Source: Vulcanimicrobiota bacterium
GTDB lineage: Bacteria > Vulcanimicrobiota > Vulcanimicrobiia > Vulcanimicrobiales > Vulcanimicrobiaceae
Reading direction: 5' to 3'
Assembly: GCA_963714015.1 (NCBI GenBank)
Contig: OY970223.1
Coordinates: 480,001-544,000, forward strand
Length of the DNA: 64,000 bases
Shown here: positions 1 to 64,000 of the stretch, piece by piece
How the letters are laid out: every line of letters starts with the position of its first letter
How positions within the stretch are numbered: the stretch's first letter is position 1
Notes under the pieces: generated by a model
The model's input: only the letters and a program-made list of their open reading frames with translations
Told to the model about the DNA's origin: nothing
Databases searched by the model: none
Translations under genes and position numbers: made by a program

Positions 1-1
1 C

Positions 2-559
2 GATACGGCGGTTCAAATGGGCGCGCAGGCCGTCAGCAACAGCTACTACGCGCAAGAGTATCGAGGCGAGCTGAAAGCCGACAAGTATTACCACCATCCG
101 GGTGCCGCAATCGTCGTCAGTTCCGGCGATCAACCCGCGTCGTACTATCCTGCCGCCTCACCGTTCGTAACAGCTGTCGGCGGCACGACGCTTAACCTCG
201 CGAACGGTCGCAGCGAAAAAGCTTGGGCGCCCGCCGGACACGGCTGCAGCGTCTACGAACCGAAGCCCAACTGGCAAGGCTGGACCGGCTGTGCGTCGCG
301 TTCGTCCGTCGACGTTTCGGCCGTTGCCGATCCGCAAACCGGTGTTGCATTCTGGGATACGACGTCCGGCGGCTGGCTCGTAGCCGGCGGTACCAGCATC
401 GCGTCGCCCATCGTGGCTGCCGCCTATGCGCTCTCAGCGAATCCCGAAGGACCGGGGTATTCTTATTCGCATCGCAGCGGGTTCAACGAGATTCCGCCCG
501 GTACGCGATATACGCTCGCCACGGGTCTGGGCTCGCCGAACGGCGTCACCGGATTCTAG
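2..559 (+). CDS. S53 (sedolisin-like) peptidase, C-terminal part; 5' end outside window
   Basis: VSSGD oxyanion motif, YPAASPFVTAVGGT, catalytic Ser motif GGTSIASP, C-terminal TGLGSP; frame open back to window edge. Confidence 0.85.
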   Translation, partial: DTAVQMGAQAVSNSYYAQEYRGELKADKYYHHPGAAIVVSSGDQPASYYPAASPFVTAVGGTTLNLANGRSEKAWAPAGHGCSVYEPKPNWQGWTGCASRSSVDVSAVADPQTGVAFWDTTSGGWLVAGGTSIASPIVAAAYALSANPEGPGYSYSHRSGFNEIPPGTRYTLATGLGSPNGVTGF

Positions 560-873
560 ACGCCGACCGCGTCGCTCGATCCGGTGTCCAGCGCCGCCTG
601 AACCGAGTCAAAGACCGGAAAGAGCTCTTCGAGTCCCGTAGCGCCGAGCAGCCGCCGCACGAAAGCAGACTTCACTGCGAGGCGTATGCGCGAAAGCTGT
701 CGCTCCTCGCGTTCTTTATGCGTCAGGACGAGCGCACAGATCAACGTGCTCGTGATGTACTTGGCCGCGGTAAGATCGAGCACCACCAAGGGACCGCTCC
801 CCGCGCATAACAAGCGCTGGTGCAGCTCCTCGCGCCGGTAGATGTCCCACTCGCCCGCCAACGATATAACCAT
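556..873 (-). CDS. STAS-domain protein / anti-sigma factor antagonist
   Basis: 105 aa, ISLAGEWDIY...VVLDLT..KYITST..LV...VRRLLGATGL..LFPVFDSV STAS pattern. Confidence 0.8.
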   Translation of the reverse strand: MVISLAGEWDIYRREELHQRLLCAGSGPLVVLDLTAAKYITSTLICALVLTHKEREERQLSRIRLAVKSAFVRRLLGATGLEELFPVFDSVQAALDTGSSDAVGV

Positions 874-981
874 CTCCCCTTCATCCTACCCCGCCGGCAG
901 GCAGGCGCGCCGTACTCAATTTACGGTATGTCGGCGCCTGCGCTTCAACACGTACGCTGTAGCGGTGGAGGAAGATTTCCA

Positions 982-2808
982 ATGAAGAGATTGACAGTGC
1001 TCGCGATTGCCGCGGGGCTATTGACGGCATCGTGCGCAGGACACAGCGGAAGTTCCGCGTTGCCCCAGGTGGGCGCCGGCGTTAAAAGCGGCGGTCCGAA
1101 CCGCCATATGAGCCAGCAAAACGTACCGCCGGGATGGGCCGCCACGGCGACGCAACCGGTCAACCTTGCCAATGCCGTCGACCTGGGAGCGCTTCCCGCA
1201 AGCCAGTCGCTCACGATTCGCGTGGGCCTAGCGCTCCGGAACCAAAGCCAGCTGCAATCGCTCGTAAGCAGCGGTCAAACCGTCGAACCGTCGGCGTTCA
1301 TGTCGAATTATGCGCCGACCAATGCGCAGATTTCGCAAGTTACGAGTTATCTTCAATCAAAAGGCTTCACCAGCATCAGCGCCGAGCCGAACAATCTGAT
1401 CGTCAGCGCCACCGCAACGGCGGCGCAGGCGCAGACGGCGTTCGACACGACGCTGCATTCGTTTTCAATCAAAGGCGTGACGGTGTGGGGCAACGTTACC
1501 CCCGCCTACGTCCCGGCATCGCTCGGCGGCATCGCCATCGCCGTATTAGGTTTGAGCAACGAACAGACTATGGCGGCGACGCCGCGCACCACGACCAAGC
1601 CGCAGCCCGCGCCGACGCCCTCGCCGACACCGGGACCGCCGTCGCCGTGCAGCTTGTACGGACTGGAGATCGTCGGATTCCCGACCGGACCGGAGCCTGA
1701 GCCCGACACGCAATACGGCTGTCTGCGCAACTATTATCCCGCCGACTACTGGCGCGCGTACGATGCACTCAAGGCGCCCACCGGCAGCAACGTAAGCATT
1801 GCGATCATGACCGCAGGTCAGTTGGGCGACGCAGTCAACAATCTGCGTCAGAATGAGACGTCGGACGGGCTCGCGCAGGTTCCCGTTATCACGAAGCAAG
1901 TCGGCGTTCCGGGCGGCGTGATCACGGACGGCGTAGACGAATGGACGCTCGACATGACCGCGTCCAGCGGCATGGCGCGCTCGCTCAAATCGCTCTACGT
2001 CTACGATACGACGTCACTGGACGATTCGGACATCGCACTCATGTACAACCGATGGGTGACCGATCGCCTCGGCAAGATCGGCAACTCGTCCTTCGGCGGA
2101 TGCGAATACGGACCGTTTTTGGACGGCTCGATGATTTTGGACGACGAGATCTTCTTGCAAGGCGCATCGCAAGGACAGACGATGTTTGCCTCGACGGGCG
2201 ACACGGGATCCTTCTGCCCGGTCGAAGTCGGCGTGAACGGCATCCCGGCCGGCCTTCCGCTCGTGAACTATCCCGCTTCTTCGCCGTACGTCGTCGGAGT
2301 CGGCGGAACGACGCTCGTCACGCAAAACGACGGATCCTATCAGAGTGAAGCCGCGTGGTATTCGGGCGGCGGCGGCGTCAGCCAATTCGAGTACTCGCCG
2401 GTGTGGGAATCGCCCGCGCAGCCCATCGGTCAGAACGCCGACATGCGCGGACTTCCCGACATCGCCATGGATGCGGATCTGCAGACCGGTATGAATCTGT
2501 ACGACGCGGATCAAGGCGGATGGATCGTCATCGGCGGAACGAGTCTGGCATCACCGCTCGCCGCCGGCACCTACGCGCGACTGCTCTCCGCCAATACCAA
2601 ACTCGGATTTGCGCCGCCGCAGTTCTACACCAACTTCACCTCGCACACAGCGGGCGCACAAGTAACGGGACCCCCGCCGTGGCAGCCGGACGGTGGATTT
2701 CACGACTTGCTCGTGGGAGCCAACGGAACATACACTGCGCTGCCGGGCTACGACTACACGACGGGTCTGGGTTCGATCGATGTGGGCGTGATGGCAACTC
2801 AACTCTAG
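982..2808 (+). CDS. S53 family peptidase with pro-domain, probable lipoprotein
   Basis: ATG 982 after GGAGG; signal/lipobox LLTASC; DEWTLD (E/D catalytic pair), ASTGDTG, GGTSLASP, YDYTTGLGS. Confidence 0.9.
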   Translation: MKRLTVLAIAAGLLTASCAGHSGSSALPQVGAGVKSGGPNRHMSQQNVPPGWAATATQPVNLANAVDLGALPASQSLTIRVGLALRNQSQLQSLVSSGQTVEPSAFMSNYAPTNAQISQVTSYLQSKGFTSISAEPNNLIVSATATAAQAQTAFDTTLHSFSIKGVTVWGNVTPAYVPASLGGIAIAVLGLSNEQTMAATPRTTTKPQPAPTPSPTPGPPSPCSLYGLEIVGFPTGPEPEPDTQYGCLRNYYPADYWRAYDALKAPTGSNVSIAIMTAGQLGDAVNNLRQNETSDGLAQVPVITKQVGVPGGVITDGVDEWTLDMTASSGMARSLKSLYVYDTTSLDDSDIALMYNRWVTDRLGKIGNSSFGGCEYGPFLDGSMILDDEIFLQGASQGQTMFASTGDTGSFCPVEVGVNGIPAGLPLVNYPASSPYVVGVGGTTLVTQNDGSYQSEAAWYSGGGGVSQFEYSPVWESPAQPIGQNADMRGLPDIAMDADLQTGMNLYDADQGGWIVIGGTSLASPLAAGTYARLLSANTKLGFAPPQFYTNFTSHTAGAQVTGPPPWQPDGGFHDLLVGANGTYTALPGYDYTTGLGSIDVGVMATQL

Positions 2809-2830
2809 ATCCGGCTAGCATCACCCCGGG

Positions 2831-2866
2831 AAGAGGCGCCGTCTCACGCACGGCGCTTCTTTCTTT
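2831..2866. terminator. Probable intrinsic terminator between convergent S53 gene and glmU
   Basis: AAGAGGCGCCGT-7nt-ACGGCGCTTCTT hairpin followed by T-rich tract. Confidence 0.6.
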
Positions 2867-4226
2867 AGTCCGGTTTTTTAGGAAGCGGCCGCGCGGGATT
2901 GCCGGCAACGCGCTCGCCCGCCGGAACGTCCTTGGTCACGACGGCGGACGCTCCGGTCAACGCGCCGTCGCCGACGGTGACCGGTGCAACAAGCGACGTG
3001 TTCGATCCGATCGAAACGCTGCGGCCGATCGTCGTTTTGTTCTTACGCACGCCGTCGTAATTGCACGTAATCGTTCCGGCTCCGATGTTGGTGTCCTCGC
3101 CGATTTCTGCATCGCCCAGGTAGGACAGGTGACTGGCTTTTACGCTCGGCGCGAGCTGCGAGTTCTTAATCTCCACGAAGTTGCCGATGTGCACGCGGTC
3201 GGAGAGCACCGTGTTGCCGCGCAGATGCGCGAAAGGACCGATCGTCACGTCGTCGCCGACGGTGCTCTCGATGATGACGCTCTCGCGAACCGTAACGCGC
3301 GCTCCGAGTCTTGCCGCGGAAAGCCGTGCATTGGGACCGATGACGCAATCTTCGCCGATCTCGCTCAAACGCCCGATGCTGGAGTTGGGATAAATCACGG
3401 TGTCCCGGCCGATGCGCAGTTCGGGTTCGACGTACGTTGTCTGGGGATCCACGATCGTCACGCCTTCGCGCATATATTGCGCGCACAGCCGTTCGTTCAT
3501 TTCCTTGCGCGCCTGTGCGAGTTCAACGCGATCGTTGATCCCGAGCACGTGCAGATGATCGGTCGCCATGACGGGGACCACCGGTCTTCCGTTGTTGACC
3601 AAATCCGCTATCGTGTCGGTCAAATAATACTCTCGCTGCGCGTTCTCGTTCCGCAGCCGGGCCGCGGCCTCGCGAAGCGCGGCCTCGTCGTAAGCGTAAA
3701 TGCCGGCGTTCATCTCGTCGACCGCGAGCTGGGCAGGCGACGCGTCGCGCGCTTCGACGATGCGTTCCACCTGCGTACCCCGCCTAATTACGCGGCCGAA
3801 GTTGGAAGGAAGCGGCATTCGCACGGTCACCATCGCCAGCCCTGCGGTCTGACCGTTCGCTGCCCCGGCACTTTGCAGCGATCCGACGGCGCCGCGAAAC
3901 AGCTCTTCGTTGACCAGCGGCATGTCTCCGTACGCGACGACGATATGGCCGCCGGCCTGCGGCGGCAACTCGCGCAGCGCTACTTGGACCGCGTGCCCGG
4001 TTCCAAGCTGTTCGTTCTGGACGATTCCGCGCACGCCGAATTCGGCAATCTTCGGCTGCAGTTCGTCGTTGGTTACGACGACGATCTCGTCGACTCCCGA
4101 ACGGCGGAGCGCACTGAGCACGTACCAAAGCATGGGTCTGCCGCACATCTCGTGCAGCACCTTGGCTTTGGCGCTCTTCATCCGCGTGCCTTTGCCCGCA
4201 GCCAACACTATCGCTCGAACGGCCAC
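2865..4226 (-). CDS. glmU: Bifunctional UDP-GlcNAc pyrophosphorylase / glucosamine-1-P N-acetyltransferase
   Basis: LAAGKGTRMKS, EQLGTGHAV, EYYLTD, hexapeptide repeats, HLSYLGDA, NIGAGTITCNYDG. Confidence 0.97.
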   Translation of the reverse strand: MAVRAIVLAAGKGTRMKSAKAKVLHEMCGRPMLWYVLSALRRSGVDEIVVVTNDELQPKIAEFGVRGIVQNEQLGTGHAVQVALRELPPQAGGHIVVAYGDMPLVNEELFRGAVGSLQSAGAANGQTAGLAMVTVRMPLPSNFGRVIRRGTQVERIVEARDASPAQLAVDEMNAGIYAYDEAALREAAARLRNENAQREYYLTDTIADLVNNGRPVVPVMATDHLHVLGINDRVELAQARKEMNERLCAQYMREGVTIVDPQTTYVEPELRIGRDTVIYPNSSIGRLSEIGEDCVIGPNARLSAARLGARVTVRESVIIESTVGDDVTIGPFAHLRGNTVLSDRVHIGNFVEIKNSQLAPSVKASHLSYLGDAEIGEDTNIGAGTITCNYDGVRKNKTTIGRSVSIGSNTSLVAPVTVGDGALTGASAVVTKDVPAGERVAGNPARPLPKKPD

Positions 4227-4227
4227 G

Positions 4228-5675
4228 TTAGTGCAGCGCCTCCAGCGCTGCCCGCAAACGGCGCAGCGATTCCACTTTTCCTAGCATCTCCATGCCGTCG
4301 AAGAGCGGCAACGAGGTCGGGCTACCGGTAATGGCGATGTAAAACAACCGCGCTACATCCTTGAATTTTACGGTTCCGTCGGCTTGCGCAACACCGCTTT
4401 TGAGGCGTTCGCCTATGGAAGACTGTTTCCAGGACCCGCTTTCGAGCGAGATTAGCGACTCGATCGCGCCGTCCAGCACTTGCTTGGCTCGATCCTCCGG
4501 AACTTTCGGCAGCGCGAGATCGCGCCGGCCGACCTCGGGAGCCTGCGCCAGAAACTCGATCATCGGAGCGACGCCGGCGAGCGTTTCGATGCGCGGCGCG
4601 ACGATGGCAGCGATACGCTCCCGCTGCTCCGCCGGTATCGCGCTGGGCCAAACAAAACCCCATTCCGCCAGAACGCTCAAGAACTCGACGGCAGAAAGAC
4701 GCCGAATCCACTGGCCGTTGAGCCAGTTCAGCTTCGACAAATCGAAAACCGGACCGCCGAGCGCGATGCGAGTCAGTTCGAAGCCGCGCGCCATCCCAAG
4801 GACCAGCGCCGACGGTCCCTCGCACTCGAGCAAATCGGGATTGTCGTTGCGCGAATCGATGAGCACTCCCAAGAAATTGAGCAGCGCTTCCGCCAAGTAT
4901 CCGCGTTCGCGGTAGTAAAGAATGCTCGTGGGGTTCTTGCGTTTGCTGAGCTTGCTCTTGTCCGGATTGCGCAGAAGCGGCAAATGGCAGAGCTGGGGGC
5001 TTCCCACCCGAAGTACCGATAGAGCAAAATGTGCTTTGGCGCGGAGCTGATCCATTCTTCGCCGCGAATCACGTGCGTGATCCCCATCAGATGATCGTCG
5101 ACGACGTTGGCCAGATGGTAGGTCGGGAAGCCGTCGGACTTCATCAGCACCTGCATGTCGACGCTTTTCCATTCGATCTCGATTCGCCCGCGGAGCAAGT
5201 CGGTAAAGACGCAGGTACCCTCTTGCGGCACTTTCATCCGAACAACTCCCGCAAGCCCGGCCTTCTGATTCGCGGAAACCTGTTCGGCGTTGAGTTGCAA
5301 GCAGTTGCCGTCGTAATGCGGCGGCTGCTTAGCGAGCCGCTGATTCTCGCGCATCTCTTCCAACCGCTCGGGCGTGCAGAAGCACCAAAAAGCGTCGCCT
5401 TGCGCGAGCAATCGATCGACGTGCTCGCGGTAAATCGCCGATCGCTCGCTTTGCCTGACCGGCTCACCGCTCCACTCTAGGCCGAGCCACTGCAGCGAGC
5501 GTAGAATCGCGCTCTCGGACTCCGCCGTGCTGCGCGCCCGATCCGTATCCTCGATTCGAAGCACGAACTCGCCGCCCTGACTCTTCGCAAAGCAAAGATT
5601 CACGAGCGCGACGTACGCAGTGCCTACGTGCGGATCGCCGGTCGGCGACGGCGCTACTCTGGTTCTGACACTCAA
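4228..5675 (-). CDS. gltX: Glutamate--tRNA ligase (one apparent missing base at ~4991-4999)
   Basis: [31 protein letters not shown] in one frame; HLPLLRN..KSKLSKR in the next frame; adding one base restores GWEAPQLCHLP. Confidence 0.93.
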
Positions 5676-5836
5676 GATGCGTTAATCCTTATTCCCAGGC
5701 GATCTTGGCGCAAGCGGTTCGCATTGCGGCCACAACGAGCTTTGCGAAGCGGGATTTGAGAGTCCGGACGGGATGCGCGGTTCACAACTCGTTCTTTGAA
5801 AAAACGAGACAGCGGCAAATTTGAGTGGACGTGATA

Positions 5837-6253
5837 TCAGCCCACGAGTTCGCGTCTTTTCCCGCACGCCTCTTGTACGAAATTGATGATGTCCGCAAGT
5901 GGAGCGCCGGGCGTAAAGATCGCTTGCACGCCTTTACGCCGCAGCTCCTCGGCGTCTTCGGGCGGAATCGTGCCGCCGCCGAAAAAGACGATGTCCGCGG
6001 CGCCTTGGGCTTTGAGCTGTTCGACGATCAAAGGGAAAAGCGTCATATGCGCGCCGGAGAGTATGGAGAGTCCGATCCCGTCGGCGTCCTCTTGAATCGC
6101 GGTCTGTACGATCTGTTCGGGGGCTTGGAAGAGCCCCGTGTAGATCACTTCCATCCCGGCGTCCCGCAACGCGCGCGCAATTACTTTGGCGCCGCGGTCG
6201 TGGCCGTCCAGTCCGGCTTTGGCGATGACGATTCGGAGCGGCCGCGAGCTCAT
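5837..6253 (-). CDS. Cobalamin-binding small subunit of acyl-CoA mutase (IcmB/McmB-like)
   Basis: AKAGLDGHDRGAKVIARALRDAGMEVIYTG (DxHxxG base-off motif), GLSILSGAH, FFGGGTIP. Confidence 0.93.
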   Translation of the reverse strand: MSSRPLRIVIAKAGLDGHDRGAKVIARALRDAGMEVIYTGLFQAPEQIVQTAIQEDADGIGLSILSGAHMTLFPLIVEQLKAQGAADIVFFGGGTIPPEDAEELRRKGVQAIFTPGAPLADIINFVQEACGKRRELVG

Positions 6254-6396
6254 CTCGGCGCTCCGGCTGGTTCCCTGACCGTTTGATGCTCTTCGAGTTC
6301 TTGCGAAAGACGCAGCGCCTCTTCCAACTTCCGCGTTACTTCTTTCAGTGTCTGCTCGGCGGCTTGCCGCTCGTCGTCATTGCGGATTCGCATCAT
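6250..6396 (-). CDS. 48-aa hypothetical coiled-coil microprotein
   Basis: [38 protein letters not shown]...; start overlaps upstream stop (TAATG) and its stop overlaps next start (ATGA). Confidence 0.7.
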   Translation of the reverse strand: MMRIRNDDERQAAEQTLKEVTRKLEEALRLSQELEEHQTVREPAGAPR

Positions 6397-8108
6397 TAAA
6401 ATGCAGCTCTCTCCGTGTAACGGCCGTAGACTTCGATCATTGCATCGGCGATTTCGCCTTCGGTGGCGTACGCGTTGACGCAATCGATCAGATGAGGCAT
6501 CAAGTTGTCGTTGGGATCCTTGCACGCGGCTTTGAGGCGATCCAGCATAGATTGCACAGTCTCGCGATTGCGGCGGTCGCGCACTTCTTGTACCGAACGG
6601 GCTTGCGCGCGCTCCACCTCTTCGGTGATCTTGAGCAGTTCGATGTCCGAGCGATCTTCGGGCCTCTCGAAGGCGTTGACGCCGACGATGACGCGATCTT
6701 TGGTCTCGAGCGAACGCTGGTATCGATAACTCGCGTCGGCGATTTCTCGCTGGAAGAAGCCGGCTTCTATCGCTTCGATTACGCCGCCGTATTCGTCGAT
6801 TTGACGGAAATAGTCTTCGGCTTCGCGCTCCATCTGCTCGGTCAGCGCTTCGACGTAATAGGAACCGCCGAGCGGATCCACCACGTTCGTGACGTTCGTT
6901 TCATACGCCAGAACCTGCTGCGTGCGCAGCGCTATCTCGACCGATTTTTCGGTCGGCAGCGCGAGCACTTCGTCCATCGAATTGGTGTGCAGCGATTGCG
7001 TTCCGCCCAGAACCGCTGCCATCGCTTCGTATGCGACGCGAACGATATTGTTCTCGGGTTGCTGAGCGGTCGCGCTGCACCCTGCGGTCTGCGTGTGAAA
7101 ACGCAGCTGCCACGACCTCGGATCTTTGGCACCGTACCGTTCGCGCAGATGGCGCGCCCAAATACGGCGAGCCGCACGGTATTTGCATATCTCCTCGAAA
7201 AAGTCGATATGCGCGTTGAAGAAAAAGGAGAGGCGCGGCACGAACGAGTCGACGTCCATGCCGGCGGCGATTCCCGCTTCGACATAGGCGAAGCCGTCGG
7301 CAAGCGTGAACGCCAGTTCTTGAACGGCTGTAGATCCGGCTTCCCGAATATGGTAGCCGCTGATCGAGATCGTGTTCCACTTCGGCATCTCATCGCGGCA
7401 GAACCGCATCATATCCACGATGACGCGCATGTGAGGGCGCGGCGGAAAGATCCACTCTTTCTGCGCGATGTATTCCTTGAGGATGTCGGCTTGAATCGTG
7501 CCGCCCAGCGCGGCGCGGGGAATGCCCTTCTTTTCAGCGGCGGCGATGTATTGCGCAAGTGCGATGCACGCCGGACCATTGATCGTCATCGACGTGGTGA
7601 TGTCGCCCATGTCGATGCCGTCGAAGAGCTGATCCATGTCCGCAAGAGAATCGATGGCGACGCCGCATTTGCCGACTTCGCCGCGCGCCTTCTTGGAGTC
7701 CGAATCGAAACCCATGAGCGTCGGCATGTCGAAGGCCACCGATAAACCGTGCTGGCCCTGGGAGAGGAGAAAATGATAGCGCTCGTTGGTCTGTTTGGCG
7801 GTGCCGAATCCGGCGAACTGACGCATCGTCCAGAGGCGGTCACGATACATATTTGGGTGGATCCCGCGCGTGTACGGGTACTGCCCGGGATAGCTCAGGT
7901 CGGTTGCCAAGTCCAGGCCGGCAACGTCCTGCGGCCCGTAGAGCGTCTTCAGAGGAAGGTCGGAGATCGTGCGATCGACCGCCCCGGAACCGGCGCCCTT
8001 GCGCCCTTTGCCGCGCGCGGACGCCGCTTCCCAGCCTTCTTTCTGCTCGGTAAATTCGTCGGTGGGTAGAGCGCCCAGACCGCTGGGACGCTGGATCATT
8101 TTTGCCAA
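6396..8108 (-). CDS. B12-dependent acyl-CoA mutase large subunit, isobutyryl-CoA mutase (IcmA)-like
   Basis: [67 protein letters not shown]; start may be ATG 8099. Confidence 0.9.
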
Positions 8109-8254
8109 GAGTGCCTTCCCTTTGCCGGGCGGTGAAGTTTCGCCGCCGGCTCCGATTTTACCGCAGTATTCTCGCCCATTGCGGCGCGGCAGGCAGACTT
8201 CAAGGTCATAGCGGGCTCGGGCCGAGACGGCGCCCGCCTGCCGAAGCTAAGGGA

Positions 8255-8986
8255 TCAGGGCCCGTCGCAAGCCCTGACGGCCCCCAGCGCCGGCGCAATA
8301 AAGCCCAGCTCTTGCGCATGCAGCGCCTTCTGCACCGTGGCGGTCGGGGTGTTGAACATCAGGTCTTTCGTGACCGCCGTCATCGTGGCTCCGGGCGTCG
8401 CCACAGCTCGCGCGGGCGCCGGCGTGGTGTAATCGAGCGGATTGCTGTTGTTGTAGTCCGGCACGGCGCCCGCTGATACACTCGCAAGGGCGGGCGGGAG
8501 CGCTCCCGCGTTGAGCGTCCTTCCTGCGACCAGATCGTATTTCGCTGCGAGCGCGTACTGCAGCTTGGCGATGTTGTCCATTCTCGCGCGCAGCTCGTCG
8601 AGCGCGGGGTCTTTGCCCACGGGCGCGTCATGGTACGATTGCGCGAGCTGCTTCTCCACGCCGGCAACGCGCTGATAGATCAATGAAGCTTCCTGATCGA
8701 GTTTTGCGGCGTTCAGATTGAGCTCGCCGTTGGCCGTGTACGTTCCCTGCTGCCCCGTGTCGGACAGAACGTTGGTATCCCAACTTCGGTAGCGGGTGAG
8801 CTGCTTGTCCATCACGACGAATTGATCGCTGTTCTGCTTCTCGACCGTTACGAACGGCATCACCATATGGTGCAGCGCCGTGCACAGCGGACGTGCGGTG
8901 ATCTCAATAATCGTCTTGAGCGGTGTAGCCGAGGGCTGCGGCGCCGGCGAGGTCTGCAGCGCCAACAAAACGACGGCTTCGATCAA
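8255..8986 (-). CDS. Secreted hypothetical protein (paralogue B)
   Basis: Hydrophobic N-terminus + Pro/Thr linker; clear similarity to 8988-9749. Confidence 0.8.
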   Translation of the reverse strand: MIEAVVLLALQTSPAPQPSATPLKTIIEITARPLCTALHHMVMPFVTVEKQNSDQFVVMDKQLTRYRSWDTNVLSDTGQQGTYTANGELNLNAAKLDQEASLIYQRVAGVEKQLAQSYHDAPVGKDPALDELRARMDNIAKLQYALAAKYDLVAGRTLNAGALPPALASVSAGAVPDYNNSNPLDYTTPAPARAVATPGATMTAVTKDLMFNTPTATVQKALHAQELGFIAPALGAVRACDGP

Positions 8987-8987
8987 T

Positions 8988-9749
8988 CTATTGGCCGTCG
9001 CAGCTTTTCACAGCCGAGATTGCCGGCTTAGTGAAGGATAATTCCTGAACGAGCATCCCGCGATACAGATCGCCGCCGGAGGCGCGAATCAAAAAATCAC
9101 GATCGACGGGAGCATCGGTCCCGTTGGGCGGCGTCAACGCGCCTGCCGGAGGCGGAGTGAAAGAGTCCGCGATTGGGTCCTGATTGAAGTCGGGGATCAG
9201 CATCTGCGAGCTGTACGCCGGATCCTGAATGATGTTGAGCAGTCCTGTGGAGTCCAGCGTGCGTCCCGCAACGGCGTCGTACTTGCTGGCCAGCGCGTAC
9301 TGCAGTTTCACTATGTTGTCGATGCGCGCGCGAAGCTCGTCCAGCGCGGCATCGCTACCGGTGGGAATGTCACGGTACGAATGCGCGAGCTGCGTCTCGA
9401 CGTCCGCGAGCGATTGATACATCAAGGACGCTTGCTGATCGATTCGGCCGGCCTGAAGGAGCTGCGCTCCGTTGGCGGTGTTGCTGCCGTTGGCGCCCAG
9501 CTCGAGCGTCGTTCCGTGCGAGTCCCATTTATGATACTCGACGAGTTCCTTGTCCATCGTCTTGAACGATTCGTTGTTCTTCTTTTCGGTTATCACGAAC
9601 GGCAGCACGATCTTGTGCAGCGCCGTGCACAGCGGCCGAGCGCGCAGATGAATGATCGTCGGCAAGCTGGGTGCCGGCGTGGGGGACGGAAATAGCGCCG
9701 GCGTCTGACCGGCGAAGAACAGCAGTAAGAGCAGGGGCAGAGCGGTCAC
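8988..9749 (-). CDS. Secreted hypothetical protein (paralogue A)
   Basis: Signal-like MTALPLLLLLFFAG; shares ARPLCTALH, ALDELRAR.DNI.KLQYALA.KYD.VAGRTL and C-terminal CDG with neighbour. Confidence 0.8.
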   Translation of the reverse strand: MTALPLLLLLFFAGQTPALFPSPTPAPSLPTIIHLRARPLCTALHKIVLPFVITEKKNNESFKTMDKELVEYHKWDSHGTTLELGANGSNTANGAQLLQAGRIDQQASLMYQSLADVETQLAHSYRDIPTGSDAALDELRARIDNIVKLQYALASKYDAVAGRTLDSTGLLNIIQDPAYSSQMLIPDFNQDPIADSFTPPPAGALTPPNGTDAPVDRDFLIRASGGDLYRGMLVQELSFTKPAISAVKSCDGQ

Positions 9750-10735
9750 GGAGTCAGGCCTTTCACTGTAGCGCGGTTTCGAGCCGCGCGATGCGGTTCG
9801 TCGGTCTGATAAGGCTGCACGCCGAACGTCTGAAGGATGCGTTCGGCGGCGGCATACGGATCGACACCCGCGGCAACTTCACTTTCAAGTTCGCGTTCGA
9901 GCTTCCGCTGGAGATGTCCGAGAGCGAGCTGGCGCACCTGATGGATGAACGCTTCGCGCCGCTTTTCTGTGATCTCGCCGGAGCGCTGCAAGTATTCGAC
10001 ATGACGTTCGACTGCCGTCCACAAGTCGTCGATCCCCTCGCCGGTGGTCGCTTGCGTCATGACCAGTTCCGGAACCCAGCCGCTGAAGTCGAGCATCTCC
10101 ATCATGGAACGAATTTCGCGCTTGAGCTGATTCGCCATCGGGTGATCTTTCTTGTTCACCGCGAAGACGTCGGCGACTTCCATGATGCCGGCTTTGAGCA
10201 CCTGGATCGAATCACCGCTGCCGGGCTGAAGCGCGACGACCGTGGTTTGGGCCAGTTCGGCAATCTCGATCTCGGATTGGCCGACGCCGACCGTTTCGAT
10301 TATGACGACGTCGAGACCGAACGCATCCATCAGGAGCACCGCGTCGGCCGTCGCCCCCGCAAGGCCGCCCAAATGTCCGCGGCTGGCCATCGAGCGAATG
10401 AAAACGCCGCTGTCGGTGAAGTGTTCGGTGAGACGAATCCGATCGCCCAAAAGCGCTCCATGCGAGAACGGCGACGTCGGGTCGACTGAAACGACGCCGA
10501 CACTCTTGCCGAGCGAACGCGCCTTGCGGACAAGCGCCGAACTCAACGTGGACTTCCCCACGCCGGGCGGTCCGGTCAACCCGATCGTCATCGCTCGTCC
10601 GGTCTTGGCGAACAAGTGGCGGATCAAATCCGCGCCGCGTCCGGATTCTGCATGCGATATTGCGCGGGCCAGCGCGCGCGGCGATCCCTCGTGGAACTGC
10701 TGCAGCAAGCCCGCGTGTCCGTTACTCTCAGTCAA
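9746..10735 (-). CDS. meaB: Mutase-associated GTPase MeaB/ArgK family
   Basis: GLTGPPGVGKST, VDPTSPFSHGALLGDRIR, FIRSMASRG, IIETVGVGQSE, KAGIMEVAD, VNKKD; TTG start at 10735 inferred. Confidence 0.93.
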   Translation of the reverse strand: MTESNGHAGLLQQFHEGSPRALARAISHAESGRGADLIRHLFAKTGRAMTIGLTGPPGVGKSTLSSALVRKARSLGKSVGVVSVDPTSPFSHGALLGDRIRLTEHFTDSGVFIRSMASRGHLGGLAGATADAVLLMDAFGLDVVIIETVGVGQSEIEIAELAQTTVVALQPGSGDSIQVLKAGIMEVADVFAVNKKDHPMANQLKREIRSMMEMLDFSGWVPELVMTQATTGEGIDDLWTAVERHVEYLQRSGEITEKRREAFIHQVRQLALGHLQRKLERELESEVAAGVDPYAAAERILQTFGVQPYQTDEPHRAARNRATVKGLTP

Positions 10736-10802
10736 TGCACGGAAGGGATTGCCGCCGCCCGGCGCGCGGACCTCCCCCGCCGCGTTCAGAATCAACCGGC
10801 GA

Positions 10803-11813
10803 ATGCATGCCGCGCTCCTCAGTCTGCTCTTTCGTGCGACCGAAGTCGATGCGACGATTCGCCTCGTCATGAGGACGGAGCGCGTTGCCGGAATATCGGT
10901 TACGGCTGCCCGGGACGGCCGCATGGTCTATGCTCGGGGCTTCGGATATGCAAATCTGGGCCGGCGCACCGCGGCGACGGCGCGAACGGTGTACCGCGTC
11001 GGCTCGCTGACCAAAGGGTTCACCGCCGCGCTGGCGATTCGCCTCGCCCGGCAAGGGAAGCTTGGGCTGGACGACCCGATTTCCCGCTATGTGTCCGTTC
11101 CTTGGAACGCCCCGATCACGATCGCGCAGCTGCTCGCTCAGACGAGCGGCGTTCCTTCATATAGCGATTCGTCAGCGCTCTCGCGCGGCGGCCAATACTC
11201 GCCGGAGCAGCTCGTCGCGGCGGTGAGCTCGGAGCCGCTGCTCTTTCAGCCCGGAACGCACTACGCATACAGCAACACCAATTACGTCCTGATCGGCCTG
11301 GCTTTAGAACGCGCCGGGGGCGCGCCGTACGCTCAATTACTGCAGTCGCAGGTGCTCGATCCGCTGGGCCTGCTAAATACAAAGTATGGAGATCAGCCCG
11401 AAGAAGCCCGCGGCTACGCGAGGAACACGTTGAACACCCCGGTCACGCCCAATTCAACTTCCTACGCGTATTCCGCTGCCGGACTGACCTCGGACGCGAT
11501 CGACGTCGTGCACTGGCTGCAAGACGTTCCGCAGCCTTACTACGGATTTTTGCCGGCCCATCTCTACGGGCACGATGTCTTCATTGCAAGCGGCAACGTG
11601 AACGGCTACAGCTCGTTCGCGTTGTTTGACCCGGCTGCGAACGTTCAGATCGCGCTGCTCAGCAATGGCGACGCGCTCGATCTGCAACCGCTTGCGATGG
11701 ACGTTTTCGCGGCAATAGAACCGCCGGCGCCCGGAACGCGCGCGCCTACGCTCCGTAACGCCGTTCGCGCAGACCAAAATCTCCGACCGCTTGTGCGAAG
11801 TGCTGCACCGTGA
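10803..11813 (+). CDS. Serine hydrolase (beta-lactamase-related family)
   Basis: RVGSLTK (SxxK), LLAQTSG, YAYSNTNY (YxN). Confidence 0.85.
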   Translation: MHAALLSLLFRATEVDATIRLVMRTERVAGISVTAARDGRMVYARGFGYANLGRRTAATARTVYRVGSLTKGFTAALAIRLARQGKLGLDDPISRYVSVPWNAPITIAQLLAQTSGVPSYSDSSALSRGGQYSPEQLVAAVSSEPLLFQPGTHYAYSNTNYVLIGLALERAGGAPYAQLLQSQVLDPLGLLNTKYGDQPEEARGYARNTLNTPVTPNSTSYAYSAAGLTSDAIDVVHWLQDVPQPYYGFLPAHLYGHDVFIASGNVNGYSSFALFDPAANVQIALLSNGDALDLQPLAMDVFAAIEPPAPGTRAPTLRNAVRADQNLRPLVRSAAP

Positions 11814-12436
11814 AGTCGGGCCACATGATGGGCAGCGTGACGAACTCGGTGTACGCGACCTGGTAGAGCAGAAAATTCGATAGACGGTACTCTCCGCCGG
11901 TGCGGATCAGCAGTTCCGGATCGCCGGCGTGCGCTGCGTACATCCGGCTGCGCAGCAGCGTGTCGTCGACGTCCTCCGGTCGAAGCTTGCCGGCGGCGGC
12001 CTCACACGCGATGGCGCGAGCGGCGCGCACGATGTCGTCGCGGCCGCTGTAATTGAGCGCAAGATTCAGCGTCAGCCGGCGATTCGTTTGGGTCGCGCGA
12101 ACGAGATGTTTCAAAGCTGCGCGGACCGGAAGCGCGAATGCGCGGGAATCGCCCAACACCTGAACGCGCACTCCTAACTTCATTAAATTCGCGCGCTCGT
12201 TGTGCGCAAAGAACGCGCAAAGTCTGCATCAGCAGCGTTACCTCGGAGGGCTCGCGGTTCCAATTCTCAGTCGAGAACCCGAAGACGGTCAGCGTCTCTA
12301 TGCCGGCTTCGAGCGCTCCGCGCACCGCCTCGCGCAGTGCGCCGATTCCGCGGCGGTACCCTTCGGCGATAGGGAGACCGCGCGCGGCAGCCCAGCGCCG
12401 GTTCCCATCCATGATGATTGCTACGTGCCCCGGCAT
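11746..12436 (-). CDS. uppS: Polyprenyl diphosphate synthase (one extra base at 12221-12226)
   Basis: PGHVAIIMDGNRRWA, FGFSTENWNR in frame 1; LALNYSGR, LIRTGGEYRLSNFLLYQ in frame 2; CAGACT->CAGCT joins them. Confidence 0.92.
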
Positions 12437-12443
12437 ATTAGTA

Positions 12444-12474
12444 ACTTTGTATCACAAAGTAAATCACAATTCAA
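12444..12474 (-). promoter_or_regulatory. Putative sigma70 promoter of uppS overlapped by a palindrome
   Basis: Minus strand TTGAAT-17nt-TACAAA with TG extension; ACTTTGT-ATC-ACAAAGT inverted repeat 12444-12460. Confidence 0.5.
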
Positions 12475-12513
12475 GCGGAACAAAAGCCTTTCGCGGCCAA
12501 ACCTGTGGCCCTC

Positions 12514-15500
12514 ATGGAACAGGGGTACTATCGTCACGCCGCCGTGGCCGGCGACCGCGTCGTCTTCGTCTGTGAGGACGATCTGTGGAGCGCACCCACC
12601 GGCGGCGGCGCAGCGATCCGCCTCACCGCTACGCCGGGCCTCTGTACCTCGCCGCGCCTCTCGCCCGACGGCACGCAGATCGCGTTCGTGGCAAATGACG
12701 AAGGGGATCCGGAGATTTACGTCATGCCCGCCGCCGGCGGTAAGCCGCGCCGTTTAACCTATCTGGGCGGGACGATCGCAGCCGTATGCACGTGGAGCGC
12801 GGACGGCTCGGAAATTTTTTTCGTCAGCAATCCGAGCGCGTGGTATCAGCGCGAAACCCGCGGTTTTGCGGTGAACGCCGGCGGCGGACCGGTGCGCGAC
12901 CTCGCCCTGGGGCACATGAAATCGTATTTCCCGGGACCGGGCGGCGGCGCCGTCGTCGGCCGTAACGAGACGGATCCCGCGCGCTGGAAGCGTTACCGGG
13001 GCGGAACGTCGGGCGAAATTTGGATCGACCTGGGCTCGGGCGTATTCGAGCGGCTGCGTTTGCCGGACGGGAATGCCGTCTCGCCCATGTGGATTGGCGA
13101 TCGCATCTATTTTCTGACGGATCACGAAGGCATCGGAAATATTTATTCGTGCACGCTCGCCGGTGACGATCTGCGCCGTCATACGCATCACAGCGATTAC
13201 TACGTGCGATTTCCGTCGACCGACGGAAAGCGCATCGTATACACAGCGGGAGCGGCAATCTACTGTTTCGACGTCGAGCGCGACGAGGTCAGGGAACTGC
13301 AGATATCGGCACCGTCCGCGGCACCGCAATCGGCACGGCGGTTCGTCGACGGATCCGATGAGTTCGACGAATTCGTTCCGTCTCCCGACGGAACGCGTGT
13401 CGCCGTCATCGCGCGCGGACAGCCGTTCACGATGCCGCTCTGGGAAGAAGCGCCGGTAGATCGCGGCACCGGGAGCGCCGTACGGCACCGCTGCATCGCT
13501 TGGACCCACGACGGGACCCATCTGGTTACGAGCAGCGACCCCAACGGTTACGAGCAGCTGGCGCTTTACGACGCGCAATCATCGTCGCCGACCGTGCTGC
13601 TGACGAAAGGCGACGTCGGACGCGTCACCGAGATTGCCTGTTCCCCGCGCGGCAACCGCATCGCATTTGCAAATCACCGGTACGAACTGCTGCTGATCGA
13701 CGGCGAGGGCGCGCCGCGCGTACTCGACAAAAGCTTAGGCAATCGCATTACCGACTTGGCGTTTTCGCCGGACGGCCGTTGGCTGGCGTACGTCTGGTCT
13801 CCCGGCGGGGACAACGCGGCAATCGTCCGCATCGTCAAATGCAAATCCGGAAAGGTCTACGACGTCACGCCGCGGATGCGAGTGGATCAAAGCCCGGCAT
13901 GGGATCCCGAAGGACGCTACCTGTACTTCATTTCGATGCGGGACTTCGATCCGGTCTATGACGCGCTGCAGTTCGATCTGAGTTTTCCTCAAGCGCAGCG
14001 TCCATTTCTCGTTACGCTTCGCTCCGACGTTCCCAGCCCGTTCGTTCCCGCGCCCAAACCGGTGCACCGCGAGCACGACCACGAACACGAAGACGAAAAG
14101 AAGAACGGCAAAGCCTCGACGCGGATCGAGATCGATTTCGACGGCATTCAGGGCCGCATTCTGTCCTTTCCCGTGGACGAAGGGGAATACGGGCAGATCG
14201 TGGCGGTGAAGAACCGCGTGTACTTTACGCGATTCGAAGTCCGCGGCATCAAGCCGGGCGATCGTGACTGGAACGGTGAGGAATCGGGTGGAACGCTCTT
14301 GGCGTACGACTTCGACCAACAGCGGTGCGCCGCAGTCGCAACCGACGTATCACGCGTCGTTCTGGGAAGCGATTATCACACGCTTCTTTACAGCTCGCAC
14401 GATCGGCTTCGCGCGATCGATGCTCTGAGCGATCTCCCGGACGAAAACGACGATCTCAAACCGGCCGCGGAGCCCGGACGCAAGAGCGGGTGGATCGATC
14501 TGAATCGAATCAGCGTTGAGATCGACCCTCCGGCGGAGTGGCGTCAGATGTACCGTGAAGCGTGGCGGCTCCAAACCGAGCATTTTTGGGTGGAAGACAT
14601 GTCGGACATCGACTGGGATCGCGTTTTCGATCGCTATGAGACGCTGCTGCCGCGCGTGCGGACGCGCTCCGAACTCTCCGACGTCATTTGGGAAATGCAC
14701 GGCGAGCTCGGAACCTCGCACGCATACGAGATCGGCGGCGACGTGCGGCAGCCGCCCAAGTATCAGCGCGGCTTTTTGGGCGCGGACTTCCGCTACGACG
14801 ATGACGCGCGGGGCTGGCGAATCGCGCGCATCTACCGTGGCGATTCCTGGAATCGAGAGGTGGACTCACCGCTCGCGGAACCGGGCGCCAATCTGCGCGA
14901 GGGCGACGTGCTGATCGCCATCGGGGGTAAAGCTTTGACGCGCGGCTTCGGCCCCAACCAGGCGCTCGTGAACACCGCGGGTCGAGAAGTAGCGCTCGTC
15001 GTACGTACTTCGAGCGGCGAACGCCGTCTGAGCGTGAAGGCGCTCGAAAGCGAACAGGCCTTGCGCTATCGCGCCTGGGTCGAAGCCAATCGCGCGCTCG
15101 TGCACGAACGCTCCAACGGCGACATCGGTTACGTGCACGTGCCCGATATGGGGCCGTGGGGATTCTCGGAATTCCATCGCGGCTATCTGTCGGAATTCGA
15201 TCGCAAAGGCCTCATCGTCGACGTGCGATACAATCGCGGAGGCCACGTCTCGCCGCTCCTGCTCGAGAAACTGGCTCGCAAACGCGTCGGCTACGACGTC
15301 TCGCGTTACAGCAATAAGCCGATGCCCTATCCGCCGGAGTCGGTCGCCGGCCCTATCGTCGCAATCACCAATCAATTTGCCGGCTCCGACGGCGACATCT
15401 TCAGCCATTGCTTCAAGTTGTACGGACTCGGCGCACTCGTCGGCAAACGCACCTGGGGCGGCGTGGTCGGCATCAATCCGTATCACCACCTTGTGGACGG

Positions 15501-15738
15501 CACCATCACGACGCAGCCGGAGTTTTCATTCTGGTTCAAAGACGTCGGCTGGCGCGTCGAAAATTACGGCACCGATCCGGACTACGAAGTCGACATTGCG
15601 CCGCACGATTACCGCGACGGCAAAGATCCGCAGATGGAGTTCGCGCTGCGCCTCGTCACCGAGGCGGCCGCAAACTACAGCGAACCATACCCGGATCTGT
15701 CGACCAAACCGTCTTTGCCTTTACCATCTTTGCCTTAA
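12514..15738 (+). CDS. Tricorn protease homologue (S41)
   Basis: VFVCEDDLW, WKRYRGG, beta-propeller SPDG repeats, GELGTSHAY, PDZ, IVDVRYNRGG, AGSDGD, GKRTWGG, ENYGTDPD. Confidence 0.95.
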   Translation: MEQGYYRHAAVAGDRVVFVCEDDLWSAPTGGGAAIRLTATPGLCTSPRLSPDGTQIAFVANDEGDPEIYVMPAAGGKPRRLTYLGGTIAAVCTWSADGSEIFFVSNPSAWYQRETRGFAVNAGGGPVRDLALGHMKSYFPGPGGGAVVGRNETDPARWKRYRGGTSGEIWIDLGSGVFERLRLPDGNAVSPMWIGDRIYFLTDHEGIGNIYSCTLAGDDLRRHTHHSDYYVRFPSTDGKRIVYTAGAAIYCFDVERDEVRELQISAPSAAPQSARRFVDGSDEFDEFVPSPDGTRVAVIARGQPFTMPLWEEAPVDRGTGSAVRHRCIAWTHDGTHLVTSSDPNGYEQLALYDAQSSSPTVLLTKGDVGRVTEIACSPRGNRIAFANHRYELLLIDGEGAPRVLDKSLGNRITDLAFSPDGRWLAYVWSPGGDNAAIVRIVKCKSGKVYDVTPRMRVDQSPAWDPEGRYLYFISMRDFDPVYDALQFDLSFPQAQRPFLVTLRSDVPSPFVPAPKPVHREHDHEHEDEKKNGKASTRIEIDFDGIQGRILSFPVDEGEYGQIVAVKNRVYFTRFEVRGIKPGDRDWNGEESGGTLLAYDFDQQRCAAVATDVSRVVLGSDYHTLLYSSHDRLRAIDALSDLPDENDDLKPAAEPGRKSGWIDLNRISVEIDPPAEWRQMYREAWRLQTEHFWVEDMSDIDWDRVFDRYETLLPRVRTRSELSDVIWEMHGELGTSHAYEIGGDVRQPPKYQRGFLGADFRYDDDARGWRIARIYRGDSWNREVDSPLAEPGANLREGDVLIAIGGKALTRGFGPNQALVNTAGREVALVVRTSSGERRLSVKALESEQALRYRAWVEANRALVHERSNGDIGYVHVPDMGPWGFSEFHRGYLSEFDRKGLIVDVRYNRGGHVSPLLLEKLARKRVGYDVSRYSNKPMPYPPESVAGPIVAITNQFAGSDGDIFSHCFKLYGLGALVGKRTWGGVVGINPYHHLVDGTITTQPEFSFWFKDVGWRVENYGTDPDYEVDIAPHDYRDGKDPQMEFALRLVTEAAANYSEPYPDLSTKPSLPLPSLP

Positions 15739-15795
15739 GTCCCCAGCGAACTCAAAACGCGTCTCTAGTCCACACCTGCTTAGTAACCTCGGCCC

Positions 15796-15824
15796 TTGAC
15801 GGCAGCAGGCTGCTTTGGTACTAG
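15796..15824 (+). promoter_or_regulatory. Putative promoter of aceA-aceB
   Basis: TTGACG-17nt-TACTAG with TG extension, ~95 nt before GTG 15921. Confidence 0.45.
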
Positions 15825-15920
15825 TTAGAGACTTAGCGGCTCTCATCCAACGGTCCAAAGGCACTCCTCCAATTGGAACGAGCCAATCGTAACGAACGCA
15901 CCAGCCAAAGGAGTTTGAAA

Positions 15921-17219
15921 GTGAGCGTTTCTGCCGCGTCGAGTTTAGAACACCGCTGGAAGAGCGAACCCCGCTGGGCCGGGATCGACCGCCGCTACAG
16001 CGCTGCCGACGTCGAGCGCCTGCGCGGCTCCGTGAAGGTCGAGCACACTTTGGCTCGACTGGGAGCGGACCGGCTGTGGCAACTGCTGCAGCAGGACGAG
16101 CCGGTGGCCGCTTTGGGCTGTCTGACCGGAAATCAGGCGGTTCAAGCCGTGAAGGCCGGACTGAAAGCGATTTATCTGAGCGGCTGGCAGGTGGCGGCCG
16201 ACGCTAATCTCGCCGGGCAGATGTATCCGGACCAGAGCCTGTACCCGGCGAACAGCGTGCCGAGCGTCGTCGAGCGGATCAACAACGCGCTGCAGCGCGC
16301 GGATCAAATCGACGTCAGCGAAGGGCGCAACACAACGTACTGGTTCGCGCCCATCGTTGCAGACGCGGAAGCGGGATTCGGCGGAGCACTCAACGTCTTC
16401 GAGCTCATGAAGGCGATGATCAAGGCGGGCGCGGCGGGAGTGCACTTTGAAGATCAACTCGCCTCCGAAAAGAAGTGCGGGCACATGGGCGGCAAAGTGC
16501 TGATTCCGACGCAGCAGGCGGTACGCCACCTGAGCGCCGCGCGGTTTGCTGCCGACGTCCTGGACGTGCCCACGATCGTCGTGGCGCGCACCGATGCCGA
16601 CGCCGCGCAGTTGCTTACCAGCGACGTCGATCCGCGCGACCGGGAGTTCTGCACCGGAGAGCGCACGGCCGAAGGCTTCTATCGGATTCGCGGCGGAATC
16701 GATGCCGCCATCGCTCGCGGCCTGGCCTATGCGCCGTATGCCGATTTGATCTGGTGCGAGACGTCCGAGCCGAACGTGGAAGCAGCACGGCGCTTCGCGC
16801 AGGCGATTCACGCCGCCCATCCGGGCAAGCTGCTCGCGTACAACTGTTCGCCGTCGTTCAACTGGAAAAAGAAACTGGAGGAGCGCAGTATCGCGCAATT
16901 CCGCGAATCCCTAAACGCGATGGGCTACAAGTTCCAATTCATCACGCTGGCCGGGTTCCACGCGCTCAACCACAGCATGTTCGAGCTGGCGCGCGATTTC
17001 AACGAGCGCGGCATGAGCGCGTATGCCGACTTTCAGGAGCGCGAGTTCGCCAGCGAAGTCTACGGATACACCGCGACGCGGCACCAACGCGAAGTCGGAA
17101 CCGGCTACTTCGACGAGATCGCTAAGGCGGTTGCCGACGGCACGTCTTCAACGACGGCGCTCTCGGGCTCGACCGAAGAAGAGCAGTTTTACGAGACGCA
17201 GACGCCGGCGGTTGCCTAA
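15921..17219 (+). CDS. aceA: Isocitrate lyase
   Basis: [20 protein letters not shown] signature, [30 protein letters not shown] before GTG. Confidence 0.97.
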
Positions 17220-18747
17220 TGCAGACGCTTTCTCGCAACACGATGAACGCCGCGCCGGCGCAGTTCGAAATCCAACGCGATCTGCCGCCCGGCTTTGCTC
17301 AGTTTTACCGGCCGCTGCACGAAGCGTTTGCTGCGCGAGCGCGAGAGCTCGTGGAGGAACGCCGTCACGTCTTGGCGCGAGCGCACGAAGGCGTGCTGCC
17401 GGCGTACTTGGGCGCCGACAAAGGACGCCCGACCGATTGGCGGATCGCTCTGCCCCACTGGTGCCGGGATCAGCGCAATCAGATGACCGGCCCAGCGGAC
17501 GACGCCGAGCTGGTCGTCAAAATGCTGAACTCCGGCGCACCGGGAGTCATGCTCGATCTCGAAGATTCCATGGCCAACACGTGGGATCACCTGGTGCAGG
17601 GACATCGCAATATCGTCGAGGCGCTGTACGGAACGCTCTCGTACTTTGACGCAAAACGAGATGCGCGGATCGGTATAAAGCCTAGCGCAACGGTGATTTG
17701 GAACCGCGTGCGCGGGCTGCACCTCTCTCAAGCCGGAATTTTAGAAGAAACGACTCCCGCGCCGCTATTCGACGTTGCGCTTCTGGCGCACACGATCGAC
17801 CTCGATCGACTGCCGGAAAGAACGCTTTGCCTCTACATTCCGAAATCCGAATCGGCTCAGGAGGCGTTGTGGTGGAGCGATCTCTTCAATGCCGTCATCG
17901 CGGCGAAACGGTGGCCGGCGCAAGCGATCAAATGCATGGCTCTTGTGGAAGCGCATCCCCTGGCGTACCAGCTCGAAGAGTTCACCTTCAATCTGCGCAA
18001 GTATCTCGTCGGGCTGAATTTGGGACGCTGGGACTACATGGCAAGCTTGATTCACTATACGCTCGCCGATCCGGAATGGCTTCTGCCGGATCGGAACACG
18101 ATTCCGGTCGACGTTCCGTTTTTTCAGCGCTTGCGCGCGCTGATACCGGAAGTTTGTCATCGGCACGGCATGCTCGCCATCGGCGGAATGACCGCGCTGT
18201 ATCCCAGCCGTGAAGATCCGGACCTCAACGCTCGAGCCCTTGACGTATTGGCGCGCGACAAGAAAAACGAGGCGGATTGTTTGATGGACGGCGCGTGGAC
18301 CGGGCATCCCGATCAGAATCAGATTGCGGTCGCCCAATTTCCATATCCTAATCAGCTCGCATGCCGGCCGGCGTTCGTCGATCCCAACGCTGATTTGCGC
18401 CCGAAACCGGTTGACGTAGGAACCAAGAGCCTCGGCGGCACGCGTGCTGCAATTCGCACGGTTATCCGGTACCGCGCAGGAGTTCTGAGCGGCAAAGGCG
18501 CCAGTTTGCTGGACGGCTACATGGAAGACCTGGCTACGGACCGCATCTATAGGCTAATGATCGCGCAGCGCATGCGTCATCCCGGAGGTTATACGCCGGA
18601 CTCGCTGAGCGTAAGCTTCGATACCGAGCTGCAGCGAATTCTGAGCGAGTTCCGGCGGGCGCAGGAGACGACGAGCGCGAGCGCTTCAAACGGGCGCGCG
18701 AACTTTCGGAGCAGATGATTCTGCTCGGGGACTTCGACCCGGTTTAA
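17219..18747 (+). CDS. aceB: Malate synthase (A-type, divergent; apparent missing base at ~18648)
   Basis: MTGP, MLDLEDS, LYIPK, LNLGRWDY, AIGGM, MEDLAT; coupled to aceA (TAATG); natural-looking C-terminus PAGAGDDERERFKRARELSEQMILLGDFDPV* lies in the -1 frame. Confidence 0.88.
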
Positions 18748-18828
18748 GGCTGCGTTAATCGTTGCCAGGAGTTGAAGAACTCCCTTGGAAAGTCGCTGCA
18801 AACGCGTCTTTCTAAAGGGAGTTTTTTC

Positions 18829-21412
18829 ATGCGATCCATACTGATCGCCGCACGCGCTTTGGCAATGACCGCTCTGGTTTTCGCTGTCGCGTCGGCCAGT
18901 GGTTTGGCACAAACCCCGAGTCCGGCCGGCGGTTCGGGCAGTATCACCGGAACGGTGACCAATGGAGTCAGCCAAGGACCGGTCGCCAACGCAACGGTGG
19001 AATTGGTCGGCACGGCTGTGGATAAAACGGCGCATTCGGACGCGTCGGGCAATTTTTCGTTCGACGGTTTGGCGGCCGGGTCGTACTCGCTCAAAACTAC
19101 GGCGCACGGATACACGCAGAGTACATCCGCGCCGTTCAGCGTCGGCGTGAACGAACAGGTCTCGCTGGCAGTCGCCCTGCAGCCCGTGAGCGGCGCCGAA
19201 CTGCGCACGATCAGACTCCGTCCGCGTCAACGGCAAGCAATCCGTGAACACGACCAGCACGCCCACCGTAACGATTACAAACCGGCAATTCGTCCAGGCC
19301 GGTCAGGTGCTGGTCGAGCAAGCGCTCGAGCAGACGCCCGGCGTGACGCTCGAGCATTACGACGGCGGACTGGGATCCGTCGCGACCGTTTCGATTCGCG
19401 GCGCCGGCGGCTTTATGCAGGGAAACAACACGGGCTACGAAGTGCTCGTGCTGCAGGACGGCGAGCCGATGCGCAACGGACAGTACGGCGACGCCGACCT
19501 CTCGACGCTGACCCCGTCGATTTACTCTCGCGTCGAAGTGCTCAAGGGCGTCGGCGGCACGTCGCTGTTCGGTGCCAATACGATCGGCGGCACCGTCAAT
19601 CTCGTCACGCGCGACCCGCTCGCCACCGAAGGCGGCCAATTCATCGGCGGCCTGGGCGGATTCGGCACGTTTCACTACGACCTGGTCGAAACAAATACGA
19701 TCGGAAAATTCGGCTATATTTTCGACCTGCACCGGCTGGGTACCGACGGCCCGGTTCCCGGCAGTTTCATCGCCGACTACGTGACGAATACGTACAACAA
19801 CAACAATACGGGCTGCACGACCGCGGCGACCTGCGGACCATTCTGGCATCCGACGCAGTCCTTCGCACTCGAGAGCGATCTCATCAAACTGAAATATCAG
19901 TTCTCTCCGGCCACCTTCCTGACGCTCAGCCAGCAAGGTGAGAGCGACATGCGCGATCAGATCGGCCTGCTGACGAATCCCACGAACGCCTACGGCGGGA
20001 ACGGCAACTACTTCGATCCGCTCGGCTATCCGTATTACTACGGTTTCCCCGGCGACCAACTCTGGAATATTGAACCAAAGATCGGCGCGGATCTCCACAC
20101 GCAAGCCGGCGGCGGCGATCTGATGCTTCGGTCGTACGGCGGCATCTTGGAACGCGTCGACGACGGCAACGGCGAACCCGCCGCAATTTGCTGTTACCTT
20201 CAACGTTCGATCGACCGGCTCTATGGCGACGAAGCGTACTGGACGAAGCTGTTCGGCAACCATACCGTGACCCTGGCGGCGGGAGGAAACGGCGACAGCT
20301 ACTTCTACGGTTCGACCGGGTCGAGCGACACGCCGCTCAATTTCGGCGACATCAATTTGACGAACGGCAAGCAGATCGAACGCACCTACATGGCGCGTGA
20401 CGACTGGCAAATGAATCCGCGCCTCGACATGAATCTGACGGGTTACTACAGCACCTACGACACGCTTCAGGTCAAGCGTTTCGATCCCCGATTGGGTTTA
20501 GTCTATCGGCCCGATCTCTCGACGGCCGTGCGCTTCTCCGCCGCCAGCGGCTTTGCGCCGCCGCGCCTTTCGGACTTGTATAATCCGCTCGACACCTACG
20601 CGGGCGACGCGCTCGCCGACGTGCGCTGTCCGTACAAAGACGGCGTCTACAACGGCTACTGCGTCGCAACGTCCGGCAACCCCAACATCAAGTCCGAGAC
20701 GGCAGTGGGATTCGATTTAGGCGTCGATCACACATTCGGTTTCGCGAACCGCGGTTTGGTCAGTCTGGATCTCTATCGCACCAACTTGAACGACCACATC
20801 TTCTACGTCGACGTGCCTGCGCCGGCCGGGACGGGAAACTTTACCGGCCACGCAAGCCAAGGCGGAAACCCGATTCTCTACGTTCAGGAGCCGATCAATC
20901 TGGCGCATGCGGTGTACGCGGGATTTGAATTCAACGGAGTCCTTCCGGTAACGCACAACTTCTCGCTGACCGGCCTCTACACGACCCAGGCGGCGTATCC
21001 GACGGGCGTCGACCTCGTTACCGAACAGAACGCCGGCGACGTCGTCAACAATCAGCAGTTCCTGGGCGTTCCGGTACACCAGGCGAGCTACGGCCTTCGG
21101 TACGACAACAATGCGGGGGCGTCGGCGTTCTTCCGCGGCGACGACTACATGCAGAACAACGCCTACGATCTGCCGCAGTTTTGGCTCTACAGCGCCGGAA
21201 TCACGGAACCAATGCCGAGCGACAATTCCCTGACCTTCGCCTGGCAGAATATCTTCAACAAAAACTCCCTGATTTTCTCGCAATTCAACGGCGGCGTGCC
21301 GTATCCGGGCGCAAGTCCCTACGGGCCGCTCGGCGAGACTGCTCATCCGGTTAATCCGCATTACATCATGGTCACGTTCACTCACAGTTGGGGTTCGCTG
21401 AGGAACCCCTAG
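18829..21412 (+). CDS. TonB-dependent receptor with N-terminal carboxypeptidase-regulatory-like domain (one extra base at 19212-19217)
   Basis: Signal peptide, GSITGTV..ATVEL..SGNFSF..AGSYSL; plug motifs LEQTPGV, VSIRG, RVEVLKG..SLFGANTIGGTVNLVTR; GNPNIKSE; NIFNK. Confidence 0.9.
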
Positions 21413-21436
21413 CCCCTGAGCGTCCGCCAAGACCCC

Positions 21437-21469
21437 GGCGCCCCGCCCAACCGGCGGGGCGTCCCGTTT
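21437..21469 (+). terminator. Hairpin after the TonB-dependent receptor gene
   Basis: GGCGCCCCGCC-CAACC-GGCGGGGCGTC stem, short T tail. Confidence 0.5.
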
Positions 21470-21519
21470 ATCCCCGTAGCGTTGACGGCCGCCGCCGCAA
21501 AGCGTTATCACCTTTTAAG

Positions 21520-22609
21520 ATGAAACGCCTCTCCCCGCAGCGGCTTCGTTGGATTCTAGCCGTGATAGCGATCTACAGCGTCGTAGCGGTCTTGATGTTC
21601 GGCTACCATTACCTGAACGACGTCGCCAACGGAACGACGAGCACGTGGGAACGCCGTCTGATCGAAGAGACTACCGGCGTCTACACGGTGTGCCTGCTGG
21701 TTCCGTGGATCGTGTGGGTCGCTCGGCGTTTTCCGCCCAGGCGCTGCCATTGGGCAAGTGTAGTTGCGGCATGGCTTGGCGGCACGATAGTTTTCACGAT
21801 CGCCCACACCACGCTGATGGCGCTCAGCCGCATCGCGATCTACCACGGCTTAGGGCTCGGCCCGTATGACTACGGCATCATGCTTTACCGCTATCCCATG
21901 GAAGCTTCGAACGACGTCCTTTCCTTCGTGGTAGTAGCGGCAATCGTCACGTTCCTAGACCGCCTCCAGGCAGCCCGCGCAGCCGAACTCCACGCCGCGG
22001 AACTTCAGGCGAAGCTGGCCGAGGCGAAGCTCGAGAATTTGCGGCTGCAGCTGCATCCGCATTTTCTTTTCAATACCCTCAATGCAATCTCGACCGTTAT
22101 GTACGAGGACGTGCGAAAGGCCGACGCCATGCTGGCTAAGCTCAGCGACTTCATGCGCATGGTGCTCGCCTCGAGCGACGTGCAGCAGGTCAGCATCGAA
22201 GAAGAGCTCGGCGTCGAGCGAATGTACGTCGATATCATGACCGAGCGGCTCGAACGTCGCCTCACCCTGAGCGTTTCCGTCGAAGGAAGCGCGAGGGAAG
22301 CGTCGGTTCCGTTCATGCTGCTCCAGCCGCTGCTCGAGAATAGCATCCGGCACGGAATGCAGCTCGGCCGGCGACTCGCTCGATCTGCGAATCGACGTGC
22401 GCCGTTCGAACGGTTCAACCGTAATTTGCGTCTCCGACGACGGACGAGGCATCGTACCGGGAACTCCGCGCGGCATCGGTTTGAACAACGTCGAGTCGCG
22501 TCTGAAATACATGTACGGGAGCAGCGCATCCGTCGCTCTCGAACGGCGTAAGTCGGGCGGTACGCAGGCAACGATCGTTTACCCGTATTTGAAAGCTTCG
22601 AAGACGTGA
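21520..22609 (+). CDS. LytS/YehU-type sensor histidine kinase (one extra base at ~22360)
   Basis: Several TM helices, LRLQLHPHFLFNTLNAI, LLQPLLENSIRHG; next frame VSDDGRGI, GIGLNNVESRL, GGT. Confidence 0.9.
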
Positions 22610-23357
22610 GACTGCCTGTATTGGTTGCCGACGACGAAGCACCGGCGCGCCGCAAACTCGCGCGCTTCCTCGGCGCGCATGCCGACGTGGAGATCGTGGG
22701 GGAAGCTTCCAACGGTATCGATGCGGTAGACCTCATCGCGATGACCAAACCGAAGCTTGTCTTTCTCGACATACAGATGCCGGATTTGGACGGCCTCGGA
22801 GTCGCCGAGACCATCGTGCGCCTCGAGCAGCCGCCGTCGATCGTTTTCGTGACCGCTTTCGATCAGTACGCGGTGAAAGCGTTCGAGGTGAGCGCGCTCG
22901 ACTATCTGCTCAAACCGTACGACCGCGAACGTTTCGATCGCACGCTCGACCGCGCACGCACTTCGCGCGAACCCTTCCCGACGCCGGCCGCATTGCCGAG
23001 ACGCTGGCGCAGCTTCGCAACGAGGATCGCTACGTTCGTCGTCTCCTCATACCGAATGAGGGACGCTCGTTCTTCGTTGCAGTGCGCGAGGTTTTGCGCC
23101 TGGAATCACAAGGGAACAACGTGATGGTGCATAGCCGGCGCGGCCTCCACCAGCTTCGCTCGACGCTGGAATCGATCGAAACGCGGCTGGATCCGGCGCT
23201 CTTCGCCCGCGTGCACCGCTCCCATTTGGTGAACATCGACGAAATCGAAGAGATCCGCCCTTGGTTCCATGGCGATTACAAATTGCTCATGCGTGACGGC
23301 ACCGAAATCGCGTGGAGCCGCCGCTTTGCGGCAAAACGTTCGGATTTATTGAAGTGA
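22606..23357 (+). CDS. LytTR-family response regulator (one missing base at ~22960-22980)
   Basis: VADDE, VFLDIQMP, FVTAFDQYAVKAF, DYLLKP; next frame FARVHRSHLVNI, WSRR. Confidence 0.9.
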
Positions 23358-24881
23358 CTGCCCAAGACCGTCCTCGAGGCGAGCAGTTGACGCCGTGGAT
23401 CGCAGCGGCGGCCGTCTTCGCGATCCACGCCGCAGGAAATCCTCACTATGGTTTTTTCCGCGACGAGCTCTACTTCATCATCTGCGGATTCCATCCGCAA
23501 TTCGGCTACGTCGATCAGCCTCCGGTCGTGCCGCTGCTCTCCGCGGGAACGCAGACTCTTCGGCCATTCGCTCTTCCTGCTTAGGCTACTACCGGCGCTC
23601 TTCGCAGCGGCAGGCGTCTACACGACGTGCCTGCTGGCGCTCGAATTCGGCGGCGGCGTCTTTGCGCAGCTTCTCTCTGCGGTTGTGTTTTTCTTCACGA
23701 CCGTGCTGATGAGTTTCGGCATGAAGGTCTCGACGGATACCGTCGGACTCTTCACCTGGCCTCTGCTCGCGTTGATACTGGTACGCATCGCCAAGGGAGC
23801 CGACCAGCGGCTCTGGCTGCTCGGCGGCGTCATCGCGGGCATTACGATAGAGAGCAAATACAGCGTGCTCTTCCTTATTGTCGCGCTCATAATCGGCTTG
23901 CTGCTGACGGCCGAGCGGCGTATTCTTTTCAATCGCTGGTGCGCGGCAGGAGCCGGCATTGCCGTACTCATAGCACTCCCCAACTTCCTCTGGCAGTGGC
24001 GCTTCGGCTTCCCGATGATCGAGCTGTTGAAGGCGGGGCAAAACGGAAAAAATCTCGTTGCCGGACCGCTGCTTTTTTTGGCCCAGCAGCTGATCATTAC
24101 GAACCTCTTCGTCTGGCCCGAGTGGGTGATTGGTTTCATCTGGCTGCTCGCCGCGACGCGCTTCCGCTTCTTGGGAATTGCCTACGCCGTGCTCATCGCC
24201 GAAATGATCGTGTTTCACGGTAAGCACTACTATCCGGCCGACGTTTATCCGACCCTCATCGCGGCCGGCGCCGTTCCAATCGAGCGCTGGACGCGCACAA
24301 GTAGAATTGCGCGCGGCGTCGTGGTCGCGTACGCAACCGTCTTCGGCATCGTCTTCCTTCCGTTCGCGCTGCCGGTACTCTCCGAAAGGACGTTCGTCGC
24401 ATACCAAAATCAAGTCGGAAGGGCCCTACATATTTCGAGATCGGCAACCGCAACGGAAGCCGGCCGTGAAACCGCAGCACTACCCGGCGATTGGGCCGAT
24501 ATGCACGGCTGGCGCCGGATGGCCGCAGCCGTCAAACGCGTGTACGACGATCTACCGCCGCCGCAGCGCGAACGCGCCGTCGTTTTTGCCGGCAACTATG
24601 GTGAAGCCGCCGCCGTAGAATTCTTCGATCCCGGAATTCCCGTGATCAGCGAGCACAATCAATACTATCTCTGGGGAACTCGCGGCTACGACGGCAGCGT
24701 TCTGGTGCAGATCAACGGCTCGTGTTTTCACTCCGACGGGTACTTCAGGTCCCGGACGCTTGCCGCCCGGCTGAACGATCCTTGGGCAATCTCGTACGAA
24801 GCGAACGCTCCGATTTGGGTCTGCCGCGGGATCAGAAAGCCGCTGCCGGAGATATGGCCGGCAATCAAGCTGTACGAATAA
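23354..24881 (+). CDS. GT-C fold membrane glycosyltransferase (GT39/ArnT-PMT-like; one extra base at 23552-23557)
   Basis: YGFFRDELY, FGYVDQPP, multiple TM helices, SKY, LPNFLWQ, NYGEAAA, HNQYYLWG. Confidence 0.85.
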
Positions 24882-25752
24882 AATCCAGCAACGCCGGATA
24901 AACGAGATCCGTTCGCGCCCGCGGGTTCTCCGCATCGATGATATCGTGATTGTGCGGCAAATTGTCAAACGTATGCATCTTCGCCCAGCCGGGACGGTGC
25001 GCGTTCCAGTGTTCAACGACGTGCGCGGTAACACGGTTATTCACCGCGGGGTCGTGCCGGTTGCACACCATGACCGCGCCGCGCCCGGCAGGTGCGCGCT
25101 TGCGCGATTGATCGTAGACGAAGTCGGATATGCGCAGCGTCTGCGCAAGGGCTCGCGTAGAGAACTGCGGATAGCCGGTCAGCGGCCGGATCTCTTCTCT
25201 TATGCGCGGGTCCCACCACAGGAAACGGTTCGGCAGCACGCGCGCCGCTCCGGCCAAAGCTCGACTGAACGGGTACGGAAGCTGCAGTACGCCGAATACC
25301 GGCGCAACGGCCACCGCATAGGCAATGTCGCTGCGTATTTGCGCGAAGTAGGCGCAAAGTACGCCGCTCGACGAGATCCCCAAAACACTCACGCGATTTC
25401 CCAATCCGCAGGCAATATCGACTGCTTCCGTTGCGCAAGCCAGGAGCGGCTCCGCGCGCAAGCGAGCAACGCGGTGCGTCATACGGTTCTTGTCGCCGTG
25501 CTCGGGAAGACGGGGAATCAGCACGTTGGCCCCGCTCTCATAAACCGCCGGAGCAAATGCCGCGTACTGACCGGGATGATTGGTGTACCCGTGCAGCAGC
25601 ACGACGGCATGCGGCGTGCGTCCGCCGTGCGTGAGCAGCGCCGTGTACGCTTCCGGCCGTATGGACGCATCGTCAAGCGCTTGCAGGGCACGCACGCGCT
25701 CGAGCGCTTCGCCGTAGGAGTTTGCCGGATTTACTTTTGCGACTTGAAGCAC
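24865..25752 (-). CDS. Alpha/beta hydrolase
   Basis: LLHGYTNHP, PRLPEHG, GISSSG elbow, DPAV, HDII; start uncertain. Confidence 0.8.
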   Translation of the reverse strand: MLQVAKVNPANSYGEALERVRALQALDDASIRPEAYTALLTHGGRTPHAVVLLHGYTNHPGQYAAFAPAVYESGANVLIPRLPEHGDKNRMTHRVARLRAEPLLACATEAVDIACGLGNRVSVLGISSSGVLCAYFAQIRSDIAYAVAVAPVFGVLQLPYPFSRALAGAARVLPNRFLWWDPRIREEIRPLTGYPQFSTRALAQTLRISDFVYDQSRKRAPAGRGAVMVCNRHDPAVNNRVTAHVVEHWNAHRPGWAKMHTFDNLPHNHDIIDAENPRARTDLVYPALLDFIRTA

Positions 25753-26276
25753 GGCGGAACGTGATCGTCGATGACGCCGACTGCCTGCAGAAACGAATAA
25801 CAAATCGTCGTACCGACGAAGGTAAACCCCCGCTTGCGCAGGTCTTTACTGAGCGCATCCGAGAGCGGTGAGGAAGTTTGTGAAGCATCGCCGCGAGGGC
25901 GGCGCAGCGGTTTGCCGTCGACGAAATCCCAAAGATAGCGGTCGAAGCTGCCGTACTCGCGCTGCACCGCCAGGAACGCCTTGGCGTTCTTTACCGCCCC
26001 TTCCACCTTCAGCCGGTTGCGAACGACGCCCGGATCTTGCATGATGCGTTCGATCCGCGGCTTCGAGAACCGCGCGACCGCGCGAGGATCGAAATTCGAA
26101 AATGCGGCCCGGTAGTTTTCGCGCTTGCGCAAAATCGTATCCCAACTCAAGCCCGCCTGTGCCCCTTCCAGCACGAGAAACTCAAAGAGCACGTTGTCGT
26201 CGTGAACGGGAACACCCCATTCGCGATCGTGATACGCGATGGATAATTCGTTCGTCGCCCAAGAGCAGCGGTTCAT
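25731..26276 (-). CDS. tag: DNA-3-methyladenine glycosylase I
   Basis: RCSW, YHDREWG, LEGAQAGLSW, RNRLK, FVGTTICYSFLQAVG..DH...C. Confidence 0.95.
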   Translation of the reverse strand: MNRCSWATNELSIAYHDREWGVPVHDDNVLFEFLVLEGAQAGLSWDTILRKRENYRAAFSNFDPRAVARFSKPRIERIMQDPGVVRNRLKVEGAVKNAKAFLAVQREYGSFDRYLWDFVDGKPLRRPRGDASQTSSPLSDALSKDLRKRGFTFVGTTICYSFLQAVGVIDDHVPPCFKSQK

Positions 26277-27122
26277 TGGTCGATCAGTTCTACGACTACC
26301 GGCGCTACCCGCCCGGCCACGGAGCGATAGCGCATGGGCTCGATAATGTCGTGTGCGAACGGCAGATCGGTGAAGCGGTGAACCCGAACCGCTCCCGGCT
26401 TGTGTTTAGACCACTGCTGAATGAGCTGCGAAATGGCGCTGTTGCTCACCGCCGGCTCCCGTGAATTCATTACGACTACAAGCTCCTCGGCTTTAGGTTG
26501 CTCACGGTACGCCGCTTGGAGCAGCTCGTGTGCGATGGTCAGACTGTGGCCTATTGCATGCGATGCGTAGCGCGGATAGCCGTGGGCGGGCTGTTGCCTC
26601 TCGCGCAGAAAGGGATCCCACCACAAAAAGCGGTTGCGGCGCCGCAGCACCCACTTGGCCAAATGCATCCGCAGTGCGTTCGGGACGAACGCGACGCCCA
26701 TGAACGGCGTAACTGCCACCACCCGGTGCAAGCGATGAAATTGACCCAAGTGCGCCGCCAGAAGGCCGCCCAGTGAGAAGCCTGCTACGCAGACCTCTTC
26801 TCCCAGCCCTTGCGCGATCTCGAGCGAGTCGAACGCGCACGCCTTCAGTCTGTCTCGCATTCAGCCGTGCAAGGGCGTCCGAAAGCCGGTCGCTGTATCC
26901 GTGGCGAGGCAAACGCGGAACGAAGACGTTGTGTCCGCGCTCGTACAGCGCCCGCGCGATCGCAACGAACTGATATGGGCTGGCGGAGAGACCGTGAAAG
27001 AGCACGGCGGCGCGTTGCGTCCGGCGGCCGTGATCGAACACAAGCGTGCGCCCCAGTTCGCCGATGCCGCTATGGTCCCGGCGCAAAAAGCGCTCTAGGC
27101 GCTCTTCAGCCTTTTCGTACAT
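26273..27122 (-). CDS. Alpha/beta hydrolase (one extra base at 26846-26852)
   Basis: LFHGLSASP, PRLPRHG; next frame GFSLGG, LWWDP, HDIIEP; CAGACTG->CAGCTG joins frames. Confidence 0.82.
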
Positions 27123-27214
27123 TCCACACTTTCAAAAAGGACCCAGAAAGGGCCGCGAGGCGAGCGTCCTTAACTCAAGCGATCAGCTGTTCCTGGAACC
27201 GCCGTTCCACCCCC

Positions 27215-28429
27215 ATGGATATCATGCACGACACTCGAGACAACGCAAGCCCGCTCATCGCGCTGGAAGACCGTTACGGCGCGCATAATTACCATCCGCT
27301 CGATCTCGTCGTCCAGCGAGCCGAAGGGGTCTGGCTCTTCGACGTCAACGGAAAGCGCTACCTGGACTGCGTGAGCGCATATTCAGCCGTTAATCAAGGA
27401 CATTGTCACCCGCGGCTTCTCGCCGCGCTCACCGATCAGGCCAAGAAAGTCGCGCTTACGTCGCGCGCCATGCGCAGCGAGCAGCTTCCGCTTTTCCTCG
27501 AGCGTCTCACGCAATTCTGCGGTTACGAGATGGCTCTTCCGATGAACACCGGCGTGGAGGCGATCGAAACGGCGATAAAACTCGCCCGCCGCTACGGCTA
27601 TCGCGTAAAAGGCATTGCTCCGAATCGCGCCGAGATCGTCGTTTTCACCAACAATTTCCACGGCCGCACGACCGCCGCGATCAGCGCAAGTTCCACCGAA
27701 GACTATCGCCGCGACTTCGGCCCCTTCACGCCGGGCTTCGTACACGCGACCTACGGCGATTACGAGTCCGTCGCCAAAGCAATCAACGAAAACACGTGCG
27801 CCGTACTGATCGAACCGATCCAGGGCGAAGGCGGCGTCATCGTACCGCCCGACGGCTTTCTCAAGCGCGTGTGGGGCCTTTGCCGCGAGCACCGCGTGCT
27901 CTTCGTCGCCGACGAAATCCAAACCGGTTTCGGACGAACCGGCGATCGCTTCGCTTGCGATCACGAGGCCGTCCGCCCGGATGTTTTGGTCGTCGGAAAA
28001 GCGCTAGGCGGGGGATTCTATCCCGTTTCCGCAGCACTGGCGGACCGCGATCTCATGGACCTCTTCAAACCGGGCGATCACGGCAGCACGTTCGGCGGTA
28101 ATCCGCTCGGGGCGGCCGTGGCTATCGCCGCCTTGGACGTCATTGCGGAAGAGAAACTTGCCGCACGAGCACGTTACGCCGGCGCGAAGATCATGCAGGC
28201 GTTGCGCGCGATGGAGTCACTGAAGATTGCAGAAGTCCGCGGGCGCGGTTTGCTCATCGGCATCGAATTGACGGTTCCGGCGCGCAGACTTTCGGAGATG
28301 CTGCTTGAACGCGGCGTCGTGGCAAAAGACACGCACGCAACGGTGCTGCGCATTGCGCCGCCGCTCGTCATCGAAGATGCGGAGATCGATTTGCTGCTTG
28401 CAGCCTTCCGCGAGGCAATCGCCGGCTAG
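27215..28429 (+). CDS. rocD: Ornithine--oxo-acid aminotransferase
   Basis: GAHNYHPL, YSAVNQGHCHP, PMNTGVEA, NFHGRT, EPIQGEGG, ADEIQTG, GKALGGG, HGSTFGGNPL. Confidence 0.93.
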   Translation: MDIMHDTRDNASPLIALEDRYGAHNYHPLDLVVQRAEGVWLFDVNGKRYLDCVSAYSAVNQGHCHPRLLAALTDQAKKVALTSRAMRSEQLPLFLERLTQFCGYEMALPMNTGVEAIETAIKLARRYGYRVKGIAPNRAEIVVFTNNFHGRTTAAISASSTEDYRRDFGPFTPGFVHATYGDYESVAKAINENTCAVLIEPIQGEGGVIVPPDGFLKRVWGLCREHRVLFVADEIQTGFGRTGDRFACDHEAVRPDVLVVGKALGGGFYPVSAALADRDLMDLFKPGDHGSTFGGNPLGAAVAIAALDVIAEEKLAARARYAGAKIMQALRAMESLKIAEVRGRGLLIGIELTVPARRLSEMLLERGVVAKDTHATVLRIAPPLVIEDAEIDLLLAAFREAIAG

Positions 28430-28438
28430 GATCGTTGG

Positions 28439-29368
28439 GTGGCTGGGTTTTTCAACTTTGCGGACGTGGTCGACCGGCTCGCCGAACACGATCGCGCGGG
28501 ACTCATTTTCGTCGACGAGCACGGTCATCGGCGCGACTATTTGTTCTCGGAGATATCCCAGCACTCGGGACGGTACGCCGGCGCACTGCGGACGCTCGGG
28601 GTAGAAGCCGGACGCTCCGTGCTCGTTTGCGCATCCAACAGCGCAAAGTGCCTCTTCGCGATGTTGGGCTTGCAACGCCTCGGCGCCGTTTCTATCCCCT
28701 GCGCAAAGGACTTGCCGGCCGCCGAACTGCGCGAGATCGCACGCGCTAACGCGGCGAAATGGGTGGTCTGCGACCGCACGCGCCGAACCGAGGCGGCGGC
28801 GGTCCGAGCCGGCGCGGGGATCGATCATTTTCTGCTCATCGGCGAGGAAGCGCAAGGCTGGGAACGGCTCGATCGTCTCGCGGAGAACTCGCGCGGCGTT
28901 ATCAACGCCCGCACGCAAAGTTCCGATCCGGCATGCGTCCTACAAGGCGCAATTTACAACCAGGCTTCTCTGCAGGCGGCCGTGGAGTCGAGCAATCGAG
29001 TCTTGCTCGCCGGGAGAGGCGACGTCGTGTGGTGCGCGCTGCCTATGGGGAGCGCGAGCTGGTTCGCAAACGTGTACGTCGCGCCTTGGTCTTGCGGAGC
29101 GGCAACCGTCGTGCACGATGCTCCGTTCCAGCCGGTCGAACGTCTGGATCTGTTGCGGGAGTTGGACGTGAGCATTCTCCTGCAGCCGGCGCCGGAGTAT
29201 GCAGCGCAAGTGCAAACGAGCGAAATCGCGCATTTTCGCGGCGCGCGTCTGCACCGCTGTCTGTCGGTCGGCGCGCCGGTCGATTCTACCGTAGCGGGAC
29301 TATGGCTGGATGCAATGCACATCCCGATCGAGGATGCGGCCGGCGGCGTAACGCTGGGAAACCGCTAG
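28439..29368 (+). CDS. Degenerate/truncated AMP-binding (acyl-CoA synthetase-like) N-terminal domain protein
   Basis: FNFA.DVVD, acyl-CoA synthetase-like N-terminal layout, CLSVGAP; P-loop and C-terminal domain absent. Confidence 0.7.
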   Translation: MAGFFNFADVVDRLAEHDRAGLIFVDEHGHRRDYLFSEISQHSGRYAGALRTLGVEAGRSVLVCASNSAKCLFAMLGLQRLGAVSIPCAKDLPAAELREIARANAAKWVVCDRTRRTEAAAVRAGAGIDHFLLIGEEAQGWERLDRLAENSRGVINARTQSSDPACVLQGAIYNQASLQAAVESSNRVLLAGRGDVVWCALPMGSASWFANVYVAPWSCGAATVVHDAPFQPVERLDLLRELDVSILLQPAPEYAAQVQTSEIAHFRGARLHRCLSVGAPVDSTVAGLWLDAMHIPIEDAAGGVTLGNR

Positions 29369-29390
29369 CCGCATCCTCTAAATCGAGATC

Positions 29391-31226
29391 CTACTTGGTG
29401 TACGGCTGAACGATGTCCGTCAGCCGCTGCGGTACCGACGGTATGCGCACCAGATGGGGATACCGCGGGCCGTCATAGTACGGGATCGAGATCGTCCGGA
29501 ACAGCTGGTCCTTCTCCATCACGACCTGAATCGGCTGATGCGAATGCTGCGCCTCCTTCATTGCGTTGTACATGACGTCGGGCGTGTACTCCCGACCGTT
29601 CACGGCGATGAGCTTCCAGTCGAAGCCCATCCCCGCTTTCCAAGCCGGCGAACCGAAGTGAACGTCGCCTACCGTTCCGGTCGGCGCCGCGACAAACCCC
29701 AGCGAGTAGGTGAAGTTGTCTTGCGGCACGTCCATGGTGGGCTTGTCGGTGTAAACGAGGCGCCAGCCGTCGGCTTCGAAGCCGTTCGGCGGATGAACCG
29801 CAATGTCGTCGACCCACGTGTGGAAGAATCCGGCCCAGTCGTAAGGCTGCACGGCATTGAGTCCGGCGATGATGTCCTCGCGATTGTACGGAACGATGTC
29901 CGGTCCGGAGTTCTCTTTGCCGAAGAACTCGCGAGCGAACGTGTCGAGCGACTTGGTATTATGGGAACTATCGCGGATTATTGAGTCGACTTTGAGCCAT
30001 AACAGCGCGCCCTCGGAATAGAAGTCGACGCCGCGGCGCTCGGAGTAGTATCCGCGCGGCGATCCGTAGAGATACGGAGCCGCCGTGGCGGTGTCGCCGA
30101 GCGATCGCCACAGCCTTCCGGGTTCGTTGTCGTAATTGGCGTAGATCGCCGCGATGTGATCGGGCCAATTCTTGACCGGCCGGATTCCGTCGCGGTACGA
30201 CATCACGTCGCCGTAGTATTGCGTCATTCCCTCGTAAACCCAGAGAAGGGAGTCGTCGAACGGAACGTTTGGATTGATGCGTGCAAGGCCGTCGGGCATG
30301 CGGTACTTGCCGTCCCACGAGTGATTGAACTCGTGTGAGAGCAAATCGCCGCCGCGCTCGAGCACCTTAGGATCCAGGAAGTAGTCGCCGACTTCTCCGT
30401 CGTCGCTGGACTCGTGGTGCTCGACGCCTTCACCCGGCATCACGTCCGAAAGCGTCAGCAGAAAATGATAATCGTGCCAGTGCCGCGCACCGTACATCGC
30501 GATCATCTCGCGGACCAGCTTCTTGAAATGATCGATCACGCCGGGTGACGCGTCGACCTCTTCGGGCGTATCCGCACACGCGTTCAATGTAGCGGTGCCG
30601 GGAAAGGAGCCGGTGTCTTGCCAGAGCACCCATTGCCGGAAATTGATGCAGGCGTCAAGGGGCGAGTCGAGCAGACGCTCCAGCGACGTAGTGCTCCAGC
30701 TTACGGTGTTGCCTTCACGCTTCTGGTCGTAGAGCGCCGTCGCGAATTTCCAATTGGTTCCCGGAAGAATCAGCGAGGGATCGAAAGTCGTCGCATCCAT
30801 CGTTCCCGTAGACGGATACAAAATGTTCTGATTCCAATCGATCACGAAGATGTTCGGCGAGGACAGGCGATTGGAGGAATAGTTTCCGAACGTCGCGCCC
30901 AGGTACGTGAAGTCGACGTCCAAACTCGACGTGCCTTTGGGCACGTCCAGCGTAACGGCATACATGTTCAGCGGATCGCGGCGCCATGGAATCGACGTTC
31001 CATCGGCCTTGATTTCGAGTGCGGCAACGTTTTGGATCGGCCCCACGGCGGCGTGCTCGCCCGGAATCCACTGCGGATAGTAGAGGGTCAATTTCCCCGG
31101 AGCAACCGGAATGACTTCATGCGTTCGGACGATGTTTTGAGTAGGCGCTTGGGATGCATCGACAACCAGCTTGATCGGGGGTTGTGGCGTTGCGCTCAGC
31201 GCCGCTAGAATGGCGGCTAGAATCAT
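29391..31226 (-). CDS. M61 glycyl aminopeptidase with C-terminal PDZ
   Basis: P.WIPGEH, LLDSP, GVEH, SHEFNHSW (HExxH), LWVYEGMTQYY, GSPAWKAG...IAVNG. Confidence 0.93.
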   Translation of the reverse strand: MILAAILAALSATPQPPIKLVVDASQAPTQNIVRTHEVIPVAPGKLTLYYPQWIPGEHAAVGPIQNVAALEIKADGTSIPWRRDPLNMYAVTLDVPKGTSSLDVDFTYLGATFGNYSSNRLSSPNIFVIDWNQNILYPSTGTMDATTFDPSLILPGTNWKFATALYDQKREGNTVSWSTTSLERLLDSPLDACINFRQWVLWQDTGSFPGTATLNACADTPEEVDASPGVIDHFKKLVREMIAMYGARHWHDYHFLLTLSDVMPGEGVEHHESSDDGEVGDYFLDPKVLERGGDLLSHEFNHSWDGKYRMPDGLARINPNVPFDDSLLWVYEGMTQYYGDVMSYRDGIRPVKNWPDHIAAIYANYDNEPGRLWRSLGDTATAAPYLYGSPRGYYSERRGVDFYSEGALLWLKVDSIIRDSSHNTKSLDTFAREFFGKENSGPDIVPYNREDIIAGLNAVQPYDWAGFFHTWVDDIAVHPPNGFEADGWRLVYTDKPTMDVPQDNFTYSLGFVAAPTGTVGDVHFGSPAWKAGMGFDWKLIAVNGREYTPDVMYNAMKEAQHSHQPIQVVMEKDQLFRTISIPYYDGPRYPHLVRIPSVPQRLTDIVQPYTK

Positions 31227-31307
31227 AGGATGGAGGGTTACGCGCTTCGAATCGAAGCTACTGCGTGCCAGCGGCGCGGCACGCGCCGCGATTGAGGCTA
31301 CAGCGAC

Positions 31308-31952
31308 ATGATTGCACTGTTCTTGGCGTTACAGACTACTCCGGACCGTCCTACACTGCCCACGCCTCCGCCGTGCAGCGCACCGTTTCACGATGCGTCG
31401 ATCGTTCAGCGCGTCAATCCCGTCGTGCCGCAGAATGCGCCCCTCTTTCAACCGGTGCAAGGGATAGCTCAAGTCAGCATTGGGCCCGACGGAACCGTCA
31501 CTGCCGTGCAGATCGTGCAATCTACGGGGGACCCCGGGCTCGACGCGGCGATACTCGAAGCGGCAAAGAAGAGCACGTACGAGGCCAAAACCGACGATTG
31601 CACGTCGATGTTCGGAACGTATCTGTTTCGGGCAAGTTTCTCGCCCGCGTCGCCGCTGCCCAGCGGTGCTCCGCCGGATCCATGCAATCACGAAGGCCGC
31701 ATCACGACGTCGGCAAAGCCGGTGTATCCACTTTCCCTGCGACTCGAGTCGCCGGAAATGGCGGTCGTGCGCGTGACGGTCGGCGCAGACGGCACGCTCG
31801 CGGACGCGCAAATCATAAAGTCCACGGGTAACGCCACGCTGGATCAGTCGGCCGTTCAGGCGGCAAAGCAATCGGCGTATGCGCCCAAGGTTCAAGAGTG
31901 CAAGGGAATCGCGGCACAGTACCTCATGAAATTCCTATTCAACCCGCACTAG
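31308..31952 (+). CDS. Secreted protein with two TonB C-terminal domains
   Basis: Two repeats of V.(I/V)G.DGT...QI..STG...LD.A...AAK.S.Y..K...C. Confidence 0.8.
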   Translation: MIALFLALQTTPDRPTLPTPPPCSAPFHDASIVQRVNPVVPQNAPLFQPVQGIAQVSIGPDGTVTAVQIVQSTGDPGLDAAILEAAKKSTYEAKTDDCTSMFGTYLFRASFSPASPLPSGAPPDPCNHEGRITTSAKPVYPLSLRLESPEMAVVRVTVGADGTLADAQIIKSTGNATLDQSAVQAAKQSAYAPKVQECKGIAAQYLMKFLFNPH

Positions 31953-31982
31953 AAGTCGAGTAACGTAGGGTACAAGCTGCTC

Positions 31983-32294
31983 GTGAACGCATCGCCCTTT
32001 CCGAACCTGCCCTCCTACCCGATCAAACAGCGTCTGCAAGCCGAGGGCGTGAACGTCGTTTTGCTCAGCGTTCCGCCGGAGGCGAACTTTCCCGAGAACA
32101 TTTTCGGACTGAACGACAAAGGCGACGTGCTTTGGCAGATCGAGGCGCGGCCCTCGAAAGCGGCCAACAATAAGTACACGTCGATTCGCGACGAGGTAGG
32201 CCTCGTCGTGGGCAAGACCGAGGACAACTGTCAGCGCAAGATCGACCCCAAAACCGGCAAGGTGCTGACCGAAGAGGCCGCTCCCCCGGCCTGA
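31983..32294 (+). CDS. Hypothetical protein
   Basis: 103 aa, coding-like composition; NIFGLNDKGDVLWQI and IDPKTGKV motifs. Confidence 0.7.
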   Translation: MNASPFPNLPSYPIKQRLQAEGVNVVLLSVPPEANFPENIFGLNDKGDVLWQIEARPSKAANNKYTSIRDEVGLVVGKTEDNCQRKIDPKTGKVLTEEAAPPA

Positions 32295-32330
32295 CGAGGG
32301 GGCGCCGGTCTTTCCAGCCGTGCGCTTCGC

Positions 32331-32361
32331 TTGACGGGTCCCAGGGGGGTCGTGATATATT
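32331..32361 (+). promoter_or_regulatory. Putative promoter of infC-rpmI-rplT
   Basis: TTGACG at 32331 and extended -10 TGaTATATT at 32353-32361 (19-nt spacer containing a G6 run). Confidence 0.55.
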
Positions 32362-32367
32362 GCCTGA

Positions 32368-32484
32368 GCCGAAGTAGGGCCCGGAAGGGTCCTCACCGGA
32401 TGCCTGCGGGCGATCCGGTCTTCACCGAGGAGCCGCCGGCCGGTCTCCGCGTTGGGGTCGCTTCGGCGACGCCTTTTTTATTTT
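32368..32484 (+). ncRNA. Structured leader/attenuator upstream of infC (L20-leader-like)
   Basis: GAAGTAG...CTCACC 5' segment, ACCGGAT/ATCCGGT hairpin, terminator GTCGC-TTCG-GCGAC + T-tract between promoter and infC. Confidence 0.55.
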
Positions 32485-32536
32485 ACGCAGGGGCCCGGCC
32501 GCGATAGTTCGGGTCACTTTAAACGGGGGTTTTGAC

Positions 32537-33143
32537 ATAGCTCGACCGCTCAGAATAAACGACCAGATACGCATCCGCCAAGTGCGCGTGATCGACGATG
32601 ACGGCAGTCGAGCTGGGGATCATGCTTACCGAAGATGCTCTGGCTCGAGCGCGCAACGCCGGTTTGGACCTGATCGAGGTCTCTCCGACCGCACAACCGC
32701 CGGTATGCAAAATAGCGGATTACGGACGTCTCAAGTACGAGCAATCCAAAAAAGACAAAGACGCCCGCAAAAAACAGAAGAACTTCGAACTCAAAGAAGT
32801 GAAGCTGCGGCCGAAAATCGAGACCCACGATTACGAGACCAAGGCCCGCATGGCCGAACGTCTGCTGCTCGACGGAAGCAAGATCAAAGTGACGATCATG
32901 TTCCGCGGGCGCGAGATAACTTATACGAGTTTTGGGCGCAAACTGCTCGATCGCATGGCGGTCGACATGGCGCCAATCGCCATAGTCGAGCGCGATCCGA
33001 AGCTCGAAGGAAAAAATATGTTCATGATCATGGCTCCCCGGCCTACACCGGCCGGACCGCCGAAGTTCTTGTCGATGCACGAGAAAGAACGCGAAAGCAA
33101 AGCCGGAGATCAAGAAGTCAAGAAGGAGCCTACAAGTGCCTAA
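32537..33143 (+). CDS. infC: Translation initiation factor IF-3, non-canonical ATA start (one extra base at 32609-32615)
   Basis: GGGGGT SD then ATA-ARPLRINDQIR..VRVIDDDG; next frame LGIM..LDLIEVSP..PPVCKIADYG, KEVKLRP, IMFRGRE. Confidence 0.93.
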
Positions 33144-33342
33144 GATTCGTACCCACCGTGGTACCGCAAAACGTGTGAAAGTGAGTGCAAACGGTAAAGT
33201 GACGCACCGTCACCAGTTCAGCGGCTGCGGTCACATCATGAGCAAGCGCACGCGCAAGCGCAAACGCAAATTCCGTAAAGATCAGCCGGTGTTCCCGGGC
33301 GACCTCAAACGCTTGGCACCGACGATTCCGTATTTGGTGTAG
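33136..33342 (+). CDS. rpmI: 50S ribosomal protein L35
   Basis: MPKIRTHRGTAKRVKVSANGK..HIMSKR; AAGGAG SD; synteny. Confidence 0.95.
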   Translation: MPKIRTHRGTAKRVKVSANGKVTHRHQFSGCGHIMSKRTRKRKRKFRKDQPVFPGDLKRLAPTIPYLV

Positions 33343-33355
33343 GAGGGTACGGTAG

Positions 33356-33718
33356 ATGGCACGCATCAAACGCGGACTTCACGGTCTGAAGCACCGCCGC
33401 AAGGTCATGAAACTCGTCAAGGGCTTTCGCGCCGCCCGCCGCCGCAACTATCGCGTTGCGAACGAAGCGCTGCTGCACTCGCTTGCTTACGCATACCGCG
33501 ACCGCCGCGTCCGCAAGCGCGACTTCCGCGCTCTTTGGATCAGCCGCATCAACGCCGCCGCGCGCAAGGAAGGCCTAACGTACTCCGTTTTCATGAACGG
33601 GCTGAAAAAGTCGGGCATCAGCTTGAACCGCAAAGCGCTTGCGGAGCTCGCAGTCAGCGACGCGGCCGCTTTCGGCTCACTGCTCAAAGCCGCCAAACAA
33701 GCCGTCGGGAATAAATAA
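33356..33718 (+). CDS. rplT: 50S ribosomal protein L20
   Basis: MARIKRG, YAYRDRRVRKRDFRALWISRINAAAR, LNRKALAELAV. Confidence 0.97.
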   Translation: MARIKRGLHGLKHRRKVMKLVKGFRAARRRNYRVANEALLHSLAYAYRDRRVRKRDFRALWISRINAAARKEGLTYSVFMNGLKKSGISLNRKALAELAVSDAAAFGSLLKAAKQAVGNK

Positions 33719-33804
33719 TCGTTTTACCAAAAGAAAACGCCTGCGGTCTTTTTTTGCCGCTTTCGTCATAACGGCAAGGGGGCGGCTGCGATAAACTGGC
33801 TGGC

Positions 33805-34080
33805 ATGAAGAAGCGCACCGCACTCCTCTCGCTGATCGCATTACTCGCAGCTCCCGCAACGACGCTCGCGGCCGTGGATGCATCGCTCATTCCGGACGGC
33901 ACGTATGTGGTCAAAGTCGAGAAGGTCGACGACACGCAGCATGTTACCGTCGTGATGAACAACGGCATCGAGACGACGCTCCCCGCTACGGGCAGCGTGA
34001 ATTTCGGAAACGTCAAAGCGAATGAGACGATCAAAATCTCGGTCGTCAAAGGCAAAGTTCCGGTCTTCGCGATTCAGTAA
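33805..34080 (+). CDS. Small secreted beta-rich hypothetical protein
   Basis: Signal peptide MKKRTALLSLIALLAAPATTLA; 91 aa. Confidence 0.75.
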   Translation: MKKRTALLSLIALLAAPATTLAAVDASLIPDGTYVVKVEKVDDTQHVTVVMNNGIETTLPATGSVNFGNVKANETIKISVVKGKVPVFAIQ

Positions 34081-34102
34081 ACCTTCGATAAAAAAGCGCA
34101 TT

Positions 34103-34135
34103 GAAGCCTCGGTACGCAAAGTACCGGGGCTTCTT
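34103..34135 (+). terminator. Hairpin/terminator after small secreted gene
   Basis: GAAGCCTCGGTAC-GCAAA-GTACCGGGGCTTC stem. Confidence 0.55.
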
Positions 34136-34301
34136 GCCATCCCGGCGAGTGCTCGTCTCTACGCCGGCGGGTTGCTCGGAGTACCGGCGCGGTCCGGCCG
34201 CCGCGGAAGAACGTCTGCGCGAGGCTCTCCGGGTCCGGCGAGCGTCATCCTTGACCTGCCCCAGGGGCGTACTTTGGGCGTGAACGAAGTGTGGAACCGG
34301 C

Positions 34302-34868
34302 ATGGCATCGCTTACGACGCCTCCCCGAGGCGCTGACGAGGCTACGTTGGCGCAGGCCTTTGCACGGCGCGAGGAGTGGGCATTTACCGAAGCCTACCGG
34401 CGATACGGCGCGTTGCTGTACACAGTCGCGTTGAATGTGCTTCATAGCGCCGAAGAAGCGGAGGACTGCGTTCACGACGTGCTCGTGCGAGTGTGGAAAA
34501 ACGTCACTGCTTTCGCCGCGCAGCGCGGTTCAGTACGGGCGTTCCTGGTCGTCTGCGTGCGCAACGATGCGATCTCGCGGCGGCGCTCGTCCGCCCGCCG
34601 GGCGAATCTGGCGGAACGCGTCTCGCGCGACTCAGAAATGCAGCAAGAGATTCACATCGAAGATTTCGTCGAAAACCGCCGCGTGCGCGAGGCGATCGAG
34701 CAGCTTCCCGAAGATCAGCGCAATGCGGTGCTGCTCGCGTATTTCGGCGGAAAAACGCACGTAGAGATCGCCAAAGAACTGGACCAGCCGCTCGGAACGA
34801 TAAAAAGCCGGATCTCGCTCGGTCTTCGCAAACTGGGACTCGCGCTTTCGATCGGAGCTCACTCGTGA
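34302..34868 (+). CDS. ECF RNA polymerase sigma factor (SigK-like)
   Basis: AEDCVHDVLVRVW region 2; LPEDQR...LAYFGGKTHVEIA..L..PLGTIKSRI region 4. Confidence 0.92.
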   Translation: MASLTTPPRGADEATLAQAFARREEWAFTEAYRRYGALLYTVALNVLHSAEEAEDCVHDVLVRVWKNVTAFAAQRGSVRAFLVVCVRNDAISRRRSSARRANLAERVSRDSEMQQEIHIEDFVENRRVREAIEQLPEDQRNAVLLAYFGGKTHVEIAKELDQPLGTIKSRISLGLRKLGLALSIGAHS

Positions 34869-35521
34869 GCGAGCATATCGAGGAACTTGCCGAACTCTAC
34901 GCGCTAGGAACGCTCGACGATTTGGAGCGGGCGCGGGTCGAAAAGCACGTCGAAAGCTGCGAGGATTGCGCGATCCGCCTGGACGAAGCGGCGATCGTCG
35001 TCGCGGACGTTGCCCAAGCCCAGTCGACCGTAACGCCGCCGCACCAGTTGGAGACCCGCTTGTTGCAATCGGCGGGGCTGCAGCGGAGCCGGCCATCCGC
35101 GCGGCGCCCGCTTTGGCATTGGCAAGTCTTCGGCGCTATTGCCGCGGTGTTCGCGCTTGCATTCGTTCCGGCTTGGGTTGCCGTAGACTTCACGTCGCTT
35201 GCGCGCAACGACGACAACCGCGCGCTGGCGCGGCTCGCGAGCGCGCCGTTCAACCGCGCCACCTTCATGGGTTCGAATCACCGGCCGATGGACGCCAAGG
35301 TTTTGTATGGGCCGGGCGGCGACTGGTACTACGTCGTCGTGATGCATCCTAGCCCCAACATGCACGTTGCGTACATGCACGGGGCAAGGATGGAGATGCT
35401 GGGCACCGTTGCGATGCACGGCGAGAGCGGAACGCTCTATCTTCCCGTCAAGCACAAAATGGAAGAACTCGCGCTGCTTGAGGGCAGCCGGGTCGTTGCC
35501 GACGCGCATCTCGTCTACTGA
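34865..35521 (+). CDS. Zinc-finger (HxxxCxxC) anti-sigma factor
   Basis: ELYALGTLD..E...VEKHVESCEDC, one TM helix; GTGA overlap with sigma gene. Confidence 0.88.
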   Translation: MSEHIEELAELYALGTLDDLERARVEKHVESCEDCAIRLDEAAIVVADVAQAQSTVTPPHQLETRLLQSAGLQRSRPSARRPLWHWQVFGAIAAVFALAFVPAWVAVDFTSLARNDDNRALARLASAPFNRATFMGSNHRPMDAKVLYGPGGDWYYVVVMHPSPNMHVAYMHGARMEMLGTVAMHGESGTLYLPVKHKMEELALLEGSRVVADAHLVY

Positions 35522-35589
35522 ATCAGGCCTTCGTAAAACCTCGATAAAGCGCCGAAGGCGCTCGCCCACCCTCACCGAACTGCGGCACC

Positions 35590-37026
35590 ATGGCCAACCG
35601 GGTCGCCTGCTTATTGCTGGCTCTGTTTCTCGTCCCCGCTGCCGGGAGCGCCGCGCCTCAAACCGCCGCCCCGCCGGCGGTTCCACAAGCCCAGCTCACG
35701 CCGCCGCCATTCACGCCGGACCGCGCTCGCGCAATCGAGGGTATTGCGCTCGGTGAGATCCACTCCGGCAGCACGCCGGGCCTGGCAATAGGCGTGGTCG
35801 AGGACGGCCTGCTCGTGTACGCTCACGGCTTCGGAACCGCCAATCTGGAAACGCATCGCGGCATGAGCGTCTCGACGGAATTCTACACCGGATCGCTCAT
35901 GCAGCAGTTTACCGCGGCCGCGGTGCTGCTGCTGGTCCAGCGCAAACAGATCGCGCTTACCGACAAGGTGACCAAGTACGTTCCCGAACTGAGCATAGCA
36001 AAAAACGTGACGGTAGAAGAGCTGCTGTACCACACGTCGGGTCTGCCCGATGCAACGCAGGCGCCCGGAATCGTTCACGATCTCACGCGGCCCGTCAAAA
36101 TCGCCGACTTGCTCAAAGCCGTCGACAAGATGAACTTGTCATTCGATCCCGGCACGAAGGCTCAGTACAACAACTTCAATTACACGATAGCGGCGTTGAT
36201 CGTCGAACGGGTAACGCAGCTTCCGCTCTCGGTGTTCTTGTCCTCGAACGTCTTTCAACCGCTGATCATGACCTCGACGTTCCTGGCGGGCGATCAAGGG
36301 ATTTCGCAAGCACACGCCGTCGGCTACACGCGCTCGAACGGCCGGTTCGTGCGGGCCAAGACGTGGAATCCCGCGTGGTTGGCCGGCAGCGGCGATCTGG
36401 TGACGACGGTCGACGATTTGGCGAAATGGGACGTCGGCCTGCCCTTGATTCTCAACGTCGATTCGGTGCGCAGCATGTGGAGCGTAGCTCCGAACGTCGC
36501 CGGTTCGCAATTCGGCATGGGCTGGATCATCGATCAGCGCGGCGGAGCCCGATTCGTGTGGCATGCCGGACAGATAGCGGGATTTCACGCAATGAACGCG
36601 CTCTTGCCCGATCAGCACGTAGCGGTCATCGTTCTCACGAACGCCGACTCGCTCGGTGAGAGTACGGTTCAGCCCGAACTGGTAGCCAATCGGATTCTAG
36701 ACGTGGTGGCGCCGCTTCCGCCGGCGCACTTCGCCAACGTGATTCTGACGCGAGCTGGAGAATGGCTCGGCCGGCTTGCGCGAGGCGACATCGATCGAAC
36801 GCAGCTTACGCCGGCTTTCAGTCAATACTTAACGGATCAGCTTGTAGAACAGACTGATCTCAAATCCCTCGGACCGGTAATTTCGATGGTCCCAATCGAG
36901 AGCTATCAAAGCTCGGATGACACGGTGTACGTCTTTGACGTTCGTTTCCGCCGCGGCGCCTTACGGTATCAATTCAAGGTCACGCCGGACGGGAAAGTTG
37001 ACGGGATTCAGCTCTCGGGCGATTAG
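35590..37026 (+). CDS. Secreted serine hydrolase (beta-lactamase-related)
   Basis: Signal peptide, PGLAIGV, TGSLMQQF (SxxK degenerate to SxxQ), LLYHTSG, YNNFNY, WHAG. Confidence 0.85.
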   Translation: MANRVACLLLALFLVPAAGSAAPQTAAPPAVPQAQLTPPPFTPDRARAIEGIALGEIHSGSTPGLAIGVVEDGLLVYAHGFGTANLETHRGMSVSTEFYTGSLMQQFTAAAVLLLVQRKQIALTDKVTKYVPELSIAKNVTVEELLYHTSGLPDATQAPGIVHDLTRPVKIADLLKAVDKMNLSFDPGTKAQYNNFNYTIAALIVERVTQLPLSVFLSSNVFQPLIMTSTFLAGDQGISQAHAVGYTRSNGRFVRAKTWNPAWLAGSGDLVTTVDDLAKWDVGLPLILNVDSVRSMWSVAPNVAGSQFGMGWIIDQRGGARFVWHAGQIAGFHAMNALLPDQHVAVIVLTNADSLGESTVQPELVANRILDVVAPLPPAHFANVILTRAGEWLGRLARGDIDRTQLTPAFSQYLTDQLVEQTDLKSLGPVISMVPIESYQSSDDTVYVFDVRFRRGALRYQFKVTPDGKVDGIQLSGD

Positions 37027-37298
37027 TCGTCGCCGTTTGCCAGCCGCCGTCCCGTCGCCTCGATAACCTTGCCCAGCATGCTCACCGCTTCCGCGCGCGA
37101 GGCGTTGCTGAACATGTACTTGAGCTTGTCGTCGGAATCTTCAACGATCAGCACGGCGCGTTTGCCCGCGCGAACCGCTGCGATCAGCTTGTTGAGATAG
37201 GCTTCGTCTTCCGGAGCCAAAACCGACGGAGCGCCGGCGTCTTTGCCGTCGCTGAGCAAATATTTTAGGACCGCATTTATATCTCGCGGAGTATCCAA
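37023..37298 (-). CDS. Hypothetical protein
   Basis: 91 aa, GGAGG upstream of TTG. Confidence 0.7.
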   Translation of the reverse strand: MDTPRDINAVLKYLLSDGKDAGAPSVLAPEDEAYLNKLIAAVRAGKRAVLIVEDSDDKLKYMFSNASRAEAVSMLGKVIEATGRRLANGDD

Positions 37299-37399
37299 CG
37301 CGCACCATCCTCCATGGCAGAAACTGCCGCCATCTACTAAAAGCGCATAAGCGGCTTTAGCGGCTGTTTCGTCTATAGATTATCGACCCTTAAATGAAA

Positions 37400-37933
37400 C
37401 TATTTATGTCGACGCCCTGCCAGCCAAAGGAGCGCCAAGATCGTTTTCATGTCGACGATCTCGCCGCTTGCTTGCATGGACCAGGCCTCGTCGAAGGATA
37501 CTTCGCGAACCTCGATGCGTTCATCTTCTTCCAGCGCCTGCGGGCCGGCATGCAATTCTCGCGCGGCATAAACGTGCACTCGCTCGGTACAAAAACCGGG
37601 CGTCGGATATGCCGTGCAGAGCGCCTCCCAGCGGTCCGCCACGTAACCGGTTTCCTCGCGGAGCTCGCGCTGTGCGCCTGCTTCGCATTCCTCTCCCGGT
37701 TCAGCCGTCCCGGCCGGAATTTCCCAGAGCTCGGCACGAGCGGCGTGGCGATATTGGCGCACCAGAACCAGCCGGTCGTCCGCAGGCATCGCCGCGATCG
37801 CGAACGAGCCCGGATGCTGGATGATGTCGACATTGCGTTCCTTGCCGTCAATTTCGATGGAATCGACGCGAACCGTAAAGATTCGGCCTTTGTAAATTTC
37901 TTGCGAACGCAGCACTTCAGGGAGGTCGGGCAT
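37400..37933 (-). CDS. NUDIX hydrolase (ADP-ribose pyrophosphatase-like)
   Basis: LVRQYR, WEIPAG..EPGE....AQRELREETG Nudix box, DMKT. Confidence 0.92.
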   Translation of the reverse strand: MPDLPEVLRSQEIYKGRIFTVRVDSIEIDGKERNVDIIQHPGSFAIAAMPADDRLVLVRQYRHAARAELWEIPAGTAEPGEECEAGAQRELREETGYVADRWEALCTAYPTPGFCTERVHVYAARELHAGPQALEEDERIEVREVSFDEAWSMQASGEIVDMKTILALLWLAGRRHK

Positions 37934-38012
37934 GCCGGTCAATTTGACGCAACGTGCGAACAAGTCCCGCGCCGAAACGGATTAGATCGCTCGATGCGCG
38001 TACAACCGCAAC

Positions 38013-38204
38013 GTGCAGTCTTCGATCGGGCGGGAACTTCTATGGCTCGCCGTGTGGCTCGCCATTTTCGTGCTGCTGACGGTACTGATGCTCAAGTTCG
38101 TCGTGCCGCACCACTTCAACGATCGCATCGCCGTTATAATCTCGGCCATCCTCTCCGGCCTTGCGATGATCGGACTACGTGCCTACGCCACTCGGGGCGC
38201 ATAA
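38013..38204 (+). CDS. Small two-TM membrane protein
   Basis: 63 aa, two hydrophobic segments. Confidence 0.6.
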   Translation: MQSSIGRELLWLAVWLAIFVLLTVLMLKFVVPHHFNDRIAVIISAILSGLAMIGLRAYATRGA

Positions 38205-38952
38205 CGCCCGGCTGAGCCTCGTTCGCGAGCTGCTCACGAAAAAGGGGCGGCAGCAACACGCGCGCTTTTCGTTCGAGGGACCGACGCTGCTGGAGGAGGC
38301 ACTTCGCGCCGGCGTTCCGGTCGAAGCAGTCTACGCGACGCCGGAAAGATACGAGTCGTCACCGCCGCTGCAGATGGCGGAGTCCCACGGCATCGGCGTT
38401 TATCTCGTGGACGACCGGAGCATGGCGCGGATCTCCGATCTGGATACCCCGCCGGGCATCGTCGCGGTCGCACCTATCACTCTGGAACCGCTGGAGAAGC
38501 TGCTCGAGGCACCGGGGATAGTGCTGTTGCTGGCCGATGTCAATGACCCCGGGAATGCCGGCACGCTGCTACGGACGGCTGATGCCTTCGGCGTCGATCG
38601 GGTCGTGTTCGGTTCCGAAGGGGCCGCTCCGCACAACCCCAAGGTCGTCCGGGCGGCCATGGGCTCTATCTTCCGCGTTCGACTCGCGACAGCCCAGCCG
38701 GACGGGCTCAGTCACGCCGCCGCCTCGCGGCGCGTCACCGGCCTGACCGCCCGCGGCGAGCCGCTCCGCGGACTGGAATGGCATGAAAGCGACGTCTTGG
38801 TCGTTGGGAGCGAGCGAAGAGGGCTCGGAGACTGGGCGCGCGTCTGCAGCCGCTACGCGGCCATTCCAATGCTCGGCCAGGCGGAAAGCCTTAATGCCGC
38901 AGCGGCCGGCTCGATCGCCCTTTACGAGGCGACCAAGCCGCAGCAGGGTTGA
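38179..38952 (+). CDS. TrmH/SpoU family RNA methyltransferase
   Basis: DPGNAGTLLRTA, PKVVRAAMG, VGSERRG, IPM...AESLNAA. Confidence 0.92.
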   Translation: MPTPLGAHNARLSLVRELLTKKGRQQHARFSFEGPTLLEEALRAGVPVEAVYATPERYESSPPLQMAESHGIGVYLVDDRSMARISDLDTPPGIVAVAPITLEPLEKLLEAPGIVLLLADVNDPGNAGTLLRTADAFGVDRVVFGSEGAAPHNPKVVRAAMGSIFRVRLATAQPDGLSHAAASRRVTGLTARGEPLRGLEWHESDVLVVGSERRGLGDWARVCSRYAAIPMLGQAESLNAAAAGSIALYEATKPQQG

Positions 38953-38975
38953 CTCCAGACCCCCTCCGGCCGCGT

Positions 38976-39040
38976 TGTCAAGACAGTGCCTTCGGGCCGA
39001 AAAGTCAAGACTATCTTGTGGAAAAGTCGCATGCTATACT
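38976..39040 (+). promoter_or_regulatory. Extended -10 promoter with two upstream GTCAAGAC boxes
   Basis: TGTCAAGACA 38976-38985, AGTCAAGACT 39003-39012, TGcTATACT 39032-39040. Confidence 0.5.
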
Positions 39041-39100
39041 GCTGCCATTCGCACAGGCGTGCGGAGCCAAAACGTTCTGAGAAGGAGACCCAAGAAGCCG

Positions 39101-39202
39101 ATGGCGACCTGCGAATTCTTTTGGAAACTCTTTAAGGACACGGGATCGATCAACGCGTATCTGATATACCGGCAACTCCATCCCACACCGGCTCCAACGT
39201 AG
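39101..39202 (+). CDS. YqzL-like small protein (33 aa)
   Basis: MATCEFFWKLFKDTGSINAYLIYRQL matches the W..F..TG.I..YL.Y pattern; AAGGAG upstream; own promoter and terminator. Confidence 0.75.
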   Translation: MATCEFFWKLFKDTGSINAYLIYRQLHPTPAPT

Positions 39203-39218
39203 TAAAAAGATTTCTATC

Positions 39219-39256
39219 AAACGCCCGGAATATCGCCGGGCGTTTTCATTTTTTTT
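39219..39256 (+). terminator. Intrinsic terminator after YqzL-like gene
   Basis: AAACGCCCGG-7nt-CCGGGCGTTT plus long T tract. Confidence 0.75.
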
Positions 39257-39464
39257 GGTCTTCGTGCCGGCTGTACTGCGGCTCGGGCGACGCTCGAAAA
39301 TCGACATCCGCTCGATTTTCTGCTAAGTGAAATTCTTGCAATGCGCGCGTTGAAACAGACGTCCTGTCTGGGCGGAAATTATCACATTGACCTCGGCCGG
39401 AGTACCTGCGGGGCCGAAAGAAAGAAAGCCCGGAAACAGTTCGGGCGTTTGCTGGAAAATTGGG

Positions 39465-40500
39465 ATGAGCGGCTTGGATCAACAGCTTAACGGAGCTTAA
39501 AGAACGATTTGAGGAGGCGTTAGGGCGCGTTACGAACGAGCGCGCTTTAGAAGAAGTACGAGTTCGATTTTTAGGCCGCAGCGGCGAGGTCACCGTCTTG
39601 CGGCGCGCCATCGGGCAGCTGCCTGCCGCCGAGCGGCCCGGCGCCGGCAAAGTCGTAAACGAAGCCGTCGCTCATATGGAGCGGCTGCTCGGCGAGGCGC
39701 AGGCAAAGATCGAAGCGCAAGCGTTCGAAGCTGAACTTCAAACGCGGATCGACGTCACGTTCCCCTCGCCTGAGCCTCGGATGGGGACGATACACCCGAT
39801 CCGCCGCGTCATCGAAGATGCGTGCGCGTACTTTCAGCGGCACGGATTCGCCGTCGTTCTCGGACCCGAAATCGAACCGGAATACTACAACTTCGATGCG
39901 CTGAACATTCCGCCCGATCATCCCGCGCGCGAGGGCTTCGACTCGTTTTTCTTGAGCGATAATCTTCTACTGCGCCCGCATACCTCGCCGATGCAGATTC
40001 GCACGATGCAGCAGCAGCGCCCGCCGGTCGCCGTCGTCGTTCCGGGACGCTGTTACCGGCGCGATGCCGTCGACGCGCGGCATTTGTTTCAGTTCGTGCA
40101 AATCGAAGGTCTGCTGGTCGACGAAGGCGTCCACTTCGGTCATCTCAAGGGAATGCTCACCGGTATGTGCCGCGAGCTCTTCGGCCGCGATCAGCAAGTG
40201 CGCTTTAGGCCTTCGTTCTTTCCATTTACGGAGCCGAGCGCCGAAGTGGACACGACGTGCCCGTTATGCCGCGGCGAGTCGACCGAATGCCGCATGTGCG
40301 GCGGCTCCGGATGGATCGAATTGGGCGGATCCGGTATGGTGCATCCTAACGTGCTGCGCAACATGGATTACGATCCCGCCGTGTACTCCGGCTGGGCCTT
40401 CGGCTTCGGCATCGAGCGTTTGGCGCTCGTCCGCTATGACGTCGACGACATTCGGCGTTTCTACGAAAACGCGCCGGACTTTTTGAGGCAGCTCTCATGA
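39465..40500 (+). CDS. pheS: Phenylalanine--tRNA ligase alpha subunit (one extra base at ~39484-39497)
   Basis: MSGLDQQL.. then shifted ELKERF..EEVRVRFLGRSG; NFDALNIPPDHPAR, LRPHTSP, RFRPSFFPFTEPS, GMVHPNVL, FGFGIERL. Confidence 0.95.
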
Positions 40501-42857
40501 GGGTTCCCTTGGGCTGGCTCAGGCAGTACGTCGATCTGCCGGCGGACGCGGGAAGGGTCGCCGAGATGCTCGCCGAGATCGGTTTTCCGGTCGACTCGAT
40601 AGAGCACCGGCCCCCGATCACCGGCGTAGTCTCCGGGCGGATTGCGCAGCTCGAGAAGCATCCGAACGCCGATCGCCTGCAAGTGGGCAAGATCGACGTC
40701 GGCAACGGAGCCGCTTTGACCATCGCAACGGCTGCGACGAACGTTGCACGGGGTCAAACGATTGCCGTTGCGACCATCGGCGCGCAGCTCCCGCATCTCA
40801 AGATCGAACGGCGCAAGATGCGCGGCGTTGAATCCGAAGGCATGATGATCTCCGCCGAAGAGCTCGCGCTGCCCGCGGAATGGTTCGAGGACGGAATCAT
40901 GCAGTTCGAAGCGGAGCTTGCCGCCGGAACCGACGTCGTCGAATACTTCAATCTCGGCGAGCCGGTGCTCGACGTGGAGGTGACGAGCAATCGCGTCGAC
41001 GCGCTGTGCGTCGTCGGCTTGGCGCGCGAACTGGCGGCATATCAGGGTGCTTCTCTGCGAATGCCGCCGCTGGACTATCATGTGTCGCCCGGCGGAGAAC
41101 CGGTGCGCGTGTCGCTGCAAAGCAGCGATTGTCACCGGTACGTCGCGCAAAGTTTCACCGGTATCCGCGTGGGCGTCTCGCCAGCGTGGATGCGCATCCG
41201 CCTCGCCCTTGCCGGCCAGCGTCCAATCAATAATATCGTCGACATTTCGAACTACGTCATGCTCGAGATGGGACAACCGCTGCACTTCTACGACGGCGAA
41301 AAGATCGCCGGCCGCCATATCATCGTGCGCGACGCCCATCCGGGCGAGCCTTTGGTCACGCTGGACGATGCAGAGCACGAGCTCTCGGCGCAGACGCTCG
41401 TCATCGCGGATGAGAGCGGCGCAATCGGCCTTGCCGGACTCAAAGGCGGTAAAAGCAGCGAAGTCTCTGACAAAACTTCAGAGATCGTACTCGAGGCGGC
41501 GAACTTCACCGGTGCGCGCGTGCGGCGCGCCGGCGCGCAACTCGGACTTCGCACCGACGCGGGCGCGAGACACGAAAAAGCGCTGCCGCTCGCTTTCACC
41601 GATTTGGGAGCGCAGCGTTCCGCACATCTGCTGACGGCTCAAGGCGCGCGCGCCCACGCACCGCAGGCTTTCGGCGAACCAATCGCCGTGCTGCCTCCAA
41701 TCCCGTTTGCGATCTCCGACGTCAAACGTCTCCTCGGCTTCGATCTCCCGCCGCAGGAGGCAATCGAATACCTCGATCGTTTGAGCTTCAAATCCGAGCT
41801 GCTCGCTGCGGGCGAGTTTGCGGTAACGCCGCCGCCATGGAGGCGCGACGTCGCTCTTTCCGCGGACTTGATCGAAGAGATCGCTCGCATGGCGGGCTAC
41901 GATCGCATTGCCGAAGTCATACCGCCCGTCGCTCAGCATGACATTTCCAGCAGCGGCTATGACTTGGAGAGCCGCATCGCGCACACTCTCGCTGCGCTGG
42001 GATATCAAGAAATCTGTTCCGTCGCCCTGCACGGCGCGCAGGTGTTCGAGCGGCTGGAACGAGGCGGCGTCACGCCGCCGGTTCGCCCGCTCGAGGTGCT
42101 CAATCCGCTCTCCGAGGATCAGCGGTATCTGCGCTATGCTTTGGGACCTGCAATGCTCGAGCATCTTGCGCGCACGGCACAACCGATCCGAATTTTCGAG
42201 ATCGGACACATTTTCTGGGACGACCAAGGACGGCCGGTCGAACAGCCCACCCTTGCATTCGGCATGACGGCCGAAACAATGGGCGAGGCCGATTGGCGCG
42301 ACGAGAACTTCCTGAAGATCAAAGGCGATGCGCTCGAACTGATCGCCGCGCTGACCGGACGGCGCGACGTCGACGCCGCACGCGACGTGCGCAACGGAAT
42401 GCACCCGGGTAAGACCGCCGTACTGCTGCTCGACGGTCGCGAGATTGCCTCATTCGGTGCGGTCGATCCCCGCGTGCTGCGAGCGTTCGACGTGCAGTTG
42501 CCGGCATACATGGTCAACGTCTTTCTGGACAACATTCCGGAATACCGGACTCCGCGGTACGCACCGCCGTCCAGGTATCCTTCGACATATCGCGATTTGG
42601 CGCTGCTCTGCGATCTCGATGTCGAGACGGCTGCACTCGAACGCGCAATCAAACGTTCCATCGGGCCCCTTTGCACGAAGGTGCGCGCGTTTGACGAATA
42701 TCGCGGCGCCGGACTCGGCCCGGGCAAAAAGAGTTTGGCAATTCGCGTAACGATGCAGCACGGCGACCGCACCATCACCGACGAGGAAGCTGATGCCGCG
42801 GTGCAGCGGGCGCTCGAAGCGCTCCGCGACGATCTCGGCGTTACGCTCCGGACTTAA
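40497..42857 (+). CDS. pheT: Phenylalanine--tRNA ligase beta subunit
   Basis: HPNADRL, RGVESEGM, NRVD, RPINNIVDISNYV, DLIEEIAR, HPGK, RDLA, KKSLA. Confidence 0.97.
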   Translation: MRVPLGWLRQYVDLPADAGRVAEMLAEIGFPVDSIEHRPPITGVVSGRIAQLEKHPNADRLQVGKIDVGNGAALTIATAATNVARGQTIAVATIGAQLPHLKIERRKMRGVESEGMMISAEELALPAEWFEDGIMQFEAELAAGTDVVEYFNLGEPVLDVEVTSNRVDALCVVGLARELAAYQGASLRMPPLDYHVSPGGEPVRVSLQSSDCHRYVAQSFTGIRVGVSPAWMRIRLALAGQRPINNIVDISNYVMLEMGQPLHFYDGEKIAGRHIIVRDAHPGEPLVTLDDAEHELSAQTLVIADESGAIGLAGLKGGKSSEVSDKTSEIVLEAANFTGARVRRAGAQLGLRTDAGARHEKALPLAFTDLGAQRSAHLLTAQGARAHAPQAFGEPIAVLPPIPFAISDVKRLLGFDLPPQEAIEYLDRLSFKSELLAAGEFAVTPPPWRRDVALSADLIEEIARMAGYDRIAEVIPPVAQHDISSSGYDLESRIAHTLAALGYQEICSVALHGAQVFERLERGGVTPPVRPLEVLNPLSEDQRYLRYALGPAMLEHLARTAQPIRIFEIGHIFWDDQGRPVEQPTLAFGMTAETMGEADWRDENFLKIKGDALELIAALTGRRDVDAARDVRNGMHPGKTAVLLLDGREIASFGAVDPRVLRAFDVQLPAYMVNVFLDNIPEYRTPRYAPPSRYPSTYRDLALLCDLDVETAALERAIKRSIGPLCTKVRAFDEYRGAGLGPGKKSLAIRVTMQHGDRTITDEEADAAVQRALEALRDDLGVTLRT

Positions 42858-42865
42858 GGTACGCC

Positions 42866-43396
42866 ATGAGCTGGCCGGATATTCTGATAGCCGCGGTGCT
42901 TCTAATCGCCGTTCTTAAAGGCTATAAGCGCGGGTTCATCATGGAGCTGGCGGGCTTCATCGCTTTGGCGCTGGCGCTTATCACGCCATGGCTGTACCCG
43001 GGCACGTTCGACGGAACCATTCGCCAACTGCTGCACTTGGGACCAGGCTCGGCGCACGTCGTCGCGATGTTCGCGGTGGGTATCGCCACATACGTCGCCA
43101 TAATGATTTTGGCGCGAATCTTGAGCACTATCGCCAAGCTCCCGATCATCGGCCTTGGGAACGCGCTTGCGGGCGCGGCGGTGGGCCTCGCCAAGGGACT
43201 AATCGGGCTTTGGCTCGTGCTCTACATCGCGCTGTTCTTCCCACTCTCGGCCGACATTCGACAAGGCTTGCAGCGCTCGGTCCTCGTCGGAATCATTACC
43301 ATGCCCGACGACTACGTCGACAGCCGGATTAGCGCGACGCTCCCATGGTTTGCGCATCCTGTAGCCGATCCGATATTTGCGCGGCATCACGTTTAG
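42866..43396 (+). CDS. CvpA (colicin V production) family membrane protein
   Basis: DILI...KGYKRGFI.E, NALAGAAVGLAKG. Confidence 0.85.
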   Translation: MSWPDILIAAVLLIAVLKGYKRGFIMELAGFIALALALITPWLYPGTFDGTIRQLLHLGPGSAHVVAMFAVGIATYVAIMILARILSTIAKLPIIGLGNALAGAAVGLAKGLIGLWLVLYIALFFPLSADIRQGLQRSVLVGIITMPDDYVDSRISATLPWFAHPVADPIFARHHV

Positions 43397-44555
43397 CGCC
43401 GCCCGTCAAGTCCAGAAACACTCTCAGCGCGGCCTGGACGCCTGCGCCGACATGCACCGGAACTTCGTATTCGAGCAGAGCCATTTCGAGCGCACCGATT
43501 GCGCCGAGCACGTCGATTTGAGAGACGTCGCCCATCGTTCCCATGCGCACGATCTTGCCCTTGAGATCGAGCTGCCCGCCGGATAGTGAAACGCCGCGCT
43601 CTTCGCGCAGTTTGCGCAGAAGCGTTGCTGCGTCGACTCCTTGGGGAACGCAGCCCGCCACCACGGTTACCGAATGCGCGTCGGGCTCGGAGAAGACGCG
43701 CAGCCCCAGCGCTTCGAACGCGGCGCGAATCGCTTGCGCGTAGATTGCATGGCGTTTGCGAACGTTTTCCGCGCCTTCGTTATGATAGTGTGCGAGCGCG
43801 GCGTCCAACGCAAAGAGCACCGAAACCGGAGGCGTCCAAGGCGTTTGTCCCTGCCGTGAAAACTCTCGCGCCTTGAGCAGGTCGAAGTAGAACCGCGCCG
43901 TGCGTGAAGATTCGATCGCTTGCCATGCGCGCGGACTCACGGCAACCATTGCAGCTCCGGGGGGCGCCGCCAGAACCTTCTGCGTGGCGGTTACGACGAC
44001 GTCGTACCCCCATTCGTCCATGCGGAAATCGTCGGCACCCAAACCGCTGACGGAGTCGACGATCGTCAGCGCACCATGCTCCCTTACGATCGTCGCCAGG
44101 CGCTTCATATCGTTTTGCACGCCGGTCGACGTCTCGTTGTGCGTGAGCAGAATGCCCTTATAGCGGCGCTTCGCGTCGCCTCGCAACGCGCCGGCGAGCG
44201 CCTCCGGATCCAGCGCGCTGCCGAGCTCCGTCTCCAGCGTATCGACCTCGATACCGAACGTTTTTGCGATTGCGACCATACGCCGTCCGAAGACGCCGAC
44301 GGGTGCTGCCAAAATCGTATCGCCCGGCGAGAACGTGCTCGCGATGGCCGCTTCCAATCCTCCGGTGCCCGAGGATCCCAGAAGCAGAATATCGGCGGAC
44401 TCCGTGCCGTAAATCGGGCGCAAGCCCTCGTCGATGCGCTTGACCAGCGCGGCAAACTGCGGACCGCGGTGGTCGATGAGCGGCTTGCTCATCGCCGCCA
44501 GCACGGACTCGGGCACGGTTACCGGCCCAGGTATGAAGAGCAGATTCTTTTTCAT
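43329..44555 (-). CDS. Class V PLP aminotransferase (alanine-glyoxylate/serine-pyruvate family)
   Basis: LFIPGP, DHRGPQF, SGTGGLEA, HNETSTGV, VDSVS, TQKVLAAPPG, TPWTP, RMGTMG. Confidence 0.92.
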   Translation of the reverse strand: MKKNLLFIPGPVTVPESVLAAMSKPLIDHRGPQFAALVKRIDEGLRPIYGTESADILLLGSSGTGGLEAAIASTFSPGDTILAAPVGVFGRRMVAIAKTFGIEVDTLETELGSALDPEALAGALRGDAKRRYKGILLTHNETSTGVQNDMKRLATIVREHGALTIVDSVSGLGADDFRMDEWGYDVVVTATQKVLAAPPGAAMVAVSPRAWQAIESSRTARFYFDLLKAREFSRQGQTPWTPPVSVLFALDAALAHYHNEGAENVRKRHAIYAQAIRAAFEALGLRVFSEPDAHSVTVVAGCVPQGVDAATLLRKLREERGVSLSGGQLDLKGKIVRMGTMGDVSQIDVLGAIGALEMALLEYEVPVHVGAGVQAALRVFLDLTGGAKRDAAQISDRLQDAQTMGASR

Positions 44556-44556
44556 T

Positions 44557-44946
44557 TTGAAAGGCGCTTCGCTTCGAGCTCCGCGCCCCCCGCTGACGCG
44601 GGGCCCCCCTTACCGCACGGCGCGTAAAGCTTCTGCTCAACGTACGCCTCCCCGAGGGCGCCGCCAAGATCGCGCGGAATTGAAAGGCGCTTCGCTTCGA
44701 GCTCCGCGCCCCCCGCTGACGCGGGGCCCCCCTTACCGCACGGCGCGTAAAGCTTCTGCTCGACGTACGCCTCCCCGAGGGCGCCGCCAAGATCGCGGAA
44801 TTGAAAGGCGCTTCGCTTCGAGCTCCGCGCCCCCCGCTGACACGGGGCCCCCCTTACCGCACGGCGCGTAAAGCTTCTGCTCAACGTACGCCTCCCCGAG
44901 GGCCCGCGGGCACCCAGCGGGGGGTCCGGAACGTGAAGCGAAGCGC
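44557..44946. repeat. Tandem repeat (123+121+~103 bp) closed by a 32-bp inverted copy of the unit start; MITE/REP-like
   Basis: Units start TTGAAAGGCGCTTCGCTTC at 44557, 44680, 44801; right arm CAGCGGGGGG-N10-GAAGCGAAGCGC (44915-44946) is the reverse complement of GCGCTTCGCTTC-N10-CCCCCCGCTG. Confidence 0.9.
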
Positions 44947-44953
44947 ATGGCAA

Positions 44954-45991
44954 ATGGACCTGACCGACATCAAGCTGACCGAGTTCGCAGCCTGCGCGGG
45001 TTGAGCGAGTAAACTCGGCTCGTCCGAGCTGGCGCAGGTCCTGCGCCGTTTACCGCAATCCGCCGACGCTAACGTGATCGTCGGTTTTAATACAGCCGAC
45101 GATGCCGGCGTCTACCGGCTGACCGACGATCTTGCCATCGTGCAGACCGTCGATTTTTTCACGCCCATCGTGGATGATCCGTACGACTTCGGACGCATTG
45201 CGGCGGCCAACGCGCTCTCGGACGTCTATGCGATGGGCGCAAAGCCGATCAGCGCATTGAACATTGCCGCTTTCCCTAGTGAAACGATCGACGTTGCGAT
45301 ACTCGAACGAATACTGCAAGGCGGCTCGGCTATCGCGCAGCAAGCGGGCGTTGCCATCCTCGGCGGCCATACAATCAAAGACAGCGAGCCCAAGTACGGC
45401 ATGGCGGTAACCGGAACGATCGATCCCGCAAACATCGTTACGAACGGGAACGCTCGCCCCGGGGATATCCTGCTTCTAACCAAACCCCTCGGGACGGGCG
45501 TTCTCTCCACCGCCCTTAAACAACGAACTATTACGCCGGAGCGCATGCAGCGCGCGGTCGAGTGGATGGTTCTGCTCAACGATCGTGCCTCGCTCGCAAT
45601 GGTTGCGGCGAACGCGCATGCGGCGACCGACATAACAGGTTACGGCTTGCTTGGGCACGCCGGTGAGATGATGCGAGCGTCAGCGATCAATTTGCGACTG
45701 TTTGCGCAGAGTGTTCCGCTCATGGAAGGCGTCCTCGAACTGATCGAGTCGGGCTGCGTTCCGGGCGGAACGAAGGACAACGCCAGAGCCCATAGCGAGT
45801 TCACCACGTTCGGTTCGGCCGTTGGTCCGGAGATGCGGCTGGCCCTCTCGGACGCGCAAACGTCGGGCGGCCTATTGATTGCGCTGCCCGCAGAGAACGT
45901 GGAAACGTTCCGTTCTCATTTGGCAGGTTCCGGCTCGCTGTGCGCCGTTATCGGGGAAGTACGTCCCGGTGAGGGCATCACTGTCGAGTAA
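44954..45991 (+). CDS. selD: Selenide, water dikinase, selenocysteine-containing (TGA 45002-45004)
   Basis: MDLTDIKLTEFAACAG-U-ASKLG in frame with DDAGVY, QTVDFFTPIVDDP, ANALSDVYAMG, LTKPLGTG, TDITGYGLLGH, DAQTSGGLL. Confidence 0.95.
45009..45053 (+). promoter_or_regulatory. Bacterial SECIS element
   Basis: Just 3' of UGA: GTAAAC/GTTTAC lower stem and GGCGCA-GGTCC-TGCGCC apical hairpin, resembling the GCAGGUCUGC loop of E. coli fdhF SECIS. Confidence 0.75.
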
Positions 45992-47357
45992 GAGCGCACT
46001 CCGCGCCAGCTCCAACTACAAATGGTACGCGCTTGCCTCCGTCATGTTGGGGACGTTCATGTCACCGCTCGACGCGAGCATTGCAAACGTAGCGCTGCCC
46101 ACGATTTCTCACGCATTCGGCGTCCCCGTCGACAGCGTCGAATGGGTGCTTATATCGTACATGCTCGTAACGTCGTCGACGCTCGTGCTTTTCGGACGCC
46201 TCGGCGATCTCATCGGTCAAAAGCAGGTGTACATCATCGGCTTTGCGATCTTCGGTCTTTCGTCGCTGGCGTGTGCGTTTGCGCCCGGTTTCGTTGCGCT
46301 GATCGGAGCGCGCGCGGTCCAGGGCATCGGCTCGGCCATGCTCATGTCGTCTAGTCCGGCGATCATCACCGGCGCGTTTCCGGCCTCCCAGCGCGGACGC
46401 GCGATCGGCCTGAACGGCGCCGCGGTCGCATTGGGCCTTTCGATGGGGCCGCTGCTCGGCGGTTTGATCATCACATACTGGAATTGGCGCTGGATATTCT
46501 TGATCAACGTGCCGATCTCGATCCTCGCGCTGCTCATCTGCGCTTTCGTGCTCCGGCGTGAAGAGCGGCAAGCCGAGCGATTCGACTTCGCCGGCTCGTT
46601 CATTGCCTTCACGACATTGCTTGCTCTTTCGCTCGCCCTCTCGCGCGCCCACGTCTGGGGCTGGGGCTCCGCACCGACAATAGTACTGCTCGTTTACGCC
46701 GTCATTGGAGCGTTCATGTTCTACGTGGTGGAGTGCCGCGTGAGCGCGCCGATGATGGATATGGAACTCTTCAAGGACCGCACGTTTGCGTTCTCAGTCC
46801 TCGCAGCGACGCTTTATTTTTGCGCGATGTACTGCGTGATATTCATCATACCGCTGACGGCCCAAACTGCTCTGGGACGAACGGCGTTGCAGGCCGGGTT
46901 ACTGCTGCTTCCCATATCCGCGCTGAACGTAGTTCTGGCACCGGTGGCGGGCGCGCTCTCCGACCGGATTGCGGCGCGCTACATCTCCACAGCGGGAGCG
47001 CTTGTATTCTTGGCGGGAACACTCATGCTCGCCCTTCAGCCGGTGCATCCGGCGATGACGATGCTTTATCTTTCACTCGTGGTCGCCGGAGCGGGCACTG
47101 CAGTCTTCAGTCAGCCCAATAACAGCGCGATTATGGGACACGCGCCGCCAAACCGGCGTGGGATTGCCGCGGGAATTCTGGCGACGGCGCGCACCTCCGG
47201 ACAGCTGCTCGGCGTCAGCGTTGCCGGCGCCATCTACTTTCTTCGTTCGCAGCAACTGGGGCCGCTCGCTCACACATACGCGCCGGCAAAGGACGTATTC
47301 TTCGCGGTCACTGCAATCATGATCGCGGTGGCCGTGGTATCCTTCAAGCGTGAGTGA
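45969..47357 (+). CDS. MFS transporter, DHA2 (EmrB/QacA-like)
   Basis: [40 protein letters not shown]; start approximate. Confidence 0.9.
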
Positions 47358-48859
47358 GAAGCGCGCAATCCTCGCACTCGACCAAGGCACGACCAGCTCG
47401 CGCGCATTTGTTTTCGATCGCCAAGCGCGCATTTTGGGCAGCGCTCAGCGCGAGCTTTCGCAGACCTATCCGCAGCCCGGTTGGATCGAGCATGACCCGC
47501 TGGAAATTTGGAATTCGCAACTCGCAACGGCGCGAGAGGCGCTCGAGCGTTCCGGGATTTCCGGAGACGACGTGGCCGCAATCGGAATCACGAATCAGCG
47601 CGAGACGACGATCGTCTGGGATCGAAAGACCGGTAAACCGTGGTGCAATGCCATCGTCTGGCAGGATCGCCGCACCGCGGGCCTTTGTGCGCAGTTGCGG
47701 GAGCGCGGCCGGGAGGCAATGGTGCGCGAACGCACCGGACTGGTGATCGATCCGTATTTCTCCGCGTCGAAAATTCAATGGATTCTGGAGAACGTCGAGG
47801 ATCTGCGCGAGCACGCCGAGCGTGGGGAAGTCTCTTTCGGAACGGTCGATGCGTGGCTGATCTGGAACTTGACGGCCGGGCGCGCGCACGCTACCGACGT
47901 CACCAACGCGTCGCGGACGATGTTGTTCGACATCCGCAATCTGCGCTGGGACGAGGAGTCTGTCAGCTCCTTCTCGATTCCGCAGGCTATGCTTCCCGAC
48001 GTTCTCCCGACCACGGCGGAATACGGGCGGACCGATAGAGCGCTGTTCGGATCGCCGATTCCGATTTGCGCGGCAGCGGGCGACCAGCAGGCGGCGCTCG
48101 CAGGTCAAGCCGGATTCGCTGAAGGTTCCGCAAAAAACACATACGGAACCGGATCGTTCCTCGTTTTGAATACCGGCGATCGGATCGTCCGCAGCGAGCA
48201 CGGATTGATTGCGACGATCGCCCTGGGATTGCAGCCCGGTCACGCCGCATACGCGCTGGAAGGTTCCGTGTTCGTTACGGGAGCCGCCGTTCAGTGGCTC
48301 AGGGACGAGCTGAAGTTCTTCGAACGAGCAAGTGAAATAGCGGCATTGGCCTCGAGCGTGAGTGACTCGGGCGGCGTATTTTTCGTTCCGGCATTTACCG
48401 GCCTCGGCGCGCCTTATTGGGACCCCAACGCACGCGGGACGATGATAGGACTCACTCGTGGAACGACGCGCGCGCATATCGCAAGGGCCGCGCTGGAAGC
48501 CATCGCGTTCCAAACCTGCGACGTGATCGACGCAATGCGGCAAGACTCGGGCATCGTGCTCGAGGAGTTGCGCGTCGACGGAGGCGCTTCTACGCAACGA
48601 TTTGTTGATGCAGATTCAAGCAGATCTCCTCAACTGCTGCGTCGTTCGCCCTTCCGTCTCGGAGACGACCGCGCTCGGCGCGGCGTATCTGGCGGGCCTG
48701 CAGTGCGGCTTTTGGCCCGACGTCGAGTCGATCGTCTCCCACTGGAAAGAGGCCGCGCGGTTCGAGCCGCACATCTCCGAAGATCGACGCGCTGCGGCGC
48801 TTAAGCATTGGCGGCGCGCCGTCGAGCGCGCGCGCGGCTGGATTGCCGACGGAGAATGA
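47350..48859 (+). CDS. glpK: Glycerol kinase (one extra base at ~48590)
   Basis: [54 protein letters not shown]; next frame [15 protein letters not shown]. Confidence 0.95.
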
Positions 48860-50256
48860 ATCGGGCGCTCGCCCTGAATCGACTGCAATCCGAGCGGTTC
48901 GACGTTCTGGTCATCGGCGGCGGAGCCACCGGTCTTGGCTGTGCGCTCGATGCAGCATCGCGCGGTTATTTGACGGCGCTCATCGAGGCAGAAGACTTTG
49001 CCAAAGCGACCTCGAGCAGATCGACGAAGCTGATTCACGGCGGCGTTCGCTATCTGCGCCAAGGGAACTTTTCGCTCGTTCGCGAGGCGCTTTTGGAACG
49101 TGCGCGTATCCTTGAAAACGCCCCGGATTACGTCCATTCGCTGGAGTTTTTCGTCCCCGCACGGCATCTTCTCGAGAGTTTGTATTATGCTGCGGGGCTA
49201 AAACTCTACGACGTTCTTTCAGGCGGCCGCGCCTTTCCCGCCAGCCGCTCGGTGCGCGGCGGTGTGACGTATTGGGATGCGCAATTCGACGACGCTCGCA
49301 TGGCGATTGCACTGGCGCGTACCGCGCACGGTCAGGGAGCGGCCATTGCAAATTACGCCGCCGTTACCGCAATTCACTACGAACGAGGACGGGTGGCGGG
49401 CGCGCAAGCATTCGATCGCGAGAGCGGCACCTCTTTTACGATACGAGCCCGCAGCGTAGTCAACGCGGGCGGAATTTTCGTCGATCGTCTTCGCGAACTG
49501 GACGAGCCGTCGTGTGATCCGCTGCTCGCGTTCAGTCGCGGAACCCACATCGTCGCCGATCTCGCTTTTCTGCACGATCCCAAGCGCGCGGTGCTGGTAC
49601 CGCGAACTGCAGACGGACGCGTGCTCTTTGCGATTCCTTGGCTGGGGCGCGCGTTGATCGGGACGACCGATATCGCAGCGGAAAAGGCCGAGTACGATCC
49701 GGTTCCGGCTCCCGCCGAGATCGAGTATTTGATCGCGACGGCTAGTCCTTACCTCGCCCGGCCGATCGCGCGCAGCGATGTGCGCAGCGCTTTCACCGGT
49801 CTGCGCCCTTTGCTCCGCGCGCCCGCCTCGGCCACGTCTCATCTTTCCCGCGAGCACGCCGTGGTCGTTTCAAAAAACGGATTGGTGACGATTGCAGGCG
49901 GCAAATGGACGACGTACCGGAAGATGGCGCAGAGCGCCGTCGACGCCGCCGCGCAAACCGCAGAGTTGAATTTTGCGCCATGCCGAACCGCGCAGTTGCG
50001 CTTGTGCAACGATGAGATGCCGGCGAATCCGGCACTGCAGCTCGCCCACGCCGTGAAAAACGAGATGGCGCGGACGGTCGAGGATTTTTTGGCGCGCCGT
50101 ACGAGGCTGTTGTTCTTGGACGCGCGCACAGCGATCGCACAAGCGCCGCAAGTTTCTACCGCACTTGCGCAGCTGATGGGCTTCGGGCAAAGTTGGGCTG
50201 CCGAGCAATCCGCCGCCTTTGTTAAAATTGCGCGGAATTATACATTGAACACGTAG
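48856..50256 (+). CDS. glpD: FAD-dependent glycerol-3-phosphate dehydrogenase/oxidase
   Basis: IGGGATG, TSSRSTKLIHGGVRYL, IGTTD, GLRPL, GGKWTTYRKMA, LARRTR. Confidence 0.93.
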   Translation: MNRALALNRLQSERFDVLVIGGGATGLGCALDAASRGYLTALIEAEDFAKATSSRSTKLIHGGVRYLRQGNFSLVREALLERARILENAPDYVHSLEFFVPARHLLESLYYAAGLKLYDVLSGGRAFPASRSVRGGVTYWDAQFDDARMAIALARTAHGQGAAIANYAAVTAIHYERGRVAGAQAFDRESGTSFTIRARSVVNAGGIFVDRLRELDEPSCDPLLAFSRGTHIVADLAFLHDPKRAVLVPRTADGRVLFAIPWLGRALIGTTDIAAEKAEYDPVPAPAEIEYLIATASPYLARPIARSDVRSAFTGLRPLLRAPASATSHLSREHAVVVSKNGLVTIAGGKWTTYRKMAQSAVDAAAQTAELNFAPCRTAQLRLCNDEMPANPALQLAHAVKNEMARTVEDFLARRTRLLFLDARTAIAQAPQVSTALAQLMGFGQSWAAEQSAAFVKIARNYTLNT

Positions 50257-50308
50257 GGGCCGCCCGGCGTCCGGTGGGAGAAGGGCAGGTCGAGGCGAAG
50301 ACCGCCGC

Positions 50309-50866
50309 ATGATCGATCGCAGCGGCGCCTCGGTCGCCCAGCTCGCCGCCAGCCTGTCTCGCGCGCGGTCGGGCGAAGCACCGGACGCGGAAGTGATCCA
50401 GTGGCTTCGCGCTGTTGCCGAGACGGCCCGATTAATTCCGCTGCCCAAAATCTGCGATCCCCGCCGAACCTACGGACGCACCCTGCTGCACCGCTGCGAG
50501 AACTTCGAAATTTTAGTGTTGCACTGGCAGCCGCATTCCGTTTCGGCGATTCACGATCACGGCGGTTCCCGGTGCTGGTTCGCCGTATCGCAAGGCACGA
50601 TGGGCGTCGAGAATTTCGTGCGTCGCGATTCCGGAGCGACGCCGGGATTCGCAAAGATTGGATTCGAGGGGCGAGAGTTGCTCTCGGGAGGCGCGATCGA
50701 TTACCGCCAAGACGACGTTCATTTACACCGCTGTTTTGCGGGCGAGGATCGGGTCGTGACGCTGCACGTGTACGCGCGTCCGATCGATCGCTTTCATACG
50801 TTCGACGAACGCGCGGATCGCTGCAGCGATGCGGCCTCTACCTACGACGCGATACTGAACGCTTAA
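50309..50866 (+). CDS. Cysteine dioxygenase family (cupin) protein
   Basis: YGRTLL, W...S.IHDHG, LHR, TLHVY. Confidence 0.85.
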   Translation: MIDRSGASVAQLAASLSRARSGEAPDAEVIQWLRAVAETARLIPLPKICDPRRTYGRTLLHRCENFEILVLHWQPHSVSAIHDHGGSRCWFAVSQGTMGVENFVRRDSGATPGFAKIGFEGRELLSGGAIDYRQDDVHLHRCFAGEDRVVTLHVYARPIDRFHTFDERADRCSDAASTYDAILNA

Positions 50867-53324
50867 CGCGCTTCACGGCACCGTTCGGACGGCGGCGCCC
50901 CTGCCCCGAACCGGGCCGGAGCGGCACCACGTTGCCGACGCGGCGATTGTCCTCTCCCAAGTCGACAGGCGTAATGATGCGCTTCCCGAGCGCATGATAC
51001 AGCACCTCGGAGAGTTCTTCCACGGGAACGAACGTCATCGTGTCCCGAACTTCCTTGGGAATGTCGTCGAGATCGATTTCGTTACGCTTGGGAAGAATGA
51101 TCTTCTTGATGCCTGCGCGTTTGGCGCCGAGCACCTTTTCTTTGAGCCCACCGATGGGCAGAACTTGACCGGTGAGCGTGATCTCACCCGTCATTGCAAC
51201 GTCCGGATCGACTTTGTTTCCCGTGAGCAGCGAGGTAATGGCTGTAGCCAGCGCGATGCCCGCCGACGGACCGTCTTTGGGCGTGGCGCCCGCCGGAACG
51301 TGAATGTGCAGATCGTGCTTGGCGAAATAGTCTTCGGGTAAACCGAGCTCGGCAGTACGCGATCTCAGGAAAGAAACGGCGGCCTGCGCGCTCTCCTTCA
51401 TGACGTCGCCGAGCTGTCCGGTGAGAACCAGATTGCCGCTGCCCGGCATCACCGTCGTCTCGATGAACAAAATATCGCCGCCGACGGGCGTGTAGAACAT
51501 TCCGGTGGAGACGCCGACCGAGGCAACGCGCTTCTTTACCTCGCTGTAGAACCGCGCCTTGCTGAGAAACTCATGGAGATTCTCGGCCTTGATGCGGCCT
51601 TTGTAACGCGACTCTTCGGCGATGCGGCGGGCGACCTTGCGGAACACCGTGCCGATCTCGCGCTCCAGGTTGCGCACTCCCGCTTCACGAGTATAGTCCG
51701 TGATGATGAGGCGCAGGGCGGCATCGTTCATTTGGACTTGCGACTCTTTGAGCCCGTTGACCTTACGCTGCTTGGGGATCAAATAGCGCTTGGCAATCTG
51801 AACCTTTTCGAGTTCGGTGTAGCCTGAGAGCGTGATGATCTCCATGCGATCGCGCAGTGGTCCGCTGACCGTGTCCAGCGTGTTGGCGGTGCAAACGAAG
51901 AGCACTTGGGAAAGATCGAACGGCAGATCCAGATAGTGATCCCGAAAGGTACTGTTCTGCTCCGGATCGAGAACTTCGAGCAGCGCGGATTGCGGATCGC
52001 CGCGAAAATCGGCGCCGACCTTGTCGATCTCGTCGATCATCATGACCGGATTGCGCGTCCCTGCGTCCCTAATCGCGCGCAGAATCGTTCCGGGCATCGA
52101 TCCGATATACGTTCGGCGATGACCTCGAATCTCGGCCTCGTCGCGCACGCCGCCGACGGAGAGACGCACGAATTTGCGGCCCATCGCGCGAGCAATCGAC
52201 TGTCCGAGCGACGTCTTTCCGACGCCCGGCGGCCCCACGAAGCACAGAATCGGGCCCGTCAGCCGGTTCTTCAGTTTGCCGACGGCCAAATACTCGACGA
52301 TGCGGTCCTTGATCTTTTCGAGATCGTAGTGATCCTCGTCCAGAATCTCGCGCGCGTGTTTGATATCGATGTGGTCCGTGGTCTCCTTTGACCACGGCAG
52401 CTGCACCAGCCAGTCCAAGTACGTGCGGATGACGCTGTATTCCGGGCTTGCCTGGGGAACTTTGGAGAGGCGATCCAGCTCGCGGTCCGCTGATTTGCGA
52501 ACCTCCTCCGGCATCTGCGCTTCTTCGATTTTGCCGCGCAGCTCGTTTGTCTCGGCGAGTTGCGGATCGACCTCGCCGAGCTCTTCCTGAATGGCGCGCA
52601 ATTGCTGGCGCAGGTAGAACTCGCGCTGGTTTTTTTCCATCTCGCGCTGGATGTCGGACTGAATCTTATGTCCGAGTTCGACGACTTCGAGCTCTTTGGT
52701 AAGCATCATCGTCAGCTTGCGCATGCGCTTCATCGTGTTGCGCTCTTCGAGCAGTGCTTGACGTTCCGCAGTTTCCAAGCGCATCGTCGACGCAACGAAA
52801 TACGTCAGGAGGTTGGGATCCGTGATATTTTGGACCTCCATCTCCATCTCGCGCGGCGCCTGCGGAAGATATCCGAGCAGCTTCTGGAAGAGACCGGCCA
52901 GATTTCGCTGCATGGCGACGAGCTCTTCGGACGAAACGGTAACGTCGGGCAGTTCGGTGTAGGCCGCGACCATGTAGGGTTCGGTCTGCACGAATTGCTC
53001 GATCTTGAATACCGACTGACCTGCGACGATGCAGCGCAGCGTGCCGTCGGGTACCTTGAGCATCTTCTGCACCGTTCCGATGGTGCCGATGCGATGCACG
53101 TCGTTCGGGCCGGGATTTTCGGTCTCGCGGTTCTTGAGCACCGTAAGCGCTATCGGCTTGCCGTCACGGAGCGCTTCCTCGACGAGCTGAATTCCGGGCT
53201 TTTTCACGACCGCAAGCGGTATAACGGTGTTGGGAAACAGCACTGCCTCTTGCAGCGGCAAAACGCCGACCGTATTGGCCGCAGCCGGCTGCGAATCATT
53301 AACGTTTTCTTTTTGTGCGGCCAT
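50838..53324 (-). CDS. lon: ATP-dependent protease La
   Basis: LCFVGPPGVGKTS, IRGHRRTYIG, IDEIDK, PKDGPSAG, IGGLKEK. Confidence 0.97.
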   Translation of the reverse strand: MAAQKENVNDSQPAAANTVGVLPLQEAVLFPNTVIPLAVVKKPGIQLVEEALRDGKPIALTVLKNRETENPGPNDVHRIGTIGTVQKMLKVPDGTLRCIVAGQSVFKIEQFVQTEPYMVAAYTELPDVTVSSEELVAMQRNLAGLFQKLLGYLPQAPREMEMEVQNITDPNLLTYFVASTMRLETAERQALLEERNTMKRMRKLTMMLTKELEVVELGHKIQSDIQREMEKNQREFYLRQQLRAIQEELGEVDPQLAETNELRGKIEEAQMPEEVRKSADRELDRLSKVPQASPEYSVIRTYLDWLVQLPWSKETTDHIDIKHAREILDEDHYDLEKIKDRIVEYLAVGKLKNRLTGPILCFVGPPGVGKTSLGQSIARAMGRKFVRLSVGGVRDEAEIRGHRRTYIGSMPGTILRAIRDAGTRNPVMMIDEIDKVGADFRGDPQSALLEVLDPEQNSTFRDHYLDLPFDLSQVLFVCTANTLDTVSGPLRDRMEIITLSGYTELEKVQIAKRYLIPKQRKVNGLKESQVQMNDAALRLIITDYTREAGVRNLEREIGTVFRKVARRIAEESRYKGRIKAENLHEFLSKARFYSEVKKRVASVGVSTGMFYTPVGGDILFIETTVMPGSGNLVLTGQLGDVMKESAQAAVSFLRSRTAELGLPEDYFAKHDLHIHVPAGATPKDGPSAGIALATAITSLLTGNKVDPDVAMTGEITLTGQVLPIGGLKEKVLGAKRAGIKKIILPKRNEIDLDDIPKEVRDTMTFVPVEELSEVLYHALGKRIITPVDLGEDNRRVGNVVPLRPGSGQGRRRPNGAVKRVKRSVSRRR

Positions 53325-53327
53325 GTT

Positions 53328-53759
53328 CTAAGCCAGAATCCTTTTGACGATCATTCGTATTTCGGTGCGCGTTGCAGGCAGAAATTCGGCCGGCGCAATC
53401 GGCAACGCAATGGTGAGCATGCCGTCGCCGTAGGTTGCGGTCACTTCTCCGTACTGCACCGCGACCGGCAGATGAAGTTTTTTGACGAAATCGCCGCCGG
53501 CTATCTCTTTTTGGAGATAGGACCCGCCGCGCAAGCGAGCGGCTTCCGAGCGCCTGCCGGAGATAAACATGTGCCGCTCGTCGACGAAAATGCGCAGACT
53601 CTCGCTCTCCGCTCCGGCGACCTCGACGCGCACGATGAGAGCGCGTCCCTCCTCGTCTATCACCACGTCGGCGTTGGGCTGCCAGCGGCCGGCATTGGGC
53701 CGCCGGACCAATTCCGCGAAGAGCCGCTCGAACTCGGCCCGCGGGTCGTCAACATCCAT
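53328..53759 (-). CDS. Hsp20/alpha-crystallin small heat-shock protein
   Basis: WQPNADV, VEVAG, ISGRR, EI..G.F, ATYGDGMLTI.LP. Confidence 0.88.
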   Translation of the reverse strand: MDVDDPRAEFERLFAELVRRPNAGRWQPNADVVIDEEGRALIVRVEVAGAESESLRIFVDERHMFISGRRSEAARLRGGSYLQKEIAGGDFVKKLHLPVAVQYGEVTATYGDGMLTIALPIAPAEFLPATRTEIRMIVKRILA

Positions 53760-53780
53760 CTTTGCAATAAACCTTCATCG

Positions 53781-53807
53781 TTAGCAATGAGATGCGGCGA
53801 GTGCTAA
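53781..53807. promoter_or_regulatory. CIRCE element (HrcA operator) upstream of hsp20-lon
   Basis: TTAGCAATG-N9-GAGTGCTAA versus consensus TTAGCACTC-N9-GAGTGCTAA. Confidence 0.85.
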
Positions 53808-53891
53808 CCCCTTTCCAATGGCTTCCTTGAACGGAATACCGAGGCAAGCATCTGCAGGACCACCGCGGCGCCGCAGTCCAAGTCGGCCTTC

Positions 53892-54695
53892 ATGAGCGGC
53901 GCGGCTTCCAACGGTGTCGACTTCTCCCGCGCGATTCGCACGTATGGCGACGCGCGGAATCCGCCCATTTTGTTCCTGCACGGCATTCGCTTGGGCGCGG
54001 CGATTTGGGAGCCCCATGCGAACGAGCTCAGCGACGAATTTTTCGTCGTCACCCCCGATCTTCCCGGACACGGCCGCTTGGCCGGCCTCCCTTTCGAACC
54101 ATCGTTGAACGACGCGTTTTTGGCATACATCGCTGAAAACGTTACGACGCGCGCGCCGCTGGTGGTCGGATATTCGCTCGGCGGCTACGTCGCAATGCGC
54201 TATGCGGTCGATTTGCCTGACCGCACGGCGGGACTGCTGATTAGCGGGTGCTCGACCGACGTCGTTGAGGGGAAAGCGCTGCTCTACGAGCTCGCGGTCG
54301 CGTTCGCGAGCCAATTTTCGGCGCGGCGTCTGCAGAATTTCTTGGCGCTCTGCTTTCAACTTACGTTGCCAAACCGCGTAACGGACGTCGTCATTCCGCT
54401 TCCGTTCAACCAGCGGGTCTTCGAAACCAGCCGTTCGACGATTGTGAACGTGCGTTACAGCGAACTGCTTGCGTATTACCCCAAGCCCGTGATGATCGTC
54501 AATGGCGAATATGACGCACTGTTCCGCCCGGATGAAAACAAATATGCTCAAGCCGCCAACGCCGAATTGATCGTCGTGGAGGGATCGGATCACGCTGTGC
54601 CGCTGCGCCGCCCCAAGGAGTTTTCCACTTACGTGCGGCGGTTCGCGCGGAGCGTCTTTAGCCCCGAAGCCTCCCCCGAAGGATGTGCTCGCTAA
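53892..54695 (+). CDS. Alpha/beta hydrolase
   Basis: LFLHG, PDLPGHG, GYSLGG, GEYD, SDH. Confidence 0.88.
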   Translation: MSGAASNGVDFSRAIRTYGDARNPPILFLHGIRLGAAIWEPHANELSDEFFVVTPDLPGHGRLAGLPFEPSLNDAFLAYIAENVTTRAPLVVGYSLGGYVAMRYAVDLPDRTAGLLISGCSTDVVEGKALLYELAVAFASQFSARRLQNFLALCFQLTLPNRVTDVVIPLPFNQRVFETSRSTIVNVRYSELLAYYPKPVMIVNGEYDALFRPDENKYAQAANAELIVVEGSDHAVPLRRPKEFSTYVRRFARSVFSPEASPEGCAR

Positions 54696-54701
54696 GGACC
54701 C

Positions 54702-55415
54702 TTGGCCCAAAAGAGGCCGGTTGAAGGGCCCGCGCAAGGGCATAGGCTCATTTGGTACGCTTCTAACGTGAAGAGTGAAGCGCTGGAGCGTTATGCAGAC
54801 CTGGTAGCCCCGCGCACGGTCGCAATTTACCGCGTAGGGCCGGCATCCGCGGACGCGCTCCGCGCACTTATCATCACGAGCCGCATCGGCATCGACAATC
54901 CGTACTATTACTCGGTGCGAGAGCGCTTGCCCCAGCGGTTTGCCCAGCAATTCGCGGAGGAACCGTTCGTCGTGCCGGGCTGGTCGGTCCGTGCCCTCCA
55001 GCATTGGACGCGGCCGCCGCTCGAGCTCATGCGCGGACATGACGTGGCGCGCTCGCTTCCGGCGCTGGAGAACGAAAACGAGTCGTTGTGCCGCGCCCTG
55101 GAAACGTACTGCGCAGGCGGTGAACCGGAAAAACGGCTCTCAGGTTTTGGCTCGTTCGACGTTGCGCAAGCGCGCCGTCTGCTGTACGGAGAAGCGACGC
55201 ACGAGGCACTCGATCGTGAATACGCCTTCGAACGCACGCGACTCATCGAAGGATATTTCCACGACCTCGCGTCGATGGGATTCGGCTACGGCGCGCTTTT
55301 CCAGGCTCGAGCGTATCCGCACGCAGTACGCGCGGCAGACTCGGCCACGTTCCTGCACAATGTTGTACGCAACTTCTATCACGTACGCCGCCGAATTGAG
55401 GAATACGTAGCCTAA
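54702..55415 (+). CDS. Hypothetical protein
   Basis: Long ORF filling the gap between genes on the same strand; start may be GTG 54768. Confidence 0.65.
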   Translation: MAQKRPVEGPAQGHRLIWYASNVKSEALERYADLVAPRTVAIYRVGPASADALRALIITSRIGIDNPYYYSVRERLPQRFAQQFAEEPFVVPGWSVRALQHWTRPPLELMRGHDVARSLPALENENESLCRALETYCAGGEPEKRLSGFGSFDVAQARRLLYGEATHEALDREYAFERTRLIEGYFHDLASMGFGYGALFQARAYPHAVRAADSATFLHNVVRNFYHVRRRIEEYVA

Positions 55416-55449
55416 AAGCAAACGGCCGATCCTGCGCGAAAGGGCCGCC

Positions 55450-56796
55450 ATGGCTAAACTCGTGCGGCGCTTGGGCGTCTTCGATGCCGCTCTCATCGTC
55501 ATGGGCGGCATCATCGGCTCAGGGATTTTTCGCAACCCCTCGGTCGTAGCAAAGATCGTACATAGCCCGGCGCTCGTGCTGTTGGCGTGGACTTTCGGCG
55601 GTATCATCGCGCTCTTGGGCGGCTTTGTTTTTGCGGAGCTTGCAGAACGCCGTTCCGCGGATGGCGGCCTGTACGCGTACATGCGCGACGCCTATCATCC
55701 CGTCGTCGCGTTTATGTACGGTTGGACGCTGCTGCTTGTCTCGCAAAGCGGCGGTATGGCCGCGTCGGCCGTAACCTTCGCGGGCTACTTCGGGCCGCTG
55801 ACGGGCCTGCACATCGACGAGCGGCTTCTAGGTGTCGGTACGCTGGCGCTGCTCACGATCGTGAACTGTTTCGGCGTGCGCGCCGGCAGCAACGTGCAGA
55901 ACTTTTTCATGGTAGTCAAGATTGCCGCAATTGCCGCGCTTATCGGCGTGGGGGTATTCGCGCATCCGACTGCCGGGGCCGCGGCGGCGGGCGCCGGATT
56001 CAACAGCTCGCTCGATCTGATCACCGCGATGGGCTTGGCAATGATCCCGGTGCTCTTTGCGTACAGCGGATGGCAGACGTCGAGCTTCATGACCGGTGAA
56101 CTGAAAAACCCGAAGCGCACGCTTCCGTTAGGAATGATTGTCGGCGTGGTAGGCGTCGTCGTGCTGTACATGCTCGTCAACATCGTCTGCCTTCACGTGC
56201 TCGGCGTGCGCGGGCTGATGAATACGGACACGCCCGCAAGCGACGTCGTTCGAGCATTCATGGGCCCGCGCGGCGCGCAGTTGATTGCGGCGGCCGTTTG
56301 CCTCTCCACGTTCGGTTTCATCAGCAACCAGATCCTGACGTCGCCCCGCGTGTATCACGCGATGGCCGAGGACGGAATCTTCTTCAAACCCGTCGCGTGG
56401 GTGCATCCGCGCTCGCGCGTACCGGTAGTGGCAATCGCGCTTCAAGGCGCAGTTGCAATCGCCATCGCGCTGCTCGGCAATTACGATCAAATTTTGAACT
56501 ACGTGACGTCGGTCGACTACACGTTCTTTACGCTTTCTGCGCTCGCGCTGTTCATCTTCCGGGCGCGGGATAAACGCGCCCCGCTCGCCGTACAACCCGC
56601 ATTCCGCGTGCCGGGACATCCGGTTTCGACCGCGATATTCATGGTTGTCGCCGTCGCAGTCGTCATCGATACGTACGTCAAGCAGCCCCTCAACAGTTTT
56701 ATCGGTCTGGCGATCCTGCTTGTGGGAATACCGGTCTACTTCGTATTCCTGCGCTCTGGGCTGACGGCAGCTACCCCCGGGGACGGTTTATCGTGA
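55450..56796 (+). CDS. APC-family amino acid permease
   Basis: GGIIGSGIF, FAEL...GGLYAY, FAYSGW, ELKNPKR, PRVYHAMA. Confidence 0.92.
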   Translation: MAKLVRRLGVFDAALIVMGGIIGSGIFRNPSVVAKIVHSPALVLLAWTFGGIIALLGGFVFAELAERRSADGGLYAYMRDAYHPVVAFMYGWTLLLVSQSGGMAASAVTFAGYFGPLTGLHIDERLLGVGTLALLTIVNCFGVRAGSNVQNFFMVVKIAAIAALIGVGVFAHPTAGAAAAGAGFNSSLDLITAMGLAMIPVLFAYSGWQTSSFMTGELKNPKRTLPLGMIVGVVGVVVLYMLVNIVCLHVLGVRGLMNTDTPASDVVRAFMGPRGAQLIAAAVCLSTFGFISNQILTSPRVYHAMAEDGIFFKPVAWVHPRSRVPVVAIALQGAVAIAIALLGNYDQILNYVTSVDYTFFTLSALALFIFRARDKRAPLAVQPAFRVPGHPVSTAIFMVVAVAVVIDTYVKQPLNSFIGLAILLVGIPVYFVFLRSGLTAATPGDGLS

Positions 56797-56838
56797 GAAG
56801 CCGGATGCGGCCTTGACGATCTCGCGCGGGAAGCCGGC

Positions 56839-57261
56839 TTACTGGTAGAAGATCGTAATCTGCTGTCCCGAGACGTAGATCGCGACAACCTGACTGATCG
56901 TCACGTTTTTCGCGAGCAGAAGCTTCGAGAGCGGCATTATCACGTCGTCGCTACCGGTTAGCGTCGTATGCGTGAGTGTGTCGCGCATGTCCGAAATGTC
57001 CGAAGCGTTCTTTTTCATTGCCGCCTTGAACGCGGCTTCGTCTCCCGGCGAGAGTACGCTTTGAACGTCAACGATTTCGAATTGACTTTGGCTCAGATCG
57101 GCCATCATCGAGCGCAGTTTATCGGTCTGCGCCGCGACGTTCTTGACCGCCGTGACGAGCTCGCCCGAGCCGGCAGCGTAGGCCGGCAATACGAGCGCTC
57201 CGGTGAGAGACGCAGCAAAAAGGACCGACGATAGAGCCGCCGACAAACGGAGTTTGACCAT
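56839..57261 (-). CDS. Secreted hypothetical protein
   Basis: AAGGAGG SD, signal peptide ending AYA. Confidence 0.75.
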   Translation of the reverse strand: MVKLRLSAALSSVLFAASLTGALVLPAYAAGSGELVTAVKNVAAQTDKLRSMMADLSQSQFEIVDVQSVLSPGDEAAFKAAMKKNASDISDMRDTLTHTTLTGSDDVIMPLSKLLLAKNVTISQVVAIYVSGQQITIFYQ

Positions 57262-57356
57262 GACATCCGCCTCCTTGTGCTTATAGTATAGCGCAAATCG
57301 GCAGCCTGGTGGGAGCGAGGCCTCGCGAGCGCCGCACCCGCACGGCGCTCCGGTAT

Positions 57357-57881
57357 CTAAGGCGTTAGGTCACCGCAAGAGACGTAGGTCTTCAGATCGT
57401 TGAGGCTCTTGTGAACGTTGATTGCATAGTGGCCTTTTTTGAGTTCGGCCACCGAGACACCCGAGATGTTCGTCATGGAGGAACCGTTCACGACGTTGTT
57501 CAGGCTCTTCCATGGAGCCGGATCGATGTTCTTGCACGTTCCCTTGTGAATGTGCGCGGGCTCGGAGGCGCCTTTGGGCTCGTTGTAGACGTGAATGGAG
57601 ACCTGCAGGCCGCCGTTCTTGTCACCGGCGCTGGCCGCCCCGTCCTGCTTAGAACCGTTGAGCGCACCCATATTGATGTTCAGCAGATGTCCGGATATGG
57701 CGTTGTGCGCGTTGTGCAGCGGATTGAACTGCTTTACCCGAGTGCCGCTGCTCATCGTATTTCCCGTATTGGTCGTGTTGCCGTTGTTGCCGTTGTTGCC
57801 CTTATTGCCGCCACCGCAGGCGCAAAGTAAAAGCGCCGCAACCAGTGACGCGGCAGCAAGGCGAAGCGTAGTTGGATTCAT
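57357..57881 (-). CDS. Lipoprotein with CHRD/Cu-Zn-SOD-like His/Cys domain
   Basis: Lipobox LLCAC, Asn/Gly linker, PAHIHKGTC, YAINVH, VSCGD. Confidence 0.7.
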   Translation of the reverse strand: MNPTTLRLAAASLVAALLLCACGGGNKGNNGNNGNTTNTGNTMSSGTRVKQFNPLHNAHNAISGHLLNINMGALNGSKQDGAASAGDKNGGLQVSIHVYNEPKGASEPAHIHKGTCKNIDPAPWKSLNNVVNGSSMTNISGVSVAELKKGHYAINVHKSLNDLKTYVSCGDLTP

Positions 57882-58017
57882 GCTTGCTCACTCTCCGAAA
57901 AGGACAGGTTTTCATTGCTTATTACCTATTCGATGCGAGCGTTAACGACGAGCGGGCAGCAGCCTTTATTTCGGCTGCCTAGCGCTCGCCTGATGCCGGC
58001 AAATTTAGACGGATTAT

Positions 58018-58055
58018 AAAACAAAAGGGCCCTGCGGTCGCCCGCCGGGCCCTTT
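58018..58055 (-). terminator. Intrinsic terminator of groEL
   Basis: AAAGGGCCC...GGGCCCTTT stem with TTTTGTTTT tail on minus strand. Confidence 0.7.
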
Positions 58056-58081
58056 CTCAAACGTAACCGCGCGAGCGCGAA

Positions 58082-59755
<1,674 letters not shown>

Positions 59756-60061
59756 TTAAACGCCGGCCGGAACTTTGTCGACGATGGCGAGGACGTCTTT
59801 TTCAGAAATGATGAGGTACTCGGTGCCGTCAATCTTGACTTCGGAGCCGGAGTACTTGGAATAGATGATGCGATCGCCGACCTTGACATCCATCGAGATC
59901 TTGGTGCCGTTCTCGAGCGTGCGGCCGGTGCCGACCGCGCGAACGAGACCTTCTTGCGGCTTCTCTTTGGCAGTGTCCGGGAGAAACACGCCGCCGGCAC
60001 TCCTGTCTTGCTGTTCGACGTGTTCAACGACCACGCGATCGCCCAAGGGCTTGAGATTCAC
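59756..60061 (-). CDS. groES: Co-chaperonin GroES
   Basis: GGAGG SD + [34 protein letters not shown]. Confidence 0.97.
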
Positions 60062-60117
60062 GAAAACCTCCAAAAAATAGGTGTAAGCGCCCGAGTGGAC
60101 TCGGGCCAATCTAGCCG

Positions 60118-60144
60118 TTGGCACTCTCAGCAGAAGAGTGCCAG
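60118..60144. promoter_or_regulatory. CIRCE element upstream of groES
   Basis: TTGGCACTC-N9-GAGTGCCAG. Confidence 0.85.
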
Positions 60145-60151
60145 CCATGGA

Positions 60152-60180
60152 ATATTAGCAGAGTAGTGTTAAGACTGCAA
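60152..60180 (-). promoter_or_regulatory. Sigma70 promoter of groESL
   Basis: Minus strand TTGCAG-17nt-TAATAT with TG extension, immediately upstream of CIRCE. Confidence 0.7.
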
Positions 60181-60243
60181 GCACCTTTTGCGGGCCCTGA
60201 ACGGACTCGCGGCCGGGCGCTTGGCTGCCTAGGGGCCGCTCAC

Positions 60244-60693
60244 CTATTGCGTCGTAAAAGACCCGATCTGCTGGCTTTCAACGCAGTCGGAGTTCAAGTT
60301 GTTTAGATAGACCGCGATGGAAGAACCGGCGACGTCGAGCGCAGAGAAAGTGCTCGTTTGATAAACCGGGTTGGCGAACGTGGGCGTCTGATTCGGGGTC
60401 GGTAGCGGAGCCGGCGCCGTTTGGAAAGCGCCGCCCTGCAAGCCTTGACCGGTCGCCGGCGCGATGAGCGTCACGCCCCAGCCGGACGGAATCGCGGATG
60501 TCGATCCAACGATGACTTGGGTCAGCGAGTCCGGTACTCCCGTCGCGCCGGGAGCGGGATAAACCATTACTGTCTGCGAGACGCCCGGCGGTGTACCGCA
60601 CGGACCGGGCGCCGAAACGCCGCTGTTGTTGTTGCAGGCAACGAGCGCAATCCCGCAGATTGCGAGCGTGCCCCAAGGCAGAAATCTGTTCAT
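60244..60693 (-). CDS. Hypothetical lipoprotein
   Basis: Lipobox ALVAC; YPAPGATGVP Ig-like start; two further Cys. Confidence 0.75.
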   Translation of the reverse strand: MNRFLPWGTLAICGIALVACNNNSGVSAPGPCGTPPGVSQTVMVYPAPGATGVPDSLTQVIVGSTSAIPSGWGVTLIAPATGQGLQGGAFQTAPAPLPTPNQTPTFANPVYQTSTFSALDVAGSSIAVYLNNLNSDCVESQQIGSFTTQ

Positions 60694-60736
60694 AGCGCGC
60701 ATTATTTCAAATCCACCTTAGCAAAGGCCATGAAAC

Positions 60737-61687
60737 TCAAGGAATTCGGATATGAGCGCCGGGCTGGAACGGATCGAAGTGCATCATGGTGCGATGCAGC
60801 CACGAATGCCGTTTTGGTCCGGGTGAAGGCGAGGGCGTCGGCACGGAGACGTTTCCGGCGACCTCAGCGGCCTGAGGCGATGCACTCGGCAGCGGCGTTG
60901 CATCGCTGTACGAGTTCGGCATGTCCTGAGTATCCAGCGGAGAGGCATTTACGACGGGCGGCGCCATGGCATTAACCGTCAGCGTGGCCGCTCCCGGGGG
61001 CGGAGTTTTTGAACGGCGCTGCCGGATGCGTCGAGCCGGAGCCGGCGCCTGTTGGATCGTCGCGGCGGGCACACCGGCCGGCTGTTGCGGGGTCTCCAAC
61101 GGTACCTGAACCGGTTGCGGCGCTACCGCAACGTGCATGGGGCGGCGCCGCGCCGGCGGCGGCGAAACCGAAATCCGGCGGTGCTGCCGAGTCGATGGCG
61201 GCTGGGAGATCTGAGGTGCTGCAACAACTGCCGCGCGCGGCAAAGGCTGAGGCGCTTGCGCAGCCGCCCGCGCGCTGGAGATCGCATGCTCCGCGCCGGC
61301 TCCCAGGAGCAAGAGCGCTGCTGCTGCACCCGCGAGCACCGTTCTTCGATCCGCCAAGCCCCGGCGTTCTTCGCCGATCGCGACCATGCGGTGCGCCGGA
61401 CAATGGTCCAACACGGCGGATGCGAACGCCGGACCGAACAAGTTTACCGCCCGCAGATTGCTCTTGAGAAACTGAACGAACGCGCGTGTAAGGACGTCGT
61501 CGTTCTTGTCCTTTGCAAGCACTTGCGTTAGCTCTTCGCTATAGTAACTTCCGCCTTTGGCGATGCCCTCGTGCAAGAGCGCCCGGACGGTCGTTCCGTC
61601 GAGCGTGCAAACATAGCGCTCAATCGCCTGCGCGAGATCGAACGGATCGGTTTGGGCAAGCAGTTCGTCGAGACGGTGAACAGCCAC
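60737..61687 (-). CDS. Hypothetical single-TM protein with Pro-rich C-terminal region
   Basis: Helical N-terminal domain, TM VLAGAAAALLLLGAGA, Pro/Ala/Gln-rich tail. Confidence 0.7.
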   Translation of the reverse strand: MAVHRLDELLAQTDPFDLAQAIERYVCTLDGTTVRALLHEGIAKGGSYYSEELTQVLAKDKNDDVLTRAFVQFLKSNLRAVNLFGPAFASAVLDHCPAHRMVAIGEERRGLADRRTVLAGAAAALLLLGAGAEHAISSARAAAQAPQPLPRAAVVAAPQISQPPSTRQHRRISVSPPPARRRPMHVAVAPQPVQVPLETPQQPAGVPAATIQQAPAPARRIRQRRSKTPPPGAATLTVNAMAPPVVNASPLDTQDMPNSYSDATPLPSASPQAAEVAGNVSVPTPSPSPGPKRHSWLHRTMMHFDPFQPGAHIRIP

Positions 61688-61749
61688 GACTTATCTTTTA
61701 CCCGGCATACGCCAGGCCATGGCAGTACGGGCTCGAAGGCAGCGAGCAC

Positions 61750-62889
61750 ATGATCGGCAGCATCCGAGTTTCGCAGGAGGCATTGCAAAAAAACGCACGG
61801 GCATTGAGCGATTTAGTCGCTCCGGCCCGGTGCGCCTTCGTCGTCAAGAGCAACGCGTACGGTCACGGTTTAGTGGAAGCGGCGCGCTCGATTGAGCCCT
61901 TCGCCGTAAAGTTGTGCGTCTATTCAATCGAGGAAGCCGTCGAGCTCAGGGATGCGCACATTCAGAGCAGCATCTTCGTGATGGGGCCGATCGAAAGCGC
62001 CGATTTAGACGAAGCGCTCGCGCGAGATCTCGAAATCGCCTTGTGGGATACCGGCGGCTACTTACGCGCCGTAGGCAGCGCCGCATCGCGATGCTACAAA
62101 CGCGCTCAGGTTCACGTGAAAATCAATACCGGCGTCGCGCGTTTGGGACTAGAGCCGCAGGACGCACCCGATGCAATCGAAGACTATGTGCGCATTCCGG
62201 AACTGCAAATCGCGGGCGTCTTCTCTCATTTGGCGGCCGCCGAAGAATTGGACTCGCCTTTCACCGCACAGCAGCTCGAACGGTTCAACCGCGTGCTGCA
62301 CGGCGCCGAACCGGTTCTGCACGCTCGCGGTATTCAGCCGATCCGGCACATCGCCGCATCAGCGGCCGCGATGCTCTGGCCGCAGACGCGTCTGGACATG
62401 GTACGCATCGGAGTCGCACTCTACGGCCTTTGGCCCTCACCTCAGACCCGCGTTGCGATGAACGGCGCACAGTTACCGCTCGAGCCGGCGCTCTCGTTCG
62501 TCAGTTCGCTCGTCGCGGTACGCAACGTCGACGCCGGAACGCCGATCGGATACGGCTCGACGTATCACGTGCCGAGGGCCACCCGAATAGGCGTCGTTCC
62601 GCTCGGCTACGCGGACGGCATCCCGCGTCTGCTCTCCAATCGGGGCGCATTTTTGGTCGGCGGGAGGCGCTGCGCGATCGTGGGACGGGTGTGCATGAAC
62701 ATGACGATGATCGACCTCGGCGCCGGCAGCTCGGCAAAGCCGGGTGAGCGCGTCACGTTGCTCGGCAGCGACGGAGAAGCCCATGTCGGCCCGGACGACT
62801 GGGCGGAATGGGCAGACACGATCAATTACGAGATCGTTACACGCCTGCCCGCAGAACTTCCGCGCACCGCGGGTACGTTAGTCGTGTAA
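61750..62889 (+). CDS. alr: Alanine racemase
   Basis: VVKSNAYGHG, HVKINTG..RLG, FSHLA, MVRIG..LYG, GYADG, GRVCMN, TINYE. Confidence 0.95.
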   Translation: MIGSIRVSQEALQKNARALSDLVAPARCAFVVKSNAYGHGLVEAARSIEPFAVKLCVYSIEEAVELRDAHIQSSIFVMGPIESADLDEALARDLEIALWDTGGYLRAVGSAASRCYKRAQVHVKINTGVARLGLEPQDAPDAIEDYVRIPELQIAGVFSHLAAAEELDSPFTAQQLERFNRVLHGAEPVLHARGIQPIRHIAASAAAMLWPQTRLDMVRIGVALYGLWPSPQTRVAMNGAQLPLEPALSFVSSLVAVRNVDAGTPIGYGSTYHVPRATRIGVVPLGYADGIPRLLSNRGAFLVGGRRCAIVGRVCMNMTMIDLGAGSSAKPGERVTLLGSDGEAHVGPDDWAEWADTINYEIVTRLPAELPRTAGTLVV

Positions 62890-62890
62890 G

Positions 62891-64000
62891 ATGGTTACCG
62901 TCGCGGTAAACGATCGTCCCATCCCGGCGGTTGCAGTCGTCCGGCAGGGTCGCGTCCTTTTGCCGCTTCGCGCAACGTTTGCGGCGCTCGGGGCAACCGT
63001 GCAATACGATCCGCAACGCCGCGTCGTCGTCGCGAAAACGCTCGTGCATGCCGTCCGTTTAGAGATTGGGTCTCGCATCGCTCAGCTCGACGGCAAGACG
63101 GCGCGGCTGGACGTTCCGCCGCAGATCCTCGCGGGCGAGACATTCGTTCCGATTCGCTTCGTCGCGCAAGCATTCGGGGCGCGCGTGTCGTACGACGCGC
63201 AGGACGCTCTCGTTTCGATCGCGGTTCCCGAAGAGCTCGTCCTAAGCCGCGCGCACGTAATGGGTTTGATGCCGGCAGCCGGAGCGCAGGTTGCCACGGC
63301 GTATCCGAATATCGCTGCGTCGCTGAGCGGTGGAACCGCTGCAAACGGCGATGTCATGCTGACGGTCGACGGGAAGGACGTGACCGCGCTTTCTTCCTTC
63401 GACGGTTCCACCGTTACGTATCTGCCGCGTACGGCGCTGCCGATCGGTTCGCACACCGTGGTCTTCAGCGGAAAGGACGACGCCGGCAACACCTTCAGTT
63501 CGCAGTGGAACTTCACGACGACCAGCACGCCGCAAGCCGACGAAGGCTTACCGCTTCAGAGCTACGGCTACCAGTTTTTCTCAAACGGATCGACGTGGTT
63601 CCGCTACGGCGACTGGATGCACTTCACCCTGATCGCTCCGCCTGGCGGAAGCGCTTACCTCGAATTGTGCAATCTAGGCTACCAATACGCGCTCTGGAAC
63701 GGCGGACAAGGAACGAATTACATCGCCGACATTCCCGCGCCGTATGGCTATTCGATCTCTTCGTGTCCGGTAACGGCAGTGTATACGGCCTGGAACGGCA
63801 CGCAATACTTCGTTCCGTATCCCGTGTATGTCGGGCTCTACACCTCGCCGCAGCCGTACATCATCGGACCTGGAGCGTTCGCGACGCCAAGCCCCGTACC
63901 GCGCGCGATCGGTCTGCCGGGGGAACGGCGGCCCGTACCGTTGCAGGCTAGTCCCCTTCCCGGGCCGAGGCCGATATCGAAACCGGTCGTCAAACCGGTT
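62891..64000 (+). CDS. Copper amine oxidase N-terminal (stalk)-like domain protein; runs off window
   Basis: Read manually from ATG 62891 with no stop to the window end: GRVLLPLRATFAALGATVQYD...LDVPPQILAGETFVPIRFVAQAFGARVSYD, then Ig-like domain. Confidence 0.85.
   Translation, partial: MVTVAVNDRPIPAVAVVRQGRVLLPLRATFAALGATVQYDPQRRVVVAKTLVHAVRLEIGSRIAQLDGKTARLDVPPQILAGETFVPIRFVAQAFGARVSYDAQDALVSIAVPEELVLSRAHVMGLMPAAGAQVATAYPNIAASLSGGTAANGDVMLTVDGKDVTALSSFDGSTVTYLPRTALPIGSHTVVFSGKDDAGNTFSSQWNFTTTSTPQADEGLPLQSYGYQFFSNGSTWFRYGDWMHFTLIAPPGGSAYLELCNLGYQYALWNGGQGTNYIADIPAPYGYSISSCPVTAVYTAWNGTQYFVPYPVYVGLYTSPQPYIIGPGAFATPSPVPRAIGLPGERRPVPLQASPLPGPRPISKPVVKPV

Follow-up and report, generated by a model that had tools for sequence, protein, structure and literature searches.

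The window analysed here, a stretch of 64 000 nucleotides from the 3.56 Mb genome G000, carries 11 genes interrupted by single-base shifts, and the letters reported for these breaks by an earlier sequence-only reading matched the assembly at all 11 sites. G000 is a single-contig, long-read-only metagenome assembly from soil, assigned to the Baltobacteraceae after the names attached to its nearest methyltransferase homologues, and a genome of the same genus (G001) was used for comparison. Three-frame translation and Pfam searches showed each gene to be split or truncated at the following places:

4991..4999, minus strand: gltX; a run of five C where six are expected, adjoining AGCT; -1 shift
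12221..12226, minus strand: uppS; AGTCTG on the plus strand, CAGACT on the coding strand, one base too many; +1 shift
18647..18651, plus strand: aceB; GAGTT, which is AGCT minus one base; -1 shift
19212..19217, plus strand: TonB-dependent receptor; CAGACT with one A too many; +1 shift
22359..22376, plus strand: LytS-type histidine kinase; extra base (22360) immediately 5' of AGCT; +1 shift
22945..23044, plus strand: LytTR response regulator; one base missing, with 15 near-equivalent positions; -1 shift
23552..23557, plus strand: GT39/PMT_2 glycosyltransferase; CAGACT with an extra base; +1 shift
26846..26852, minus strand: alpha/beta hydrolase; CAGTCTG on the plus strand, CAGACTG on the coding strand, one base too many; +1 shift
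32609..32615, plus strand: infC; CGAGCTG with an additional G 5' of AGCT; +1 shift
39484..39497, plus strand: N-terminal part of pheS; between two AGCT sites near the start codon, exact position not placeable; +1 shift
48588..48594, plus strand: glpK; TCTACGC with an extra base; +1 shift

The domain matches follow these breaks closely. Prenyltransf of uppS is divided into profile positions 1-95 and 81-219, the catalytic domain of gltX lies in one ORF for positions 2-229 and in another for 219-290, and FGGY_C of glpK is divided into 2-163 and 164-196. The frame downstream of the break in the TonB receptor holds the plug and barrel domains, and in both infC and pheS the N-terminal end is out of frame, the Phe_tRNA-synt_N match of the latter beginning only at profile position 24. 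The four genes said to share the lesion CAGACT (uppS, TonB receptor, GT39 and hydrolase) indeed all carry an extra base on the coding strand and a +1 shift. At the corresponding places the G001 orthologues read CAGCTC in the TonB receptor and CAACTG (Q-L) in the hydrolase, the latter compatible with CAGCTG. For infC, the G001 orthologue reads GTCAGCTC at the break, and in the alignment one position alone scored best, namely the G in tcGagct. For GT39, comparison with a G001 ORF, suggested to be a paralogue, placed the extra base within a few nucleotides (the T or C following CAGAC scored highest), and this break was assigned to the AGCT class because CAGACT is in genome-wide excess at such junctions. 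The remaining sites are less clear-cut. The gltX break does abut AGCT, as had been proposed, but it is a homopolymer deletion (C5 for the C6 of the G001 orthologue) and AGCT is not needed to explain it. A blastn search gave no G001 match at the pheS break, and the repair of LytTR from CACT to CAGCT at 22959-22962 is possible. The break in glpK lies at TCTACGC and has no AGCT, as had been noted; its context recurs in the genome, with CTACGC/GCGTAG in 5 junctions against 0.87 expected.

Contigs from public reads revealed that these breaks belong to the assembly and not to the organism. A public soil metagenome run (X1) yielded short-read-like contigs, at a depth of only 2-3, which were 99-100 % identical to the window outside the differences described here. 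The comparison spanned 20 kb, with infC, pheS, glpK and gltX lying outside it, and none of the runs X1-X3 usably covered GT39, the hydrolase or LytTR, so that 4 of the 11 sites were covered. Five indel differences were seen in the 20 kb, and four of these fell exactly on sites predicted earlier. Three restored AGCT: base 12223 is absent in uppS, giving AGCTG; a C is inserted behind 18649 in aceB, which is the predicted repair of GAGTT to GAGCTT and yields E-L-P-A, the same residues as in the G001 orthologue; and base 19215 is missing from the TonB receptor. The fourth removed the base beside AGCT in LytS (22360). LytS also has a second lesion, a swap of GA for AG at 22373-22374 that masks another AGCT; the X1 contig reads A and G here, turning CGACT into CAGCT. 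The claim that the indels are consensus errors, for which read mapping had been proposed as the check, is thus borne out at all four covered sites: the genes of the window are intact, AGCT stands in the organism's own DNA, and the breaks are mistakes of the long-read assembly.

The opposite view is that the indels are real, as hundreds of pseudogenes or through recoding or editing that reads through AGCT-linked frameshifts. Only the assembly itself speaks for it. The breaks would hit infC, pheS and gltX, which are normally essential; they are single-base shifts with no piled-up stops and with coding signal kept in both frames; and their orientation relative to the gene is mixed (43 sense, 38 antisense). 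Together with the read contigs, which lack the indels at the four covered sites and led us to reject this view, these observations make it extremely improbable.

Clustering on AGCT had been proposed from the window, and it was found across the genome by two independent detectors. A codon-usage scan of the full 3.56 Mb for frame changes returned 826 insertion-type clusters, among which CAGACT (43 clusters) and AGTCTG (38), each with 4.3 expected, were the two most enriched hexamers; AGACT/AGTCT occurred in 116 clusters against 29.0 expected. The second detector, a tblastn search with G001 ORFs, found matches for 732 ORFs and 133 unique frameshift junctions, approximately 114 of insertion type and 20 of deletion type (counted on 134, before removal of a duplicate). 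For the 111 insertion junctions localized to ≤16 nt, removal of one base makes AGCT in 34, compared with a mean of 4.9 and a maximum of 9 at shifted positions. Including an intact AGCT ≤2 nt away raised this to 58 of 111 (null mean 8.1, maximum 17), and AGCT ranked first among all 256 tetramers. Deletion-type junctions showed no significant association with AGCT (9 of 18, null mean 6.0). The genome therefore carries roughly one frameshift per five to six genes, mainly single-base insertions, and AGCT accounts for approximately half of the insertions. The 53 insertion junctions away from AGCT were searched for a second motif and gave weak signals (CTTGC/GCAAG, 7 against 1.9; CGATCG, 5 against 1.0), none convincing after multiple testing.

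The errors take a few recurrent forms: at the dyad they read AG[A/T]CT, elsewhere in the motif A[G]GCT or AGC[C]T, and in other cases the additional base lies immediately next to the motif; deletions of C and a GA/AG swap were seen as well. Of the 114 unique AGACT/AGTCT sites, 59 fall on one assembly strand and 55 on the other, the balance that a palindromic target should give. AGACT is in excess behind all four 5' bases, and the bases 3' of it (C 39, G 34, T 35, A 6) match the background and show no preference, so the core motif is AGCT and not CAGCTG. These flank counts, and GAGCTT in aceB, ruled out the PvuII-type motif that had been suggested, as there is no preference for G 3' of CAGACT.

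Equal errors on both strands of a palindromic tetramer would be expected from a Type II-like methylation target, and comparison across the family was consistent with a modification. In seven other family assemblies of low contig number, each bearing an orthologue of a methyltransferase described below, 812 query ORFs yielded 83 valid junctions; 32 of their 52 insertion junctions were AGCT-type against 5.7 expected (13 of 19 in G007 and 2 of 2 in G017). Five comparably error-prone family assemblies lacking the orthologue, sampled at one conserved gene, gave 22 frameshift events, 21 of them insertions and none AGCT-type. Fisher's test on AGCT-type insertions (0/21 against 90/163) gave p = 3e-7, a value that treats kin as independent when they are not. 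The AGCT hot spot hence tracks the orthologue across genomes, in an association confounded by descent, with orthologue-bearing genomes forming a single subclade, possibly confounded by who sequenced what, and with negatives drawn from one gene. Three orthologue-negative assemblies of low contig number (G006, G015 and G011) were dropped as negative controls, as they contain next to no errors (114, 100 and 128 queries gave 0, 0 and 4 junctions, respectively) and are hence uninformative on the motif, and small pieces of G058, G062 and G066 gave matches for only 34 queries.

A base caller, assembler or polisher might also err at AGCT k-mers with no modification involved, visibly wherever coverage is low. 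Insertions do dominate in general, in 21 of the 22 events in genomes that have no hot spot and in 114 of the 134 junctions of G000; the contexts CTACG and GCTTG recur in several assemblies, including orthologue-negative ones; and about half of the G000 frameshifts lie away from AGCT. In orthologue-bearing assemblies, too, 51 of the 83 valid junctions lie away from AGCT, so that a general proneness to error has to be reckoned with as well. Such an error would nevertheless have to spare AGCT in all 22 events of the five error-prone assemblies, yet to strike it at 58 of the 111 G000 insertion junctions and at 32 of 52 among the relatives, and to fall evenly on the two strands, and we consider it unlikely as the source of the hot spot. 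Our preferred reading, to which we give a probability of roughly 0.7, is that the errors piled on AGCT over intact genes most likely stem from AGCT methylation, with a CcrM-like candidate as the enzyme. The modification proposed from the window alone is supported by inference only, through the cross-genome association, and its chemistry and enzyme are likewise inferred. On this reading, AGCT in this organism would be methylated on both strands, altering the signal so that it is misread at base calling or polishing.

As had been anticipated, the window holds no candidate for the modifying enzyme, and a methyltransferase search of G000 found candidates elsewhere, including C5, beta-class and D12-class enzymes. 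The first two lie at:

1,044,674-1,045,630 of G000: orphan beta-class amino-methyltransferase (DPPY motif, CcrM-like; PF01555)
~2.072-2.076 Mb of G000: C5 restriction-modification locus; controller protein, C5 methyltransferase with an N-terminal HTH, and a putative 338-aa endonuclease

Enzymes of the M.AluI type (m5C at AGCT) or M.PvuII type (m4C in CAGCTG) had been named as models. Both resemble the present case in having AGCT-containing palindromes as targets, and the error motif here, unlike the M.PvuII target, is not confined to CAGCTG. An M.AluI-like origin would place the source of the errors in m5C laid down by the organism's own Type II locus. Its methyltransferase is intact (475 aa; PF00145 at 195 bits) and is flanked by an HTH protein and by a convergent ORF of a sporadic, unannotated family; m5C at AGCT is described for Actinomycetales (PMC11275837). 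AGCT is also lower in G000 than in G001 (observed/expected 0.80 against 0.89), but we rejected this as a sign of restriction pressure, the difference being too small and confounded by the errors themselves. The putative endonuclease matched no Pfam or NCBIfam family and no solved relative, its 53 homologues besides itself are all unnamed or hypothetical, and it was not found in G001, G006, G008, G011 or G017. The only intact C5 methyltransferase/restriction locus is thus private to G000 among the genomes searched, whereas the hot spot also occurs in G007 and G017, neither of which has a PF00145 match. This rules the locus out as the shared cause, disagrees with the M.AluI-type suggestion, and leaves m5C from this locus a highly improbable origin of the errors. 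Nothing pointed to the more exotic modification that had also been raised.

The best candidate for setting an AGCT mark, as judged from sequence, is the orphan beta-class enzyme. It scores 124 bits against PF01555 (gathering cut-off 26.7), carries VTDPPYG near its N terminus and has CcrM as its closest solved structure (6pbd, E 9e-22), and no endonuclease-like gene was found adjoining it. Its score against the CcrM equivalog NF050803 (NCBIfam) is 99.4 bits, below the cut-off of 830, and it is accordingly a relative of CcrM and not CcrM itself. Orthologues at 59-76 % identity were present in 25 of the 214 family genomes searched and fill whole genera (7 of 7 genomes in g30, 3 of 3 in g28). CcrM of Caulobacter is a beta-class N6-adenine methyltransferase that acts on GANTC and is vertically inherited in Alphaproteobacteria. 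The candidate shares its class, the DPPY motif and vertical inheritance through genera, but its predicted target is AGCT. GANTC was considered as the true motif and set aside: GACTC/GAGTC showed a mild excess (8 junction windows against 2.4 expected), six junction windows hold AGACTC/GAGTCT, which contains it, and GANTC is not enriched in its own right. The DPPY motif suggests an N6-adenine enzyme, and the AGCT-targeting enzymes known to us act on cytosine; M.PvuII and the candidate share an amino-methyltransferase superfamily. The assignment is not unique, since a D12-class methyltransferase is common to G000 and all five orthologue-bearing genomes searched. This second candidate was also found in G300 and partly in G260, and not in G198, G281 and G299, a distribution that neither favours nor disfavours it as the cause.

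Errors tied to Dam (GATC), Dcm (CCWGG) and CcrM (GANTC) in nanopore data are similar in that they follow one short, organism-specific motif, break otherwise intact genes and are gone in accurate reads; they differ in that the motif here is AGCT and most errors are one-base insertions. Modification-induced, strand-specific errors are described as outlasting polishing in nanopore assemblies, and those described there are mainly substitutions (C-to-T, G-to-A) and not insertions (PMC11610603). PCR reads are described as rescuing modification-linked errors (PMC11649196), and methylated AGCT is recorded by SMRT sequencing for Thaumarchaeota (PMC8919816). Our literature search found no paper naming AGCT as an error motif, and the part of it devoted to AGCT methylation gave no methylome data for this uncultured soil lineage. 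The artefact is hence of a known kind, and what is new is the motif AGCT and a candidate enzyme conserved in a clade.

In summary, G000, a species-representative genome, has false breaks in approximately 18 % of the genes tested (133 junctions across 732 genes), and at least seven related representative genomes have the same defect. Frameshift errors of this kind depress completeness estimates (89.6 % for G000), and downstream scans would gain false pseudogenes, falsely missing essential genes and false novelty. The errors are predictable, taking the form of one additional A/T or G/C within or next to AGCT, and could be marked, or corrected by means of short reads or recalling with a methylation-aware model. 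The footprint also serves as a free methylome hint, pointing, for an uncultured soil lineage, to AGCT methylation and to an orphan methyltransferase that is conserved. Tentatively, and with less confidence than in the methylation itself, we suggest that the orphan CcrM-like methyltransferase, passed on vertically, may place m6A or m4C on all AGCT sites within one subclade of the Baltobacteraceae (Eremiobacterota). If true, this would be a lineage-wide epigenetic mark of the kind set by CcrM or Dam, on a target so far undescribed for enzymes of this class, discovered solely through the errors it left in long-read assemblies.

Our study found that the frameshifts of the window are assembly artefacts and that the genes they interrupt should be read as intact. 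All eleven lesion sequences in the window were recovered as first described when their coordinates were re-read. Three-frame translation placed a one-base frame change in each of the 11 genes, caused by an extra base in 8/11 breaks and by a missing base in gltX, aceB and LytTR. Pfam confirmed the identities and splits of the genes, which are listed with the changes seen in contigs of X1, a public soil-metagenome run with short-read-like contigs.

Broken genes of the window (identity by Pfam; X1 difference where a contig covers the site)
gltX: glutamyl-tRNA synthetase; one ORF matches profile positions 2-229, the other 219-290
uppS: undecaprenyl-diphosphate synthase; profile positions 1-95 and 81-219; X1 omits base 12223 (AGTCTG to AGCTG)
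aceB: malate synthase; X1 adds C behind 18649 (GAGTT to GAGCTT)
TonB-dependent receptor; X1 omits base 19215 (CAGACT to CAGCT)
LytS-type kinase; X1 omits base 22360, directly before AGCT
LytTR: response regulator
GT39: PMT_2 glycosyltransferase
Alpha/beta hydrolase
infC: IF-3
pheS: PheS
glpK: glycerol kinase; profile positions 2-163 and 164-196

A search of public runs located parts of the stretch in three soil-metagenome runs of one study, and their contigs were aligned to window 12150-32149. The X1 contigs, with a depth of only 2-3, were short, mostly 99-100 % identical to this region and carried five indel differences. Four of these coincided exactly with lesions picked out by the sequence-only reading, and the absence of the indels from X1 at uppS, aceB, the TonB receptor and LytS bears out its view that they are errors rather than mutations. 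Usable contig cover was lacking at GT39, the hydrolase and LytTR, while infC, pheS, glpK and gltX lie outside the aligned 20 kb. The LytS contig also has AG where the window has GA (22373-22374), converting CGACT to CAGCT, so AGCT also suffers substitution-type errors that leave the frame unchanged. The fifth indel, at 15919, is intergenic, and its contig (15886-16148) holds 10/264 other differences and therefore derives from a related strain; such a strain of the same organism is thus present in the X1 soil metagenome.

Orthologues in G001, a comparison genome of the same genus (60 contigs, ~77 % nucleotide identity), read CAGCTC at the TonB site and CAACTG (Q-L) at the hydrolase site. At the infC site G001 has GTCAGCTC, which identifies the G as the extra base, as had been proposed. 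The gltX break does adjoin AGCT, but the six C of the G001 orthologue show it to be a homopolymer deletion merely abutting the motif.

The clustering of frameshifts on AGCT proved correct and highly significant across the source genome G000 (a single contig of 3,562,638 bases, 61 % G+C, marker completeness 89.6 %), as determined by two independent detectors. The first was a codon-usage log-likelihood scan for coding signal that switches frame on the same strand, which returned 826 insertion-type (extra base) and 847 deletion-type (missing base) clusters, the majority being ordinary gene junctions. The top two hexamers of the insertion-type clusters were the complementary pair CAGACT (43 vs 4.3 expected) and AGTCTG (38 vs 4.3 expected); AGACT/AGTCT occurred in 116 clusters against 29.0 expected and intact AGCT in 169 against 109.2. 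No AGACT/AGTCT-like motif was seen in the 847 deletion-type clusters, where ATGA-type gene overlaps prevail.

For the second detector, ORFs from 1.07 Mb of G001 were translated and searched against G000 by tblastn, and each junction was placed by comparing the scores of all single-base repairs against the protein of G001. The 732 matching ORFs yielded 134 junctions (133 without one duplicate), 114 insertion-type and 20 deletion-type. Removal of one base created AGCT at 34 of the 111 insertion junctions placed to ≤16 nt (mean 4.9, maximum 9, in a null of 28 shifted positions), and 58 of 111 were AGCT-type once intact AGCT ≤2 nt away was included (null mean 8.1, maximum 17), with AGCT ranking first of 256 tetramers. 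These 58 comprised AGACT/AGTCT (17), AGGCT/AGCCT (8), AAGCT/AGCTT (5), AGCAT (3), ACGCT (1) and an extra base adjoining intact AGCT (24). Deletion-type junctions had no significant link to AGCT (9/18, null mean 6.0). Extrapolated to the whole genome, ~18 % of genes are interrupted, with AGCT linked to about half of the insertions.

The flanks of the lesions defined the motif. Unique AGACT/AGTCT sites in frameshift clusters (n=114) were divided 59:55 by assembly strand, and a list of 81 CAGACT sites, including a few duplicates, was divided 43 sense to 38 antisense relative to the gene. All four bases were in excess 5' of AGACT, with C favoured (78/114): ~11.6 per 1000 CAGCT sites, compared with 1.4-2.1 where the 5' base is G or A. 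On the 3' side no base was preferred, the counts (C 39, G 34, T 35, A 6) matching background. The palindrome AGCT, rather than CAGCTG, is therefore the core, and the inserted base lies at its dyad; an M.PvuII-like CAGCTG target, one of two that had been suggested, was rejected on the 3' flank counts. The observed/expected ratio of AGCT itself is 0.80 in G000 and 0.89 in G001.

We infer, with a probability of about 0.7, that DNA modification at AGCT is the best explanation of this hot spot. The sequence-only reading had proposed such a modification, and its placing of the artefacts on AGCT held, whereas the AluI- or PvuII-type enzyme that it mentioned was not supported. G000 encodes several methyltransferases, and no Type I/IIG N6_Mtase above cut-off.

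Methyltransferase genes of G000 and their neighbours
1,044,674-1,045,630: orphan beta-class methyltransferase, 319 aa, DPPY motif
2071930-2075955 (L051): intact C5 methyltransferase (about 2,073,055-2,074,482), 475 aa, with an HTH at the N terminus; its neighbours are an HTH controller-like gene (113 aa) and, in convergent orientation, an ORF of 338 aa, a putative endonuclease of a sporadically distributed family
2677062-2684396 (L052/L054 region): second C5 methyltransferase, frameshift-split, C-terminal motif in another frame; beta-class methyltransferase of 244 aa ~4 kb away
Further beta-class methyltransferase, frameshifted
17,386-18,048: D12-class methyltransferase

The nearest solved relative of the orphan enzyme is CcrM (6pbd, E 9e-22), although its score falls far below the CcrM equivalog cut-off. 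L051 is a plausible candidate Type II restriction-modification locus; its 338-aa ORF had no Pfam, NCBIfam or PDB relative, and its 53 homologues are all unnamed or hypothetical and spread over distant phyla. The L052/L054 region looks prophage-like, judged only from small ORFs without a family match. Targets cannot be read from sequence alone, and relatives were therefore used as a natural experiment.

Orthologues of the orphan enzyme (59-76 % identity) were found in 25/214 family genomes searched, a tally that takes in the unpublished genome G188, and occupied whole genera; their closest database homologues carry the names Candidatus Baltobacteraceae and Rubrimentiphilum. The tblastn test was repeated on 100-200 kb of each of seven further orthologue-bearing low-contig assemblies (G007, G008, G017, G203, G116, G176 and G240), a junction being valid only if the frame truly breaks in the subject. 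From 812 query ORFs, 83 valid junctions were obtained; AGCT-type sequences accounted for 32/52 insertion junctions (5.7 expected), and 18 of the 32 were AGCT with a single base inserted (2.0 expected). No C5 methyltransferase was found in two of these hot-spot assemblies, G007 and G017, and searches of five relatives did not recover the putative G000 endonuclease. The private restriction-modification locus of G000 thus cannot be the common cause, and the M.AluI-like C5 enzyme that had been put forward is set aside with it.

Of the orthologue-negative low-contig assemblies, G006, G015 and G011 gave 0, 0 and 4 junctions and, being nearly error-free, are uninformative on the motif. A tricorn-protease homologue, intact in the window (12505-15738, 1077 aa; PD40 propeller, Tricorn_C1, PDZ_Tricorn and Peptidase_S41 by Pfam) and matched in 229/231 family genomes searched, is a handy long probe for assembly frameshifts. 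The gene lies in 3-7 pieces in G198, G281, G299, G260 and G300, all low-contig, low-completeness assemblies in which the orthologue is absent (best match ≤33 % identity). Frameshift-aware alignment of ~200 nt around the breaks to the G000 protein identified 22 events (21 insertions), and none of the 22 had an AGCT-type sequence within 10 nt (local background 0.079 per window). The contrast of 0/21, from one gene only, with 90/163 in orthologue-bearing genomes was significant (Fisher test, p = 3e-7). Insertion-rich error is thus a general property of these assemblies, whereas the AGCT hot spot belongs to genomes carrying the orphan enzyme, which form one subclade and are not independent.

The clade-conserved orphan CcrM-like methyltransferase is more likely to be the modifying enzyme than one of AluI or PvuII type. 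The D12-class methyltransferase is a second candidate: it occurs in G000 and in 5/5 orthologue-bearing genomes searched; G300 likewise has it and G260 has part of it, but it was not found in G198, G281 or G299.

Other error contexts were also observed. One-base insertions recur in a second context, CTACG, frequently as TCTACG, found at glpK (window 48588-48594) and at G000 479135, 952228 and 3040743; CTACGC/GCGTAG occurs in 5 G000 junctions vs 0.87 expected, and CTACG insertions also occur in G008, G240 and G299. GCTTG(C) recurs at G000 insertion junctions (1282355, 2417324, 2746308 and 3319733), with CTTGC/GCAAG at 7 vs 1.9 expected. In orthologue-negative assemblies its form is GCTTGATC, at the same orthologous tricorn-protease site in G281 (L172) and G260 (L178), with GGATTGATC as the variant in the G300 gene. 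In the five orthologue-negative assemblies GATC lay ≤10 nt from 9/22 events (L168-L182; p = 0.011 against a local background of 0.18), and a single orthologous site accounts for three events. This proximity may indicate a different methylation motif; of the five, only G300 and, in part, G260 were found to have a D12-class enzyme.

Modification-induced, strand-specific errors persist into nanopore assemblies, according to one report (PMC11610603), in which C-to-T and G-to-A substitutions predominate, whereas those of G000 are mostly insertions. Further papers discuss native vs PCR libraries (PMC11649196) and describe methylated AGCT in Thaumarchaeota by SMRT sequencing (PMC8919816) and m5C at AGCT in Actinomycetales (PMC11275837). 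AGCT was not found named as an assembly-error motif in searches of the literature on nanopore and methylation errors or on AGCT methylation, supplements aside. This kind of artefact is already known; what is new here is the AGCT motif, for which there is a candidate enzyme. The finding has practical weight for users of these representative genomes, and its biological interest is modest.
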